IMG/VR virus record: IMGVR_UViG_3300028832_000142
Origin: an uncultured virus (IMG/VR IMGVR_UViG_3300028832_000142)
Taxonomy: Duplodnaviria > Heunggongvirae > Uroviricota > Caudoviricetes
Direction: 5' to 3' (one strand)
Length of the DNA: 64,000 bases
Shown here one piece after another: positions 1-64,000 of the stretch. Position 1 is the first letter of the stretch; each line of letters starts with the position of its first letter. The notes beneath the pieces are model-generated. The model was not told where the DNA came from and did not search any database. It saw nothing but the letters and a program-made list of their open reading frames with translations. Position numbers and translations under genes: made by a program.

Positions 1-157
1 ATGAAGGGAGGGGGTGGTTTCAGGAGACCCCTCCCCCCTGTCTGAAAACAAACAAGTCAACGCCACTTTCGTTTTGTTTTAAATCTAATTAAACAAACTT
101 AAAACAAAACTTTTAAAGGAGAACAACATATGAATAAATCATGCATTGTCAAATCAA

Positions 158-451
158 TTAAGCTGATGCTAAGTTCTTGGGCTTTTCAACAGCTATACGA
201 TTACCAGTAAGGTTAAACATTAAAGCTTCTTCAATGGCATCATTAATTGAGAGACGGGTCTCCCGGTCACAAACATCTTCTGACAATTCACAAACTCTTG
301 CTAAATAAGAACAAGTATTGTAACCATTTGCAATGTCAAAAGCATACCATTCAAAGAATTGAGTAAACGGATTGTAAGGATTGTCAGAAGTCGAAAGCAT
401 TAACTCTTTAACTTCTGATTCATCATATGTATCAACATTTGATGTAGACAT
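158..451 (-). CDS. Conserved phage hypothetical protein downstream of the RNAP-like gene
   Basis: 97-aa ORF with AAAGGAG RBS; LSTSDNPYNPFTQF motif. Confidence 0.7.
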   Translation of the reverse strand: MSTSNVDTYDESEVKELMLSTSDNPYNPFTQFFEWYAFDIANGYNTCSYLARVCELSEDVCDRETRLSINDAIEEALMFNLTGNRIAVEKPKNLASA

Positions 452-470
452 AAGCTTTCAACTCCTTTCT

Positions 471-3260
471 TTAAGACATACCTCTTAATAGTTTACTAAG
501 AGTGCTGGGTGAGATATTAAAGCTAGCTGCAACATCTGCTTGTGTATAACCAGAATTAATCATTGCACGAGCGTGAGCCAGATTAGCAGCACTCAGTGTA
601 GAATAGTTAGTATTCTTAGGCATTGCATACTTCTTAACCTGATCTGAGTTAGCTCGATTAATGATCTCTTTAACTTCTGATTTGTGTAAAGCACCAGCTT
701 GTATTGCTTCCCATTCACGTTCGCTAATGTCAAAAGGCGCCTGCTTAGAAACAATCTTTCTCTGTTGATTGGTGACCTGATTCTTTAACTTTGAAATGTG
801 TTTCTTTCCATCAGGTGTCTTTTTGTTGTAACGCTCAGGGTACTTAGCTATACGTTCATCTATGATAACTTTAGCCGAACGTTGTGCTAAACGTTCTAAA
901 GCTGCATTTACCTTAGACTTTTCTAAGTTTTCACGAAGATGGGCTACCTCATCCTTATATGTCTCTGCTGCCTGTGCACTATACGGAGTTTCTTTTTTAA
1001 CAAGACTCTCCTTACGAGCAGCATTACCCATAGCCTTCATCTGATTTGCATAATTGGCATAGATGGTCTCTATGGGGTACTTATAGGGGGAGACTAGTGT
1101 ACGTGCATCACTTGTCTCAGCCATCTTTGTAGACTTTTGCATAACATCCTTTGCATTAGGATCATAACCTTCCTGATAAGGAAGTAGATTCTTATAGTAC
1201 TTGGTGCCATCCTCTCTCGTAAAGTATACCTTCTTCTTACCGGTATACTTGGGGATCTTAGCTCCAGTCTTAGGGTCTATATTATAGTATGAGTCATCTC
1301 TTTCTGGTACATCATACTCACCAGATGCTTTGGATACTATAGTAACAGCACCACCACGTTTCTTGCCTTGGTATTTCTCATGAAGCTCAGCTATCCTATA
1401 CTCTTCTTCTGCACCTCTCCAGTTAAGCTTATGTTTCTCAGCATCTATAATTAACTGTGCCATCTTAATAGCACGAACCATCTCATGCTCAGGTGCATTC
1501 ATCAGTGACATGTCAGTGATAAGATTAGTAACTATACCCATCTTAGTCTGAGCTAACTGATGAGAAATAGGTTTCATACCAGGATAGCCAGGCCATAACT
1601 CTTTAGGTTCATAACCTTCAAGACCTTTAAACTCAGGAGCGTTCTTAATGTAACCTTTCTTATTCGGTATACATACAACGGTATCACCATCAAAGTCTGC
1701 ACCTGATAAACGATGCGCATCTTTAGGATTCAATCCTATAGCATCTATTGCCTGATTAGTCATAACTCTTTTACCTTCAGCATTACTATTATTAACAGTA
1801 ACCATAGGTATTTCAGAGATAGACTGATGAGGAAACCTTATAAGTGCTAACTTCTCACCATCTTTATACATAGGACAATAACATTCACCAGGTTTTAATG
1901 ACGGAATAGGAATAAGAACTTTAACAGACTGACCAGGTAAAGCAGCTGCTTTAAGATGTACAGCAGCCTTATCACACTCATCTGCAAATTCTATAAGCAT
2001 CTTTTCTCTGACAACTGGATTGGTAATCTGTTTAATTGTATCAAATTCAGCTGCGCGTTTTGTATAATCAAGATTCAATTGTTTTTGAGCAAGTTCAGGA
2101 GACTGTTTACTTAACACCTGAGAGGCTAAAGATCTAGCCGATGTCCAATCTCCCCATTTTCCTTCCTCATTAACCTTATTTATACATCCACGCTGTGCTG
2201 TTATCTGAGCACCAAAAGGGTCTTCCAAATCTACGGATCCATCTTCTGCTCTTTTCATAGGTTTAAGAACCTGCTTAGCATCAGGATCATCTGATTTAAG
2301 AGGTACACCTTCTTTTTTATTAGAATGTATACGAATGTTTATACCATCAGGAAGATTATCTGAATACACAGCCATTCCTTTTATGTAATGGGTATCATCT
2401 ACTGCAATACGAACCTGAGAATAATTGTCATTACCTAAAGAAAGATCAGGAACTCCTCTACGAAGTTCTATAAGACCATCTCTTTCAGCTCCACCTTTAC
2501 CTTCTTTATCTGTATAAACAACTTCTATTTGTTTTGATGATACAGACTTAGGAATGTCAAAACCTAATATAGTTTTACCAGTATCATAATTATACTTAAC
2601 TTCAAAAGGTAAAGTAATATCGTCAGCATGTTCCATTACATATTTATAAGCAGCTTTCTTAAGTTTCTCTTCTGAATACCCTTTCCATTCAGGTCTAATC
2701 TTTATTAATGCAGTAGTCTGAGTATTTTTACCAGTTGTCTGCTGCTCTTGACCCCACTGAACATTATAGTACCCATCACGATCCTTAAGTAACTGAATAG
2801 CTGCTTCGAATTTTGTCTTATTAACACCCATTGCAGTGGCACAACCTTTACCAATATCGACACCGGCATGCTTATCAGCATACTGTGCTATTTTATTAGC
2901 AAGGTCTTCTGTTTCACGTGCTCTTTCTTCTGCCATAGGTTTAAGCCATGAGTTTACAGTTGATTCTGAAACACCCATTTTTGCAGCTATAGCCTTAACT
3001 GACATTTGCTTAGAATATCTAAGCTCTTTAGCATGACCTATATCTTGCGCTTTCTTAACATCTTTTCCTATGGAATATCTATAACGTGCTTCTTTTAATG
3101 TCATTCCAAAAGATTTAGCATATTCAGCCTGATCTTTAGACGGAATTTTACTCCAACCCTGAAACCAAGCTTCATGTTGATACGGATATTCACCAGAGCC
3201 CCATTCATATCTTCCTGATTTTCTTTTGACTCCGGCATGCAAAATATAACTGTGTTCCAT
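471..3260 (-). CDS. Putative single-subunit two-barrel (YonO-like) DNA-dependent RNA polymerase with terminal HTH domains
   Basis: RLSGADFDGDTV (nt 1683-1703) matches the DxDGD Mg-binding loop; upstream LIRFPH resembles the conserved R-x-P motif; HTHs SVKAIAAKMGVSESTVNSWL and YTQADVAASFNISPSTLSKLL. Confidence 0.75.
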   Translation of the reverse strand: MEHSYILHAGVKRKSGRYEWGSGEYPYQHEAWFQGWSKIPSKDQAEYAKSFGMTLKEARYRYSIGKDVKKAQDIGHAKELRYSKQMSVKAIAAKMGVSESTVNSWLKPMAEERARETEDLANKIAQYADKHAGVDIGKGCATAMGVNKTKFEAAIQLLKDRDGYYNVQWGQEQQTTGKNTQTTALIKIRPEWKGYSEEKLKKAAYKYVMEHADDITLPFEVKYNYDTGKTILGFDIPKSVSSKQIEVVYTDKEGKGGAERDGLIELRRGVPDLSLGNDNYSQVRIAVDDTHYIKGMAVYSDNLPDGINIRIHSNKKEGVPLKSDDPDAKQVLKPMKRAEDGSVDLEDPFGAQITAQRGCINKVNEEGKWGDWTSARSLASQVLSKQSPELAQKQLNLDYTKRAAEFDTIKQITNPVVREKMLIEFADECDKAAVHLKAAALPGQSVKVLIPIPSLKPGECYCPMYKDGEKLALIRFPHQSISEIPMVTVNNSNAEGKRVMTNQAIDAIGLNPKDAHRLSGADFDGDTVVCIPNKKGYIKNAPEFKGLEGYEPKELWPGYPGMKPISHQLAQTKMGIVTNLITDMSLMNAPEHEMVRAIKMAQLIIDAEKHKLNWRGAEEEYRIAELHEKYQGKKRGGAVTIVSKASGEYDVPERDDSYYNIDPKTGAKIPKYTGKKKVYFTREDGTKYYKNLLPYQEGYDPNAKDVMQKSTKMAETSDARTLVSPYKYPIETIYANYANQMKAMGNAARKESLVKKETPYSAQAAETYKDEVAHLRENLEKSKVNAALERLAQRSAKVIIDERIAKYPERYNKKTPDGKKHISKLKNQVTNQQRKIVSKQAPFDISEREWEAIQAGALHKSEVKEIINRANSDQVKKYAMPKNTNYSTLSAANLAHARAMINSGYTQADVAASFNISPSTLSKLLRGMS

Positions 3261-3261
3261 T

Positions 3262-3822
3262 TTAGTTCTCCTTTTTGATTTGCTCTATAAGTTTATCAAA
3301 GGTCACAATTTTATCCATAATTGGAGCTATGTCTACGACAGTCGGATTGCCAATTATTATATCATCATTTTGATATAATCTAAGCTCCATCTCAACCTCG
3401 TTTACAGGTAAATCATATTCAAGGAAAAATAATGCTGCATATATTTCTAATTGATGAAGTGATGCTGGATTTACTCCAGTCTTAAGATCATGTATCCTAA
3501 GAAAATATTCATCTTCATCAAAACTTATAGCATCTGCTGTACCAAAACAATTTTCTGAATAGTACAACTTCTGCTCAGGTCTTAGATTATAATATATTGC
3601 ATCATTAACATACATGTCAAACGTTTTTCCTTCTTCTGGAAGTCTGACACGCTGTTTAATTAACATTGCAGCCAACTCATGCATCTCTGTTCCTTTTTGT
3701 GTAGCCAAAAAATTATAATATTTGTCTACTAGCTTGTCTTCATCATAGTTTAACCAACTATACTGACTTGCTCCTAGAAACGCGTGTTGGCCTTCGAGAC
3801 GTGAATGCATGTTCCATCTCAT
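3262..3822 (-). CDS. PD-(D/E)XK nuclease (DUF2800/Cas4-like exonuclease)
   Basis: HAFLGAS, GTEMHE, GTADAI and IHDLKTG motifs; start MRWNMH chosen from GAGGAGG RBS. Confidence 0.75.
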   Translation of the reverse strand: MRWNMHSRLEGQHAFLGASQYSWLNYDEDKLVDKYYNFLATQKGTEMHELAAMLIKQRVRLPEEGKTFDMYVNDAIYYNLRPEQKLYYSENCFGTADAISFDEDEYFLRIHDLKTGVNPASLHQLEIYAALFFLEYDLPVNEVEMELRLYQNDDIIIGNPTVVDIAPIMDKIVTFDKLIEQIKKEN

Positions 3823-4087
3823 CAAGAACATCCTCCTCATTTTCTGGGCTGATGAATCTTGCAAAGCTCATCTCATCCATCTTAGAAATATAATAATCCT
3901 GATTTGGTTGATGCCGAGCATTTTTTTCTTTCTTGCACTCAAGAGCAGCCCACTTATCTTTGTAAAAAACTGTAAGGTCTGGAATACCTTGTTTATAGCG
4001 ACTATCGTTTTTTAAAACTATAGCGCCATCAAAGCGTTCTTTGATCCTTTTTATTAAACCAGCTTGATAAGCATTTTCGTTTGCCAT
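3758..4087 (-). CDS. VRR-NUC-like nuclease / resolvase
   Basis: ENAYQ..LIK, GIPDL, LECK and QPNQ pattern. Confidence 0.75.
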   Translation of the reverse strand: MANENAYQAGLIKRIKERFDGAIVLKNDSRYKQGIPDLTVFYKDKWAALECKKEKNARHQPNQDYYISKMDEMSFARFISPENEEDVLDEMEHAFTSRRPTRVSRSKSV

Positions 4088-4214
4088 TGCTGCTCCTTTC
4101 AAAAAATATAATCCATTGCGTATAGGCTTTCAAAATTCTAATCACAATGTTTATGTGTTAAAATCCTTACTAACCTATTCTTAGGACTACAGAGAGACAC
4201 CATCGTCCCTCTTC

Positions 4215-4236
4215 CTCACCATAAGCGATGAAAAAA
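4215..4236 (-). promoter_or_regulatory. Phage promoter-like element (variant) upstream of the nuclease-RNAP operon
   Basis: Minus strand TTTTCA-TCGCT-TATGGT-GA matches the TTTWCA-N5-TATAAT family. Confidence 0.55.
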
Positions 4237-5457
4237 CTACATACTGTATTTTTCGGAAAATTCGTCATCGTCAAGCTCCTCAACAAAACGATGCTCGTTA
4301 AAATCCTTCTTTTGAGTAAGACATTTTCTTATCGCCTTGTCTATATATGCATCTGACATAAGGTGAAAGTAATATAAATTTTTGAAAGGAGAGTTCATTC
4401 TTTCAGTACGACCAGCAGCTTGTGTCATCATTTTGTAAGAATGGTTCTGACTATAAAATATAATTGTATCCGTTAAAGTACAGTTCCATCCTTCTGATCC
4501 TGATGCATAGTGTACTAAATATACCCAAGTATCTGTATTAGGTATAACTTTATGTTTATGACCATTCCATTCGGCATAAATATACCCATTGTCTTCGCAC
4601 ATCTGTCGTAGTAGTTCTAATTCATAATCAAAGTTGTAGAATATAATGCATCTGAAATGTTCATCTATAATTTTAGCAGTCTCCTTTATTCTGCTAGGAT
4701 CACTATTCACAACTCTTCGTAAAGCTTGACTTAATCCAGATGCATCTGCTATCGGTTCCTCTTTCCATGGATTCCATCTATTTTTTAAAATATCCATGTA
4801 CAATTCTTTATCATAGGATGTCTTAACATCTATATGATGTTTACTTATACCATTTTCAAAACTCATCAAAACTAATATTTCATTTATACATTTTTCCAAA
4901 TGCGTAGTATTAACAAAATGGTCTATTACAGGAAATTGCATAAATGGTCTATAAACAACATGTTTCTTAATAAACTCAGTACGATTTTTAAAATATCCAT
5001 TAGCTATTAATACTGGTACATAATCCATATAAGAATCCCCTGGTGTTGCACTTAACAATATCCAATCATTCTTTTTGGCTATTGTTATAAAAGTTTTAGA
5101 CCATTTACCAGAACCCACAACTCTCTGCTCGTCAAATATAAAGAAACAATCTCTAACATCTTTATATTTCTCAATGTTATTCCAAGAATCAACAATTACA
5201 TTCATATGATCGTTTGGAATATCAAACCAGCTACATTCTGCTTCCCATTCGTTAGTGTCTCTTTTTCTAGCAGTTGTTATAATATATAAATCACACCAAG
5301 TTGTAGGGCAATCTAATGGATTGACTTTGCCATCGAGAACCTTTGTATAAAAATATAATAGAGAAGTTCTAGACTTGCCAGTACCGACTCCACCAACTAA
5401 GATGGAGCCAGTACGTAATTTCTCAACGGCAAGAATTTGATGTTCTGATAATATCAA
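4237..5457 (-). CDS. SF2 (SNF2/DEAD-like) DNA helicase
   Basis: Walker A GGVGTGKS, FDEQ, LLSATPG, GSEGWN and QAAGRTER motifs. Confidence 0.88.
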   Translation of the reverse strand: MILSEHQILAVEKLRTGSILVGGVGTGKSRTSLLYFYTKVLDGKVNPLDCPTTWCDLYIITTARKRDTNEWEAECSWFDIPNDHMNVIVDSWNNIEKYKDVRDCFFIFDEQRVVGSGKWSKTFITIAKKNDWILLSATPGDSYMDYVPVLIANGYFKNRTEFIKKHVVYRPFMQFPVIDHFVNTTHLEKCINEILVLMSFENGISKHHIDVKTSYDKELYMDILKNRWNPWKEEPIADASGLSQALRRVVNSDPSRIKETAKIIDEHFRCIIFYNFDYELELLRQMCEDNGYIYAEWNGHKHKVIPNTDTWVYLVHYASGSEGWNCTLTDTIIFYSQNHSYKMMTQAAGRTERMNSPFKNLYYFHLMSDAYIDKAIRKCLTQKKDFNEHRFVEELDDDEFSEKYSM

Positions 5458-5972
5458 TCTTCGTCTTCTTCGTCATCGACAATATTCTGAGCAGAATCCG
5501 GAACGTCATAATATCTGTCCTCAAATTCATCTTCGACTATTGTTACATAAAGAGTCTTAAGATATGCTGTTACGCCAGAACGTCCCTGAATATTATTATA
5601 CTCACGAGGATTGATAGCAATATCAAACTTCTCTATTTCAGCCCAATCCAAAGTGTTAATACTTTCTTCATCAAGCTGTGTCTTACCTTTCTTTGTCACA
5701 AGAACAATTTTAGGTGGACGAAGTCTCTCTCCAGATCTGCTATAATACTTAAGTTTTACCTGAACATAAGGAACTGGATCTTCTTCTTCATCTCTAGGCT
5801 TAAGATATCTTATATTAAATCCATCAGCCTTCATTTCGTCAGCAACTTCAGGATTGAGAAGAAGACAAAAGTTTCTATCTCCTTCTGCATTATACTTTCC
5901 AGCTTTACCTGCAAAGTTGCGGAACCTCATGTTCCTACCATCAACATCCATAAATTTAATAAGCTCAGCCAT
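5454..5972 (-). CDS. Putative single-stranded DNA-binding protein
   Basis: FRNFAG..YN.EGDRNF, AYLKTLYV, acidic C-terminal tail; lies between polymerase and helicase. Confidence 0.7.
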   Translation of the reverse strand: MAELIKFMDVDGRNMRFRNFAGKAGKYNAEGDRNFCLLLNPEVADEMKADGFNIRYLKPRDEEEDPVPYVQVKLKYYSRSGERLRPPKIVLVTKKGKTQLDEESINTLDWAEIEKFDIAINPREYNNIQGRSGVTAYLKTLYVTIVEDEFEDRYYDVPDSAQNIVDDEEDED

Positions 5973-5994
5973 TTCTTTTTCCTCCTTCTGTTTT

Positions 5995-8900
5995 TTAGGC
6001 TACCAGCTGTTCTGTATTCCAAGGTGGATCATCATCTGCACCGACATACGAATTCATAAAATCGTCTCCAGGTGATGTGTCCATAGGAATCAAATAATTA
6101 CATGGAGCAGGATCGACGAGCCACTCGAACGATCCATACTCCTGACATGCTGCGACAGCATTGTCTGCTAACTTAACAAAATAACTCATATCTATATCAT
6201 CCATCATGTCATTATTCTTAACAACATCAGCTTCAAGCCATTTATATCCTTTAGCCCCAGTTGCCGAATAATACTTTCCGTCTTTTTCTCTACAAAGATC
6301 TGCTCCACCACAACCTTTCTTGATAGGACAGAACGATCCAACTTTACCGACAAAGACATAATTATGTTCATCTTTGTCTAAACCTTCGTTATAATCTAAA
6401 TATAATGATGAGCTTACTGACTTTGTCTGACACAAATCACTAAACTCCAAATCTTCATGACTAAACAATGTCTTAAAGACATAAGGTTCTGCAAACTGAG
6501 CTCCAGTTGCAGTCCACTCTCCAACTGTACCATCTTTATTCAAATATCTAGCAATATAGACGGCATCATTAACTAAACACATTTTGTCATAAGTTGCTTC
6601 ATGTTCAAATGTATATCCATATCTCTTACCAAACTCCATGACAAAATCAACAATATCCTGATCCATATTAGGAATCTTAATAGAATCTGTCTTAATATGA
6701 GCAACTGTATATCCTTTTGCTCTAACAGCTTCAGCAAGATCCACCATAAATAATGCACCACGCTTAGCAACTATATTATCCTTATTACGTACATCACGGA
6801 AAGGATTCTCAAACTTAGCAGCTGTCAAACCATATACTGAATTGATAGCTGTCTTCAACGCATTACTCAACTGTTTAGAAGTTATCTCTCCATTAATAGC
6901 TTTTTCAACATATTTGTCGAGCTTACCGTCAAACGCGTCGTGAATCAACTGCCAATCTTCATGTTTAATGTCAACACGACCATCAACTAAATCTGCAAGT
7001 CTTTCTGTATACGGACCAAATATATATTCGGTCAACATGCTATGAGGATGCATAGATGCTACATCCAGTAACGCAATCATTCCATACATACCTGGAATGG
7101 CTTCTACGAATCCGCCTTCACCTACTTCGATTCCTTTATAAATAGACTTACCATGATCAAAAGAATATCCAGGAAAATATGGCAATAACGAATCTGTGTT
7201 CTCGCTCCACCATTTCATCATCTCTGGAAATCTATCCCAAAGAAACTTCTTCATATCTTCAGGAAGCCATTTGACCGGTTTGCTTAAATCTCTATATTGA
7301 AAGACTGTTTGTGGATGTTTATTACCACCAAATATAATTTTTGTTGTATGCTGATTTGTTGTGTCATTTACAGACAATCCGGAAAGATCACTAAGAATTT
7401 GTCTAGCAATCCAATCTGACTGAAGATGATTAAATACTATCTCAGTACTTTCAACATCATTACAACAATATCTAGCTACCTGATCCCATAATTCTTCAGG
7501 AACCGGTTGATCCCAAGGCAATTCATTCTCTACGTGACTTATACCAAGTTCGATCTCCCATTTCTTAAGACCTTTCTTATTTCCTGACGAACTAAAATCA
7601 TACACATCTGTGTAACTCAAATTATATGCATTACTGAACATACAGTTAGCACTATCATTTATTATCTTCTGACTAAGATCATACAACTCATGAATAGAAT
7701 ATCCCTGCATTCTTGCATAGCAAACATGATTATCATATCGACGATTATTAAAACCTATCATACGATAATTCTCAAAAATATCCTGCAATAACTTTCCTTC
7801 CGGATTGATCAATATCTTACAATCATACCCAATCGGCTTATACACAAATATAAATAGATTAGGAAAGACTTCTATATCAAAGAAAGCTATTTCAGAATCA
7901 GGATCATATTGTCCACGTTTTACTTCTTCACCATTTGAAGTATCGACGTCACTCATAAAATGCATTTCATTTACAAGTTTAACACAATACTCTGCATGAT
8001 TACTACTATTGTTAGCAAATGCCAAAATCTTCGGACGTAGATCCGTGACATCATACTGAATATCATTCTTATAAGCATCTTCAAGAACTTTATAAATATA
8101 ATCTATAGATGGCTTAGTTCCAGGATGATACTCTTTTCTAAGATTCTTTTCAATAATTGTCCTGATGGCTTTCTCATTCTTCAAGACAAATTCCTCTACC
8201 ATATTTGCTCCTTTCTCCTTCTTTGGTAGCCCTGAATTAATAGTTGCTATAGGTAAATTGACACATTGGGTTAACTTCCTTCTCAATGAAGCATTACCTG
8301 TAAAAACTTTTACTTCAATATCATCATCAAACTTATTATTTAACTCACTAACATCACCATCATAAATATAATGTAGATGTATACCTTCACCAGACTTACT
8401 CAACTCAGCATATGTAGGTGGCCATGATGCTGCTGCCTTGGCGTTCAATTCGAAAGACTTCTTTCCCGTTTCTGGATCTTTAATATCAAAATCTATCACT
8501 ATATGATTCTCAGGCATAAGAACATAATGTAATCTTGTAGGATCTATATTAACTAATCTTGTTCTACAATTCTCCCATTTACAAGAAGGAACACCTGAAT
8601 CATTCGCATATTGTGCTAATAAATCGTTATTATCGTTATCAAAATATGTTTTCTCAACTGACCCAAACTTTAACCATGTTTTTATTGGTTCTTCATCAAT
8701 ATTATTTATTATTCCGATCTTATTAAACTTAAAACCTGAATAATAATTTCTAACATGATGACCTTCGTCATCCCTAGCTTCCGGTAAATATCTTGAAAAA
8801 TAATCTTTAAACTCTATCTTAAATTTAAGTCTATCAAGTCTATACTTCATATCACTAAGATCACAATATCTCGTATATGTATTCCAAGCATTACTCAAAG

Positions 8901-10023
8901 TTGTACCATCATTCTTGTCAAGAAAATCAACCCAACATTCCTCTACAAAATTGTACAGACGGTTAGTTGCTCTGATCATCTTAATAGGATAATACTTATC
9001 ATAATATCTTGGATTCTCTTTATAAACCTGAAGACATTTCCATGCAATAGCGCCATGCTCAAATTTGATACTATCTATTAATCTAAAATAATCTGAAGCA
9101 CTAAACACTTGTCCAGTAGGTTCGATATCTATTATTCTTCTTAATAGACCAGATCTTGCATCTGTAATATATACTTCTCTATTACTGCCTGCAAATATAA
9201 TAGTATTAAATTTAGCTTTATAAATCTTCTTATGCTTTTCATTAATAAGCATAGGTTCATGTGATACTATACTATTAAGTCTAACGTTTGTATCTATATG
9301 ACTTAAATCTGTATCATCTTGAATCGCTACTAATGGATTCTCACTCAAAGGCTCTAATGCAAAGGATGCGGACGCATTTCCTAATGCTTCTACATCTATC
9401 GTACTACAATATCCAGGAAACATGTCTCTTATTATTTGCATAATCGTAGACTTACCAGTACCAGCATCACCTACAAATATAAAAAACTTCTGAAGATTCT
9501 TAGATCCACCACTTACTATAGCACCTATTGCATATTCAATCTTTCTTTTCTCTTCTGGAGAATATAGTCTATCTGTCAATTCGTCCCAAGCCGAAGTATC
9601 TCCGGGTTCTAAAGGATAATCTAATCTGATAGAAGAATAACTATCACGATTTGTAGTACTATTTGAGAAAACTACGCTACTATTCAACCACTTAAAATTA
9701 TCACTGGTCTGTTCTTTACACCAATGATTAAAGTCATCTATAGCCTTTGTAGAAGAATATCTCAAATATTTGGTATAAATATCAATGCCAGAGTTCCCGA
9801 ACTTATCAGATTTTAACTCTTCTTCCTTCTTTTTTAACTCTTTATCAATTAATTCCACAACTCTATACCTATCTTGGGACCAAATATTGTTTTCTTCGTC
9901 CCAAATAGCATAAAAAGCTTGTCCTTTGATCATAATATCCTTAAAACCGCCTATTGCATACTCAGGATATACCATAATCTTCTTTGAGGACATATATTTT
10001 ATGGCTACATTGAAAAAATCCAT
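5995..10023 (-). CDS. Fused SF3 (D5-like) helicase / AEP primase / family-B-like DNA polymerase with exonuclease
   Basis: GDAGTGKS Walker A; VIDFD and SKSGEGIHLHY primase motifs; FFDIEVF exonuclease; LDVASMHP, KTAINSVYG and KTDS polymerase motifs. Confidence 0.85.
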   Translation of the reverse strand: MDFFNVAIKYMSSKKIMVYPEYAIGGFKDIMIKGQAFYAIWDEENNIWSQDRYRVVELIDKELKKKEEELKSDKFGNSGIDIYTKYLRYSSTKAIDDFNHWCKEQTSDNFKWLNSSVVFSNSTTNRDSYSSIRLDYPLEPGDTSAWDELTDRLYSPEEKRKIEYAIGAIVSGGSKNLQKFFIFVGDAGTGKSTIMQIIRDMFPGYCSTIDVEALGNASASFALEPLSENPLVAIQDDTDLSHIDTNVRLNSIVSHEPMLINEKHKKIYKAKFNTIIFAGSNREVYITDARSGLLRRIIDIEPTGQVFSASDYFRLIDSIKFEHGAIAWKCLQVYKENPRYYDKYYPIKMIRATNRLYNFVEECWVDFLDKNDGTTLSNAWNTYTRYCDLSDMKYRLDRLKFKIEFKDYFSRYLPEARDDEGHHVRNYYSGFKFNKIGIINNIDEEPIKTWLKFGSVEKTYFDNDNNDLLAQYANDSGVPSCKWENCRTRLVNIDPTRLHYVLMPENHIVIDFDIKDPETGKKSFELNAKAAASWPPTYAELSKSGEGIHLHYIYDGDVSELNNKFDDDIEVKVFTGNASLRRKLTQCVNLPIATINSGLPKKEKGANMVEEFVLKNEKAIRTIIEKNLRKEYHPGTKPSIDYIYKVLEDAYKNDIQYDVTDLRPKILAFANNSSNHAEYCVKLVNEMHFMSDVDTSNGEEVKRGQYDPDSEIAFFDIEVFPNLFIFVYKPIGYDCKILINPEGKLLQDIFENYRMIGFNNRRYDNHVCYARMQGYSIHELYDLSQKIINDSANCMFSNAYNLSYTDVYDFSSSGNKKGLKKWEIELGISHVENELPWDQPVPEELWDQVARYCCNDVESTEIVFNHLQSDWIARQILSDLSGLSVNDTTNQHTTKIIFGGNKHPQTVFQYRDLSKPVKWLPEDMKKFLWDRFPEMMKWWSENTDSLLPYFPGYSFDHGKSIYKGIEVGEGGFVEAIPGMYGMIALLDVASMHPHSMLTEYIFGPYTERLADLVDGRVDIKHEDWQLIHDAFDGKLDKYVEKAINGEITSKQLSNALKTAINSVYGLTAAKFENPFRDVRNKDNIVAKRGALFMVDLAEAVRAKGYTVAHIKTDSIKIPNMDQDIVDFVMEFGKRYGYTFEHEATYDKMCLVNDAVYIARYLNKDGTVGEWTATGAQFAEPYVFKTLFSHEDLEFSDLCQTKSVSSSLYLDYNEGLDKDEHNYVFVGKVGSFCPIKKGCGGADLCREKDGKYYSATGAKGYKWLEADVVKNNDMMDDIDMSYFVKLADNAVAACQEYGSFEWLVDPAPCNYLIPMDTSPGDDFMNSYVGADDDPPWNTEQLVA

Positions 10024-10039
10024 AAAATCTCCTTTCTTT

Positions 10040-10310
10040 TCAAGATTTGTCCACATTTTTGGAAAATAATTTTTCTATATTTTTTTTTTTTCAAGTAAAT
10101 TTAAAAAAAAAGTGGGATTTTTGTGACAAAATAAGAAAATTGACAAATTTCGTCCGTACGCACCATAAAAATTGTCCACATTTTTCCACAAAATCCACAT
10201 TTTTATTTCAAAATTTATAAATTTTGCATCCAAATCGCAGCTTGACTCCATAAATCTGTGGAAGTTGTGGACACGTCTCCGAACAGACTTAACTCCCCAT
10301 ACATCCACAT
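10040..10310. other. Candidate replication origin: TCCACA iterons plus AT-rich tract
   Basis: TTGTCCACA (10047, 10172), TTTTCCACA (10182), AAATCCACA (10191), inverted copies near 10257-10274, poly-T/poly-A tract 10070-10111, directly upstream of the replicase. Confidence 0.4.
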
Positions 10311-10712
10311 ATCTACTATTTCGTACACACAATGATCGTCCGTAACCCTTCTATCCAATTCTAAATTACTAATGAACATCTTCATAAGCTTACTAACTTT
10401 CCAATTTAACACATCTCTACATAATCTATTCGAAAAACCGACCAAAACCTCCAAAACAGAGGGTGTAGACGGAAAAATATATTCATCGTATTCATCAATT
10501 TCGTCAGGCATATAACCCAACTCATCACTCAAATAATACTTTCGTATCTCAATACCATTATACATGGTGTTTTCGTCCATCCTATTAAACCAAATATAAT
10601 CTATATTATGTAAAATCTTTGCCAATTCACGATATTTATCAGCCCCATCAAAACCCAAATTAAATAAGAATTCAAAATATTCTCTTTTTGTGTACCTACG
10701 TTTTCCACTCAT
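10215..10712 (-). CDS. Phage hypothetical protein
   Basis: 165-aa ORF with RBS, co-oriented. Confidence 0.7.
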   Translation of the reverse strand: MSGKRRYTKREYFEFLFNLGFDGADKYRELAKILHNIDYIWFNRMDENTMYNGIEIRKYYLSDELGYMPDEIDEYDEYIFPSTPSVLEVLVGFSNRLCRDVLNWKVSKLMKMFISNLELDRRVTDDHCVYEIVDMWMYGELSLFGDVSTTSTDLWSQAAIWMQNL

Positions 10713-10742
10713 ATAACATTACCTTTACTCCTCTCTAAAAAT

Positions 10743-10768
10743 TATAAGGGAGACAACGCTCCCTTATA
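10743..10768 (-). terminator. Intrinsic terminator
   Basis: TATAAGGGAG/CTCCCTTATA stem followed by a T tract on the minus strand. Confidence 0.6.
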
Positions 10769-11007
10769 AAGCTATTCCAGAAACATTTTACGATATCTCT
10801 GGTATTTTTCGTTTTCTTCTTTCTCTTTCTTTTCGTCTCTTTTCACTTCAAGCCACTGCTCAAAGTGATTTAATCCAGTTAATATAATTCCTCCGACTAT
10901 TATCGGAAGAACAAATAAAATAAATCCTATTACCCAATCATCCATTTTGGGTTCTCCTTTCTTTTTATTGATACGACTTTATGTCGCTCACTATAAGGAG
11001 TGAAATA

Positions 11008-11181
11008 TCAATCTTTTTTATCTTTATCAATAGACACCAGCATGCCAAGTATCTTATCTGCTGCCGTATTCATTCCGTCAATATAACCCTGACGATATCC
11101 TGCTCTAAAATCATCAGATTTAGTATTTATATCTTTTGGTTCCTGCCACTCATATCTACCAGATTTTTTCTCATCGCCCAT
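11008..11181 (-). CDS. 57-aa small protein starting MGDEKKSGRYEW (not in ORF track)
   Basis: Translated by hand; AGGAGG RBS 10 nt upstream; stop abuts the promoter element at 10988-11007. Confidence 0.65.
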   Translation of the reverse strand: MGDEKKSGRYEWQEPKDINTKSDDFRAGYRQGYIDGMNTAADKILGMLVSIDKDKKD

Positions 11182-11378
11182 TATTCAAGATCCTCCTTCA
11201 TAGTTTTTAATATTTTTATTAATAAGAAAACAAACATCAATATTACACCAGGTATAATTACGTCCCCAACAATAAGCCACGGCAATAACTGCCCAACAAA
11301 AGTACCATTATCGGAAACAGAAACATCGCTGCTATTAGCAAGAATATAATACATACCCATACCTCCGTTTCGTCAGAT

Positions 11379-11753
11379 TCACTCATCTTTTTCCTCCTGA
11401 TCAATATTAGCTTTAGCTCTCATACCACGTATGTAGCCATGCTCGACATTAGCATTAATCTCTCCTCCACAGGCAGCATAGCCTGCCAGATCAACGAATG
11501 AATCGCCTGTACCGCCACCATTCTTTATTCTTGCTATTTTCATAAGTCCCATCATCATGGCTACATCTGTAGGAGATATTTCAGGTATAGTGTCTCTGCT
11601 TTCATTTATGTCTGAATGACGATACGGTAAACCCAAATATGAATTCCACAAATCTGCAATCAGCTGGAAATTGCTTTCCGGTGTGCCATAATCCTGTTCA
11701 CGCTGACCACATACACATTTCTTTGCGGCGTCTAGAATCTCTGATCTAGTCAT
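11379..11753 (-). CDS. DUF6378-like phage protein
   Basis: R.QDYG.PE.NF..IA.LW and K.AR...DSFVDLAGYAACG pattern. Confidence 0.75.
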   Translation of the reverse strand: MTRSEILDAAKKCVCGQREQDYGTPESNFQLIADLWNSYLGLPYRHSDINESRDTIPEISPTDVAMMMGLMKIARIKNGGGTGDSFVDLAGYAACGGEINANVEHGYIRGMRAKANIDQEEKDE

Positions 11754-12022
11754 TTTATTTCCTCCCGGCTACTCTCCAATTCCTGCAAGTGCTTGTCTAT
11801 AATCTCCAAAAACATCTTATAAGCATCATAATTTGGCATATAAAAGGCAGGTTTGCTGAATAGATCATTTATTTCCTGCTTTATCTCACCCCACGCTTCA
11901 AGGCTTGTGATTGCCATTTTCACAGCCTCTTTTATCTCTGGCATATCCTCTACGCCCATAGCAACAACAGGCATCCATTTATTTACTGCATCATTTATTG
12001 TCATTGTCCTGTACCTCCCCAA
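11750..12022 (-). CDS. Hypothetical protein
   Basis: ORF in a translationally coupled series; exact start uncertain. Confidence 0.55.
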   Translation of the reverse strand: MGRYRTMTINDAVNKWMPVVAMGVEDMPEIKEAVKMAITSLEAWGEIKQEINDLFSKPAFYMPNYDAYKMFLEIIDKHLQELESSREEIK

Positions 12023-12123
12023 TCTCCACGCACTCGCCTATATCATTCTGCAAGTAAATCTTGCCATCCTTGACGTAGGCTTTTAGCTGACCATCTTTTA
12101 TTGCCTGTTTAATCTGTACTATG

Positions 12124-12324
12124 TCAATCATGTTGTGTTCCTCCTTTGACATATAATCTTTTTCTAAATATTTTTCGTGTCTGATAGTCCATATTAACGA
12201 GCATACTTTTGCGAATAGATGTTAATCTTTCAAGTTCTTCAATATCATTTTCTATCTTTTCGCTATTTGTATTAAATATATTTGCAATTTCATCAATAAG
12301 AGCTTTCCTTCTGTCTTTATCCAT
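12124..12324 (-). CDS. Hypothetical protein
   Basis: ORF preceded by the GAGGTACACAGC-ATG start module. Confidence 0.6.
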   Translation of the reverse strand: MDKDRRKALIDEIANIFNTNSEKIENDIEELERLTSIRKSMLVNMDYQTRKIFRKRLYVKGGTQHD

Positions 12325-12374
12325 GCTGTGTACCTCTTAACTCGGGTTTAATTCGGGTCATGCTGTGTACCCTC

Positions 12375-12542
12375 CTAAATAACGTGTTTATGCTTTGGGT
12401 TATAATCACTGTTTATTTGGTCTGCTAATTCCTTTGTGGCTTCTTTATCTACTCCGTTTTCATTAAGAACTGCAACTGACCACGTTTCATATCCAATAAC
12501 AGGAATATCTATTGCTACAACACCACGGTCAATATCATACAT
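12375..12542 (-). CDS. 55-aa hypothetical protein (MYDIDRGVVAID...)
   Basis: Translated by hand; GGAGGT RBS. Confidence 0.55.
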   Translation of the reverse strand: MYDIDRGVVAIDIPVIGYETWSVAVLNENGVDKEATKELADQINSDYNPKHKHVI

Positions 12543-12686
12543 ACTATGTACCTCCTAAACTTTAACTCATTTTTAATTCGGTTTTAATTCCGTTAAATTC
12601 AGTAAACGAATTAAACTTTTCAGCGTTAAAAAGTTAAACTCATTTTCCTTTGACTAAATTGTTGACTAATCATTGACTATCGTTGA

Positions 12687-12956
12687 CTAAAATCTCACAT
12701 CATCATTCATAGCTTCCCATTCTTCCTCGGTCATTTCTCCATCAATAGTTTCTGTTTCATATTCCCATGTAAAAGACGCATACATTACAAACCGCTTTCC
12801 ACAATGGTCACAAGTAAATTCCTGTGAACCTTCTTTGTAACACTCAACAGGTTCACCGCCTATATAAGTTTCTTCATAACTCGGTTCATATTCCTTACCA
12901 CAATACGGACATATTATGTTTTGACTTATTTCTGAATTGCTATAACTTTCACTCAT
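12687..12956 (-). CDS. Zinc-ribbon protein
   Basis: CPYC...CDHC pairs; GGAGGT RBS. Confidence 0.7.
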   Translation of the reverse strand: MSESYSNSEISQNIICPYCGKEYEPSYEETYIGGEPVECYKEGSQEFTCDHCGKRFVMYASFTWEYETETIDGEMTEEEWEAMNDDVRF

Positions 12957-13129
12957 TGTGTACCTCCCTCTGTGTATGGTTCTGGTAAAGGCATCCATGC
13001 AATTACTCCATCCCAATCTTCAATATAACCAAGCCATATACCAAATCTTACACATTTCTGTTTTGTTGTGACTAAATATCTGCCTTTTTCTTCTGGATAA
13101 TGGTCACTAACAGGAATCCACTCACTCAT
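12953..13129 (-). CDS. DUF551-like small phage protein
   Basis: EWIPVS..YP and VIAWMPLPEPY signature. Confidence 0.8.
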   Translation of the reverse strand: MSEWIPVSDHYPEEKGRYLVTTKQKCVRFGIWLGYIEDWDGVIAWMPLPEPYTEGGTQ

Positions 13130-13319
13130 TCTGCTCACCATCCTCTCTTTTGCTCATGCTGTCGGCTATGATTGCAAGGCTTTTGGATATATCTGCCAAC
13201 AGAGTTGCTATTGTTCCCAAGCTCCATACCGTCATTTCTTCAAAAGTACCATTGGGCTTGTTCATTTTTTCATCATTTAAAAATGCCATTATGTCCATAT
13301 TTTCTTCAACTCTGCTCAT
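13122..13319 (-). CDS. Hypothetical protein
   Basis: Overlapping coupled ORF with RBS. Confidence 0.6.
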   Translation of the reverse strand: MSRVEENMDIMAFLNDEKMNKPNGTFEEMTVWSLGTIATLLADISKSLAIIADSMSKREDGEQNE

Positions 13320-13879
13320 TCCTGCTCACCTCCATTGTATGGTGCGTTCCACCATTTTTTCTGAAACAATGTATAAGCAAAATCTTGGTCAAGATTAGTT
13401 TCTATAACTTCTAAATGGGGAGTTTCTTCAGCTTCAACATACGGAAACAATGCCTTTATCACCTCACCATTTGTCATGCCCTCAAAGCTCTGCTTCTGTG
13501 TAACAGGCGGTAATAAATCTATAATATTACATAAATCTGAATACAACCCAGAGTCCTGTTCGGGAATATCTAACATAAGTTCGTTCTTTAGTTCATCACG
13601 ACTTATACAATATTCACATTCCTCAAGTTTTGGTGTAACAGGCGGTAACGCTTTTAATGTTCTTTCAATTCTTTCTGCCATTTCATCCCGTGATTCATTC
13701 CATTTTCCCCAGATACTCAAAATTGCTTCTTCACGTTCTATACAGTCCTCTGCTTCTGTAAAAGGAGTGGCATCTGCTACCATCTTCCACATATCATAAG
13801 CATGTTCTAATACAAACTCAGAACTTCCTTTACCCAAATCCTTAATCCAATCCTCTGGCATTTCAACTATCATCTTCAT
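13316..13879 (-). CDS. Hypothetical protein with duplicated I(S/E)R...LPPVT module
   Basis: Two CI(E/S)R(E/D)E...LPPVT repeats; MTNGEVIKALFP...WWNAPY C-terminus. Confidence 0.65.
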   Translation of the reverse strand: MKMIVEMPEDWIKDLGKGSSEFVLEHAYDMWKMVADATPFTEAEDCIEREEAILSIWGKWNESRDEMAERIERTLKALPPVTPKLEECEYCISRDELKNELMLDIPEQDSGLYSDLCNIIDLLPPVTQKQSFEGMTNGEVIKALFPYVEAEETPHLEVIETNLDQDFAYTLFQKKWWNAPYNGGEQE

Positions 13880-14207
13880 TCTGCTTGCCCTCCCAATCCT
13901 TTTCAATCTTAATAGTTCCACGGATAGCCCCTATTCTTGCTAACTTATCAGCGAATCTTTCATGTTCTTCTCGATTTGTAAAATGAATAGTTAAATCATA
14001 TGTATCATCGTATGTTTCTTCGCTTATCTTTTCTATATCCTTCCCTCTAATGACCATCAGGCTTTCAAGATAATCACGTATGTCAGCGTAACTGATTGCC
14101 ACTGGTTCTCCTTTATCATTGCGAGTTATGAAATGTTCATAACCATCATGTATCATTCCATCTACCGCAGATACCGCACCCATCAAAAACGCTATTTCCT
14201 TTTTCAT
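13863..14207 (-). CDS. Hypothetical protein
   Basis: AAGGAGG RBS, 114 aa. Confidence 0.65.
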   Translation of the reverse strand: MKKEIAFLMGAVSAVDGMIHDGYEHFITRNDKGEPVAISYADIRDYLESLMVIRGKDIEKISEETYDDTYDLTIHFTNREEHERFADKLARIGAIRGTIKIEKDWEGKQNEDDS

Positions 14208-14326
14208 AGTGGCCTCCTTTCAAATATAAAAAGCGTCCGTACCCTGCCTACTGAACGCCTGTGCCGCACCCGTCATTACTAAGCGCGCCCTCGTAGTACT
14301 CAACCTTACGGCACTCCAAATATCAT

Positions 14327-14521
14327 TTATACAACGTTCTTCAAAACATAACGCCAATTGTGACTAAACCATGACTCACGTTTCTTACCCTGCTTATTGG
14401 TTCCTTTGCAGATATGTACCATACCGGATTTCTTACATTTAACTTTTGCTACAGCTCTTGCGAGTTCCCGGTTTTTTCCGATGTAACTTACCGCTACTTG
14501 CTTTTTCTTCTTTCTTTTCAA
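14327..14521 (-). CDS. Small basic hypothetical protein
   Basis: Lys/Arg-rich ORF with RBS. Confidence 0.5.
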   Translation of the reverse strand: MKRKKKKQVAVSYIGKNRELARAVAKVKCKKSGMVHICKGTNKQGKKRESWFSHNWRYVLKNVV

Positions 14522-15410
14522 CTTTCTTTTCCTCCTTTAAAAAGTTATTTATATATTTATCCATACCGGGTTTATCCCCGATTATTTTCTTAAACACACA
14601 GTACATGATCGCCTTTTCTTTATCGTCCGGCTCACCTTCAGCTTTCTTAACAACTGTCTTAGTATTATCTTCCCACATAACTATTGTAGCCGGACCATTA
14701 AATATAACCTTTTTAGGTTTAGGCAGATTAGTTGCATCAAGAAAAGCCATCAATACAGATTCACTAAAATTCTTAATCTGCAAACTATCTTTAGCTCTTC
14801 TTAAAAGAGGCTCAAATTTATATATCTCTGCGCCAGTCATTTCAAATTCAAGCCTACATCTTGCAGTGCCTCCACAATTATTATACTCAGTTTCAAAACT
14901 TAAAAAATTCATTGTTTTATCCTCCTTTAAAAAATATTTAAACTCATCATCAAAAATAATAGCTTGAGCTATCAGTGATCTGATAGACATAGGATTATTA
15001 TCTATATATGTACCAAAATCTTTTATAGGTTCTATATTGACTGTAGGACAAGGAGTAGCATATTTCAAAGAATCAGTACTTATTTGTGATAAACGAACTT
15101 TGGGTAAATTTAATTTTGGTGAATAAAATCTATTATAAAACGTATCCGGACAGATTACCGAGCCGTTCAGAAATGATTTATAAAGTTCGTCGATAGTTAC
15201 CCAAACATCATGGTCATCAAAATCTTTTAGCAAAACCTGTGTTATCCGATCACAAGGAACAATACAATCATCAGATTTAAAAGCAGTTTTAACCACATAA
15301 GCGTTTTCAGCTACCTGTGTTGGCATTTTATATCTTATTTCGCCTTCGATGATAGCTGTTTTACCAATATTCCAAAACGCTATTTTTAATCCTCTACCAA
15401 ATATCAACAT
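14439..15410 (-). CDS. Phage hypothetical protein with C-terminal VIFNGPATIV.W.D.TKTVVK domain
   Basis: 323-aa ORF; possible second internal start at MNFLSF (GGAGG RBS). Confidence 0.7.
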   Translation of the reverse strand: MLIFGRGLKIAFWNIGKTAIIEGEIRYKMPTQVAENAYVVKTAFKSDDCIVPCDRITQVLLKDFDDHDVWVTIDELYKSFLNGSVICPDTFYNRFYSPKLNLPKVRLSQISTDSLKYATPCPTVNIEPIKDFGTYIDNNPMSIRSLIAQAIIFDDEFKYFLKEDKTMNFLSFETEYNNCGGTARCRLEFEMTGAEIYKFEPLLRRAKDSLQIKNFSESVLMAFLDATNLPKPKKVIFNGPATIVMWEDNTKTVVKKAEGEPDDKEKAIMYCVFKKIIGDKPGMDKYINNFLKEEKKVEKKEEKASSGKLHRKKPGTRKSCSKS

Positions 15411-15658
15411 GACTTATCCTCCTGACACGAACAATATAATTCCTTTGCTACTATTGCCGGAACACTAGGATCATTCGTAACCGCTACACCACTCTTTTGC
15501 AGCTGCTCATAATATAATCCAACCTGATACACCGTTTCATTTTCCCAAATATCAGGGTCCTGGTTATAATCATGACAATCTGCTAACAACTTATCAACAT
15601 AGATTTTAAAATTTATGTTTTCTTTATATAAACGCTTTGTGAATTTAGATTTATCCAT
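15404..15658 (-). CDS. Hypothetical protein
   Basis: Coupled ORF. Confidence 0.6.
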   Translation of the reverse strand: MDKSKFTKRLYKENINFKIYVDKLLADCHDYNQDPDIWENETVYQVGLYYEQLQKSGVAVTNDPSVPAIVAKELYCSCQEDKSC

Positions 15659-15905
15659 CTTTTCTCACCAACCTTTCTCCACACATAGGGCAATATTTGA
15701 TTGGGATGTTCTTTATTATTGCGTCCTCGTCTTCATCAGTGCATCCATAGATTTCCATTTCAGCTTTGTCGTTTATAAAAACAGTTAAACTTATAGAAAG
15801 TATATGTTTGCCATTACATTCAATTACTATATCATCTTCTCCTAAATATAGATCATCACCAACACCAAATTCATTATCCCAAAAATCTTCACAATAATTA
15901 CACAT
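15651..15905 (-). CDS. Small Cys-rich (zinc-binding) protein
   Basis: MCNYC...YCPMCG. Confidence 0.7.
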   Translation of the reverse strand: MCNYCEDFWDNEFGVGDDLYLGEDDIVIECNGKHILSISLTVFINDKAEMEIYGCTDEDEDAIIKNIPIKYCPMCGERLVRKDG

Positions 15906-15923
15906 AGACTCACCTCCTAAAAA

Positions 15924-15991
15924 TATAAAAGCCGGGCGTCTATAGCATGTTGTAAAGAGGTATGTAATAACACGCTATAGAGTTTCCCGGC
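15924..15991 (-). terminator. Long-stem terminator hairpin
   Basis: GCCGGG..TCTATAGCGTGTT / AACATGCTATAGA..CCCGGC followed by TTTTAT. Confidence 0.6.
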
Positions 15992-16038
15992 ATCGAATAT
16001 AAGTAAGACTGATTAAGTGAAAGGATTGGTAAAAAGCC

Positions 16039-16680
16039 TTAATCAGCCATGTCTCCTAAAGGTTCCTCACCTTCAATTGCATGGGCGTAGCTATCAGCAT
16101 AAATAAGGATCTGATAATCTGTTTGCTCGACTTCGTTACGAATATAAATCTCGTCCTTATCCTCTTTATTGAGTCTATCCTCAATATTTCCCACATGCTG
16201 CTGCCAATCGATGACAAACTCATAATTAGCGTCTGTCATCTGACTATCGCCCTTGTAATACATTAATGTCTCGCTGTCATAAAATTCCCTTGTTCCATAA
16301 GCATGGTCAGGAATCTCATAAGGTTCCGGATTCGGCTCTACTGGATAACTATCAGATTCCTCTTCTTCCGGCTCCTCATCATCTTCAATAGGATTGACAA
16401 TTGATGCTTGTCGATCTTCCTCCTCGAAATTATTATCATATTCACCGTCCTCATCAACATCCCAGACATTTATACCAAGATCTCTAAGACCCTGAATATA
16501 AAAATGCCGCATTTCATCTACGTCTGTAGTCACGATGTGATCACTATAAACCCCATCGGGTTTCTCAGAAAGCTCTTTTTCCTTCTTCTTTTTCTGATGA
16601 TCGTAGCATAATACTGTTACGACCGTACCAGTTACGACACCTGCTAAGAATCCAGCTCCAAATATCAATATTTTTTTCAT
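16039..16680 (-). CDS. Acidic protein with N-terminal membrane anchor
   Basis: Hydrophobic residues 4-25; PYEI...Y.GD...D and IYIRNE motifs. Confidence 0.7.
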   Translation of the reverse strand: MKKILIFGAGFLAGVVTGTVVTVLCYDHQKKKKEKELSEKPDGVYSDHIVTTDVDEMRHFYIQGLRDLGINVWDVDEDGEYDNNFEEEDRQASIVNPIEDDEEPEEEESDSYPVEPNPEPYEIPDHAYGTREFYDSETLMYYKGDSQMTDANYEFVIDWQQHVGNIEDRLNKEDKDEIYIRNEVEQTDYQILIYADSYAHAIEGEEPLGDMAD

Positions 16681-16702
16681 TGTTTAATCCTCCTTTTATG
16701 GA

Positions 16703-16930
16703 TTAGTCTTCTATAACTGAAATGTCAGTTGCAAAATCGCCTTTTTCATTATGGTCAGGACAAAATGTTACCTTCTGTCCATCTTTTAATCTCTTGAACT
16801 TCTTATCAGAGTTCACCTGAGAGTAGTGGGCCCAATAGTCCTTGGACCCACATGTAATATAACCATACCCTCTCTGAAGACTCCACCACTTAACTTCTCC
16901 GAATAACCTTATCTTATCAGACTCATTCAT
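16703..16930 (-). CDS. Cold-shock domain (CspA-family) RNA-binding protein
   Basis: GEVKWW...RGYGYI (RNP1), DYWAHYS (RNP2), FKRLKDGQKVTF. Confidence 0.88.
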   Translation of the reverse strand: MNESDKIRLFGEVKWWSLQRGYGYITCGSKDYWAHYSQVNSDKKFKRLKDGQKVTFCPDHNEKGDFATDISVIED

Positions 16931-16953
16931 ATTATTTATCCTCCGATTTAATC

Positions 16954-17967
16954 TTAGATCTCAGCTGTTTCTCTCACCTGAGAAATATATCTTCCACCGA
17001 CTCTTTTCTTTGTATCTAACTGGAGAATACCGGTAGGATATAATGTTTTATTAGCATCCAGATCGATAAGCTCACAGTTAGGATCGATTGCTATATACTG
17101 CTTTCTTTCTCCTGTTTCAGGATCAGTACCATTGAAGGTATAATAATTCAGAAGCAGAGTTCCGTCCGTAGCCTCTACATTCTTCAGATCCTTACTATAC
17201 CAACCAGTAACCTGACCAAGATCACTTAACCATCTTGTATCATCACCTGCCACATTACGCACTACATCAGAGTTATAGAACAGAGGAACACCCTGATTGT
17301 ATTTCGTCTGCAACCAGCTTTCAAGAGTTACAAGCTCTGATCTCATCTTAATGAGACTACCACCGCAGCTCTTATACAAAGAAGTCTCTTCATCGAAGAC
17401 TATTGCAAAAGGGCTGGACTTACGAACATCTTCCCAGCGCTCTGTACAAATATCTTCTTTTTCTTTGATCTTCTTTTTCTTACCTTTTTCGTCGACAATT
17501 TCTTTCTCGACTTCCTCCTGCTCAATGCCATACTTAGCATATTTGAGACCATCCTGACCCCATTTCTTTTCAACACGATCAAGAACTGCGTCATATGCCT
17601 TAGCCATTGTGCCATATGCTGCACTCATTGCTAAATATGCCTGTCTCTGAAGACCGTATGCCCGACAAATAGCATAAGCTGCCATACCAGCCATAACAAC
17701 CGGACCAGTGTAGTTAAGGACGATCTTACCAACCATCTTTGCTCTAACCACACCAATTTCCTTCTTTACCTCAGGTAACTCGAGCTCTTCTTCTGAATGA
17801 TTCTCTACGATATCATCTATCTTCTCATTTGCTTCGTCGACTATATCTTCGACTTTAAGCGTCTGTACACAACCCCAAACAGCTGCGCCTACAAATAACC
17901 CTATACCTGCTCCAATAAGAAGCTTAGGATTATTTATTGCTGCAAGGGCTATCTCTTTAATAGCCAT
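16954..17967 (-). CDS. DUF6353-like membrane-associated phage protein
   Basis: N-terminal P.LL.GAG hydrophobic helix, second TM segment, AAY..., GW motif; paralog of 24112-24933. Confidence 0.6.
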   Translation of the reverse strand: MAIKEIALAAINNPKLLIGAGIGLFVGAAVWGCVQTLKVEDIVDEANEKIDDIVENHSEEELELPEVKKEIGVVRAKMVGKIVLNYTGPVVMAGMAAYAICRAYGLQRQAYLAMSAAYGTMAKAYDAVLDRVEKKWGQDGLKYAKYGIEQEEVEKEIVDEKGKKKKIKEKEDICTERWEDVRKSSPFAIVFDEETSLYKSCGGSLIKMRSELVTLESWLQTKYNQGVPLFYNSDVVRNVAGDDTRWLSDLGQVTGWYSKDLKNVEATDGTLLLNYYTFNGTDPETGERKQYIAIDPNCELIDLDANKTLYPTGILQLDTKKRVGGRYISQVRETAEI

Positions 17968-18164
17968 TATTTTTCTCCTTTCTTTTTATAATTAATTGAC
18001 TGAAATGACCAACAATCCTCGGTCACATATCTGAAGAAATATCTTCTTCCCCACTCATCTTCCATAGTTATAGCATTGGGATCTTCTTTAACCTGAAAAT
18101 ATTTATGCATTTTAAACTGTGGAAACATGGATTTGAAAACATTAAACACCATTGTTGGCGACAT
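17967..18164 (-). CDS. Hypothetical protein
   Basis: Start MSPTMV after AAGGGAG RBS. Confidence 0.55.
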   Translation of the reverse strand: MSPTMVFNVFKSMFPQFKMHKYFQVKEDPNAITMEDEWGRRYFFRYVTEDCWSFQSINYKKKGEK

Positions 18165-18450
18165 CTGCAGCTCCCTTCTTTGTGATCTTAGGAACTCTGG
18201 TCTGAAGATCGCAATTGTTATCTCCATGCAGAACGTTGAAAATTGCCTCTGTAACTTCCTTACCACATTCGTAGCAAAGATCATAAGCAGAGACTATGCT
18301 GTCCCACTGCTTATCTTTTGCATTCCACTCACCGAGACGGAATGAGTTAACTGTGAACTCCTTACCGTCTTCCTCATAAGTATACTGTCTGTTACCAGAA
18401 GTAACATCTACCAACTTACCACAACGATCACATTTTCTTACAACTGCCAT
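18142..18450 (-). CDS. Zinc-binding hypothetical protein
   Basis: CDRCG...DLCYEC. Confidence 0.7.
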   Translation of the reverse strand: MAVVRKCDRCGKLVDVTSGNRQYTYEEDGKEFTVNSFRLGEWNAKDKQWDSIVSAYDLCYECGKEVTEAIFNVLHGDNNCDLQTRVPKITKKGAADVANNGV

Positions 18451-18490
18451 TTTTAGATTCCTCCTTAAGAATATAAATTATATAGGAGAC

Positions 18491-18604
18491 TTAATCTCCT
18501 ATATTTTCTCTGTACCATGATACGTATTCTTCTTCCGTATCAAATATCTGATACTCTGAGCCTATCCAGCCCATGTATCCTGTTGATACTAAATATCCTT
18601 TCAT
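18491..18604 (-). CDS. 37-aa small protein MKGYLVSTGYMGWIGSEYQIFDTEEEY...
   Basis: Translated by hand; own promoter (18618-18638), GGAGGTG RBS and terminator at 18481-18503. Confidence 0.65.
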   Translation of the reverse strand: MKGYLVSTGYMGWIGSEYQIFDTEEEYVSWYRENIGD

Positions 18605-19082
18605 ACATATCACCTCCTTCATTATGAGCGGTGAAATTTGTACCTCAGGATTTTATACTGTGTATCCAGATCCTGTCTTTTTGTTACAATTGCCAGAATA
18701 TGTATCAGCTCCATTCCAAGCCAGCATATTCCGGTTACGACTAATAACGCGATTCCTAATAAAAACTTCTTAATATAATTCATAATAGACTCCTCCTTTG
18801 ACTTATACTAAAAATATGATAGGCCATGATTTCTCATGACCTATATTTGTCAATGCTGATTCTTTATCAAATTCGTGGGATCAGCTGCCACGTGATAGCC
18901 TTCACTATCATGAACGACTATTACGTCGTTATAAGTCTTTCCGAGCTGCTCTTTCAGCTCGAAAGCTCTGTTTACGTTCTTTACTATAAACTCTATTGTC
19001 TTGTTCATATAAATACCTCCTGTTAATGGTTTTTATTTTTATAGAGTTTCTCTGTCATTATAGGAGGTGAAAAAACTGTGGA

Positions 19083-19355
19083 TCAGTATGCACAAATATC
19101 ATAAGTGAATTCAGTAGATGGACCTATTACATTATCCAAATCGTAGTGATCTCGGTTGTAGTAATTCTGATATAATGCAAAATTACCACGATCCCAATAA
19201 ATATCACAACCAGTCCAGTCATCTTTTTTGTGATAATACTCATGCTCATCAAATATCCGTTTGAGCATAATTTTAATGGCTTCTTCTTTTGTCTTTATCT
19301 GAAACCATACATGTGTTAAACGTCCATCCCTATCTGATTCTCTGACTTCATACAT
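19083..19355 (-). CDS. Hypothetical protein
   Basis: GAGGAGG RBS. Confidence 0.6.
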   Translation of the reverse strand: MYEVRESDRDGRLTHVWFQIKTKEEAIKIMLKRIFDEHEYYHKKDDWTGCDIYWDRGNFALYQNYYNRDHYDLDNVIGPSTEFTYDICAY

Positions 19356-19358
19356 AGA

Positions 19359-19721
19359 CTAATCCTCCTCTTTTTTGCCATCTGGTGTATAATATCCATA
19401 CACTTCCCAATTATACATTACTTGCTTATAAAAAGCTGGACCGTCCGTATTCGGCATACACATAGCAAATAAACCATATTTCTCATAGAAAAACTTCTTA
19501 ACTTCTTCCATCTGATGTTTTCTACGAATCATTTTATTCCATTTATCGCTATTACCGCTACTATAATATCCATTTGCGTCTTTACACGCTTGTTCAACTA
19601 TAGCTATTGCTAATCTTGCATACGCATCATTAATACTTGCAAATGATCTATTTGCGATATATTCATGTTTTTGTGCTCTTGGTGGTTGTTTTATTTTTCC
19701 GCCTTTTAGATTGTTTAGCAT
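19359..19721 (-). CDS. Hypothetical protein
   Basis: 120-aa ORF; LAIAIVEQA..D motif. Confidence 0.6.
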   Translation of the reverse strand: MLNNLKGGKIKQPPRAQKHEYIANRSFASINDAYARLAIAIVEQACKDANGYYSSGNSDKWNKMIRRKHQMEEVKKFFYEKYGLFAMCMPNTDGPAFYKQVMYNWEVYGYYTPDGKKEED

Positions 19722-19923
19722 CCTTTCCTTCCTCCCTATAATTTTTAAGGTTTACAGCATGCACATCCTCATGCTTAATATAAGGAAGTCCGAACTTTTT
19801 TACATAGTCTTCCCAATTATGTGGGCGTTCTAAATATAAAAGTTCATTGGTCCCATTGATAAAACCAATGAGACCTTGTTCATTATAACCAATAAGAGTT
19901 AAGCGGAATACATCTTCCTCCAT
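19663..19923 (-). CDS. Hypothetical protein
   Basis: Coupled ORF with RBS. Confidence 0.55.
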   Translation of the reverse strand: MEEDVFRLTLIGYNEQGLIGFINGTNELLYLERPHNWEDYVKKFGLPYIKHEDVHAVNLKNYREEGKDAKQSKRRKNKTTTKSTKT

Positions 19924-19925
19924 AG

Positions 19926-20609
19926 CTACTCTCCTCTCATATCAGATATCAGAGTAGGCCTAGGAAGATCTATATACCACTTACCACCTCGCTTATAGAT
20001 ACTATTTCTAGCGCCTTTAAGATCAACTTTATCCCAGCCTTTCTTATCGTCTCTACGAGAGTTAGGACTCTTCCTGTCAGAAAGACCATAAAATGTTAAC
20101 ACACTAACAAATCCATCTTCTCTGCAGTAAGTTTCCATCTCTCCAATAACGTCTTCAGCATCAGCACGAGTAGGGAACCAAATATCACGGTACGAATCAG
20201 GCATTGAATCATCATAATCGTCATCATCGTCATCCCTACGACTGCTGCCGCCATAATAACCCGTATAACCACTTTTCTTACCTCCTTTTCTCTCCATACC
20301 AAACATCATGCCAAGACCACCACAGAACATATCATAAAACGTCTGCTTAAGTGCCGGCACAGCAACTTTTAAAACTAAATACTCAGGAATATTATCCACA
20401 TGATCAGTTCCAAATATAGCTTTCTTCAATTTAGAACCAAATGTTTCTTTCTGTGGATGATACTTAACTACAGGCTTAACTTCTCTTCTCTCAACTGGAG
20501 CAGGAAGATTTGCAGGAACGGTTTCCCTATATGCGTTAGACGCACCCAAATTATTTGTAGAAACTATCACTCTGCGTTTTTCTTCTGCTCTCTGCTCAAT
20601 TTCTGACAT
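19926..20609 (-). CDS. Conserved phage hypothetical protein
   Basis: F.TR.DAE.V...G.VSV..FY, D...GW and LPRP pattern; AGGAGG RBS. Confidence 0.75.
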   Translation of the reverse strand: MSEIEQRAEEKRRVIVSTNNLGASNAYRETVPANLPAPVERREVKPVVKYHPQKETFGSKLKKAIFGTDHVDNIPEYLVLKVAVPALKQTFYDMFCGGLGMMFGMERKGGKKSGYTGYYGGSSRRDDDDDDYDDSMPDSYRDIWFPTRADAEDVIGEMETYCREDGFVSVLTFYGLSDRKSPNSRRDDKKGWDKVDLKGARNSIYKRGGKWYIDLPRPTLISDMRGE

Positions 20610-20668
20610 GGCTTTCCTCCTTTTAAAATATCATAGGAGACGTTATGTCCCCTATGACTTGAGATTTG

Positions 20669-21010
20669 TTAGGCTACTGCTTCCTGAGCTTCAGCCTGCT
20701 TCAATTTCTCTTCTCTGATGTGATCCATATTATCAATCACACCCTCGCCGAATTCTGCCATTTCTCTGGCATCATCGACATACTTTTCGATCTGGTTAGC
20801 ACTTGCTTCGCCGACTGCTCCGGCTATACCTACTAACCCTATACCTGTTACAATTTTTGCTCCACCCTTAAGTGGACCTAAATCTACGCCGGCACATGCT
20901 GCACCAGCGATAATTCCTGCGCCTACATAGGCACAGATTTTTGCCCCGGTCTTAAATATCTTCCAACCGAGATCTTTTGCTTTTTGTACTTTTTCAACTG
21001 TTAATCCCAT
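20669..21010 (-). CDS. Membrane protein
   Basis: Two Gly-rich hydrophobic segments; own promoter and terminator. Confidence 0.65.
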   Translation of the reverse strand: MGLTVEKVQKAKDLGWKIFKTGAKICAYVGAGIIAGAACAGVDLGPLKGGAKIVTGIGLVGIAGAVGEASANQIEKYVDDAREMAEFGEGVIDNMDHIREEKLKQAEAQEAVA

Positions 21011-21068
21011 AATCATACCTCCTTTTGTTTATGATGGGTCTACAGTGTCAATATATGAGGTGTAAATA

Positions 21069-21275
21069 TCAATTGAGTAACTTCTCGAGATCCTCGTCCG
21101 TACACTCTCCGGTAGCGCTTAAAGAGATTTTAAGCTTCTTATCCTCGTCCGTACGCACCATCTCAAGTTTCTCGATACAAATATCAATAGCTAAGCCCTT
21201 AGATCTCAAGAACTTAGCTATGATAGAAGACAACAACGCTTTCATGAAAGAAGATTTAATCTTCATTTCGTCCAT
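21069..21275 (-). CDS. Hypothetical protein (MDEMKIKSSFM...)
   Basis: 68-aa ORF with RBS. Confidence 0.65.
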   Translation of the reverse strand: MDEMKIKSSFMKALLSSIIAKFLRSKGLAIDICIEKLEMVRTDEDKKLKISLSATGECTDEDLEKLLN

Positions 21276-21277
21276 TG

Positions 21278-22072
21278 TTATACTCCTTTCTTGATACTAG
21301 CGTATACCTGTATACCTTTAACTGTTATAATCCAAATATCAGTCAAAGATATAACTGCAGGTATAGTGATCAGCAGCGCTAAAACAACCTGCTTCCAAGG
21401 AGTATAATGTTTCAGGTAAGCTTTCTCTTGGATTTTCTGCATGAATTCAGGATTATCCTGAAGCTGGTTACGGTAGTAGTTACGTTCGAAGTCGATCTTA
21501 GTCAACTTCTTTTCTGCATCCTTAACCGCAGCTATTGTAGCTAAGTCTTCAGGGGTTCTCTCCTTAACCACGTTAGACTGTTCCAGCTTACGAATGCGGT
21601 TCTTAGTCAACTCTGCCATCTTCATCTCAGTTTCATACTTGGAAATATCAGTCTGTAACTGAGTGATCTTACCAGTATCCTTAATAGATACGGCTACTGC
21701 AGAGTCACCAGATCCTACTGCTACCTGAGTAGAGTTACCTTCAGATGCTGTAGCAAGAGCTTTCTTAAGAATATCAACCTGATTCTTATTTGCTTCATAA
21801 GCAATCTTAGCTTCCTGATACTCATCATTTGTAAGGAGACGGTTATCTACCGCCTCCTGTTCGGCTAACTGTAACTTTCTGTGTTCAGCCTTAGCCACTA
21901 CCAGATCCTCTCTGGCTTCCTTAAGCTGATCACCAAATTTCTCATGAACTTCAAGATCAAGACCTTCATCAACATCCTTGTCAAATGAAGACCTCATGAT
22001 CTTATTGAGGATAAAACCTCCAGCGATCATAGCAAACATCGCACCATACTTAATGACAAACTTAGCGTTCAT
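21278..22072 (-). CDS. Coiled-coil membrane protein
   Basis: N- and C-terminal hydrophobic helices flanking a coiled coil. Confidence 0.65.
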   Translation of the reverse strand: MNAKFVIKYGAMFAMIAGGFILNKIMRSSFDKDVDEGLDLEVHEKFGDQLKEAREDLVVAKAEHRKLQLAEQEAVDNRLLTNDEYQEAKIAYEANKNQVDILKKALATASEGNSTQVAVGSGDSAVAVSIKDTGKITQLQTDISKYETEMKMAELTKNRIRKLEQSNVVKERTPEDLATIAAVKDAEKKLTKIDFERNYYRNQLQDNPEFMQKIQEKAYLKHYTPWKQVVLALLITIPAVISLTDIWIITVKGIQVYASIKKGV

Positions 22073-22073
22073 A

Positions 22074-22847
22074 TTAGTTCTCCTCCTTCTTGGAAATATC
22101 ATTAAGGAATTGTTCCTTTGTTATCTTTCTCTTAACTCTCCTTACGATAGTGTACTCATAATAGTAACTACCATCCTGGAAAGTATACTTTTCGTCCGTA
22201 ATCTGGACATTCCCATCGTGCTGCAATGAAGACATCTTTCTATCTTCATCGGCATCTATAGGATTAGGTTTCATGGGTTCAAGATTTGTAGTCACAGGAT
22301 TCTGAACTAGTACATACTCAGCTGCTTTCTTAACCGAAATATCATCCGGTCCTGTTAATTGATCTAGAGACCAGCCAGTAGCATTCATGATTTTATTTAC
22401 TGTCTGCTTTCTAAGTAACGGATTATCTCTGATAACACAACCCATAAATGTGTTATCTGCAATATCACACATCTTGCAAAATTCGCGAATACTTATACCA
22501 GATGCCGTGCAATACTTTCTGATCTTCTCAGATATAGCTGCACGATCAAATCCATTAATTTTATAATTCCTCTTTTCTTTGACTTCTTCCACGACTTTAT
22601 CCTCCTTTTTGGTGGCGTTAGGAAACGTTTCTGCGATTTTCTCCTGAATAATATCATTTAAAGCATTTGTTATTGCCCTTCCATTTTCATCACGAGTACG
22701 TGTCTGTGTATACTTGCTTGTAAAGCGTTCGTATGCAGACACAGTAGAAATAGCCAATCCAGATTTCTTAGCTATCTCTTCCAAACTTATTTTGTAAGCT
22801 TGTCTCTGCTGTTTGAAGTTAATATGGGATACAGGCTGTTCATTCAT
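22074..22847 (-). CDS. XRE-family HTH regulator (two HTHs)
   Basis: ISLEEIAKKSGLAISTVSAYER and ISIREFCKMCDI...T. Confidence 0.75.
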   Translation of the reverse strand: MNEQPVSHINFKQQRQAYKISLEEIAKKSGLAISTVSAYERFTSKYTQTRTRDENGRAITNALNDIIQEKIAETFPNATKKEDKVVEEVKEKRNYKINGFDRAAISEKIRKYCTASGISIREFCKMCDIADNTFMGCVIRDNPLLRKQTVNKIMNATGWSLDQLTGPDDISVKKAAEYVLVQNPVTTNLEPMKPNPIDADEDRKMSSLQHDGNVQITDEKYTFQDGSYYYEYTIVRRVKRKITKEQFLNDISKKEEN

Positions 22848-22910
22848 TTTTGTTCCTCCTTTTAATAGGTTGACAAAAGCTTAGAGGAGATGTTATCTCC
22901 TCTAAATAAC

Positions 22911-23081
22911 TTATTCAGTTTTCTCTTCTTCCTTTTCAGGAAGGGCGATGTCGCCACCGCCATAATTTTTTTCAGGAAGGAACTGACTAACGCCAAATCC
23001 TCCGATTAATAGCCCTATTATTACACAGGCTAAACCACCTGCTTTTTTGGCTATCTTCCAGATCTTGTCTTTTCTTGTCAT
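22911..23081 (-). CDS. Small membrane protein
   Basis: Single TM helix; own promoter and terminator. Confidence 0.6.
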   Translation of the reverse strand: MTRKDKIWKIAKKAGGLACVIIGLLIGGFGVSQFLPEKNYGGGDIALPEKEEEKTE

Positions 23082-23116
23082 ATTTTTCACCTCCTTCATA
23101 TTAAGGTGTGTAAATA

Positions 23117-23524
23117 TCACAGTTTAATTGACTTCATCATAGGCATATCTGAATAAGTATACCCTTTAGCTAACTGCTCAGCTAATGACTTATTATAAGC
23201 TTCATCTGCTGCTGTTATTAACTCGCCGTAAGATAAACCTATCTTGTCAGCTACCTTAGCAAACATAGCGTCCGTAGCAGCCATCTCAGCTGTATCAATA
23301 TAATTATGTGCAAGCAATCGATCAGCTGTTTTAGCGATCGCCTCTGTGTGCATACGCACAACTCTATTGAGTTTATTTATAGCCATCCACTCACATGCTA
23401 CAAATACAGTTATTCCAGCTCCCCAAGCAAGCTTAGCTGCTGTAGCTGGTTTCTCGTCTGCAGTTCTCTTAACTGCTTCCTTAACATCTGCAAGTGTTAT
23501 ATCTTTAAGATCTGATAATTTCAT
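23117..23524 (-). CDS. Hypothetical (possible membrane) protein
   Basis: AAGGAGG RBS. Confidence 0.65.
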   Translation of the reverse strand: MKLSDLKDITLADVKEAVKRTADEKPATAAKLAWGAGITVFVACEWMAINKLNRVVRMHTEAIAKTADRLLAHNYIDTAEMAATDAMFAKVADKIGLSYGELITAADEAYNKSLAEQLAKGYTYSDMPMMKSIKL

Positions 23525-23583
23525 TATTATCTCCTCCTTTTATTTGGTAAAAGTTTGGGGGAATGAATCCCCCAAAACCTGGT

Positions 23584-24003
23584 TTACTCTACATCGATGG
23601 GATCTGACTCCCCGATGTCAATTGTTATTTCATCTTCCGGATCATCTCCAGAAGAGTTTCCTCCAGATAACTTATTGTAGTTATCTGTTGCCTTGTCGAA
23701 GCCAACGGCCTCGCCAATTTTTTCGCCGACGATACATCCGCCGACTACCAAAAGTACCACACCGGCACCTTTGGCGATCTTCTTACCGACTCTCTTGGTC
23801 TTCTGCCAGAAAGTCTCCTTTACCTCAGGCTCCTCTGCGGGAACCTGTGCCTGCTGTTCAGCCGGAATCTGCTGCTCCTGCTGAATGTTTTCTGTTACTG
23901 TTGTTTCCTGAGTCTTATTCATCTCAGTTACCTCCTTAACGTTTATTGCATCATTCTCAGATGCGTTGTTTGCGGTTACATTGTTCTTGTTTTCTTTTGC
24001 CAT
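23584..24003 (-). CDS. Low-complexity membrane-anchored protein
   Basis: Single TM helix; promoter at 24053-24076; terminator at 23552-23579. Confidence 0.65.
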   Translation of the reverse strand: MAKENKNNVTANNASENDAINVKEVTEMNKTQETTVTENIQQEQQIPAEQQAQVPAEEPEVKETFWQKTKRVGKKIAKGAGVVLLVVGGCIVGEKIGEAVGFDKATDNYNKLSGGNSSGDDPEDEITIDIGESDPIDVE

Positions 24004-24111
24004 TTTTGTACCCTCCTTTTATGGTTTAAAATGGTTACATTGTTTACTATCTCCGCATAATAATGCGTGTAAAAACTGTGGTTAAATATCAGTCAAAATT
24101 ATACCACAATT

Positions 24112-24933
24112 CTAATAATAACGTGGGTCATATTTCTCACGTCTTTCTGGCAAAAGAAGCAAATATACTACCGTACATCTATGCCCTTTATACTCCTCTA
24201 CGTGAGGATCACATATATTATTGACGTCTATATTATCTGAGAAAGGCAATGACGTCCATCCCCAGTTTTCACAGGATTCAGAATATTCTCCTCCGCAATC
24301 CTCTATGAAATTGGCCCAGGACCACCAGTCTTCTCCTCCACCGTCATATGGTCGCAACTTCTTATTAACACGTTCTGCGGCCTGATAGATTTTTTCGTAC
24401 GTAGTCGGGAATTCTTGTCCTGTATACCGATCTTTAAGAATTACGCCTCCTGTCGCAGCATCACAAATATCAGTCAACACTTCTTTCTTAACAGGATGCT
24501 CCTTAAGATCATCTTCGTTAACCTTATGCTCAATTTGTCGAACTTTGTTCTTACCAATCTCATCAATTGCATATTTCTTAAACTTATCGCTCCCTTCTCT
24601 TAAAAGATTATAAGCAGCTATTAATTCTAACTGCTTTTTCTTATCAATACTGTGCGCCCCACCTATACATGCTATTGTGATTCCTGCCGTAACTACAGGC
24701 GGAATATAATAATACCATGTTGCTTTAAGTTTCTCTACTGGCTCGAGAGGTGCTCCTTTTTCTTCCTCAGCCTCCTTTTCAGCTTCTCTCGCTGCCTTCA
24801 TACATTCTGCAGATATAATTGATACCGCTACTACGCCTACCATACCTATACCTGTAAGAATACCACTTGAGTGTGCGTTTGTCCATTTAAGCGTGTGTTT
24901 CCCGAACTTAATCAGGCTTGACATAAATGACAT
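24112..24933 (-). CDS. DUF6353-like membrane-associated phage protein
   Basis: SSGILTGIGMVGVV, YIPPV..G.TIACI, AAY.L, D.YTGQ.F and GW motifs. Confidence 0.65.
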   Translation of the reverse strand: MSFMSSLIKFGKHTLKWTNAHSSGILTGIGMVGVVAVSIISAECMKAAREAEKEAEEEKGAPLEPVEKLKATWYYYIPPVVTAGITIACIGGAHSIDKKKQLELIAAYNLLREGSDKFKKYAIDEIGKNKVRQIEHKVNEDDLKEHPVKKEVLTDICDAATGGVILKDRYTGQEFPTTYEKIYQAAERVNKKLRPYDGGGEDWWSWANFIEDCGGEYSESCENWGWTSLPFSDNIDVNNICDPHVEEYKGHRCTVVYLLLLPERREKYDPRYY

Positions 24934-25074
24934 GATGTATTCCTCCTTCTGAAAAATATCTGAAGGTATGAATCATTCGGATTTAAACCGACCAACCTTT
25001 CGATTGCTTTCATAAGTTTTTCATATCTTCATTATAGTGTGTGAAAAATCCATAGGGGCCGAAGCCCCATGGGA

Positions 25075-25659
25075 TTATACAAGTATTCCTCTGTCTACCT
25101 CGTTATCTTCGAGGTATTTTGCCAGGGCGATCACATCGCTACCTGACAATTCATAGTCCATCTTCAACCTGCCAGTGCAGGTTGTGTCCTCCTTGTACTC
25201 TATTTCGCCGGTCTTTAACCAGCTCTTGACGAACTTATACTTCGTCAAGTCCGACGCATAAGTCGTACATTTGACTTTCGCGTCCTTATCAATTTCCGTA
25301 ACCTTGTAACCAAGATCACGAAGATCTTTGATGAGTTCGTCCCGACGTTCTGCATCGGGATCGTCATCCTCTTCTTCCTGAGCCTTTTCAGGTTCAGGCT
25401 CTTCTTTTGGCTGCTCCTTTTCAGCCTTTGTTTTGGATATGAGATCATTACACATATCCATAAACGAGGTTGTTAAATCCCCGTTTGTAAACAACTCGGC
25501 AAATCCTGCGCCGAGATCGATTACTTCCTGTTCATTGAGATCAATTCCTACCTCAACATCGTTTGAAATTTTTAAATAAATTCTCACTTGTTTAGACGGT
25601 TGTTTTAACCCCGCGGTTCCGTCTCCGCGTTTAAATGCGTGTACACTCGTACTCCGCAT
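25075..25659 (-). CDS. Acidic hypothetical protein (start uncertain)
   Basis: Long ORF; the listed ATG overlaps the promoter element, so the true start is probably downstream. Confidence 0.6.
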   Translation of the reverse strand: MRSTSVHAFKRGDGTAGLKQPSKQVRIYLKISNDVEVGIDLNEQEVIDLGAGFAELFTNGDLTTSFMDMCNDLISKTKAEKEQPKEEPEPEKAQEEEDDDPDAERRDELIKDLRDLGYKVTEIDKDAKVKCTTYASDLTKYKFVKSWLKTGEIEYKEDTTCTGRLKMDYELSGSDVIALAKYLEDNEVDRGILV

Positions 25660-25707
25660 AATAATGTGTGTAAAAACTACAGCGTCCGTAGACGCCGTAG
25701 CGGTGTT

Positions 25708-25854
25708 CTAGTCTTTACCTAGAACATGTTTCTTTATTAATTTTATTACTATGGCTGCTGCTATTCCAGCCAATATAAATTGCCAGCCGACTATTGCGGC
25801 TGTGATGAATGCTAACACTCCTGTTAACAATAATAGCAAAATCGCTGCTATCAT
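25708..25854 (-). CDS. Small hydrophobic membrane peptide
   Basis: GGAGGTG RBS; two-helix hydrophobic 48-aa product. Confidence 0.6.
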   Translation of the reverse strand: MIAAILLLLLTGVLAFITAAIVGWQFILAGIAAAIVIKLIKKHVLGKD

Positions 25855-26178
25855 TAAATCACCTCCTCTTTTATGTATTCTATTGATTTTACCAGTCCTA
25901 AGACTGATAGTCCTAATACTATTCCGTACCAGAATCCTTTTAAAAATTCTTTCATATTGCACCTCCTTTGTTTATGTGTGCGTTATCGTTTCATTATAGC
26001 ACATGTAAAAACCGGAGGATATGAACCTCCGGCTCATATTCCTATCTTGTCATATAGATCAATACTAGTGCTGCTAGGATTCCAAAATCACCTCCTATAT
26101 AAGCTCCTGCTACTATTAATCCTACCCAAGTTAACCACTTGAATACGGCCGACTTTTTCATGTCATATCCTCCTCATA

Positions 26179-26526
26179 TTAATGATTTGTGTTCCAAATA
26201 CCCTTATACCAAGGGTGTTCGTCATCGAGATTGTCTACACAACCCCAACTCATAATTAATTCTTTTTCTTCAGCCGTAATAACTTCGTCTTTACGGCTTA
26301 TTAAGTTTATTCCCTCAGAACAATGATGTTCTGCTGTTGCTGATAATACCTCCGTCTCACAGACGGGGCATTTCCATTTTACTTCCTCACGGAAGCTACC
26401 ACTACAATTGTGGTATTTTAAAATATCAGGATCCCCTTTCAGGATCTTGACTTCCGTTTCGCACAGAGGGCATTTGCACCTCCATACTTCTGATTTGTTT
26501 GCTTTTCCTTTTTTAATAATTTCCAT
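26179..26526 (-). CDS. Zinc-ribbon protein
   Basis: KCPLCETEV and KCPVCETEV repeats. Confidence 0.7.
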   Translation of the reverse strand: MEIIKKGKANKSEVWRCKCPLCETEVKILKGDPDILKYHNCSGSFREEVKWKCPVCETEVLSATAEHHCSEGINLISRKDEVITAEEKELIMSWGCVDNLDDEHPWYKGIWNTNH

Positions 26527-26612
26527 GGCATAATCCTCCTTTTTATGGTTACCATGTTTACAGTGTCAATATAATCCGTGTAAAAAGCATAGGGGCCGAA
26601 GCCCCCTGAGGA

Positions 26613-26984
26613 TTACTCCTCGTTTGCTTTCTCGATATCCAACAGGATATCTAATTTAGCATCCATCAGCATAAGCTGACGACGCTGTTTCTCTATCATG
26701 CCAACCATCACCTGATTGACATATTTCTGCTTATTGTACAGTCTATCCTGTGCAATAGCATACTCTATTGCATCGTCCATAATAGACGATATGTTTTTCA
26801 TCACATCTCTTACATATGATGAGTAACCCGGATATATATCATCGATATCTTCGATGTTCTGTCCGAGCATTTTAAACAAACTTTCAACGTCGAATACTTT
26901 TTCTATTCGACTTCTTGTTTTCCTCATGTATTCCTCATTTACATGAGCCAGTTCATCTTTTCTGTTTTCATTATTCATACCCAT
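26613..26984 (-). CDS. Hypothetical protein (early cassette)
   Basis: RBS, promoter and terminator flank the ORF. Confidence 0.7.
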   Translation of the reverse strand: MGMNNENRKDELAHVNEEYMRKTRSRIEKVFDVESLFKMLGQNIEDIDDIYPGYSSYVRDVMKNISSIMDDAIEYAIAQDRLYNKQKYVNQVMVGMIEKQRRQLMLMDAKLDILLDIEKANEE

Positions 26985-27070
26985 ACCTCCTGTTTATGTT
27001 AATGGGTTTACAGTGTCAATATAACACGTGTAAAAACTATAGCCCATTTAATTGAGCTATAGTAAAAAGT

Positions 27071-27439
27071 TTATACTTTTTTTAAATTTTTCAATCTATG
27101 TTCTTCTGTTTCACATAAAAGAACATACGTACTCAGAACCATGCTTAAATATATTTCAACATGTTCTGATGTTTTTGTTCCGTAATTGCTTACGGTTTGT
27201 TTTGTAACCTTTGCCATTTTGGCAAGGTTTGTCTGAGTCAATCCACTATTAGCCAGTGAATTGAAGAAATCTTCTTTAGACAACCTTACGTCGTCTAAAA
27301 GTCCTTCTAATCTTTCTCTACTTTCTTTTCTTATTTCTTCGATGATCATATCAAATCCTCCTGTTTCTTCTATGAAATTTCTTAATATATTACTAGAATA
27401 TTCATAGATTGTTTTGGTTTTAATTTCTGTATCATTCAT
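27071..27439 (-). CDS. HTH DNA-binding protein (XRE-like)
   Basis: GLTQTNLAKMAKVTKQTVSNY. Confidence 0.7.
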   Translation of the reverse strand: MNDTEIKTKTIYEYSSNILRNFIEETGGFDMIIEEIRKESRERLEGLLDDVRLSKEDFFNSLANSGLTQTNLAKMAKVTKQTVSNYGTKTSEHVEIYLSMVLSTYVLLCETEEHRLKNLKKV

Positions 27440-27504
27440 ATCATCACCTCCTATTATAACCCTTGTAAAAACTACAGCGTCCGTAGACGCCGTAGAATAT
27501 CTTT

Positions 27505-27789
27505 CTACCAAAATAGAACATCTAACTTCTGTTCATTTATATACAGTGCTCCGGATTGAAACCATCCAGTTTTGTATGTGTATTCTATTTTAGTTTCACT
27601 CTTTTCTATCTTATCCAACTCATCGTGATCTTTTTCTTTTATCTCTTTAAGTATTTCTTCAAATCTGTTGTTCATTGCTTGTATTGCTTTTTCTTTAGTT
27701 GAGAATACTCCTATTATGCCAGTACTTGACATAGATTCGTAAACACAACCATCGTCAATGTCAAACCACAATAAATATACTTTGTTCAT
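27505..27789 (-). CDS. Hypothetical protein (GVFSTKEKA motif)
   Basis: KVYLL...IIGVFST.EKA pattern; cassette-bounded. Confidence 0.7.
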   Translation of the reverse strand: MNKVYLLWFDIDDGCVYESMSSTGIIGVFSTKEKAIQAMNNRFEEILKEIKEKDHDELDKIEKSETKIEYTYKTGWFQSGALYINEQKLDVLFW

Positions 27790-27884
27790 ACTTTTCTCCT
27801 TTCGTTTAATAATAAGTTTATAAGTGTCATTATAACCCTTGTAAAAACTATAGGGCATGAAGCCCCATAGTCTAGAGGAATTGT

Positions 27885-28202
27885 TCAGATATGAACTATC
27901 CTCAACATACTCCTTCCGATCTCTTTAAAGAACGGTTCTGCTGCCTTGTCGATAAGCTTGCGATAAAGTAACATACCGCCTATGCCGATCACTCCACCCA
28001 AGATCGTCTTCTTCACTTCCTTGATCACTTTCTCTTTCTCTGTCTCAAGTTCTGTTAACGTCTTGTAGGCTTCGAGCGCATCTGCATACTCTTTAGTACC
28101 TACTTCAAATTCACCAAGCTTATCTTTTGCTCGCTGAATCTCATTCTTTAACTCCAAAGAGTTCGAACGAGTTTCTGTTGATACAACTTCTTTTACTGTC
28201 AT
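27885..28202 (-). CDS. Hypothetical protein with C-terminal hydrophobic segment
   Basis: Cassette-bounded ORF. Confidence 0.7.
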   Translation of the reverse strand: MTVKEVVSTETRSNSLELKNEIQRAKDKLGEFEVGTKEYADALEAYKTLTELETEKEKVIKEVKKTILGGVIGIGGMLLYRKLIDKAAEPFFKEIGRSMLRIVHI

Positions 28203-28278
28203 ATCCTTTCCTCCTTCTATTTGTATGGTCTGGTACTTCCAGACTCATAATATAAAGTGTAAAAAGCATAGCACGTGG

Positions 28279-28479
28279 CTATGCAAAATTATTAACTAAT
28301 TCTAAAAATTCTTCTTTCCTTTCTAAATACTCATTTGTAGCCCAACCTTCTTTTTCAAGAGTTGAGCAAATTTCTTTTGCTTCTTCTTCCGTTTTTGCTG
28401 TTTTAAATATGTGATCTCCATCATTTTTAAAGAATATCAAGTATATTTCTTTTCTTTCATCATAATAGTAATTCCACAT
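28279..28479 (-). CDS. Hypothetical protein
   Basis: Cassette-bounded ORF. Confidence 0.65.
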   Translation of the reverse strand: MWNYYYDERKEIYLIFFKNDGDHIFKTAKTEEEAKEICSTLEKEGWATNEYLERKEEFLELVNNFA

Positions 28480-28550
28480 AATATAATTCCTCCTTTAATG
28501 TTTATAAGGTTTATGTTCTCATTATAGGAGGTGAAAAAACTATAACGCCG

Positions 28551-28781
28551 TTAAGCGTCATAGTTTACATTTTGCAGTTCCTCAACAAGGAACTTTTCAA
28601 AGATATCCATAGCGGATATCTGACCATTTAATAAACCGAAAACATACGCGTTTTCAGCTTTATCTATATCTTTCTTTTCCTGTTCATCTGCTGCCTTCTG
28701 CAGCTTTTCTTTACATTCAGACATTCTTTCTAACATTCTGAAATATAAATTTTTCATTTCTCTTTCTATTTCTTCGTTCAT
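28551..28781 (-). CDS. Hypothetical protein
   Basis: Cassette-bounded ORF. Confidence 0.7.
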   Translation of the reverse strand: MNEEIEREMKNLYFRMLERMSECKEKLQKAADEQEKKDIDKAENAYVFGLLNGQISAMDIFEKFLVEELQNVNYDA

Positions 28782-28871
28782 CTTTTTCTCCTTTCGTTTA
28801 TGAGGCCTACTATATCCTCATTATAAGGAGTGAAAAAGCTATAGCGTCCGTAGACGCTATAGACTAGCAAT

Positions 28872-29150
28872 TTAAAGGCTTGCCATAACCTTCTGTCTCT
28901 CTTCCTCATTTAACATAGGTAAGAGAACATACTCATTATCTTGCATTGGTGCAAGATGATATGCTCTTTTAACAAGAGCAAACTGGACCATGTTGCTGTC
29001 CATGTATACCAAAGTTACTGGTATACGATCTTCTCCCACAAGCTCGTCGTCTTGTGTTTCTACTGGTGTTCCATACTTCTTCAAATCTGTAAGTACAGAA
29101 TCTAAATCCAATTCTTCTTTCTGAAACACTATTACATATTTCACTCTCAT
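28872..29150 (-). CDS. Hypothetical protein
   Basis: Cassette-bounded ORF. Confidence 0.7.
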   Translation of the reverse strand: MRVKYVIVFQKEELDLDSVLTDLKKYGTPVETQDDELVGEDRIPVTLVYMDSNMVQFALVKRAYHLAPMQDNEYVLLPMLNEEERQKVMASL

Positions 29151-29353
29151 TTTAATTCTCCTTTCGATATATAATGTTTATGTGTCATTATAGTAGATGT
29201 AAAAAATATAATAAATGTAAAGACGGTTCTTGTTGAACCGCCAAGTCAATTGAGTTCTCTCCTCTACCCACTCAATCAAGGTATCCTGTCCTATTCCAGG
29301 CGCCAAGGTAATTCATTTTTCAGATTACCTCCCTATAATACAGTGTGAAAATA

Positions 29354-30394
29354 TCACACATAAAACAACATACTCAGAGTATTGTATCCTGCTATGCCGT
29401 CCATAACAAGTCCGTTCTTCTGCTGGAAGTCGAGAGTTGCCTTACGAGTCTTCTCTCCAAAATATCCATCTATCTGACCAGGATTGAAGCTCATTTCTGT
29501 AAGTCTCGTCTGTAGCCATTTGACACATTCTCCAACAGAATATATATCCCATTTAAGCTTGTTACGATCAAACTTAGCCTGCAATGCTATACTCTTCCTA
29601 ACTGCCTGAGTCTTAGGACCGTCTATGCCATCTACAGCAAGTAACTCGCCTATAGCCTTCATAGAATATCCATCTTTATTTGCAGCAGTCTGGAAGTTCA
29701 TAATATTGACATTTGGAGTGATAACAGAAGGATTGACCGGAGTAGGTATAACATCTTCTGTATCATCGAAGTATACTTCGTCCATATCCACATTGCCAGA
29801 TATACCAGCAACATGTCCCTTAGAACTGTACTGCCAAATATCAATCTTATTCTTTATGGAGTCAGGTAGAGGCTTCACTATTTCCTGACTGTTAGCAGAA
29901 TACCAGTTTGCATACCACACCTTAAGACCCGGGATGAACTGCTTGATTTGATTGGTGTCAAAATAGTTATTCCAGTAATCCTGATTCAAATATAAAACTG
30001 GTATAAAGCCTTCTGCCTGGACTTCTTTAAGGAAGTTTATAGCAAATGCTGTAGCCATCTGTTTCGTTATGTTAACACCGTTCTTACGAGCGTAGTTAAC
30101 AGAGTCATATTCGAAGTCAAAAGCAATATAACATTTCTTCCAGAACTTCTTAGCTGCTTCTACAGCATAATGACCCTCGTTCGTAGCCATTGCTTCAGTA
30201 AATGCATAGCTGAACCAATATATACCACCTGGTATGTTCAGATTAAGCATAGCCTGAGCATTTGCTTCATATTTCGGATCCCAGTTATTCTTACCCCATC
30301 CGGCACGTAATATAACACGCTCGACTTTAGCCTCGTCACGAACACGTTTCATATTAACAGTACCTTGGTAATTTGAAATATCAATCGCTTTCAT
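29354..30394 (-). CDS. Endolysin: GH25 muramidase plus peptidoglycan-binding domains
   Basis: IDISNYQG, DFE, WQYSSKG.V.GISGNVDMD; C-terminal DGIDGPKT, DGYFGEKT and DGIAG repeats. Confidence 0.92.
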   Translation of the reverse strand: MKAIDISNYQGTVNMKRVRDEAKVERVILRAGWGKNNWDPKYEANAQAMLNLNIPGGIYWFSYAFTEAMATNEGHYAVEAAKKFWKKCYIAFDFEYDSVNYARKNGVNITKQMATAFAINFLKEVQAEGFIPVLYLNQDYWNNYFDTNQIKQFIPGLKVWYANWYSANSQEIVKPLPDSIKNKIDIWQYSSKGHVAGISGNVDMDEVYFDDTEDVIPTPVNPSVITPNVNIMNFQTAANKDGYSMKAIGELLAVDGIDGPKTQAVRKSIALQAKFDRNKLKWDIYSVGECVKWLQTRLTEMSFNPGQIDGYFGEKTRKATLDFQQKNGLVMDGIAGYNTLSMLFYV

Positions 30395-30413
30395 TTTATC
30401 TCCTTTCTAAAGA

Positions 30414-30577
30414 AAACACACATCCTCATAAAAGCGAGGGGAAATCTTAATGCCTTATTTATTTTTGGGCCCCTATAGCCTTGGTAGGTTTTCTGCGTCG
30501 TTGTGCGACCAATTCTATAGAGACAAATATGTAGTTGTAATGTTGTATGCGAGGATCTTTTATAAGAATGTGTGTTT
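30414..30577 (-). ncRNA. Candidate structured RNA in the endolysin leader
   Basis: 21-bp closing stem whose only two mismatches become G-U pairs on the transcribed strand; nested inner stems. Confidence 0.45.
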
Positions 30578-30583
30578 GAGAAC

Positions 30584-32248
30584 TTAGATATTAAAACCTA
30601 CAAAGAAACATAATGTTTCATTAGTTGATCCAGAAAGATTCATAAAATACATTTTAGGACTACCGTCAGCAACATTCCATTCAGTTTCACCGGTAGCCTT
30701 TGATAATGTATAAAAGTAATAATTACTATTGGCGGCAGTTCTTCCCCATCCATGCAGGGAAGATCTTAATCCTATATTTAATGTCGAACCCTGACTAGCA
30801 TAATTTTGTTTTACTGCTGTTACCCATTCTGGACAAGACGCAGCATAATCGACACCTCTACTTTCTTTCTGGGCCCACAAATCATCATACACAGTAATAT
30901 TCATATAAGATACATCTGTAAAACAATTCTGAACACCATCAAAAGACCATACTTCTGCTAACGAAGGAACCCACAAAGTATCTAATGACGATACTGTTAC
31001 TGTGGTCGTTGTATCATGATTATGTTCTGATCTAGTTAGTGCAATATTAGATCCTTTAGTGTCTTTGCTAACGGCTTTTATTTTTTGTCTTAAACTCGTA
31101 GGAAACATAGGTAACAATATCTTTTCTAAAAACTGTTTGGCATAAGTCGAATTCCAATGATCCCATCCATTATTGTTACTTTCTCCTATACGAGATGGTA
31201 TTATATCATTAGTGTGTAACGGACCCAATGTGTCGTTTCTTAAAGAAACTGCTCTTGTTGAAAGAAATGTTCCCTCCGCAACTTTCATGAATGGTATTAC
31301 TAAAGGACTGTAATATGCACCATCTTGATACTCGGTTGATGCGTGAATATCATAATAAAGTGGCGTTGTACCGTCTTCTTGACTTTTAATAGCGCTATAC
31401 AATCTTCTAGCTGATGAATTGGTTCTCACAATAGGAACAGTAACGGATTTCCATTGACCAATTGCCATATCTTCCCATTCGCCAGCAAACTCTCCTTCAC
31501 CATGTGTACCAGCTTTAAATATAGGTGTAAATTCGCTTGCGGCATGTATTTTAGTATCGGAAGGTGCCCACCCGGCAAACGGTAAACCTCCTGTTGCATC
31601 AACAGGATTGGGTTCTGTTTTATATATAGTTGCATCTGCTCCCTCAAGTACTGTAAGTTTCTCGTTTACAGATGATTTATTCTTATCATTATAAAATATA
31701 ACAGGAAACTGCGCTACACCACCAGCACCTATTGTACCGCCTCTTTGAGCAACAGACTGAGCATCTGAAAAGGTTATTGATTTTACAGCAGTATATCCCA
31801 TAGATTCAGCATGGAAAGTACCTTCATCAAGATTTGCTTGGGATATAACAACATTGTCAACTATACCTTCCCATTCCCCAGAATGATCAACATTGACTAT
31901 AATATTACCCCATTGAGCATTCTCGCCATGTTCTTCTCTGGCGTTATATGTCCTATTCTCAGTCATATTATTAACTTCAAAATCGACAGTATTTATAGCA
32001 CCGTTGTTTATTTGCTCACCGGATGTATCATCTGTAACATTAAGTGTTACTTGTTTCCAAACAGTACCAGCAGGAGCTGAATATGTTTTATTTAACTGAG
32101 AAAGTTTCTCATTTATCTCTTTGTTTTTAACCACAAAAGCAGCATCTTTGTTAATCTCACTCATACAATTGCATATAGCGTCTCTTACGTCTTCACCATC
32201 AGATGCTTCTCTTATTATCTGTAAATAAGGATCTATATTAACCGCCAT
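30584..32248 (-). CDS. Tail fibre / receptor-binding-like protein
   Basis: Last gene of the tail module; C-terminal LWVPSLAEV...GLRS...VGFNI resembles a DUF6273/CLec-like domain. Confidence 0.6.
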   Translation of the reverse strand: MAVNIDPYLQIIREASDGEDVRDAICNCMSEINKDAAFVVKNKEINEKLSQLNKTYSAPAGTVWKQVTLNVTDDTSGEQINNGAINTVDFEVNNMTENRTYNAREEHGENAQWGNIIVNVDHSGEWEGIVDNVVISQANLDEGTFHAESMGYTAVKSITFSDAQSVAQRGGTIGAGGVAQFPVIFYNDKNKSSVNEKLTVLEGADATIYKTEPNPVDATGGLPFAGWAPSDTKIHAASEFTPIFKAGTHGEGEFAGEWEDMAIGQWKSVTVPIVRTNSSARRLYSAIKSQEDGTTPLYYDIHASTEYQDGAYYSPLVIPFMKVAEGTFLSTRAVSLRNDTLGPLHTNDIIPSRIGESNNNGWDHWNSTYAKQFLEKILLPMFPTSLRQKIKAVSKDTKGSNIALTRSEHNHDTTTTVTVSSLDTLWVPSLAEVWSFDGVQNCFTDVSYMNITVYDDLWAQKESRGVDYAASCPEWVTAVKQNYASQGSTLNIGLRSSLHGWGRTAANSNYYFYTLSKATGETEWNVADGSPKMYFMNLSGSTNETLCFFVGFNI

Positions 32249-32525
32249 TATTTTCACCTCCATTAGAATTAGGCGCCAGTGTATTTACCCAGGTGTCCCC
32301 GTCTAATTCCCAACCATCAGGAGGCGGATTTAAGGTGCCATCTGGATTTTCCGGAAGCCAATCAATGATTCCTATATATTTTGTGTTATGTCTAAGCACA
32401 TTTTCATTATGAGATTCAAGCAATCTATCTAAACATATAAGAAGAGCATCTTTTACTTCTTGACCGTCCGTAGCATTCTGCAAATGCTGTTGAATCATAA
32501 TCCATCTTGGATCGACATTTACCAT
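32238..32525 (-). CDS. Small tail-associated protein
   Basis: N-terminus paralogous to 30584-32248 (VN.DP....Q..A.DG.(E/D)V(K/R)DA...C). Confidence 0.6.
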   Translation of the reverse strand: MVNVDPRWIMIQQHLQNATDGQEVKDALLICLDRLLESHNENVLRHNTKYIGIIDWLPENPDGTLNPPPDGWELDGDTWVNTLAPNSNGGENNGG

Positions 32526-32544
32526 AAATCCGTCTCCTTTCTTA

Positions 32545-33066
32545 TTACATTGTGTATTCGGTCTTTAATGTATAAAGTAATGCAGCATTACCTCTAGCTG
32601 GCACTGTAAGTGGTGTTGATAATACTGTACGATCTAATAAGAAAATCCTATTACCTCCAGCTGTTCCGCCAACAGCATTAGCAACCCACAAATTATATTT
32701 ATATCCAATTTCTTTTATTATTATATCAGAAGCAGTGGTGTTACTAAACACACAATTCAAAGTGACACTGGGAAGATTATTTTGCATACTTTTCACGGTT
32801 GTGGACGTCATAGATAATCCGGTTGTTATGGTATTTTCAAGAATATAATCTTCGTCCGTAGCAGCTGTGTCACCAGTTCCAACAGATATGCCAGCAGACT
32901 GAGCGTTTGTTGTTAAAGACGTATATCTTTGTGACGGAGCATATCCACTAGCATAATATACCGTTCCATTAGTTGATTTTAACGAAACATCATAACCATA
33001 TGCTATATCAGCAAAAGCATTTCCTAAAAGCTGCTGAACCGTTCTTTTCCACCATTTTGTTATCAT
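32545..33066 (-). CDS. Tail protein (tail-collar-like)
   Basis: VGTG.TAAT..DY.LE, IKEIG and LDRTVL motifs. Confidence 0.65.
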   Translation of the reverse strand: MITKWWKRTVQQLLGNAFADIAYGYDVSLKSTNGTVYYASGYAPSQRYTSLTTNAQSAGISVGTGDTAATDEDYILENTITTGLSMTSTTVKSMQNNLPSVTLNCVFSNTTASDIIIKEIGYKYNLWVANAVGGTAGGNRIFLLDRTVLSTPLTVPARGNAALLYTLKTEYTM

Positions 33067-36000
33067 TGAATCGTTACCTCCGATATAAATGTTAATCCAG
33101 TAGTATCATAAGTCACATCTACAGTAACTTCATTAAGTTGATATGACAGTATATTAGAATAAAATTGAATAGTATCTGTTGCACCTCCACCTTGAGGAAT
33201 ATCCATGATGCCCTGTACTACATCGCTAAGGGACTGACTTGCGGGTGTTGAGCCCTTAGCTACGCAGGCATCATATATCGCATCAACACCATCCTGGAAA
33301 TTTGATTGAAGAGTAGCTATATCAGTTGGGGTTGCCACACCATAAACATCATTACCAATTTGAACCTTTGACAAATCATAACTAGCCGGAGCCGAAGGAT
33401 TAGCTATAACAGTTGTTCCCCCAGAAGATTCTTGATATGGAAACTCTATAACTATTATAGATGCAACAAAATCATTAGGTGTTAACGTGTCAAGTTTATT
33501 AAAATTTTGATAAAGACTTACACTATTATAAAGCTGAGGATTGTTATCTATAGCAAACAAAATTCCATTCGTTATCTGTGATGGTAAAATTTCTGATTCT
33601 TCGTTATCGTGTATACCTAAAGTAACATATGGTGATATAGTTTTAGACGTTCCAGACTGAGGAAAAGCTATAAATTGATCAGACGTGGATATTCCTTTTA
33701 CTGATGAACTTTCATTTGGAATATCAAGAAATGATTGTATAGCTAATATCATTTTACTTCCGTAATTTGTGGTATAGACATTTTGTAATGACTGATAATC
33801 TATAAGAGAATTATCACGTAATACATTTATGGTACTAGTATTAAAATTGTTAATCTTAAATATATTTCTTAAAATCTGTCCGTCACCTGCGTCTTCGTCT
33901 CTATACCATCTAAATATTACTTTATCACCTACTTCAAGATATATCAAATTAAAGAACCAATATGAATGATTTGAATCGTTGTGAATATATTTATAGACTA
34001 AAGGCGGATTATTTAATGTATAATAATCTGTTCCTGAAACAACATAGTTAGTACTGGCAGGTATATAACAATAATTTCCAAAATGTTCGCCATAAGTATA
34101 CCAACCTAAAGCTTTTGGATCTTCATCGCCAACTGGTGTGATTTGAGTATAAGCTAACGTGTCTGTTTTTTCTATAGAAACAAAATTAAATGCCACGCTT
34201 CCGATAGCGCTTAATGCTAACATTTGTATACCGTAAAATCCAGAATTATTTATAGTATATTCTAATTTTTCAGCAACGGCGTGCGCTTGAGGATTAGTAT
34301 AATCCGGTTCGTATGACGTAACATCATATAATAATGAAAAAATATCAGCTTCGGTAGGCGATATAGAATCAACAAATATATCTCGGCTATCAAAAGTTAC
34401 ATCACCTGTTTCTGTATATACATTACCAACTCGTAACCTTGTGTTTCGTCCGTTTTTTAAATTTAAATTAATAAAACGACCGTAATTATCAGAATTAGTC
34501 GTTAAATAATGACAAATGCTCTTATTTAAATATAGATCTCTAATAAAATGACTTCCATATCCTATTTTATTAGAATTATATGTGCGAAAACCTTGTTCGG
34601 TGTATACATTGATATTAGCTTCTTTATCACTATTTAATAAAGAAACCCCGCCAAGTTTTACATCTCTGACTTTTATAAAATCAGAACTATCTATTTCTGC
34701 TATTCCTGTTTCAGGATCAACTATAGAAAGATCATCTACAGTAACATCAGTAACTCCTAAATTTTGAACCTCTATCTCTGCTACTCCTGTTTCAGGATTA
34801 ACAACATCATCGCCATTTACAGTAACTCCTTTAACCGGAACTTGAATATCAGCCGTACCAGTAGATCTATCAACTATACTATCTCCACCATCCATGGTAA
34901 TGTCTTTAACATATCCTGATAAATCTATTTTAGAAGTCTTTTTCTTAACTGTGGTTTTGTATTTTTCATCACCAGGTTCCTGGATCATTACGTCCTTAAC
35001 CGGTATGTTAACATCTCCACCGCCTGAAGATCCTCCAGAACCAGTACCGCCTCCGCCAGTTGTACCTGAGGATGATCTAGTAGATCCGCCTTTACTTTTA
35101 ACGATATCAGTCAATTCTCGTTTAGGAGGAGTACCAATAGTAATCTGTTTAGCGCCGGAACCAAGATCCATAGAAATTTTATAAATAGGAAGACGTTTCT
35201 CTGGTAAACCATGAATTGATGACATAAGTGTTACCATCTGACCTATTCTAAGTTTACCTTCTGTTCTTTTATCATCGTCCGGAATATAATGCAGATCTGC
35301 AGCTGAACATTCTATTGTTACTATTTCTGTATTCTGATCTTCGAGCCACTCTGCAGCTTTTATGAATAGTTGTTCTTTACCATCTTGAGATTCTGAAATA
35401 ATATCAGACCAGTTTTTAATTTTAACAACTCGTCCGTACTTTTCGTAACCCTGTTTGTGATAAATATATTCACCCGTATGATAAATCTCATTACCAGAAG
35501 GAGCTACATATGGATTTTCTTCTTTATATTTATTAAGACCAGACACTGTTTTATCGTCTTTGCCTAACGCAAGGAGAACTGTACAAACATCAGCACCATT
35601 CAAATCTTGATTTAAATCAAGAAGATTCTCACCAAATACTATCTTTTGCGTAGTACCATAAGGAGGCTCTTTTCTCCAATCTAAATAAGTTTTAAGGTTA
35701 CCATCTTCAGGATCTACAGCTTTTCTGAGTATAAAATATCCACCATTTGTATCCAAACACATCTGCTGTAAACACTCAGCAGTAGTATTATAGTCTACTT
35801 CACGATAAATATTATTTTCATCATCAACATCTATAGTTCCTATAAATATCTGTCTTGATGTATCTTCACCGGCGATGTGAACTTGATCATTATGAAGATC
35901 TACAATAGTGTTAATAAAACCTTTTTTACCGGATTGATAATCTGGATGAGTATATAAAGGTAACTTCTCATATGTATGAGTAGCCTGAATTGAATCATTG

Positions 36001-36281
36001 AAATATGCAAGAGCACCTTCGCATGTTACGACTTTCTGATTCTTCCAATTTCTAACAATCTGCAAAGGTCTACCGAACCAAATAATATCGTCACCTTCAT
36101 AAATTCGTATCTCGCCTTTGAATACTTGAATATTATTCCAAGCCCATTCATTTTCAACTGGTATTGTAAACGTAAAAGTACCAGCTGAATTGAGTTCTTC
36201 ATCAAGTTTGGGTTCTAGAATGGAGTCACTTAAATCGTTACCCCATATCATGCGACCAAGATACTCAATTTGATACATCAT
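33063..36281 (-). CDS. Tail tip / baseplate hub (prophage tail endopeptidase-like) with C-terminal extension
   Basis: Follows distal tail gene; AGTFTFTIP, CEGALAYFNDS, FGENLLD; internal V.DV...G.SIV repeats. Confidence 0.8.
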   Translation of the reverse strand: MMYQIEYLGRMIWGNDLSDSILEPKLDEELNSAGTFTFTIPVENEWAWNNIQVFKGEIRIYEGDDIIWFGRPLQIVRNWKNQKVVTCEGALAYFNDSIQATHTYEKLPLYTHPDYQSGKKGFINTIVDLHNDQVHIAGEDTSRQIFIGTIDVDDENNIYREVDYNTTAECLQQMCLDTNGGYFILRKAVDPEDGNLKTYLDWRKEPPYGTTQKIVFGENLLDLNQDLNGADVCTVLLALGKDDKTVSGLNKYKEENPYVAPSGNEIYHTGEYIYHKQGYEKYGRVVKIKNWSDIISESQDGKEQLFIKAAEWLEDQNTEIVTIECSAADLHYIPDDDKRTEGKLRIGQMVTLMSSIHGLPEKRLPIYKISMDLGSGAKQITIGTPPKRELTDIVKSKGGSTRSSSGTTGGGGTGSGGSSGGGDVNIPVKDVMIQEPGDEKYKTTVKKKTSKIDLSGYVKDITMDGGDSIVDRSTGTADIQVPVKGVTVNGDDVVNPETGVAEIEVQNLGVTDVTVDDLSIVDPETGIAEIDSSDFIKVRDVKLGGVSLLNSDKEANINVYTEQGFRTYNSNKIGYGSHFIRDLYLNKSICHYLTTNSDNYGRFINLNLKNGRNTRLRVGNVYTETGDVTFDSRDIFVDSISPTEADIFSLLYDVTSYEPDYTNPQAHAVAEKLEYTINNSGFYGIQMLALSAIGSVAFNFVSIEKTDTLAYTQITPVGDEDPKALGWYTYGEHFGNYCYIPASTNYVVSGTDYYTLNNPPLVYKYIHNDSNHSYWFFNLIYLEVGDKVIFRWYRDEDAGDGQILRNIFKINNFNTSTINVLRDNSLIDYQSLQNVYTTNYGSKMILAIQSFLDIPNESSSVKGISTSDQFIAFPQSGTSKTISPYVTLGIHDNEESEILPSQITNGILFAIDNNPQLYNSVSLYQNFNKLDTLTPNDFVASIIVIEFPYQESSGGTTVIANPSAPASYDLSKVQIGNDVYGVATPTDIATLQSNFQDGVDAIYDACVAKGSTPASQSLSDVVQGIMDIPQGGGATDTIQFYSNILSYQLNEVTVDVTYDTTGLTFISEVTIQ

Positions 36282-37075
36282 AATAGCTTACCTCCAGAAT
36301 ACTCAAGTCTAAGTATAGAGTTGCCTTTAAACACTAATATGTTTTCACCAGGATATAATACAAAATCATTATCTCCAGTTGCAAGATATATCGGCCAATA
36401 TAATACTGGATTAAATTCGCTTTGGATCATTGCATATACTTCATCCTCATCAGATGCTCTATACACTTTAAGAGGACTAGTTACATTAATAACACAAGTA
36501 GATTCATTTTCGCTAATAAGTGTATGTGTCTTAATGTTGTTAACAGAGAATTTATTGTAATGTATAATGTTGGAGAACAAATCGTTCCATTTCCAACCGT
36601 TAGTCTTTAATTTATCTAAAGGATATTTATATGGATCAAGATTATACTGGATTGAAATTGAAGAATAATCCTTGTTGCCAAATTGTCCGGTAACGGATAA
36701 TCTTCCAGACCAATAATAATCGTCATCATCATCTAATATAATTTTTTCAAACCTTTTACCATGTAAACGAAGTAAAATTTCAGAATATAATTCATACCAA
36801 TTACTATACCCGTTGTCTATGATAAAATCCCATTGACCGGTACGATTAGCGTACCTGGGCTTACCGGTTAAAGCTTCAGTATAATCCAAAGCACCATCTG
36901 CACCAGGTACGTCAATGTACTCAGTTTTTACTTGAGGGGCAGCGACAAACGGGCGACTTTTAGGAGCCATCTTCCATGTACTCCATGTATTCAACTTTAA
37001 TCCATTTGACTCAAAAGTTATTGAATGCATACCGTTTCCGGTATCTGGGTTCATTGAATAGTTAAAATCGCCCAT
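36278..37075 (-). CDS. Distal tail protein (Dit)
   Basis: IDVPGADGALD.TEALTG.P.Y.NRTG; follows tape measure. Confidence 0.82.
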   Translation of the reverse strand: MGDFNYSMNPDTGNGMHSITFESNGLKLNTWSTWKMAPKSRPFVAAPQVKTEYIDVPGADGALDYTEALTGKPRYANRTGQWDFIIDNGYSNWYELYSEILLRLHGKRFEKIILDDDDDYYWSGRLSVTGQFGNKDYSSISIQYNLDPYKYPLDKLKTNGWKWNDLFSNIIHYNKFSVNNIKTHTLISENESTCVINVTSPLKVYRASDEDEVYAMIQSEFNPVLYWPIYLATGDNDFVLYPGENILVFKGNSILRLEYSGGKLL

Positions 37076-37080
37076 AAATA

Positions 37081-40000
37081 TCAGTACCTCCCTCTGCTAT
37101 TGTATAAGGCCTTAGCTCCTAAAGCTTTGTCCATCGGTTCAACTAACTGCCCAACAAGGGCGCCAGTATTCATTACTATCTGCATTTTGGATATTGCATC
37201 CTGCAGACCGGAAATATCAGACCTAAGAGCCCCTATTTCCCTTACAACGTCGTCATTATTGATTCCATTAATAGCGTTTATAATCTGCTGAGTAGATGTG
37301 TCATCGTCTCTAGTCGTCGGGGTCAGTCTTGAAATGTTACCATTCAGATTTATACCCTGAGCATTAGCAAACCAAGACTGAATATCAGTGTAACCCTGAT
37401 TGATAGATTCCATATCAAACACAGGACGTATAACAGGCTGATACACATTATCTTCTGACCATCCATTTGTAACAGCAGCTATATTAGCTTTCATCTGATT
37501 TAAAATATCATTCGCTGCCTGATCAGATAACTTCTCAACATTTTCAGCTCCGTCTTCAAAACCGATACCGAAACCGTCCATGGTATATTCACCAAGCTCT
37601 TCCATGACTTTAGAAGGTGAATGCATCCTAAGAACACGCTGAAATGCGTTGATTATCTGAGCGCAGAATGCAGTAATTTTAGAAAGAATCTGAGGTATGC
37701 GATTAGCCATACCATTTGAGAAGCCGTCGAACATATTATATGCAGTCTGCTGGAATTTCTGAGGCTGTATCTCGTTCTTAAAACAATTAAATATCAGACC
37801 ACCTAACTGACGAGTATGTTGACGTAAAAGCATCTGAGATTGTGAATTAGTCAAACCAATAGCAAAACCTTCAGTTGCCCATACGCCCATCTGCTCTGTT
37901 TTATGAGAAGGTGAACTTTCGTCCAAACATTCATCACTCATAAGAGCATCAAGTGCATTATTACCCATGGCTTTCATGTTAGTATTAGCAGCATCCTGCA
38001 CTATACCATTTGCGAAACCTAAAGAAGCGTTAAAACCAGCATCACGATAAGCCTGTTCTATTTCTTTAGTTCCGTAATCAGGCATAAATTCAGCTGCAGC
38101 CCAACGTCTGTTAGCCATCTGAAGCTGTTCGTCAGTCATATCTACAAAAGCTTTAACCTTAGCTGCACCCTCAGGACCCATATTCTTAAGCTCATTAAGT
38201 AAGCCTTCGGACATGCCTCTAGCAGCAAGGGTAGATATGTTACGAGCCCATTCACCAACCTGTCTAATATTCTCTGACATACGATAAAGCATTTCTTCAG
38301 GATCAATATATTCCTGTTCTTTGACCTCATCAAATATGTTATGCATAGCAGAAGCGATGGAATCATGAAGATTGTCTCTAAATTCTTTAAGTTTATCCTC
38401 AGTATCATCTAAACTATCGCCAAATCCACCCATAGCATCAGTGCCATCAAGCACTGCTTTTGTAGCATCTTCCATATCAAAACCATAATCTTTAAGTGCT
38501 TTCTGAGCATAATCAAGATTATCGTTCGTTTCTTCAAGATACTTGTTATACTTATACATAGCGGCTGAATCGGCATCTTTGAAAGCGGAACCTTGTTCAT
38601 CTTTCATGTCCTGCCATCTCATACCCCTCTGACCAGCAGTTGCTTGATAAAGAGATGGATTAACTACTTCGTTTACATACTCGCGCCAATATTCTATATG
38701 AGATTTAACATCATCATCAACTTCTTTACCTAAAGCGTTACCTATTATACTACCAGCATCAACACCAAAAGATTTAAGATCGCCAGTGTATTGAGTAATA
38801 TCCATATCACCAAATATGCTACCAAATAAACCATCTTTATTAAATACCGACTCTAAACCAGAAGCTATATTGTTACCAATATCTGCTCCGCCAGTCTTAG
38901 CTTTATCAACTACATCTGTTATAGTTTTATTAAATGAATCGTCAGTCTTTTCAGAAGTTTCTTCTACTTTTGCACCAGCTTCTTCGGCTTTCTCTCCAGT
39001 ATCTGCTATTGCAGTATTAACGTCTTCTATGTCATTTGTAATATGCTGTATTTCTGACTGAGGACCAGAACCATAAAGTTGATCTAAGTTAAATTCTCCT
39101 TGATCAATATCATCGCTCGTTATTTTCATAGCGTTGATTAATTTTTCTTTATCTCCAGCGTATTCGTCTGACAAATACTGAATATACTCTTCTGGTATTC
39201 TGAGATTTTCTACCATTTGGAGCCATTCCTGATCAAATTCTCCATTGTAATCAGAAACTTCTTTTCTGACTGTATTAATCTCGTTAATTATTTCAGCCCA
39301 CTCTTCAACGGTTCTTCTACCTTGTTCAATAGAACCTCTACCAGCAGATTCTCTAGTTATACCGGCTACTCTTTTTAAATCGTTTTTAGCAGCGTCCCAA
39401 TTAGCAGCGACTTCTTTAGCAGCTGCTTCGGCTGCATATTTTCTTTGTATAGCTACATTGGGGAGCATTTTACTTAAATCAAGCTCGTTAATCTTATCAG
39501 TTATAGCATTAGCTATAGCTTCGGCTAAACCTTCAAAAGCACCTAGTATACCATGAACTAATAAATCACCTATAAATTTACCAGCATTTGTTAATTTTTC
39601 TTTTTCAGCAGGATCATCTATTTTTTCAGCAATTTGATCAATCATACTTTCCACGGCTGCTAGTATAATTGGCATGGCAGCTGCTAAACCTATCAAGAAA
39701 GATGTTACAAATGCCACTGCTTGGAGAGCCATTTTAACCTGCTGAGCCCCAAGTATAGCCATAATACCAACTATAATTATAGAGACAGCAGTTAATATTT
39801 CGGACGAATTATCTCTAATAGCTTTAGCTACACCCTGTATTGCTGCGGTAGCATTCGAAGCTATTTGGTGAGCATCTAATTTTGAATTATTTATTTTTAT
39901 TATAGCATCTACAAACAAATCAGTAGCTAATGCAAAAGCAAATATACCAGCTTCAAATATAGCAAAAGCTGTAACCATTTTAATTATTCCTTTAGCGAAA

Positions 40001-43000
40001 CCTGGCATGGTAGCGCCTATTAAACCGCCCAAAGTTGCTAATACGGTGAAGACTATAACCATAGCTCCTAATATACTAGCCAACGCTATCAAATCTCCGA
40101 GTTTAAGTTGTCTTGTAGCTTGTGTCATCGTCACTAAAGCCTCGGCAATAATAAGTAAACTCGATGCGGCAATAGGTAATGCTGTAGCTATTGCTAAAAC
40201 ATTAAAACCAGAAGAATTTGATGATATAACGGATAGCGTAGCCATAATTATAACGAGAACACCTAAAGCTCCGAGCATAGTCAATAATGCTTGAGTAAGC
40301 ATATCGCTGTCTACATTTTCAATCGATTTAGCTAACATATCAATCGATTTAGCTATTATTATTAATGCTGTTGAAGCTATAGCTATAGACGCTCCTAAAG
40401 AAAGATAATCTTTCCATTTAGAAACACTTGCATTTTTTGTTATTTTAAGAATAAGTGCCATAAATCCTAATAATGCAACTGTCAAAACACCCATAGTAAC
40501 CAGCATAGTTATCAGAGTTCCAGGATTTGTAATATTATTACTAATTACTGCTAATGCACTTAAAGCAGTGGCAATAATAAGTATTGCTATAGAAGCAGTT
40601 GATATGGACGCCGCTAATATTAAAACATCAATAGCTTTTACAGGATTAGATTGCATGATTTTAACAAAACCAAATATAGCAAGCCAAATAGCTCCAAAAG
40701 AAACCATCATAGCAAGCCATAAATTTGAAACGTATGCAACGTTTGATTCATTTATAATTGACGTAGATATTTTTATAAGTAATATCATAGCCGCTGCTAT
40801 AATTGCAAACGAAGTCGCACCAGCAAGTAATGCGGCGCCTATAGAATATACTTCAGCAGGAAAACCGTCTACATCAATACGTTCGGCCAAATGTAATATT
40901 AAAGCTATTCCAGCTATCATAGCTGCAAATGGAACAGTTAAGGCTAACATTTTTAACCATACGTCGCCGATAGGTATACCGTCTAAAACTTTTATACAAG
41001 CAGTAATAGAACCTGCTATTATTCCAAAAGCAAGTCCTATAGTTGCGAATACCAAACCTGATTTAATTAACGTAGCTCCATAATACAGCACTGACTTCAT
41101 TTTATTAACCAACCATCCGGCAGCGAGTATAACAGCGGTTACACATAATGTAAATATAAACATTATAGTAGTAACTTGAGCCACATCCATATTTTTGGTA
41201 AAATACATTAAAGCTACCATAGATGCTGCCATAACAGCAACTATACCAGCCACACCTAACATTAATCCGGTTATGCCTTTAGCAGTCTGACCAAATCTAT
41301 CATTTTTGCTCTTTTGACAAACAACTACAAAAGCTATAATTGATCCTAAAACTGCAGCAAGAGCTATTCCTATAGGGATTAAGTTGTTTAATCCACCAGG
41401 AGTAAGAGCTAATGCTGATACTGTTTTTATTACAGCAGCAATAGCACTTATAATTGCGGTCGCACCAAGACATATAAGTAATATTTCATCAGCGGTTCTT
41501 TTATAATCAGGTATATTTGTAGTTTTAGCTTGTTTATTAAGTGTTCCCCAAGAATATACAAGAGCTGCAATAGCACCTATTATTCCTATTACACCCAAAG
41601 CTAAAATATCAAAATTCATAATTTCATTATCTTTTAAGAATACCGCCAATAATGTAATTGCAGATATTATTGATAATATACCAACAACCATGGCTAACAC
41701 TGGTCCAACTTTAGTTAAACCAGCTTCAGTAGGTATAGCACTTATGTTTTTAAGAAGTAATGCAATACCACCGAATACGAGGCTTAATATTACCATAGCC
41801 GGAATAGCGCCTTTAAGTGCTTCTGTAGTACCCATAGTTTTAATGAAGAAAGTTAAAGTTAATAATAATCCAGCAAGACCCCAAATTATACTTTTTATTC
41901 CTTTTATACCACCACTAGTTAGACTGATCTTATTATTAGTAAAATCTCCTCCTGTAAGTGGCATCATTACAGAATCTATAAGTCTTTCTAACAGATCTCC
42001 GACTATGATCAACACTATCGTGCCCTTAGCCAAAGCTGCAGGTTCCATAACACCCATAAGAGCAACTATGCCTGCTACAGCAAGAAGTAAAATACTAAAA
42101 GAAAATACAAGTTTAGACAAATCCTGCATTAAACTCTTCGAACTCATAGCAAGTCTATTTGTAATAGCAGCTGATATCATAAACGCAATTAAAGGCGCAA
42201 ATATAAGTGCCATATTGGTTAAACCAGCAGCTATCTTCTCCCAAGGATAAGATGCAAGATCATCTAACAAGCTAACTAACAATTTAAGAGCTAATGCTGC
42301 TCCTACGAATCCCATAAATGAGCCTATTCCAAGTCCTCCAAGGCTTGCTAAGCCCATAGCACCACCAAACGCAACCATTAAACCTATAAAACTTATAAGA
42401 GTTTTTTTACAATTTGTAAGATCTAATTTTTGCATCTGAGCAAATGCCGTAACTACAATCTTCAACGCTAAAGCATAAGCAATAAGAGAAATTGCTCCAA
42501 CTGATATCTCACCAGCAAATTTAGAAAGTAATATGCTTACACCAGCAAGGGAAAGCATTAAACCGGCTATAATTCCAAAAGTAATCACAGCCTGCTCTAA
42601 AGACATTCTTACATCTGCTAATATTTTAACCGCTGATGCAAGAGCAAATATGGCAATCGCAAAACCTGCAATATAAGTCAATACACCAACAGCAGCGCTT
42701 TTACTATCTATAGCCAAATTCTTCTGTAACATAGTTATAGAAATAGCAAAGCCCATTATAGCAGCAACAAATATACCTAATACCTTAACAGCTGTCATTA
42801 AACTCTTCTCATCACGACTAGCGATATCGGATATAGTAGATATAGCTGAAGTGACCGCTCCTATAGCAATTGCAAGGCCTATAAGAACCTGAGTAATGCC
42901 ATTATATGAAGCAAAGGTTTTAACCGCAGATTTAAGTCCTGTAAATGTCGTAGCAATACCTGTAGCTGCTCTTGTGAACTTAGTCGCCTGATCTACAAAA

Positions 43001-45021
43001 CCTATCAAAGCAAAAGTTAAGAATATAATACCTACAGCAAAAGCTATAAGTAACAATTTACCAACACCTATTTCTTTCATGGTGTCAGAAATCTGTTTTC
43101 CAAACTTTTTAAGTGTTTCACCAAGAGCTTCTAGCTTTTTCTTTATGTTTTCAAGATGTTTTCCAGGATCTTCGCCTGTGACAAAAGCTTTAACAACTTC
43201 AAATATTTCTTTAACAACATCCCAAACAGCACTAAGTACGCCACTGGTTCCAGCTATACCTTCTATAACATTAAAGAGTGTCAAGAAACCTTGTTGTATA
43301 ACTCCTATTATAAACATTAAAGTGTTACCAACTGTTTCTAATCCATTCTGTAAATTTTCAAGATTAAGATAACTAAATATAGTTTGTATAATATTAAACA
43401 CTGAAACTAAAGCAAATAATATAACGTTACCGATAGCGTTACCTATTGTTCCAAGTGTTTCAGCAAATTTATTAAGCGTATCAGATTCAGCTAAAGTATT
43501 AACAAGATCAGCAACACCAGATACAAGCTGCGTAATCCAATCAACTGCTATAATAATGGTTGCTGTAATTATTTGTAAAACATTATCTAAAAACTTAGAT
43601 TCTGTAAGTGTTTTTATTAATCTATCGTTAAAAGGTTTAAGAGCATTGCCTAATCTAATGATAGCGCCTAAGAACTTAGTAGCTATCATAAAAAGAGGTT
43701 TTGCTGCGTTTTTCCATATAGATGATACAATGTTAAATGCCAATTTTAACATTGAAATAAACGGTATAAGAATTTGTCTTAATCCTTCAAGTGTTTCTTT
43801 TGACGGAATTAACTGACGTGTGAATAATTCAAAATCAGTTGCAACTTCTGTAAGTTGATCAACCGTTTTTGGCGGAAATAAATCCACAAATGCTTTTCTT
43901 ATCGTATCAGCTATAAGCACTAAAGAAGTAAATATGTTTTCTATACCGTATATTATACCCCCCAACCTAGTAACATTAAGCTCTTTCATATTCTTAGTAG
44001 CTTTTTCTATAATGTTACTGAACACTATTTCAAAAGTTTTACCAAGAGGCTGCATTACTTTATTTACTCTCTGTATTGCAGCTTTTACTTCTTTTAAGAA
44101 AGGCACTACATGTTCAACGAAAGGATCAGTAAAGATCTGACCAATTCTCTTAATCTGAGCCTGAATGTTTGTGGTAACACCTGAAAAAGTATCATCAGCT
44201 TTAGATGCAGCATCACCAAAAGCATCAGAAAGAGCTTTAGAAAACTGTTCAAATGAAATCTGTCCTTTACGAACCATTTCGTTGATTTCTTCTTCTGATT
44301 TACCAAGGCTTTGACCAAGAGTAGCTGATAAGTTTAGACCTGCAGCAGAGAACTGTCTTAGCTGCATGGTCATGAGACGACCATTTGAAGCAACTGTAGT
44401 AAAGATGTTACCAATATCTTCAAATGAACGACCGGTCATTGAAGCAGCACCAGCTATACCTTTAAGATGCTCAAGCATTACTTCAGAAGATGTAACGCCA
44501 GAAGCCATAAGCTGAGAAGTAACAGCTGCAGCTGCATCCATACCATACGCAGTACCTGATACCGCTTCAGAAGCAGCATTAACCATTCGTTCAACTAAAT
44601 CTGCCTGGGCTTTTGTATCATCGGTAATATTTTTCATATTTTTAGCCAATGCAGCCATCTGGAATCTTGCCTGTTCAATCTTAAGAGTTCTGGCCATACC
44701 ACCAGTTTTCATAAGACCAAAAGAAGAATCCCAAACTTTCTTACCAAAATTCATAAGACTCTTGGTAAGTTCTGAGATAGCAGTCATACCTGCTACCTGC
44801 ATTGCTGAAAATTTAACCTGAATGGCTTCAGCACCTTTTGCTAAACCAGATAAATCTACCTTGTTAGCAGCCTTAGCCATAGAGTCGAGACCTTTAGCCC
44901 CATCGAAGTTAAGGGCCATCTTAAGCTTTTCAAGAGTGGTTAGAGACGCCTGACAATTTCGTTCGAAATCCTTATTGTTAAACTCCATTTGGACGACTCT
45001 TTTATCAATTTCGGTGCTCAT
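37081..45021 (-). CDS. Tail tape measure protein
   Basis: 2646 aa; IDKRVVQMEFNN start, tape-measure N domain, long amphipathic repeats, HSPSKVM. Confidence 0.95.
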   Translation of the reverse strand: MSTEIDKRVVQMEFNNKDFERNCQASLTTLEKLKMALNFDGAKGLDSMAKAANKVDLSGLAKGAEAIQVKFSAMQVAGMTAISELTKSLMNFGKKVWDSSFGLMKTGGMARTLKIEQARFQMAALAKNMKNITDDTKAQADLVERMVNAASEAVSGTAYGMDAAAAVTSQLMASGVTSSEVMLEHLKGIAGAASMTGRSFEDIGNIFTTVASNGRLMTMQLRQFSAAGLNLSATLGQSLGKSEEEINEMVRKGQISFEQFSKALSDAFGDAASKADDTFSGVTTNIQAQIKRIGQIFTDPFVEHVVPFLKEVKAAIQRVNKVMQPLGKTFEIVFSNIIEKATKNMKELNVTRLGGIIYGIENIFTSLVLIADTIRKAFVDLFPPKTVDQLTEVATDFELFTRQLIPSKETLEGLRQILIPFISMLKLAFNIVSSIWKNAAKPLFMIATKFLGAIIRLGNALKPFNDRLIKTLTESKFLDNVLQIITATIIIAVDWITQLVSGVADLVNTLAESDTLNKFAETLGTIGNAIGNVILFALVSVFNIIQTIFSYLNLENLQNGLETVGNTLMFIIGVIQQGFLTLFNVIEGIAGTSGVLSAVWDVVKEIFEVVKAFVTGEDPGKHLENIKKKLEALGETLKKFGKQISDTMKEIGVGKLLLIAFAVGIIFLTFALIGFVDQATKFTRAATGIATTFTGLKSAVKTFASYNGITQVLIGLAIAIGAVTSAISTISDIASRDEKSLMTAVKVLGIFVAAIMGFAISITMLQKNLAIDSKSAAVGVLTYIAGFAIAIFALASAVKILADVRMSLEQAVITFGIIAGLMLSLAGVSILLSKFAGEISVGAISLIAYALALKIVVTAFAQMQKLDLTNCKKTLISFIGLMVAFGGAMGLASLGGLGIGSFMGFVGAALALKLLVSLLDDLASYPWEKIAAGLTNMALIFAPLIAFMISAAITNRLAMSSKSLMQDLSKLVFSFSILLLAVAGIVALMGVMEPAALAKGTIVLIIVGDLLERLIDSVMMPLTGGDFTNNKISLTSGGIKGIKSIIWGLAGLLLTLTFFIKTMGTTEALKGAIPAMVILSLVFGGIALLLKNISAIPTEAGLTKVGPVLAMVVGILSIISAITLLAVFLKDNEIMNFDILALGVIGIIGAIAALVYSWGTLNKQAKTTNIPDYKRTADEILLICLGATAIISAIAAVIKTVSALALTPGGLNNLIPIGIALAAVLGSIIAFVVVCQKSKNDRFGQTAKGITGLMLGVAGIVAVMAASMVALMYFTKNMDVAQVTTIMFIFTLCVTAVILAAGWLVNKMKSVLYYGATLIKSGLVFATIGLAFGIIAGSITACIKVLDGIPIGDVWLKMLALTVPFAAMIAGIALILHLAERIDVDGFPAEVYSIGAALLAGATSFAIIAAAMILLIKISTSIINESNVAYVSNLWLAMMVSFGAIWLAIFGFVKIMQSNPVKAIDVLILAASISTASIAILIIATALSALAVISNNITNPGTLITMLVTMGVLTVALLGFMALILKITKNASVSKWKDYLSLGASIAIASTALIIIAKSIDMLAKSIENVDSDMLTQALLTMLGALGVLVIIMATLSVISSNSSGFNVLAIATALPIAASSLLIIAEALVTMTQATRQLKLGDLIALASILGAMVIVFTVLATLGGLIGATMPGFAKGIIKMVTAFAIFEAGIFAFALATDLFVDAIIKINNSKLDAHQIASNATAAIQGVAKAIRDNSSEILTAVSIIIVGIMAILGAQQVKMALQAVAFVTSFLIGLAAAMPIILAAVESMIDQIAEKIDDPAEKEKLTNAGKFIGDLLVHGILGAFEGLAEAIANAITDKINELDLSKMLPNVAIQRKYAAEAAAKEVAANWDAAKNDLKRVAGITRESAGRGSIEQGRRTVEEWAEIINEINTVRKEVSDYNGEFDQEWLQMVENLRIPEEYIQYLSDEYAGDKEKLINAMKITSDDIDQGEFNLDQLYGSGPQSEIQHITNDIEDVNTAIADTGEKAEEAGAKVEETSEKTDDSFNKTITDVVDKAKTGGADIGNNIASGLESVFNKDGLFGSIFGDMDITQYTGDLKSFGVDAGSIIGNALGKEVDDDVKSHIEYWREYVNEVVNPSLYQATAGQRGMRWQDMKDEQGSAFKDADSAAMYKYNKYLEETNDNLDYAQKALKDYGFDMEDATKAVLDGTDAMGGFGDSLDDTEDKLKEFRDNLHDSIASAMHNIFDEVKEQEYIDPEEMLYRMSENIRQVGEWARNISTLAARGMSEGLLNELKNMGPEGAAKVKAFVDMTDEQLQMANRRWAAAEFMPDYGTKEIEQAYRDAGFNASLGFANGIVQDAANTNMKAMGNNALDALMSDECLDESSPSHKTEQMGVWATEGFAIGLTNSQSQMLLRQHTRQLGGLIFNCFKNEIQPQKFQQTAYNMFDGFSNGMANRIPQILSKITAFCAQIINAFQRVLRMHSPSKVMEELGEYTMDGFGIGFEDGAENVEKLSDQAANDILNQMKANIAAVTNGWSEDNVYQPVIRPVFDMESINQGYTDIQSWFANAQGINLNGNISRLTPTTRDDDTSTQQIINAINGINNDDVVREIGALRSDISGLQDAISKMQIVMNTGALVGQLVEPMDKALGAKALYNSRGRY

Positions 45022-45049
45022 TTAGCCCTCCTTTACTTTCATTTTGATG

Positions 45050-45760
45050 TTAATCGTTCAAAGCAAGACTGCCCGTACGCTTTTTAATATCATAAAATAC
45101 GGTTGGCGCAAATAGATCATCTACACCATCTTCAAAATCGGCATCGACATTACCGGAACCGTTGAAATAATACGAAAACGGTTTATCTTTTGCGTTTTTA
45201 ATCATGTCATTAAAATACTTAATATTTTCAGCTATGCCTTCTTCTGACACCCATTTTTGAACTTTAGGATCTCTAGCATATTCATCTCTTCGTCTTTTTA
45301 ATTCATTTATGTATATATCATGTATCTTTTTTTCATGCTCTTTTTTATCTAAAGAAAATTCTTGATAGTCTCTGTATGCCTTTTTAACATCATTAGGATC
45401 AGCGTCTAAATCAACTCTAACTCCATCTTCTTTTTTAGTAAGATAACGACCATCAACATCAGATTTAAAACTTTTATCTGGTGTTAACATATTAGTCGCT
45501 TTTCTATTTTTTGATCTAGATTTAAAATCATTAGCATCTGCCGACATCAAATGATCTTTTTTAAAAGCCTCTATGCCTTTTGCTTTATAATATTCGGAAT
45601 CGCTTTTTAATTTATTATATTTTTTCTTACCAAGTTCTGTCAAAGTACCATCCGGATTCTGATAACGACGAACACCCCACTTCATACCAAGAATACCAAA
45701 ATGAAGAATGTCATCATTTTTAGCGTGGAATGCCGCGCTATACGTTCTAAAATCGTTCAT
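45050..45760 (-). CDS. DUF7211-like (HxGILGMKWGVRR) virion-region protein
   Basis: DFRTYSAAF...ILHFGILGMKWGVRRYQNPDGTLT. Confidence 0.75.
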   Translation of the reverse strand: MNDFRTYSAAFHAKNDDILHFGILGMKWGVRRYQNPDGTLTELGKKKYNKLKSDSEYYKAKGIEAFKKDHLMSADANDFKSRSKNRKATNMLTPDKSFKSDVDGRYLTKKEDGVRVDLDADPNDVKKAYRDYQEFSLDKKEHEKKIHDIYINELKRRRDEYARDPKVQKWVSEEGIAENIKYFNDMIKNAKDKPFSYYFNGSGNVDADFEDGVDDLFAPTVFYDIKKRTGSLALND

Positions 45761-45764
45761 AATC

Positions 45765-46337
45765 TCACCCCTTTGTTCCTAGTTTGGCTCTTCTCTGAGC
45801 ATTTAATGCTGCATTGCGTTTGAGTAAATCGGCTTTACTCATTTTCTTCTTATCACCGTACTGCTCTTCATTTTTAGCAGCGCAGACACGAATTAAAGTT
45901 AATAATCTATTTAAATGCCACTTTTCAAACCCCTGAGGAATCTGAAGGGCAATCATTTGCCAATATATTACTTCGGAAGTCTGAATTTCTTTCTTCTTTT
46001 TCTTCTTTTCTGTTAACTTATCTTCGGCAAACCAAGTAGCAGTCATAGGATCTTCTATGTAAGCTACTATTTGCTTAATTTGTTCTTCGCTCAAACAAGT
46101 ATAGACTATCTCATCCACATTCTGAGGACTTATAGTCATACATCTTATATAGTATAAAACCTTATCTATAGAATCTAAAGCATTCTCAACTAAGAAAGGT
46201 TTTTTAAACTTTGCTTCCCATTTAGAAATGGAGATAAGAGAATGCTCTAAAACTAATGTCGTTTCTTTAACGTTAATGAATCTATTGTTAGCTTCGTCAA
46301 AAAGCTCTCTAGACGGTATTGTTATAGTTAAAGGCAT
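45765..46337 (-). CDS. Tail assembly chaperone-like protein
   Basis: LEHSLISISKWE.K..KPFL and WHLNRLLTLIRVC; position before tape measure. Confidence 0.7.
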   Translation of the reverse strand: MPLTITIPSRELFDEANNRFINVKETTLVLEHSLISISKWEAKFKKPFLVENALDSIDKVLYYIRCMTISPQNVDEIVYTCLSEEQIKQIVAYIEDPMTATWFAEDKLTEKKKKKKEIQTSEVIYWQMIALQIPQGFEKWHLNRLLTLIRVCAAKNEEQYGDKKKMSKADLLKRNAALNAQRRAKLGTKG

Positions 46338-46358
46338 TCTCTTTCTCCCTTCTATGTA

Positions 46359-46817
46359 TTAGCCATTAATCGGCGTAATATTCTCAGTCGTTGCAGGAAC
46401 AACTTCATATCCCATTACATCGTTGATCGATTTTTTGTTCTTTTCAGCAGCCTCTGCTATATCTGCAGGAACAACTGCATTAATGAAATCAGACATCGAT
46501 TTGCTGCTGGAGATCAGTTCCATAAATAATACATCATAAGCCGGATGATTCGTAAATCTCTCACGAATCTCATCAGACTTGTTGAAGTATTCACCATCAG
46601 CAGACTTCTCACCTATAGCTCCGAGAACTATACTCTCAAAAAGCTCTATAATCTTCTCACGATCATCTTCATTGATCATCTGCTTGATGGTCTCTTCGAT
46701 GCCAGCCTTGCTGGTAAGTTCCATCTTAGCCAGTTCAGTCCTGGTAAGATTGAAATAAAAATTCTTTGTCTTCTTGTTACCGTTATAATCGGTATAAGTT
46801 ATAGCTTTTGTTAACAT
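46359..46817 (-). CDS. Tail assembly chaperone
   Basis: ITYTDYNG....FYFNL and GEKSADG..F.KS; follows major tail gene. Confidence 0.75.
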   Translation of the reverse strand: MLTKAITYTDYNGNKKTKNFYFNLTRTELAKMELTSKAGIEETIKQMINEDDREKIIELFESIVLGAIGEKSADGEYFNKSDEIRERFTNHPAYDVLFMELISSSKSMSDFINAVVPADIAEAAEKNKKSINDVMGYEVVPATTENITPING

Positions 46818-46939
46818 TTTCTTTTCCTCCTTCTGAAAAATATAACGGGAAGACTTAAGAGCCCCAGAAGGAGTCAACATAACTCTTAAATCTCCCCGCT
46901 ATAAACATTTGTTATACTACCATTTTGATGAAATGATCA

Positions 46940-47959
46940 TCAGCCGCCAGTACTAGGTCTGAGAGTACTGATTACTTCATCAGGCAGAGGCAGATATGCA
47001 TCAGTACCTGAAGCGGTGGACTTCACATAGTAAGTCTTGCTTGCAGATGCAGTACCTGCAACAATCTCAGTATCAGCGCTAAGAGTGTAAACATAAGCGC
47101 CTTCTTCGCCAGAACGCTCATACCAGCCGCCATCAGCATTGCTGTGAGGATTATCACCCTCAGTTCTGGTGTAGTAAGTCTTCTCAGAAACAACACTCTC
47201 GTCGCTAGTAGTGGTGTATACGTAAGGAGACTCAGTGGTGCCTTCGCCAGATCTCTCATACCAAGCAGGAGTCTGCTCCGAAGGATTAACTGATCCGGGA
47301 TCTGAAACCTCGGTGTATACAGTAGCGATCGGGTTCAGCTTAGCTGTATAGCTAACAACTGCATCAGTACCGTAAAGCTTATTCTCAAGAGCCTTAAGCT
47401 TATCAGAATTAACCTTAGTACTATCAATTGTGATGATGCTGGTAGGCTTGTAATCGCCGGATACTGCAACAGGCACAGACTTGAGTTCCCAAGAGAACTC
47501 AATAGCCTCAGGGCTATCGTTAACAGTGCTGTAACCTCTCTCTGAAGGAGAAGCAGTAAGACCGTATACAAGATGCAGCAGATAACCATGATCATTACCA
47601 TCTACATCGTTACCAAGAATGGTACGAATAGCAAGACCAAATGATCTTCTTGCCTGCTGATAGATCTTTACACCGTCAAGAGGAGCTGCAGAACCATCCA
47701 GAACTGCAAACTCATCAGGATAGGTATAAGCTGTAATTGTAGCACCAAATTCCTCTGCAGATCTCAGAGAAAGGTACTTGATATTATCTGCATAAAGTGC
47801 AGTCTCGTCAGCACCAGAAGGTGACTCGGTCCATCCGGTAACACCATTCCAAGCATAACCCTTAGGATATGCAGTACCAACAGCGGGGTAAACTACGCAA
47901 TGGTCAGTACCTGTTTCATACAGGTGCTTACCGGTCTCGTCCCAACCCAATTTAGCCAT
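46940..47959 (-). CDS. Major tail protein with C-terminal repeat insertion
   Basis: W...G...YETG.DH.V.Y, WNGVT...ESPSGA, YADNIKY, AYTYPDEF. Confidence 0.9.
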   Translation of the reverse strand: MAKLGWDETGKHLYETGTDHCVVYPAVGTAYPKGYAWNGVTGWTESPSGADETALYADNIKYLSLRSAEEFGATITAYTYPDEFAVLDGSAAPLDGVKIYQQARRSFGLAIRTILGNDVDGNDHGYLLHLVYGLTASPSERGYSTVNDSPEAIEFSWELKSVPVAVSGDYKPTSIITIDSTKVNSDKLKALENKLYGTDAVVSYTAKLNPIATVYTEVSDPGSVNPSEQTPAWYERSGEGTTESPYVYTTTSDESVVSEKTYYTRTEGDNPHSNADGGWYERSGEEGAYVYTLSADTEIVAGTASASKTYYVKSTASGTDAYLPLPDEVISTLRPSTGG

Positions 47960-47972
47960 TTCTTTTTCCTCC

Positions 47973-48287
47973 TTAAAAATACATAGTGAAAACATCATGA
48001 TGTAAATTGTCAGCAACATAATGTCGATCATGGGTAACAGTTATAGTATCCATGAGCTTATCTGGCAAGTCATCATCTGCGTCTTCATAAATCAATGTTA
48101 ACTCGTAACGTTTATGTCTAAGATAGGGAATATTGTCTGCGTACATAGCGTCTATATGAGATCTACTATACCGTATACAAGGGTAATGCATCATGACAGA
48201 CGTCGGCGGCTCAAAATAGGTATTATTATTGCCTAAAATATCACGCAAAATTGCATCTAATTCAAGCCTGCGGTCCAGTGCTGCCAT
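47973..48287 (-). CDS. Tail terminator / completion protein
   Basis: YFEPP.S..M.YPCI.Y, ADN.PY and DNLHHDVF; synteny. Confidence 0.75.
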   Translation of the reverse strand: MAALDRRLELDAILRDILGNNNTYFEPPTSVMMHYPCIRYSRSHIDAMYADNIPYLRHKRYELTLIYEDADDDLPDKLMDTITVTHDRHYVADNLHHDVFTMYF

Positions 48288-48600
48288 TGTACTCACCTCC
48301 TATCTGTAAGACTAATTCAGGACGATCGACCGTTACGGATTCGACCTTCCATTTTATACCATTCCATACAACGTATCGAATGTTTTGAAAGTTTTGATAG
48401 GCAAAAGCATCAGCAAGTATACGAATCTCGTTATTAATGCGAATATTATCATTAACTTTGGCATCACTTTGAAGTCTACGAGAAACTTTTATAACATTTC
48501 CCCGATATTTTTTCTCAGTAATAACTTCTTTCCATTTACCAGGGACGACTTCTGTAAGTATTGCATAGCCTACAGAATCATAAAACTTTGTGGTTGTCAT
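48262..48600 (-). CDS. Head closure / head-tail adaptor
   Basis: KF...VGY, PG.W, I.ADAFAY.NF..IRYV.W.G.KWKV; synteny. Confidence 0.75.
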   Translation of the reverse strand: MTTTKFYDSVGYAILTEVVPGKWKEVITEKKYRGNVIKVSRRLQSDAKVNDNIRINNEIRILADAFAYQNFQNIRYVVWNGIKWKVESVTVDRPELVLQIGGEYNGSTGPQA

Positions 48601-48641
48601 GCTTTTACCTACCTTTCACTCTCATTTTGATGAAATGATCA

Positions 48642-50597
48642 TCAGCCTGCCTCTTCGGGCATCTCGATCTCGATAACGATAGCTGCCTTAGGACGAACCA
48701 GAGCACCAGACATACGAGTCTCTATCAGATACTTATGCTGGTTTACATCGATATCGAAATCTTCGAAGGTGTTAACTTCACCGCCACGATCGGTACCTAC
48801 GTTGTAGTCAACGGGGTTAACGATGATAGCTGCGATGCCGTAAGTCTTGGTTACGGTCTGGCCTTCGATGGTCTCTGTAACAGTCTCGGTAAGACCTTCC
48901 ATTACAGGAACTTCAACGATCTCGCTTACGCGGCACTTGGTAGCCAGCTCGTTGTCAGTCTTGTACAGGCTGTAGCCGTTACCATCTTCAAGGAGCAGCA
49001 TCTCAGTATGCTCATCAGCTGTGGTGAACATCTTAGGATTGCCGGTACCCTTATACTGCTTACGAGCCTTAATAGCAGCACGAATGATCCTCTTTGCACG
49101 AGCAGCTTCAGTCTCGCTCTGAACGAGAGGCAGACGTACATGGATAGTATAAAGCTCATCATCCTTCCAGATAGGGCAGATATTGGTCTCTTTGATCTTA
49201 TCATCAGATGCCGGATTACGACCATCACCTACCAGAACCGCACGAGCAACTTCCTCCTGCAGCATGAAACGCATTTCCTCACGGATCCAACCTACAACGT
49301 CAAAATCAGTAATATCTACGATATCATCGCGATCAAGCTTCTGTTTCTTGTAGATAGTCTGAGGACCAAACGATCTCTTAAGCAGCGTGAATACTTCCTC
49401 GATCTTCTGCTTACCCTTCATGTAACCTCTAGCACGAGCTTCATCTTCGGTGATGTCAGCAAACATCATCTTAACACGTGCAAAAGGAGTGTGATGGATA
49501 GATCCCATCAGGTGAGATACCCAATCCATGTCTCTCTTGATAAACTCAGGAGCACCATTGTTAAGAGCCTTGGGCTCCGGGAACAGCCAATCAATATTGG
49601 CAATACCGTAAGTCTGCTCAGTTCCATCAGCATTATGAGGGTAATTGGGAGTAGGTATAATAGCATGAGCTATAACACCATTCTCATCCTCCATGTGATG
49701 CTTAATGGATTCCTTAAGTGTACCAAACTTCTTCATGTCCTTAAGAATCTGCTTTCTGTCTTCCAGAGTCAGAACAGGACCGTTACTGGTATAACCGTCA
49801 GCGTCATAAACGTTGTGTTTCATTTCTTCATCCTCCTCTTTGTTATCTTCGCCTTCATTTGAAGCGATTACTTCTGCCAGCATCGCGTGAAGCAACGCAA
49901 GCTGATCTTCATCTAAACTATCATATATTTCCTGGGCAGAACGACCTTCTGAGTCAGCTGAGTGTTCTACTGAATCTCCTTCAGCATCTTCTCCATCTTC
50001 GGAATCATCTTCATCAGACTCTTCATCTTCATCAGACTCTTCGTCTTCGTCGTTATCATCTTCTTCGTCCTCATCGTACTCTTCGTCTTCGTCGTTATCA
50101 TCTTCTTCGATATCAATAGCATCGTCAAGACCATGATAAAGAATAGCTTCGTCAAGATCAAGTTCAGCTATCTCATCCGGATCTGTATAGCCCAGAGAAT
50201 GAGCTATAGAAATCGTATCGATAAGGGCACCAGGATTTGCACCAGCAAGAACCAGAGATACTTCTCTGATCACGCCATGCATAACATTTTTGCCTTTCTT
50301 ATTCAGATTATTAGCATAGATGGACAATGCTGTAAGATCATTATTAGCAAGTATTTCACGAGCTCTCTGACCTTCCGGAGTATTGTTCAGTTTGCAATGT
50401 GCATAAATATGATCACCACGATCTTCGAGGATAGCATGACCAAGCACATTACTTAAACTTCCATGCTGGTGATTCCAAACAAGAGGCACTTTAGCGCCGT
50501 CACATTCAGTAAAAGCACCTTTGTTGATAGTTAAACCATCAGCACAACGGATACCATACTTAGTAGCGACACCACCAAAATCGTACTTTGCTCCCAT
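48642..50597 (-). CDS. Prohead protease-scaffold-major capsid fusion (HK97 fold)
   Basis: VPLVWNHQH, LGHA, LSIYA and EVSLVLAGANPGA protease motifs; acidic linker; FDIDVNQ.KYLIETR.SGAL capsid C-terminus. Confidence 0.9.
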   Translation of the reverse strand: MGAKYDFGGVATKYGIRCADGLTINKGAFTECDGAKVPLVWNHQHGSLSNVLGHAILEDRGDHIYAHCKLNNTPEGQRAREILANNDLTALSIYANNLNKKGKNVMHGVIREVSLVLAGANPGALIDTISIAHSLGYTDPDEIAELDLDEAILYHGLDDAIDIEEDDNDEDEEYDEDEEDDNDEDEESDEDEESDEDDSEDGEDAEGDSVEHSADSEGRSAQEIYDSLDEDQLALLHAMLAEVIASNEGEDNKEEDEEMKHNVYDADGYTSNGPVLTLEDRKQILKDMKKFGTLKESIKHHMEDENGVIAHAIIPTPNYPHNADGTEQTYGIANIDWLFPEPKALNNGAPEFIKRDMDWVSHLMGSIHHTPFARVKMMFADITEDEARARGYMKGKQKIEEVFTLLKRSFGPQTIYKKQKLDRDDIVDITDFDVVGWIREEMRFMLQEEVARAVLVGDGRNPASDDKIKETNICPIWKDDELYTIHVRLPLVQSETEAARAKRIIRAAIKARKQYKGTGNPKMFTTADEHTEMLLLEDGNGYSLYKTDNELATKCRVSEIVEVPVMEGLTETVTETIEGQTVTKTYGIAAIIVNPVDYNVGTDRGGEVNTFEDFDIDVNQHKYLIETRMSGALVRPKAAIVIEIEMPEEAG

Positions 50598-50615
50598 TTT
50601 GATGAATCTCCTTTC

Positions 50616-51941
50616 TTACTGGATTCCTAATAATTGTTTAGCTACCGCTTCACCTATTTGCAACTTATCAGGTACCTGTTCTTCATATTCTGGAGTATTA
50701 CCAGTACCTCCATCTTCTGAAACAACAGGGAATGTTTCACCTTCCTGAGCATTTAAGTTGTTGTTACGCAATTCATTTGCTTTTGGATCATCTACCGGCT
50801 TGTATCCTATAATAGATCTGATTTCATTAGCAGAAAGAACTGCATTACGACTAAGCTTATCAGCCAGTTCAGCGACCTGACTAGCAGGAACAAGTTTAAA
50901 CGGTTGCTGGATGTACATTATTGCCTGTTTCTGTGTTATAGCCGTGGAAGTAAGGAATTTACGAGTAAACTCGTCAGCTATAGCTGAAAGCACCGGCTCT
51001 AATGTGTTGTTTCTATAGTTAAGCATCTCCTGTTCTGTTGCCGTACCATCTAAGATGGCTTTGGAGACACCTAGCTGACTGTAAAGAATGTCCATAAGGT
51101 ATTCCACTGTTTTAAGAAGATTGTTTTCCAATGATCTATTAAGCTGAATTACCTTTTCTGTTCCGTCGGTGTATGCAACACCGTATTTTGAACCAGCTAA
51201 CTGTTGTTCTATATCTTTTCTTCTCTCTTCAGCCTGCTGTTTATGTTTTTCAGAACGAATCACATAAGGAAGCTGAACAATGAGGTCTAGTTTAGAATCA
51301 GCTGCTTGTTCGTCTATGGACTCCATAAGTGACATCTTCCTAATAATCTGCTTAGCTACTGAATTTCGATCATTCATGACAGCGTAGAATGGATTTTCAA
51401 TTATAGCTACAGCTCTTTTAGGATAAACTACTTCTCGTTTACGACCGCTATCGTCGTCATAAATTTCAACTCTAACATGTTGAGGAAACCATTGTTTTAT
51501 ACGAGCAGTACGCAACTCATAAATTTTAAAAGCATCATTATAACGAATATCAACATCGGTATATGTAGGAACAACCGCGACAACACCTTCATCAAACATA
51601 GACATAACAAGATCCTGCATAAAAGCGCGACCAGTTTGATCTATATTAGCAGTCATATTAAGACATTTGTTCAATGAAGTATATAATGTGTCAACATATT
51701 GATCATTATCGTTCTTCTTCGCATGCATCAATCTGACGCCAGCAACATCTATCGCTATACGCTCATAAATAGCGGTAACGAGAGTTCGGTCAGTGCCAGA
51801 AATCGGTCTAAACTTATCCGAACGATATGAATACGATGGACCGTAGTCCAACTTATATGTCGCGGGTGAATAATCATATGTTGGATCCTGTCCTTTAAAG
51901 ACACTCCAAGCTTTTTTAACCCTATCAACTATAGATGGCAT
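50616..51941 (-). CDS. Portal protein
   Basis: IYERIAIDVA, ANIDQTGRAF, LDLIVQLPY, NEIR..IG. Confidence 0.9.
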   Translation of the reverse strand: MPSIVDRVKKAWSVFKGQDPTYDYSPATYKLDYGPSYSYRSDKFRPISGTDRTLVTAIYERIAIDVAGVRLMHAKKNDNDQYVDTLYTSLNKCLNMTANIDQTGRAFMQDLVMSMFDEGVVAVVPTYTDVDIRYNDAFKIYELRTARIKQWFPQHVRVEIYDDDSGRKREVVYPKRAVAIIENPFYAVMNDRNSVAKQIIRKMSLMESIDEQAADSKLDLIVQLPYVIRSEKHKQQAEERRKDIEQQLAGSKYGVAYTDGTEKVIQLNRSLENNLLKTVEYLMDILYSQLGVSKAILDGTATEQEMLNYRNNTLEPVLSAIADEFTRKFLTSTAITQKQAIMYIQQPFKLVPASQVAELADKLSRNAVLSANEIRSIIGYKPVDDPKANELRNNNLNAQEGETFPVVSEDGGTGNTPEYEEQVPDKLQIGEAVAKQLLGIQ

Positions 51942-52032
51942 CGGCCTCTCCTCTCATTTTGATGAAACTGCTACAAACGAAACAATACTGTCGAGATTAT
52001 GCATCGTTTTGTATAAGTTTCGTATTAAACAG

Positions 52033-52587
52033 TTAACGGCCACCTCTGCGATAAGCACGTTCTGCTTTACGAGCCTCGTGAAGCTTTTTATTACGTCTCT
52101 TTTCTTCTTTACGAGCTGCTGACTTTGCTACTACAGATGCAGCAGTTTTAAATCCAGTCTGTTCTTTAGATTTTTTAACAATGTCAGACATAGAACTACC
52201 TTTAACAGGTTTTCTTCCAGATTCTTTTCGCTCTTTTAAAACATTATTTGCTATATTTGCGGTGTTGTTTTCATAATATGTACCATGTCCACTTGGTACA
52301 TGCCTGCTACGATCATTCTCAGCTGTTTCATTGTTAGAAATTCTTCTAAGCTGGCTATTACTCAATTTATCAAGTTTACGAGCCATTTTAGCATCAAGTC
52401 TATTTAATATATCGCTTTCTTTAGACTCCATATAACCAGCTCCGAGTCTTCTAGGACTATCCGGACGTTGCATGAATTTAAGTCCAGCTTTTCTTTTATG
52501 CCATTTCATTCCGGGAATACCATAATGCATAAGGCTATTCTGATGATCATGAAAAGCAGCCGAATACTCTTTAAAATCTGTACTCAT
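52033..52587 (-). CDS. DUF7211-like basic protein
   Basis: DFKEYSAAFHDHQNSLMHYGIPGMKW leader. Confidence 0.75.
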   Translation of the reverse strand: MSTDFKEYSAAFHDHQNSLMHYGIPGMKWHKRKAGLKFMQRPDSPRRLGAGYMESKESDILNRLDAKMARKLDKLSNSQLRRISNNETAENDRSRHVPSGHGTYYENNTANIANNVLKERKESGRKPVKGSSMSDIVKKSKEQTGFKTAASVVAKSAARKEEKRRNKKLHEARKAERAYRRGGR

Positions 52588-52988
52588 GCTTTACTCCTTT
52601 CTGCGTAAGTACCTCTCTTATACTTACCGCGTCTTTTCTTCTTTTTAGCAAGAAGCTCTTCTTTCGTGGGTTCTCCCTTCGGAGCAATTTTCTTGCCTGA
52701 CAACTTAGCGTTTTTGAGAGAGCCAGTTATCTCGCTATGTTTCTTGGGAACAGCGTCATAAATAGCCTTAGCTAACTGCACGCCAAGCTGTCCCCTACCA
52801 GCTGAGTAAGCAATATCAGATGCTGCCCTTTCTTTAGCCAGTCTATCTTCTTTTTTCTTCTGCTCTTCAGTCTTCTGGCCATTCTTTTTCCTCTTGCTAG
52901 GATCCCATTTCATACCGGGGACACCATAATGCATAAGATCATTCTGGTGATCGTGGAAGGCAGCCGAATATTCTCTGAAATCATTCAT
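52584..52988 (-). CDS. DUF7211-like basic protein
   Basis: DFREYSAAFHDHQNDLMHYGVPGMKW leader. Confidence 0.75.
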   Translation of the reverse strand: MNDFREYSAAFHDHQNDLMHYGVPGMKWDPSKRKKNGQKTEEQKKKEDRLAKERAASDIAYSAGRGQLGVQLAKAIYDAVPKKHSEITGSLKNAKLSGKKIAPKGEPTKEELLAKKKKRRGKYKRGTYAERSKA

Positions 52989-52993
52989 TGTAA

Positions 52994-53425
52994 CTACCTC
53001 CTCTTTTTCTTTCTAAACTTTTTAAACGTGTTTTCGATTTTTCCAAGAATCGAATCATTGTATAATTTTTTAACATAATTAGCGTCACTAATTGCAGAAA
53101 CTCTATCTTTCTTATATTTAGTTGCTAAATCATTGTAATAGTCTTTTTCTGTTCCACGTTTACGATTGCCATAAACATCTTCATAATGAACTTCTGTCTT
53201 TTTATTAAGATAGGGACTATTAGCTGTTTTTCTAGCTTCTATTTCATTTTTAGCAGCGCTTAATCCACCTCTTCGTATTAAAGATTCTTCTTTCTTAAGA
53301 CCTATACCAGTTATTTCCTGAAGACGGCGTTTATAATGGTGCCATTTCATACCCTTTACACCGTAATGCATGAGTTCGTTCTGGTGATCATAAAAAGCGG
53401 CAGAATATTCTTTGAAATCAGTCAT
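52994..53425 (-). CDS. DUF7211-like basic protein
   Basis: DFKEYSAAFYDHQNELMHYGVKGMKW leader. Confidence 0.75.
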   Translation of the reverse strand: MTDFKEYSAAFYDHQNELMHYGVKGMKWHHYKRRLQEITGIGLKKEESLIRRGGLSAAKNEIEARKTANSPYLNKKTEVHYEDVYGNRKRGTEKDYYNDLATKYKKDRVSAISDANYVKKLYNDSILGKIENTFKKFRKKKRR

Positions 53426-53426
53426 A

Positions 53427-53741
53427 TTAAATACCTCCATTTGGAGCGGATACAGGTAATTTTTTTACCTGGTCCATAAGTTTCTCGGCTGTGCCATTTC
53501 CTCCCATTCCTCTGTAAGGAACATACAAATAATTATACAAATCCTCATAATCACTTGTAGAAATCCAGCCTTGTTCTAAGTAGTGTTCGCAAAGATACTT
53601 TATACGATCATGACCTAATCCCAAAAGCATTTGAAACTTTGCGTCTTTCTTCTCACTAATCTTCTGCATTAGTGACCAGAATCCGTTACTAGCAAAAACT
53701 GCACAAATGACTGTCACTGCTAGTTCAATCCAATGTTGCAT
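53427..53741 (-). CDS. Holin-associated membrane protein
   Basis: N-terminal TM helix; LLGLGHDRI and Y..MGGNG. Confidence 0.65.
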   Translation of the reverse strand: MQHWIELAVTVICAVFASNGFWSLMQKISEKKDAKFQMLLGLGHDRIKYLCEHYLEQGWISTSDYEDLYNYLYVPYRGMGGNGTAEKLMDQVKKLPVSAPNGGI

Positions 53742-53754
53742 CGTAGTGTCCTCC

Positions 53755-54090
53755 TCACATCACCTTAAGATTGATAATGCCTTTCTCTTTCATTTTGATG
53801 ATTCTGTCTCGATCGACATCACCATCAAGTTTAAGACCTAAAAGAGCAGAGCCACTATCAGCTTCAGTGTCCACTACAACCGATCCTTCAGTTGTAACTT
53901 CGGGAAGACCTGTCGCAAAACTTGTAAGTATGGAAATTATGCCGGCTACGATTGAGATTGATATGAGCTGGACCCAATCAACATCTTTTATAGCCATTCC
54001 TACCGTTAGCATCGATAACGCAGTCTGAGCCATTGTTCTTAAAGCTCTTATCAAAGCTGCCACGAGCCAATCTTTACCTGTTCGTTTCAT
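53755..54090 (-). CDS. Holin (r1t-like)
   Basis: W..AALIRALRT.AQTA...S.LTS..TGLPEV. Confidence 0.85.
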   Translation of the reverse strand: MKRTGKDWLVAALIRALRTMAQTALSMLTVGMAIKDVDWVQLISISIVAGIISILTSFATGLPEVTTEGSVVVDTEADSGSALLGLKLDGDVDRDRIIKMKEKGIINLKVM

Positions 54091-54103
54091 ACAGATCACC
54101 TCC

Positions 54104-54571
54104 TTATCTCTTTATTTTAGAGCCTATATAGTAACCTGCCGGTATTGTAGCCCACAAAGGCAATATTACAGGGACTAAAACACCAGCAACTGCACCAACT
54201 GTAGCACCGGTTTTAGCGTTGTTAAACTGAGCATATGTTAAAGGTTTTTTACCATACTCCTTAAGATACTTAGCGGAGAAACGTTTAGCTCGCTTAGCGG
54301 AAGCTACTATCTCACGTTCAGTTCTTGTATGACTCATACGAGAGTATTCCTTACGAAGATCGGCAGAGGTGCTTAACACTCTGTTGAGTATACGATTATC
54401 GTAACTCATTACTTTGTCGGTGGCTTCTGAAGCTAATTCTTTAAGAGATTTTCGCTTCTTACCCTCCGGAGTCAGAGTACCATCTGGATTTTGATACCGT
54501 CTCACACCCCAGTGCATTCCCCTTACCCCATAGTGGTAAAGTTGTGAATAATTATTAACACCACTCATCAC
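54104..54571 (-). CDS. DUF7211-like protein with C-terminal hydrophobic segment
   Basis: LYHYGVRGMHWGVRRYQNPDGTLT. Confidence 0.75.
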   Translation of the reverse strand: MMSGVNNYSQLYHYGVRGMHWGVRRYQNPDGTLTPEGKKRKSLKELASEATDKVMSYDNRILNRVLSTSADLRKEYSRMSHTRTEREIVASAKRAKRFSAKYLKEYGKKPLTYAQFNNAKTGATVGAVAGVLVPVILPLWATIPAGYYIGSKIKR

Positions 54572-55278
54572 TTTTTATTCTTCTTTTTACCACCGCTAAG
54601 TTTAACGCCATATTTTTTCTCAAGTTCTTGTTTTCTAAGTTCTTTCTGAACTTCAAATTCAAGATTCTTCAATTCTTCACGCTGTTTTTCAAGCGCTTCT
54701 TGCTTCTGCTGTGCTTTCCTCTCTTTAGCATTAAAATCAAGAATAGTATTTGTAGGAAGGCCCATCTTCGAACGTATAAACTTACCGGCATCACTATTTA
54801 TAAACCGTATACCATTATTAAGAACGTCTCCATATGATAACATGGTGTCTGCTAATTGTTTTCCTTTACGAAGTTTATTATGATTAAGATCTTTAACATT
54901 ATCTATAAGACGAATACGATCTATAGCTTTACTTATTTCATCGTTTGAAAACATATCTTGATACTTTAAAATCTGATTAGGATCTTTAAGTATCTCAGAA
55001 CGCTTTTTATAGAATTTTTCACGCTTTTTAGCTTCTCTAAGTTTAGCACGTTCTACTCGCTTAGCTATTTTTCGTTCTCTCTTGGTAAGATTATTAGATA
55101 TTCGTTTTTTACCGAGTTCTGTAAGAGTACCATCAGGATTTTGATAACGTCTTACACCCCATTTCATACCAAGAATACCATAATGCATAAGATCAGGTTT
55201 ATTAATCAAATCAAGATTGCGAATCTCGTCAATGGGTGGTTTGTTAACGAGACCGTAATAATTAATTTCATCAGGCAT
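54568..55278 (-). CDS. DUF7211-like basic protein
   Basis: LMHYGILGMKWGVRRYQNPDGTLT. Confidence 0.75.
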   Translation of the reverse strand: MPDEINYYGLVNKPPIDEIRNLDLINKPDLMHYGILGMKWGVRRYQNPDGTLTELGKKRISNNLTKRERKIAKRVERAKLREAKKREKFYKKRSEILKDPNQILKYQDMFSNDEISKAIDRIRLIDNVKDLNHNKLRKGKQLADTMLSYGDVLNNGIRFINSDAGKFIRSKMGLPTNTILDFNAKERKAQQKQEALEKQREELKNLEFEVQKELRKQELEKKYGVKLSGGKKKNKK

Positions 55279-55347
55279 GGTAACTTACCTCCCACTCTTA
55301 TTTTGATGAAATGAGGAGCCTCGATTTGAGACTCCTCAGATAATTTG

Positions 55348-55746
55348 TTACATCATATTCATGGCTTCCATCATCTTCTGACGAACCTGCTCATTTGGAG
55401 CATTGTTCATCATTTCCTGTATCTCCATACGGAAATCGCCATGGGTTGAGTAGCCACCACCGTCACGAGATGAATAACGTCCCATAGAATCTCTACGAGC
55501 ATACGGCCCACGCCCACGAGCGTAAGACATGTCATAGTCATAACTCATACGAGGCATTCTAGGCATGGCTGCCTGACTATAACCATCCATTTCCATCTCT
55601 TTATCTTCTATAACCTTACAAAGGTTTTTCAAAGAATGTGCGAGGATGTCTATCTGCTGCAAAGCTGCCATGTCAAGCTTGTCGCGCTTTGCATAACTTT
55701 TAAGCTCAGTCATGAGCTTATCTTTTATTTCATATAAATCCTGCAT
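55348..55746 (-). CDS. Hypothetical protein of the accessory module (SYARGR...RDSMGRYS)
   Basis: GGAGG RBS; followed by hairpin at 55312-55338. Confidence 0.7.
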   Translation of the reverse strand: MQDLYEIKDKLMTELKSYAKRDKLDMAALQQIDILAHSLKNLCKVIEDKEMEMDGYSQAAMPRMPRMSYDYDMSYARGRGPYARRDSMGRYSSRDGGGYSTHGDFRMEIQEMMNNAPNEQVRQKMMEAMNMM

Positions 55747-55759
55747 AGCTTTCTCCTCC

Positions 55760-56212
55760 TTATGCTATTCTATCTATTACCAGATTTCCGTTCTGCACAT
55801 TAATTACAGAAGTCGGTGTTACAGTCGGATCGTTTGATGCTGATACCGATCTAACAGCTGTTGATAAACAACAACCATTACGAACCTGAATAATAGCAGT
55901 ACAAGTAACATTACCATACTGATCAACAGCTGCCGGAGTATATATAGCTCTACTTGTAGGGAGAGGTTCGCCTTCAAGTGTAATAGCTAAAGCTATAGGA
56001 CCTACAGTGCCACCTTCAGGAATAGCAATATTTCCACTAAAAGTTAACTGATATGTGGCATAACATTGGTTGGTAACACCTCTCAGAATAAAAACCCCAG
56101 ATTCGTCTCTATGTATAACATAGCCTTTACGACAAGGGATAGATGCTGTAAATATCACAGGTCCGTTTAATGATACCTGCTGAACTGCATTAGCAAGATA
56201 TTCTGCTGCCAT
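55760..56212 (-). CDS. Beta-rich hypothetical protein (possibly BclA-C-like) of the accessory module
   Basis: HR.ESG.F.LRG, FSGNIA and N.NL.I.RIA. Confidence 0.65.
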   Translation of the reverse strand: MAAEYLANAVQQVSLNGPVIFTASIPCRKGYVIHRDESGVFILRGVTNQCYATYQLTFSGNIAIPEGGTVGPIALAITLEGEPLPTSRAIYTPAAVDQYGNVTCTAIIQVRNGCCLSTAVRSVSASNDPTVTPTSVINVQNGNLVIDRIA

Positions 56213-56226
56213 GGTATCACCTCCAA

Positions 56227-56910
56227 TTACGCTGCACAGCCGCAACCGCTAAATCCATTACCAGGACAAGTGAAAATAGGCTGAGATCCATAAACCGGAA
56301 CAGTGCCTACAGGACAATTCTTAAGTCTGTTATACAGAGCATCAACCTCTGTATTCAGATCATTTCTGGTAACTGCCAGATTGAGCTGATTCTGAAGGTT
56401 AACATTGTCTCTACGAGCCTGTTCAAGCTGAGTCTTAACATTATCCAGTTCAAGCTGACAAAGCTTATCAAGAACAAGCTGGTTATTCCTGTTCTGATTG
56501 TCGATGATGTCACGAGTATTCTGTATACTCTGAGTACGATCAGCACAATTCTCAGTAGCAACAGTATACTTAAGATCTGCAACTGCCAGTTTGTTATCGC
56601 AACAATACTGAGCAAACTGAGAACCAAGATTCTGGAAACCATTACTTACTGCAGCCTGAATAGCAGCTAACTGACTGTCGATCTGAACTCCTCTGAAACC
56701 AGCGTTCATAGAATCTGCCTGATTCATCCAAGGATAAAGACCATTCATTCCGCCACCACCAAAACCGTTGCCGTTATTTCCCCAACCAAGAAGCAGTAGT
56801 AAGATAATCCATGCCCAGTCTCCACCGAACATTCCATTACCCATTCCACCGTTTCCATAGCCATAAGCAGGGGCTACCGGCATGTACATGTTACCATTGG
56901 ATTCTATCAT
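56227..56910 (-). CDS. Gly-rich membrane-anchored coiled-coil protein of the accessory module
   Basis: GGDWAWIILLLLLGWG TM segment, YCCD, coiled coil, C-terminal GCGC. Confidence 0.75.
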   Translation of the reverse strand: MIESNGNMYMPVAPAYGYGNGGMGNGMFGGDWAWIILLLLLGWGNNGNGFGGGGMNGLYPWMNQADSMNAGFRGVQIDSQLAAIQAAVSNGFQNLGSQFAQYCCDNKLAVADLKYTVATENCADRTQSIQNTRDIIDNQNRNNQLVLDKLCQLELDNVKTQLEQARRDNVNLQNQLNLAVTRNDLNTEVDALYNRLKNCPVGTVPVYGSQPIFTCPGNGFSGCGCAA

Positions 56911-56958
56911 TTTAGAACCCTCCCTTCATAAAATATTTACATACCTCGACAGTATGTT

Positions 56959-57354
56959 TCACGATTCTGTGATTTCCATCCATGCTTGAATGGCTAATTC
57001 ATCAAAGATTGGCTTAAGAGCTGGATTAATGTAATCTATTCCTTCAACCCATCCACCATTTCTGGTAGCGTGACCATATTGAAGTAAGATAGCTACGTTA
57101 GCCCAATCTTTTTGGACATTGTAATTAAGAAATCGAAGGGTTATGGTACCTCTTTGCTTGTCTTCCTCGATCTCATAATCCCAAGCCATAGATGTAAATC
57201 CGGTGTCTTTAGGGGTGGCTTCTCTTAACGCTAAAACACCATAGTGGCCATATTTATTCAAAAGGTTAAGGTAATCTCTTTTTAAAATATGATTAAAAAA
57301 CTTCATGGTTTTCGAGAAATTACCTCTATGACTGAAATGTACTACAGAGCTCAT
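56959..57354 (-). CDS. HK97 gp10-like neck/tail-completion protein
   Basis: GV.AL..ATP.DTG.T..AW.Y and LQYGHAT.NGGWVEG.DYINPAL. Confidence 0.8.
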   Translation of the reverse strand: MSSVVHFSHRGNFSKTMKFFNHILKRDYLNLLNKYGHYGVLALREATPKDTGFTSMAWDYEIEEDKQRGTITLRFLNYNVQKDWANVAILLQYGHATRNGGWVEGIDYINPALKPIFDELAIQAWMEITES

Positions 57355-57376
57355 AATTTTCACCTCCTATAATGAG
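57355..57376 (+). promoter_or_regulatory. Phage promoter-like element, plus orientation
   Basis: TTTTCA-CCTCC-TATAAT-GAG, same core as the copies near 19056 and 28520. Confidence 0.7.
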
Positions 57377-57420
57377 AATATAGACTATACATTATTACCA
57401 TAAAAAGGAGGTATAAATAT

Positions 57421-57516
57421 ATGAGTATAGTTATAAGTGAATTATTAAAAGTTATAATTGGTAATATGATCGGAACGGCATTAATGTCGGCGATCAAAAA
57501 TAACTTTTTAGTATAG
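57421..57516 (+). CDS. 31-aa hydrophobic peptide MSIVISELLKVIIGNMIGTALMSAIKNNFLV
   Basis: AAGGAGGT RBS, upstream promoter, downstream hairpin at 57510-57530. Confidence 0.6.
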   Translation: MSIVISELLKVIIGNMIGTALMSAIKNNFLV

Positions 57517-57528
57517 GCATCGCCTATA

Positions 57529-57550
57529 CTTTTTCACCCCTTATAATGAG
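57529..57550 (+). promoter_or_regulatory. Phage promoter-like element, plus orientation
   Basis: TTTTCA-CCCCT-TATAAT-GAG fused to the T tract of the preceding hairpin. Confidence 0.7.
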
Positions 57551-57589
57551 CAATAGGTGCTCATAAACAAAAGAAAAGAGGTAAAAGAT

Positions 57590-57802
57590 ATGAGTAAAAC
57601 AATTAAGAAAATCAAAGACAGTAAGAAAAAAGCAACACTCAGCGTATTAGCTGAGAACATGAATAACGTTGTACAGAATTTGTACAACAACAAAAACGTA
57701 CTTGAAATAAAGTACGAACCGGAGTATTCATATACTCTGTGTAGAGGTAAGGTCTCACGAGAGACCATAGGGTATAAAGTGAAAATAGTTTATACCGAAT
57801 AA
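57590..57802 (+). CDS. 70-aa basic hypothetical protein (antisense to the late operon)
   Basis: GAGGT RBS, own promoter, TTCG-loop terminator. Confidence 0.65.
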   Translation: MSKTIKKIKDSKKKATLSVLAENMNNVVQNLYNNKNVLEIKYEPEYSYTLCRGKVSRETIGYKVKIVYTE

Positions 57803-57832
57803 AGGTTTAGCCCTTCGGGGCTTATACCTTTT
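57801..57832 (+). terminator. Intrinsic terminator
   Basis: AAAGGT..AGCCC-TTCG-GGGCT..ACCTTTT. Confidence 0.7.
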
Positions 57833-57852
57833 ACATATATTATTTTTTTTTT

Positions 57853-58095
57853 TTACATCCCGAACATACCTTTAATACGTTCGGCATTTTGAGCAGCAAC
57901 ATTATAATCGTTCTGATTAATTATACCACGATTCATCATTTGCTGCATTATCTGAGTAGGATTCATACCCATACTAAATAACTGCTGAGCTATTTGCATA
58001 GGCTGCATTCCTTGAGTTTTCATTTGTTGTATCATTGTTAGAGGATCATTTGGATTTTGTTGCTGATTTATCTGAGAATATAATTGGTTCGGCAT
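57853..58095 (-). CDS. Gln/Met-rich small protein of the accessory module
   Basis: (N/Q)P.Q..QQ repeats. Confidence 0.65.
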   Translation of the reverse strand: MPNQLYSQINQQQNPNDPLTMIQQMKTQGMQPMQIAQQLFSMGMNPTQIMQQMMNRGIINQNDYNVAAQNAERIKGMFGM

Positions 58096-58098
58096 AAC

Positions 58099-58503
58099 TT
58101 AATCCTCCTTATCAAATTTTCTGCTAGGTTTTGTATTATTAACAGCTATGACAGGTTTGGTAGCATTAGCCACTATTTCTTTTAACTGCTGTTCAAGCTG
58201 AGCAGCAAATTTATCGAAATCTTCTTTTGTGACATAATACTTCTCTTTTTCGGGTTCAGCCGAAACCGTAGATTCCTGAATAACAGGTGACTGACTTTTC
58301 CTAAAAGTATAATCAAGTATCTGTATACTTGGATTACCAAAATTATCTACAGACTTGATATAAATTATAGGTTGTTCTTTATCCCAGAGAACAACTGTTC
58401 CTCCATATTGTACCGGATATGTATCAACCTGTTGAGGTCCCTGAACCCAAATCATAGGGCTCTGCTGAGGCTGATAATATAAAGGCGGTTGATAAGTGGC
58501 CAT
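58099..58503 (-). CDS. Hypothetical protein of the accessory module
   Basis: WVQG......YPV..G.TV.LWD.E...IYIKS.D..G.P and YVTKEDF. Confidence 0.7.
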   Translation of the reverse strand: MATYQPPLYYQPQQSPMIWVQGPQQVDTYPVQYGGTVVLWDKEQPIIYIKSVDNFGNPSIQILDYTFRKSQSPVIQESTVSAEPEKEKYYVTKEDFDKFAAQLEQQLKEIVANATKPVIAVNNTKPSRKFDKED

Positions 58504-58514
58504 AATATCTCCTT

Positions 58515-58892
58515 TCAATCTGGTCTATGCCAGAAATATATAGGTATTTCTTTAGAAGAATCCCAGCTGTCATAGATGACACCATCAATAACGGTAGCTA
58601 AGTGTGTGCCAAAGCCCAGGACAAATATTCCATAAGGGTTATCATGACAGAAATCATCAGCAGTATAACAGCTGGGACAATAATCAGGTATAATGTGTTT
58701 ACTAAAACCATTGGCTCGTAAAACAGCATCGGTCACCTGATTAGAGGAGGACATATCACACATGTTTTTAGAAAATGATGACAAAAGGTCATGAGCTTTA
58801 TCCCAGTCTAGACCTAAAGCGGCGCATATTGCGCGCACAGCGCAATCACCAACCACACGGCCGCAGGGATTAGGATTGAAATATCTATACAT
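58515..58892 (-). CDS. Cys/His protein of the accessory module (possible papain-like fold)
   Basis: NPNP.G..VGDCAVRA...H...V.DG..YDSWDS. Confidence 0.7.
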   Translation of the reverse strand: MYRYFNPNPCGRVVGDCAVRAICAALGLDWDKAHDLLSSFSKNMCDMSSSNQVTDAVLRANGFSKHIIPDYCPSCYTADDFCHDNPYGIFVLGFGTHLATVIDGVIYDSWDSSKEIPIYFWHRPD

Positions 58893-58910
58893 GTGTGATA
58901 CTCTCCTTTA

Positions 58911-59183
58911 TTACTTTGGTAATGGCGGTATAGAACCAGTAAATATAAATGATTCTAGACCAACTAATTCAAGATCCTTGGCTTTAATCATAGCTACAAC
59001 CCATAAAGTTTTACCGGTTGTTTCGTTGATCTGGCCAGGCAGATCTTTGTAAAACAGTACCATATTATCACCATCATTGCTATCTTCATACTCCATATAA
59101 TCAGCTATTATGGAATACAGATAACCGGTTTTAGTTTTAATATAATACTTTTTTCTTTGTTTCTTCGGTGGCTCTTCATTCAT
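58911..59183 (-). CDS. Hypothetical protein
   Basis: GAGG RBS. Confidence 0.55.
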   Translation of the reverse strand: MNEEPPKKQRKKYYIKTKTGYLYSIIADYMEYEDSNDGDNMVLFYKDLPGQINETTGKTLWVVAMIKAKDLELVGLESFIFTGSIPPLPK

Positions 59184-59186
59184 AGA

Positions 59187-59447
59187 TTATTCCTCAGTGT
59201 TCTCCGCAGGTTCGGCGGGAGTCTGCTGTGTCTGTTCTGCAACAGTGTGAGTAATGTACTCCATCTTACCCTCTACAGTGTCAAGGTTTTCATCAACAAC
59301 CTTAACCATACAGGTAATAACATCGGGAGCATTCCAATAAATCTTACACAGGTCATGGAACTTAACAAAAGCCGCCTGCTTATTCTCACCATGTTCGGTT
59401 TCTACTTTAAAACTGCCGTTAACAACTGAAATTACAGCATATCTCAT
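59187..59447 (-). CDS. Hypothetical protein
   Basis: AAGGAGG RBS. Confidence 0.65.
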   Translation of the reverse strand: MRYAVISVVNGSFKVETEHGENKQAAFVKFHDLCKIYWNAPDVITCMVKVVDENLDTVEGKMEYITHTVAEQTQQTPAEPAENTEE

Positions 59448-59462
59448 TTATTTATCCTCCTT

Positions 59463-62111
59463 TTATGCGTTAAGAATAGCCGTAAGCACCGCGCCTATGG
59501 TGGTCTTGCTTACGTTAGTTCCTGCTGTTATCGTAGCGCCACTGGCAATGGAAGTAGTCACTTTGTAGAAGTCACCTTTCCAAATCATGAACTGATTAGC
59601 CGTGTACGCTCTTGAAGCTGTATTGCCGTTTTCGATGTAATCAACCATATCAGCATTGTCAGCTTTGGAAGTCTCAAGCACATCTACTTCTGCCTGTACA
59701 CTGTCAGCTTTGTTTGCCTTATACACCAGATTGATATTCCCCTCCGCACTGACTCTGTTGTACCCCTTAAGCATCTGCACCGCTACGGGGGTGAGGGTGA
59801 GCTCGATAGGCTCGGCTAAAGCATAGCAGATGGTCTGTCCATTGACAAAAGCCTTAAATAATGTAGCATCACTATAATCGTTATCTGTAACATAAACGTA
59901 ACTGTTACCAGTCGAGCCGCCAATTACGTTGTCGAGCGTTGTTGCTTCGTTACCTGTTACAGTGGGATAACATGAGCATAATATATCATCTACTACGCTC
60001 GCTGATGCCGCATTTTTCTTTCCGGGTAATACAGCGCGGAAAGAGTGCGACAAGCCCGGTATCAGTGACCATGAGATGTCAGAGCTACCCATGTCAATAA
60101 TTACGTGTGTTACCGTAGCCGTGCCATTAGTAAAATCAACGCTTCCGCCGTAGACGGTCTGACCGAAAGCTATGGTTGCAGATGATGATTGATAAGGTGA
60201 AAATTTTTGCGGTGCTTCACCTTTTGTAAACATCGGGCTTATAACAACATCAATTGTTGTCCCATTAACTATTGTAAATAATATAAAGCAGTTTGCTTCA
60301 TCCTGTGATAAAGTAAGAGGTGTATTTGTAGTAGGTGTAAAAGTCAACACTGTGCGCCATGTAGTATTCTGCATCACACGCAAGTTCACCCCTGTTTTCA
60401 ATCCCGATACGCAATATTTTCCCGCTTTATATGTTTTAAGGTTGTCCGTGCCACTTATCGTTGACTGATCTATGCGCAGATTTGCTTCAGCAGTTGCCGT
60501 ACCTTTAACCCTAAACACTCCCCCACCATAATTCGTTACAGTTATACCATTTAACGTGCTTGTGGGCAATTTGGGTTCAAGTAAATTTCCCTCTGACTTA
60601 ACGCTTGTGTCTGTCCTGCCGCTTATGGGGCAAATGTTGGAATAGGGGGCAAAGGTGGCATCGGATACGGTGGCAAGGCGAATCATGGGCTTATATAACA
60701 AACCGCCACTCGGACAGGTGTAACCACTGTTTATACGGATATTATAATAAGCTGATAATGTTTCGCTGATAGTAAACGTACTACCAGTGCCTCTATCATC
60801 ATTTATGCCGCTTATATTATTACCGCCAATAGCATCTCGTATGGTTGCCGAATAAGTGTCAAAAGTGCCGCTTGTCGGACAGCCATTCATTACATAAGTA
60901 TTAGCAGGAATTGTAAACGGTATACCAAGCCATGCTGTTTGTGTAAATGTTCCAGTTATTTTAAAACCTGTTATATCATCATCGGAATCGGTTAATATTT
61001 CAATCTGTCCACCCTGTATTGTATAGACATTACCGCTCCACGTCCCCCATGTATTTGCCGCTTTCACGCTTGCTACTGTCATCGGCAGTTTATTCTTTCC
61101 TGCTCCACCCACCCACGGATTATCATAACCATGCAAGTCCTGTATAGGCTCAAGATTTACTGTAAGAGATTTTGCAGGCAGGGGTAAACTGTCACTTATC
61201 ACTATAGGATTGCCGGAAACACTCTTCTCTTCCTCTATAGCACTCTCTATCATGTCTACTCGATCTTCAAGATCTTGAACTGCATCAGACATAATTGCAA
61301 AATATCCAGAAAGGGTAGCGAGATCTTCTTCGACAAACTTAATTGCAGTTGTGAGATCTACTTCGCTTACTATAGACGGATCCCATGCTGCTCCTGCTGC
61401 ATGATTACTTGTAAATTTGTATAAGCTGTTCTGATAAATAACATAATCGCCTTTTGAATATACTGTAGCAGCATCAAACTGACTACCGATCATGACTTCT
61501 ATATCGGAAATTGTATTATTAATTTCTGTATTAACAGCATTAATAATTTCTTCGACTGTGGTCGTATTTACTTCAAGATTTGACCAAGGATTTCCAGCCG
61601 TATGAGCTGATGCGAACGTATAAAGATCATCTGCATACCATACTATATCACCTACAGCATATGCTTCATCTTCGTCAAACTCGTCGGCGATCATATCTGC
61701 TACTTTATAAATAGCGTCATATATAGCTGCTACATCTACGAAAGCTGAAGTAACGTCGAACTTAAGAACTGGTGTTTCATCAGTTCCAACATTAGCTACG
61801 GCTACATTTGTTCCAGCAGGATATACCTTACCGGAACCGTCTACAAATCTATCATCTGTTGTGAACTGTTCTAACATGTTGTAAGTCCAACCAACCATAT
61901 CTTCAGTAAGAGTTGAAGGAAGCTCGCTGAACTCTATAGAACCATGAAATACATAAGCACCTTTAGTTTTAGATTTCCAATCATCTAAAGCAGCTTTGAG
62001 CTGGAGAAGGAGTACCTCGATACGACTTTCCGGAAATCCGGTATACTCTTCACCATTAATCATACTTAAAAGGATGGCCTCATCTCTACTTTCCGGAAAA
62101 ATATCAGGCAT
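59463..62111 (-). CDS. Large virion structural/decoration protein with carbohydrate-binding-like repeats
   Basis: 882 aa; FPESR.E repeats, Y..GD.V.Y...LY.F...H..G..W repeats, GGAGKN beta-rich domains. Confidence 0.6.
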   Translation of the reverse strand: MPDIFPESRDEAILLSMINGEEYTGFPESRIEVLLLQLKAALDDWKSKTKGAYVFHGSIEFSELPSTLTEDMVGWTYNMLEQFTTDDRFVDGSGKVYPAGTNVAVANVGTDETPVLKFDVTSAFVDVAAIYDAIYKVADMIADEFDEDEAYAVGDIVWYADDLYTFASAHTAGNPWSNLEVNTTTVEEIINAVNTEINNTISDIEVMIGSQFDAATVYSKGDYVIYQNSLYKFTSNHAAGAAWDPSIVSEVDLTTAIKFVEEDLATLSGYFAIMSDAVQDLEDRVDMIESAIEEEKSVSGNPIVISDSLPLPAKSLTVNLEPIQDLHGYDNPWVGGAGKNKLPMTVASVKAANTWGTWSGNVYTIQGGQIEILTDSDDDITGFKITGTFTQTAWLGIPFTIPANTYVMNGCPTSGTFDTYSATIRDAIGGNNISGINDDRGTGSTFTISETLSAYYNIRINSGYTCPSGGLLYKPMIRLATVSDATFAPYSNICPISGRTDTSVKSEGNLLEPKLPTSTLNGITVTNYGGGVFRVKGTATAEANLRIDQSTISGTDNLKTYKAGKYCVSGLKTGVNLRVMQNTTWRTVLTFTPTTNTPLTLSQDEANCFILFTIVNGTTIDVVISPMFTKGEAPQKFSPYQSSSATIAFGQTVYGGSVDFTNGTATVTHVIIDMGSSDISWSLIPGLSHSFRAVLPGKKNAASASVVDDILCSCYPTVTGNEATTLDNVIGGSTGNSYVYVTDNDYSDATLFKAFVNGQTICYALAEPIELTLTPVAVQMLKGYNRVSAEGNINLVYKANKADSVQAEVDVLETSKADNADMVDYIENGNTASRAYTANQFMIWKGDFYKVTTSIASGATITAGTNVSKTTIGAVLTAILNA

Positions 62112-62125
62112 TTGTCCGTACCTCC

Positions 62126-63880
62126 TTATTCAAATAGTTCTTTGTTAAGTTTATATGCAACCCAAGCGTCAAGAAGGGCTGACACATTATCTATCTTCTC
62201 CTCATATCGCTTCTTGAGAAGCTTTCTGTTACCATTTGTATCTTCAAGGGTAACAGCATTACCCATTGCAAATTGCATAAGTGATTGATCAAATATAAGT
62301 TTGCGATCTTCTGCTAAATCTTTTAATTCTCCTAAAGGAACAGACTCTGTTTTAACACCTTGAGGAACTTTTTCTACGCCAAATTCGCTATTCTCAGTAA
62401 TCCAACGTTGAACAAAATCTTTAGCATTGTAAGGATCATATCCAAAACATTCTACAGTATATTCATTATCTTCTATATACTGCATAAGATCTTCGTAAAC
62501 ATCTATCATATCAAGAACTGTGCAATCTAATACAACGAGACTATCTTCAGCCATAAATTCCTCATATTTCTGACGTGCAGCTGAAGGTAATCTTGCAAAT
62601 GTCCTGCTAGAAATATAAGATCTGGCTTTAACACCAAAATCTCCTCTATCAAGAGGGAATAAAAACGTAAAAGCACAGAAGTCGTCACCTTGCGATAAAT
62701 CTGCGCCCATAGCACAAGACATTTTCCAAAAATCATGCTTCTTGTGCGGTATAGTTTCATTATACGTAAAGAAGTACGTATAACCCTCCATTGGTATACC
62801 AAATCTTTTTGCTAAGATATCATTTCTTGCCGCAGGAACATTTTCTGCTCTTTCTACATCTAACAAATAAGTCTCATAACTTACTGTTTGACCTAGATTA
62901 GGATTGGCTTTTAACCATATCTGAGGGTCATACTTTCCTTCTTCTACTTCTTTAACATCGTCTAATCTGTAATACCAGATCGAAATGTGAGGCGCATAAT
63001 ATTGCCCCTTTAAGATGTCAAGAAGCTCCATCTTTATGCTATCGCCAGAACCGTTTCTTACTGTTCCTTCAGATGACATAGCCACTATCAAGTAATCGTC
63101 CATTTTGGACGCTCCTTGCTCTATTGCGCCTATAACATCTTCTTTAATATCTCCCGAAAGCCACTCGTCAACTGTAGAATACTTAGGTCGCAATCCCTGT
63201 AACTTGTCAATTGACATAGGACGAATCTCGAGTAAAGAACCGGTAATGAAATTCTCGATACCCTTTTTTGTAGGGCTTAACTTCATCCTATTTGCTTTGC
63301 TTCCGGTTGTGTTTTGAAGTGAACCTTCTGTAAGAAATTTAAATAGCGGACCTCTTGCCCTAGCTATAGCGGTTCTTATTGGCGATAGGATCTCTTCCGC
63401 CTGCCTCATTGTAGGTGCCGTCGTGATTTGATGGGTAGTAGATGTGTCTATGTTTAATCCATAGTTTTGAATTGTGCTACCGTACATTGATTTAGCGGCG
63501 CCTCGGGCGACGATAAGATACTGTTTCTTTGTAAGCCTATGTTTTACTCTTTTAGTCGTATAATGACCAGGCTTACCATCTTTACCTCTTATAAAAACTT
63601 TTTCATCTGTGAAGTAATACCAGCCCCATATCTCTTCGGCCCATAATTTGAACGAATCTAACAAATATAAGTCTGAGCCGTCAGTAAGGGTTAACTCTCT
63701 TTCACAGAACTTGACCCAACCTTCAACGGCTTGATCGTCATACCAATATCTTGGATCTTCTATCAAAGCATCTATTCGCTGCATTTCAAGAGAGATCATC
63801 TCACATACTGGTATTTCTCCTCTTATTACTTGATCTCTGAATCGTCCATAATATTTGGGGGTGGCTCGATTCGATAGCAT
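62126..63880 (-). CDS. terL: Terminase large subunit
   Basis: VARGAAKS Walker A, VDEW Walker B, GADLSQGDDF, YDPYNA and KIDNVSALLDA nuclease motifs. Confidence 0.93.
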   Translation of the reverse strand: MLSNRATPKYYGRFRDQVIRGEIPVCEMISLEMQRIDALIEDPRYWYDDQAVEGWVKFCERELTLTDGSDLYLLDSFKLWAEEIWGWYYFTDEKVFIRGKDGKPGHYTTKRVKHRLTKKQYLIVARGAAKSMYGSTIQNYGLNIDTSTTHQITTAPTMRQAEEILSPIRTAIARARGPLFKFLTEGSLQNTTGSKANRMKLSPTKKGIENFITGSLLEIRPMSIDKLQGLRPKYSTVDEWLSGDIKEDVIGAIEQGASKMDDYLIVAMSSEGTVRNGSGDSIKMELLDILKGQYYAPHISIWYYRLDDVKEVEEGKYDPQIWLKANPNLGQTVSYETYLLDVERAENVPAARNDILAKRFGIPMEGYTYFFTYNETIPHKKHDFWKMSCAMGADLSQGDDFCAFTFLFPLDRGDFGVKARSYISSRTFARLPSAARQKYEEFMAEDSLVVLDCTVLDMIDVYEDLMQYIEDNEYTVECFGYDPYNAKDFVQRWITENSEFGVEKVPQGVKTESVPLGELKDLAEDRKLIFDQSLMQFAMGNAVTLEDTNGNRKLLKKRYEEKIDNVSALLDAWVAYKLNKELFE

Positions 63881-63892
63881 AGTATCACCTCT

Positions 63893-64000
63893 TTACGTTG
63901 TATGATGCATGGGCCATTTATCGGCTTCCACTCTTATCCTCCAAAGAAGCTCTTCAGCTTTCTTATGTTGAGCATCCAGAACAAACGAATTCTGAGGTGG
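63893..64000 (-). CDS. Partial: C-terminus of a head-tail connector-like protein
   Basis: Hand translation PPQNSFVLDAQHKKAEELLWRIRVEADKWPMHHTT*; PP.(N/S)S...E..WR pattern. Confidence 0.55.
   Translation of the reverse strand, partial: PPQNSFVLDAQHKKAEELLWRIRVEADKWPMHHTT

Follow-up and report, generated by a model that had tools for sequence, protein, structure and literature searches.

A repeated TTTWCA-N5-TATAAT element as the probable promoter of a phage-encoded two-barrel RNA polymerase

Background

In a siphovirus of the gp64 (P23-45) family, a phage RNA polymerase of the two-barrel lineage, carrying a DFDGD motif and fused to the tape measure, enters with the virion, and a repeated phage-specific motif stands before early genes only in those relatives that carry the enzyme. 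The phage described here, represented by a 64,000-nt stretch of DNA from an uncultured virus (the window), has a polymerase of the same lineage with the same DFDGD motif, and a repeated motif of its own that goes with the enzyme. If its polymerase were also virion-delivered, the question of who transcribes first would have the same answer. The two systems differ in that the enzyme here is a free-standing 929-aa protein with a helix-turn-helix (HTH) at both ends rather than a tape-measure fusion; the tape measure encoded in the window has no DFDGD. The motif sequence also differs, and here it is known from sequence alone.

Phage AR9 has an enzyme of the cellular-RNAP lineage that reads a short two-part promoter lacking a -35 element. 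As in the present element, a box containing ACA comes first, and a TA step at the start follows after a short gap of constant length. The AR9 enzyme, however, consists of several subunits, one of them sigma-like, recognises the template strand and requires uracil in the DNA; its gap is 6 instead of 5 and its box is nearer the start. T7-type promoters extend over about 17 bp ahead of the start, with a TATA-like stretch adjoining the +1 purine, and occur in many copies per genome, one enzyme serving one promoter class. The copies of the element in Lactococcus phage 1706, which read ...CACTATAGTAG, resemble them, but the polymerase has a two-barrel fold whereas that of T7 is a right hand, and the middle 5 bp, which carry specificity in T7, are variable here. 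Sigma-70/sigma-A promoters share the TATAAT hexamer, and the TTTACA box resembles their TTGACA. Their spacer is 16-18 bp against 5 bp here, related phages do not conserve the A at hexamer position 2, and transcription here appears to start beside the hexamer.

YonO of the Bacillus prophage SPbeta is likewise a single-polypeptide, two-barrel, DNA-dependent RNA polymerase of a phage with a Gram-positive host (PMC5467207), and the available text of Koert et al. places YonO and the 929-aa type together in an RdRP-like branch. According to the available text on that enzyme (PMC5467207), a single start site serves the one late operon that YonO transcribes. The motif is not enriched in SPbeta (8 matches vs 19 in controls), and SPbeta is not among the 250 BLAST matches listed for the 929-aa protein.

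The repeated element

A sequence-only reading of the window had listed 21 copies of TTTWCA-N5-TATAAT. The repeats are real. The exact pattern occurs 10 times in the window (8 minus, 2 plus) against 0.13 expected, a count reached in 0 of 100 shuffles of the window. With at most one mismatch there are 21 matches in the window, against 3.67 expected and a shuffle maximum of 8. Eighteen of these resemble one another in flanks and in gene context: 16 minus-strand copies from 19057 to 29351 and two plus-strand copies, at 57357 and 57531. The other three (plus strand, 1435, 4096 and 11242) look like chance background. Seventeen of the 21 listed places are among the 18. Those at 4215, 10988, 18618 and 23095 have at least two mismatches, yet they keep the invariant positions and the 5-base spacer. 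All 21 are retained as members, and a tandem copy at 29203-29221, which is the remaining one of the 18 and absent from the list, brings the family to 22 sites, weaker copies included.

In the 22-site alignment T2, T3, C5, A6, A13 and T17 are invariant. T12 and T14 are present in 21 sites, T1 in 20, G18 in 19, A19 in 17 and C7 in 16. All 22 spacers are 5 bases long, as had been claimed, and their G+C content is 58%, compared with 37% for the window. The 19-base repeated signal is thus confirmed as a genuine motif family.

Again as first described, every one of the 22 sites stands at the boundary between two genes and is oriented toward the one that follows. Twenty are on the minus strand between 4216 and 29351; the late-gene region, 29352-64000, has zero minus-strand sites. 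The genes that they front are early-looking and replication genes. The first copy of the early region, TTTTCAcactgTATTATag (29333..29351, minus), begins 3 nt past the lysin stop, with a Shine-Dalgarno 1 nt past its hexamer. It is followed by the tandem pair, in which the upstream half, TTTACAtttatTATATTtt (29203..29221, minus), is without the GA and scores below 10 bits with the position weight matrix (PWM), and the downstream half, TTTACAtctacTATAATga (29185..29203, minus), is exact. Both plus-strand copies are exact and stand ahead of small plus-strand ORFs: TTTTCAcctccTATAATga (57357..57375) before a 31-aa hydrophobic ORF at 57421-57516, and TTTTCAcccctTATAATga (57531..57549) before a 70-aa ORF at 57590-57802.

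A stable hairpin stands immediately before 12 of the 22 copies, a feature that the sequence-only reading did not mention, and the T-run of the hairpin is the TTT of the box. Two of these hairpins, at 29222-29242 and 57510-57530, precede the upstream tandem copy and the second plus-strand copy. The others precede minus-strand copies. Six of those copies are exact: TTTTCAcacacTATAATga (25029..25047, hairpin 25050-25072), TTTACAtgtgcTATAATga (25991..26009, hairpin 26010-26034), TTTACAagggtTATAATag (27451..27469, hairpin 27472-27495), TTTACAagggtTATAATga (27827..27845, hairpin 27846-27872), a second TTTTCAcctccTATAATga (28519..28537, hairpin 28538-28565) and TTTTCActcctTATAATga (28818..28836, hairpin 28837-28865). 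Four were found in the scan allowing one mismatch: TTTACAcacatTATTATgc (25656..25674, hairpin 25676-25701), TTTACAcggatTATATTga (26566..26584, hairpin 26591-26606), TTTACAcgtgtTATATTga (27016..27034, hairpin 27036-27063) and TTTACActttaTATTATga (28245..28263, hairpin 28266-28284). Stems of 7-12 bp and loops of 4-7 nt followed by a T-run are ordinary terminator anatomy, and the hairpins are terminators of the preceding gene.

The remaining minus-strand copies include a third TTTTCAcctccTATAATga (19055..19073), exact and scoring 34.3 bits in the PWM, and TTTACAcctcaTATATTga (21048..21066) and TTTACAcgcatTATTATgc (24055..24073), both recovered by the scan allowing one mismatch, the alignment and the PWM. 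ATTTCActcctTATAGTga (10988..11006) scores 22.4 bits, with a start codon 44 nt downstream. Twenty sites were tested for a gene start downstream. At 14 of them an ORF of 40 aa or more, equipped with a Shine-Dalgarno, has its start codon 13-53 bases past the hexamer, and at three more a shorter ORF with a Shine-Dalgarno has its ATG within 13-36 bases.

In four window copies the Shine-Dalgarno begins 0-2 nt past the hexamer. Besides the first early copy these are ATTTCAccgctCATAATga (18619..18637, minus), with an onset 2 nt past it, TTTACAcacctTAATATga (23096..23114, minus), where it follows immediately, and the copy at 27451..27469, where AGGAGG runs from the first base past the hexamer. In phage 1706, AGAAAGAAGG comes immediately after 9 of the 11 copies. 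A start 6-8 nt downstream would remove such an abutting Shine-Dalgarno, so from the sequence we infer that transcription starts at or near the end of the hexamer.

The polymerase and its operon

The sequence-only reading had also assigned an RNA polymerase to the window. That assignment stands and can be refined: the 929-aa ORF (471..3260, minus; phrog_4291, E 3.8e-252) is a predicted two-barrel, YonO/QDE-1-like RNA polymerase with an HTH near each end (about residues 80-107 and 900-927). It is the sole carrier of DFDGD in the window, within a GADFDGD at residues 520-526 that is invariant in nine of nine homologs. A structural model of moderate confidence (pLDDT 71.5, pTM 0.44) matched QDE-1 in Foldseek at E 6e-7 and the gp64-family structure 8f72 at E 1e-4, and also RDR2 and P23-45-family phage RNAPs. 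Profile and domain annotation of the proteins encoded in the window gave no T7-like or N4-like polymerase. In the available text of Koert et al., RNA polymerase activity of this family is likewise predicted.

The polymerase gene lies in an operon behind the copy TTTTCAtcgctTATGGTga (4216..4234, minus; 26.9 bits in the PWM), which is 3 nt past the helicase stop. An endonuclease gene (3758-4087, minus) comes first and an exonuclease gene (3262-3864, minus) second, and the last gene, after the polymerase, encodes a 97-aa protein (158..451, minus; phrog_4303). A small gene also directly follows the polymerase in 1706, ReqiPoco6, Circum and FP_oengus. The leader of the operon contains a sigma-A-like TTGAAA-17-TATATT at 4133-4105. 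A 42-nt block around the 4216..4234 copy is identical in the relative G001, though the leader diverges, and a copy ahead of the endonuclease-exonuclease-polymerase block is kept in G001, Arthrobacter phage Circum and Faecalibacterium phage FP_oengus. This conservation favours the early suggestion that the copy drives the polymerase operon.

Comparison with other phages

The pattern WWCA-N5-hexamer-purine was found on the gene strand in all 14 polymerase-bearing phage genomes examined (one weakly), which come from Firmicutes and Actinobacteria. G001 has 24 matches vs 1 in the control and G002 20 vs 5. In phage 1706 TTTACA-N5-TATAGT occurs exactly 11 times, always on the gene strand. With lineage-specific patterns that were drawn up post hoc on the sequences then scored, FP_oengus has 11 copies (WnCR-N5-CTTTATG), G005 10, G004 8 and G003 2 (weak). 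Exact WWCA-N5-TATAAT-R occurs 9 times in Circum, 10 in Gravy, 15 in ReqiPepy6, 4 in Count, 2 in BitterVaud1 and once in RosaAsantewaa; in none of these six does the opposite strand or the reversed control contain a match. The motif was absent or not enriched in eight of eight polymerase-lacking phages of Lactococcus or actinobacterial hosts: Lactococcus phages sk1, c2, TP901-1 and 949 have 0 exact matches, and ReqiDocB7, ReqiPine5, L5 and phiC31 have 0 matches and no polymerase homolog. A blind motif scan of IMG/VR gave mostly one match per contig, and among the 80 matches listed the only two multi-match contigs were both members of the polymerase-motif family.

Co-occurrence with the polymerase, proposed at the outset as a check, is thus seen in phages of two phyla, and the comparative evidence supports the proposal of a compact phage-specific promoter that the encoded polymerase would read. 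Polymerase and motif are inherited together in one phage supercluster, and their co-occurrence has no independent weight for a functional link. With such joint inheritance the sites could instead be read by some other conserved factor of the phage, or by host sigma-A with the aid of such a factor.

FP_oengus, G004 and G005 carry CTTTAT, CTTAAT or nGTTAT (TGTTAT) as their hexamer. T3, A5, T6 and the following purine are conserved in these three, but not the second-position A, which is essential for recognition of a -10 box by sigma-70. For this reason the TATAAT here is probably no -10 box but a melting and initiation region beside the start site. The perfect TATAAT of the window, Circum and several actinophages could be usable by a host primary sigma factor.

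Alternative readings

The sites might be "-10 only" promoters of host sigma-A, with WWCA as an accessory contact or as the site of a phage activator that replaces the -35 contact, as the phage-encoded MotA/AsiA of T4 does. This is unlikely, though the window and the actinophages have TATAAT itself or a close variant of it as hexamer, and the sites front early-looking genes, which in most phages are transcribed by the host polymerase. FP_oengus carries an integrase, and induction of its prophage without a virion enzyme means that some host-driven polymerase expression must exist in that genome. Against sigma-A, the box stands 5 bp from the hexamer and there is no -35-like conservation 16-18 bp upstream of it (alignment positions -39 to -8), the spacers of the 22 sites contain no TGn extended -10, and the position-2 A is missing in three lineages. 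The abutting Shine-Dalgarno sequences in the window and in 1706 also oppose it. The same grammar is kept from Lactococcus to Rhodococcus hosts and is absent or not enriched in their other phages. Sigma-70-type sites themselves are not enriched in the window (36 vs 39.5 in shuffles; 68 vs 72.8 in a second scan). Finally, the conserved core as given in the available text of Koert et al. lists the HTH-bearing polymerase-like protein as its only DNA-binding or transcription-related member.

Asymmetric sites, about 20 in number, in one orientation and in short intergenic gaps, would also suit operators, occupied by a phage HTH regulator, that control read-through and are no promoters. Cluster A mycobacteriophages have comparable repeated binding sites, the "stoperators", and HTH proteins are encoded in the window, the binder being possibly an HTH domain of the 929-aa protein or a Cro/CI-like protein (22074-22847). 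This appears improbable, since the 12 copies just past a terminator are where a fresh start is needed, and an A+T-rich hexamer plus purine at a fixed short distance before a Shine-Dalgarno is promoter-like. The Cro/CI-like protein, moreover, is outside the conserved core in the available listing of Koert et al.

That hairpin and box form one structured-DNA unit, of the kind that the N4 virion polymerase reads as hairpin promoters, or an RNA-level processing or antitermination site, is highly improbable: the hairpins that abut 12 boxes have partly conserved arms (CTATAG...), but 10 copies have none, the terminator-to-box distance is variable in 1706, FP_oengus and Circum, the anatomy is that of an ordinary terminator, no T7-like or N4-like polymerase is encoded, and Rfam gave no matching family.

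Proposed mechanism

The preferred reading, with a probability of roughly 70%, is that (tAGTT)TTTWCA-N5-TATAAT-GA serves as promoter for the single-polypeptide two-barrel RNA polymerase that the phage itself encodes in the 929-aa ORF. The invariant WWCA box would be the docking site of the polymerase on double-stranded DNA, with one of the HTH domains fused to the enzyme plausibly making the contact. The polymerase would then melt the A+T-rich hexamer 5 bp downstream and initiate on the conserved purine past the hexamer or no more than about 2 nt from it. The 17 bases of the element would then correspond roughly to -17 to -1, with no -35/-10 pair.

About 20 such promoters would each serve a small unit, most often a single gene, in the early and replication regions, and many would be shielded by an intrinsic terminator with its T-run merged into the box. 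One promoter would drive the endonuclease-exonuclease-polymerase operon, and expression of the polymerase would thereby be under positive feedback. Since early-looking genes depend on these sites, the polymerase would have to be virion-borne or first made from a host-type promoter. The deposition of the 1706 homolog, orf75, as a "structural protein" by the authors of that record hints at virion delivery, and we put about even odds on the virion carrying the polymerase and bringing it in along with the DNA.

Motif copies and their placement in the genome

The window contains 10 exact matches to TTTWCA-N5-TATAAT against 0.13 expected, a number reached in none of 100 shuffles. When up to one mismatch is allowed, the count is 21 against 3.67 expected. 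Eighteen of these 21 have common flanks and a common gene context, and the remaining three (plus strand, 1435, 4096 and 11242) are consistent with chance background. All 21 places listed in the sequence-only reading were kept. Seventeen fall within the 18 context-sharing matches, and the other four (4215, 10988, 18618 and 23095) are weaker copies that retain the invariant bases and the spacer. The list was incomplete, lacking a tandem copy at 29203-29221 that brings the family to 22 sites. The observation of a repeated promoter-like element is confirmed and extended.

Alignment of the 22 sites showed that T2, T3, C5, A6, A13 and T17 are invariant, followed by G18 (19/22) and A19 (17/22). A weaker extension, CTATAGTT, is visible upstream. 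The spacer had been described as constant in length and variable in sequence, and it is indeed five bases long in 22/22 copies; it is also G+C-rich (58% vs 37% for the window). A matrix derived from the sites, a scan circular by construction, found no additional convincing copy in the window, and de novo gapped-word counting, dominated by base composition, gave no usable motif signal.

Almost all genes of the window are on the minus strand. In the direction of transcription they run from terminase, portal, capsid, a 2646-aa tape measure, tail genes and lysin through a series of small genes to a fused primase-polymerase, helicase, endonuclease, exonuclease, a 929-aa ORF and a 97-aa ORF. Twenty copies of the motif lie on this strand, all between 4216 and 29351. 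The 34-kb late-gene part has none on the minus strand, and no promoter of this class fronts late genes within the window. The plus strand has two copies, at 57.3-57.5 kb, upstream of small plus-strand ORFs. As had been proposed, the copies occupy gene boundaries, each in the gap from a stop codon to the next start, and 22/22 point into the following gene. In 14 of 20 copies tested, an ORF of 40 aa or more that has a Shine-Dalgarno sequence starts 13-53 nt past the hexamer, and a shorter ORF lies within 13-36 nt in three more. The motif is a multi-copy, co-oriented element at gene starts, as is characteristic of phage-polymerase promoters.

The two plus-strand ORFs, 57421-57516 (31 aa, hydrophobic) and 57590-57802 (70 aa), are antisense to the late-gene strand and each has its own promoter copy. 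Family matches were found for neither. G001, an IMG/VR relative, has three plus-strand copies at the equivalent place. Elsewhere in the window, 16954-17967 and 24112-24933 form a paralogous pair, both matching phrog_2152 (E 2e-19 and 2e-35); Faecalibacterium phage FP_oengus carries three DUF6353 genes in the corresponding region. Searches of the whole window for RNAs returned no Rfam family and no tRNA (ARAGORN). A search for RNA runs covering 24000-29400 listed none, a result that is neutral as evidence.

The hexamer and the transcription start

Sigma-70 or sigma-A recognizes a -10 hexamer together with a -35 element that lies 16-18 bp farther upstream. No such element accompanies the motif: the box stands 5 bp from the hexamer in every copy, and the -39 to -8 region is without conservation beyond a hairpin arm. 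Consensus sigma-70-type sites are not enriched either (36 vs 39.5 in shuffles; 68 vs 72.8 in 1-18000). Sigma-70-type factors require A at the second hexamer position. In 22/22 window copies the second base of the hexamer is A and the sixth is T (A13, T17), as in a host promoter. At the homologous hexamer of three other lineages, FP_oengus (CTTTAT) and the IMG/VR relatives G004 (CTTAAT) and G005 (nGTTAT), the A is not kept; position 2 is T or G, and bases 3, 5 and 6 and the next purine are retained. The TATAAT hexamer is probably not a sigma-70 -10 box, and it is unlikely that the copies are host sigma-A promoters, with or without a phage activator.

The distance from the hexamer to the start of the Shine-Dalgarno sequence is 0-2 nt in 4/22 window copies, and in Lactococcus phage 1706 AGAAAGAAGG directly follows the motif in 9/11 copies. 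A start 6-8 nt past the hexamer would remove the ribosome-binding site, from which we infer a start at or adjoining the hexamer end, so that the 17 bases would span about -17 to -1. If so, the motif resembles T7-type promoters in size and layout. Its layout also recalls the AACA-N6-TA promoter which, in the available part of PMC9209446, is read by the AR9 non-virion polymerase.

The 929-aa protein

The 929-aa ORF (471..3260, minus strand) matches phrog_4291, labelled "RNA-dependent RNA polymerase", with an E value of 3.8e-252. It contains the catalytic DxDGD loop of the two-barrel (YonO/QDE-1-like) RNA polymerases as GADFDGD at residues 520-526, invariant in 9/9 aligned homologs; in the cellular-RNAP lineage this is the loop that binds metal. 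Helix-turn-helix (HTH) matches lie near residues 80-107 and 900-927. An AlphaFold model was built on the homolog alignment (pLDDT 71.5). Foldseek searches with this model reached QDE-1 (2j7n, E 6e-7), plant RDR2 (7w82, 2e-5), the Thermus phage P23-45 group proteins gp64 (8f72, 1e-4) and gp96 (8h2m, 2e-3), and also a crAss-like phage polymerase and bacterial beta-prime. The overall fold of the model resembles that of solved two-barrel polymerases, at TM-scores of only 0.2-0.3 and a model pTM of 0.44. A whole-protein sequence search against solved structures returned nothing significant. The ORF most likely encodes a predicted two-barrel, HTH-fused phage RNA polymerase.

The N-terminal HTH matches Sigma70_r4_2 (Pfam, E 1.9e-7), a sigma region-4 family. 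It cannot be called a sigma domain because generic HTH families score better and its best solved relative by sequence is SpoIIID (E 0.016). A second polymerase fused to the tape measure, as in P23-45, was rejected, there being no DFDGD in the window outside the 929-aa ORF. At the extreme N-terminus, the pattern HxGxxxxSGRYxxGSG (residues 8-23) is invariant in 9/9 homologs that are otherwise 38-88% identical, and residues 1-24 are predicted to be disordered (pLDDT below 50). This conserved segment may be a docking or packaging peptide.

Homologs with 30-40% identity are found in at least 250 deposited phage records. By organism name, the matches listed include Arthrobacter (95), Gordonia (55), Streptomyces (54), Lactococcus (13), gut "Siphovirus" contigs (12) and others. 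Most are annotated simply as "helix-turn-helix DNA-binding protein". In the available part of their preprint, Koert et al. (bioRxiv 10.1101/842583) already put forward the family protein both as a putative RNA polymerase and as signature gene for a supercluster that extends across phages of Actinobacteria and Firmicutes; there, DNA-dependent RNA synthesis by the family is in print as a prediction only.

The motif in phages with and without the polymerase

With a single generic regular expression for the whole family, counts were not enriched relative to controls (window 28 vs 15, phage 1706 18 vs 16), and therefore lineage-specific patterns were used. In the counts that follow, these patterns were written after inspection of the sequences they count. 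The window pattern occurs 24 and 20 times in IMG/VR relatives whose polymerases are 88% and 55% identical, against 1 and 5 in reversed controls. In phage 1706, TTTACA-N5-TATAGT occurs as 11 exact copies, 11/11 on the gene strand, and FP_oengus has 11 copies of GACGCGAAAAAwwCA-N5-CTTTAT-GG. More distant metagenomic relatives carry ...TTACR-N5-nGTTAT-GG (10 copies), CTCGCA-N5-TTTkCA-N5-CTTAAT-AG (8 copies) and, weakly, ...AAAACA-N5-TCTTAT-AG (2 copies). Exact WWCA-N5-TATAAT-R occurs in phages of Rhodococcus (15), Gordonia (10), Arthrobacter (9), Microbacterium (4), Bifidobacterium (2) and Streptomyces (1), always on the gene strand, with none on the opposite strand and none in reversed controls of these six phages.

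The grammar that accompanies the polymerase thus begins with a W-W-C-A box, from which exactly five variable bases separate an A+T-rich hexamer; the hexamer ends in AT and is followed by a purine. It was seen in 14/14 polymerase-bearing genomes examined, weakly in the IMG/VR relative G003 and in phage RosaAsantewaa, and also in the fragment G006. Exact copies were absent from 8/8 phages of the same or related hosts that lack the polymerase: Lactococcus phages sk1, c2, TP901-1 and 949, Rhodococcus phages ReqiDocB7 and ReqiPine5, mycobacteriophage L5 and Streptomyces phiC31. The co-occurrence suggested as a check therefore holds in these genomes, which are related to one another, so that the counts are not independent events. 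A blind motif scan of 2.9 million viral contigs gave mostly single matches among those listed. The 80 matches listed included only two multi-match contigs, one a known relative and the other a fragment that encodes the family DNA polymerase and ends before the expected place of the polymerase gene. SPbeta, the phage of YonO, differs from the window in having no repeated motif in common with it (8 matches vs 19 in controls).

The comparative evidence supports, short of proof, the proposal of the sequence-only reading that the motif is a compact phage-specific promoter read by the encoded polymerase. We put the probability that it is a promoter class specific to the two-barrel, HTH-fused phage RNA polymerase at roughly 0.7. 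That the copies are instead operator-like sites is improbable.

Hairpins, leaders and other short signals

A hairpin of -8 kcal/mol or stronger lies within 3 nt upstream of the box in 12/22 copies, the TTT of the box being the T-run of the hairpin. These hairpins have the G+C-rich stem-loop, T-run and gene-end position of intrinsic terminators, and terminator-like sites number 38 in 18000-30500 against 5.9 in shuffles. Since 10 copies have no hairpin and the terminator-to-box distance varies in relatives, the hairpins are read as terminators of the preceding gene. The fusion of terminator to promoter would make many of the small genes separate transcription units. There is very little chance that the copies are structured-DNA or RNA elements, given a hairpin at little more than half of them.

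The hairpins at 24000-29300 and 57510-57530 have common arm sequences (CTATAG/CTGTAG ... CTATAG), and the stems around 25676-25701 and 27472-27495 are near-identical. The weakly conserved extension upstream of the promoter falls on the 3' arm, and therefore one sequence may serve both terminator and promoter.

N4-type promoters have an obligatory hairpin with a 5-7 bp stem and a 3-nt loop and are read by a giant T7-like virion RNAP. This type was rejected on the hairpin count, the 4-7-nt loops and the T-run, and further on the coding content: no giant T7-like virion RNAP is encoded, the 2646-aa ORF being the tape measure protein. Leader hairpins at the 5' terminus, folded from the first base past the hexamer, were dropped as a pointer to the start site (5/22 vs 285/2000 random 26-mers, not significant).

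Other short signals were seen. ATAAAC lies within 40 nt past the hexamer in 9/22 copies, against about 0.02 expected per site, often as CATAAAC a few bases upstream of the Shine-Dalgarno sequence. A second repeated motif, TTTCATCAAAATRRKAG, has five copies on the gene strand (minus; 46917, 48619, 50591, 51951 and 55295) in 46917-55311, against 0.21 expected. Each overlaps the start of a structural gene or lies immediately upstream of it, the genes concerned being portal, capsid and their neighbours. The motif is conserved in G001. Like the early motif it starts with TTTCA, but it lacks the hexamer; it could act as a translation signal or represent a late class of promoter. In FP_oengus, G004 and G005, (C)TGATATTT or TTATATTTT immediately precedes many Shine-Dalgarno sequences or start codons, often directly after a terminator T-run. 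This signal is present in several relatives, and GTTATATTTTTCAGAAGGAGG at 46817 of the window is a form of it.

Initiation of the transcription program

Motif copies stand ahead of the genes that look earliest and ahead of the polymerase operon itself. A 42-nt block around the copy at 4234 is identical in the 88% relative, in which the leader is divergent, and equivalent copies lie upstream of the same gene block in Arthrobacter phage Circum and in FP_oengus. The polymerase might enter the cell together with the phage DNA, or a small amount might first be made by the host polymerase. The chances of virion delivery are about even. The authors' GenBank record of phage 1706 (EU081845) labels the homolog, orf75, "structural protein", a depositor's label that is repeated in the notes of the Rhodococcus phage records ReqiPepy6 and ReqiPoco6. 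On the host side, the leader of the polymerase operon has a sigma-A-like TTGAAA-17-TATATT, a kind of site not above chance frequency. FP_oengus carries an integrase, and therefore some host-driven expression must take place there on prophage induction.

The 450-bp gap that precedes orf75 in phage 1706 (2600-3080) is free of promoter copies and contains CTATCACGAAAAAACTTCGGGAAAACTTCGGGATTG and its variants, iteron-like repeats of which there are three to four. In Circum the equivalent position is occupied by GTGGCCAA repeats. The gap may be an origin or packaging region.

Significance

Phage polymerases that read phage-specific promoters are a known kind, exemplified by T7, N4, AR9 and phiKZ, and P23-45. 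A full-text literature search, with the original 1706 and ReqiPepy6/ReqiPoco6 papers outside its scope, found no description of the motif. Those papers, Garneau et al. 2008 for 1706 and Summer et al. 2011 for ReqiPepy6 and ReqiPoco6, may describe such repeats or virion proteomics. The available parts of 10.1101/842583 (in which "promoter" occurs 0 times), PMC13313380 and PMC7302621 do not describe it.

A fuller mechanism is tentative. The 929-aa protein would be a virion-delivered, factor-independent single-chain RNAP with its HTH domains as a built-in sigma. The fused HTH domains would bind the WWCA box; 5 bp downstream, the A+T-rich hexamer would melt, and RNA synthesis would begin at the purine adjoining it. 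All carriers would use this promoter grammar of about 19 bp, that is, at least 250 Actinobacteria and Firmicutes phages with the enzyme. If true, a "one protein, one promoter" system of the T7 kind would have originated independently in the cellular-RNAP lineage, and the YonO-like branch would have its first defined promoter.

The motif is a precise, testable 19-25 bp candidate for the promoter of YonO-type single-chain two-barrel enzymes. Natural sequence variants of it are available from at least eight lineages, and it is tied to a polymerase family found in at least 250 deposited phage genomes. If confirmed, it would lead to the re-annotation of hundreds of genomes and provide Gram-positive bacteria with a compact, orthogonal pair of polymerase and promoter. 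It would also explain the host-sigma-independent gene expression of the Actinobacteria/Firmicutes phage supercluster and account for the wide host span of the polymerase family.
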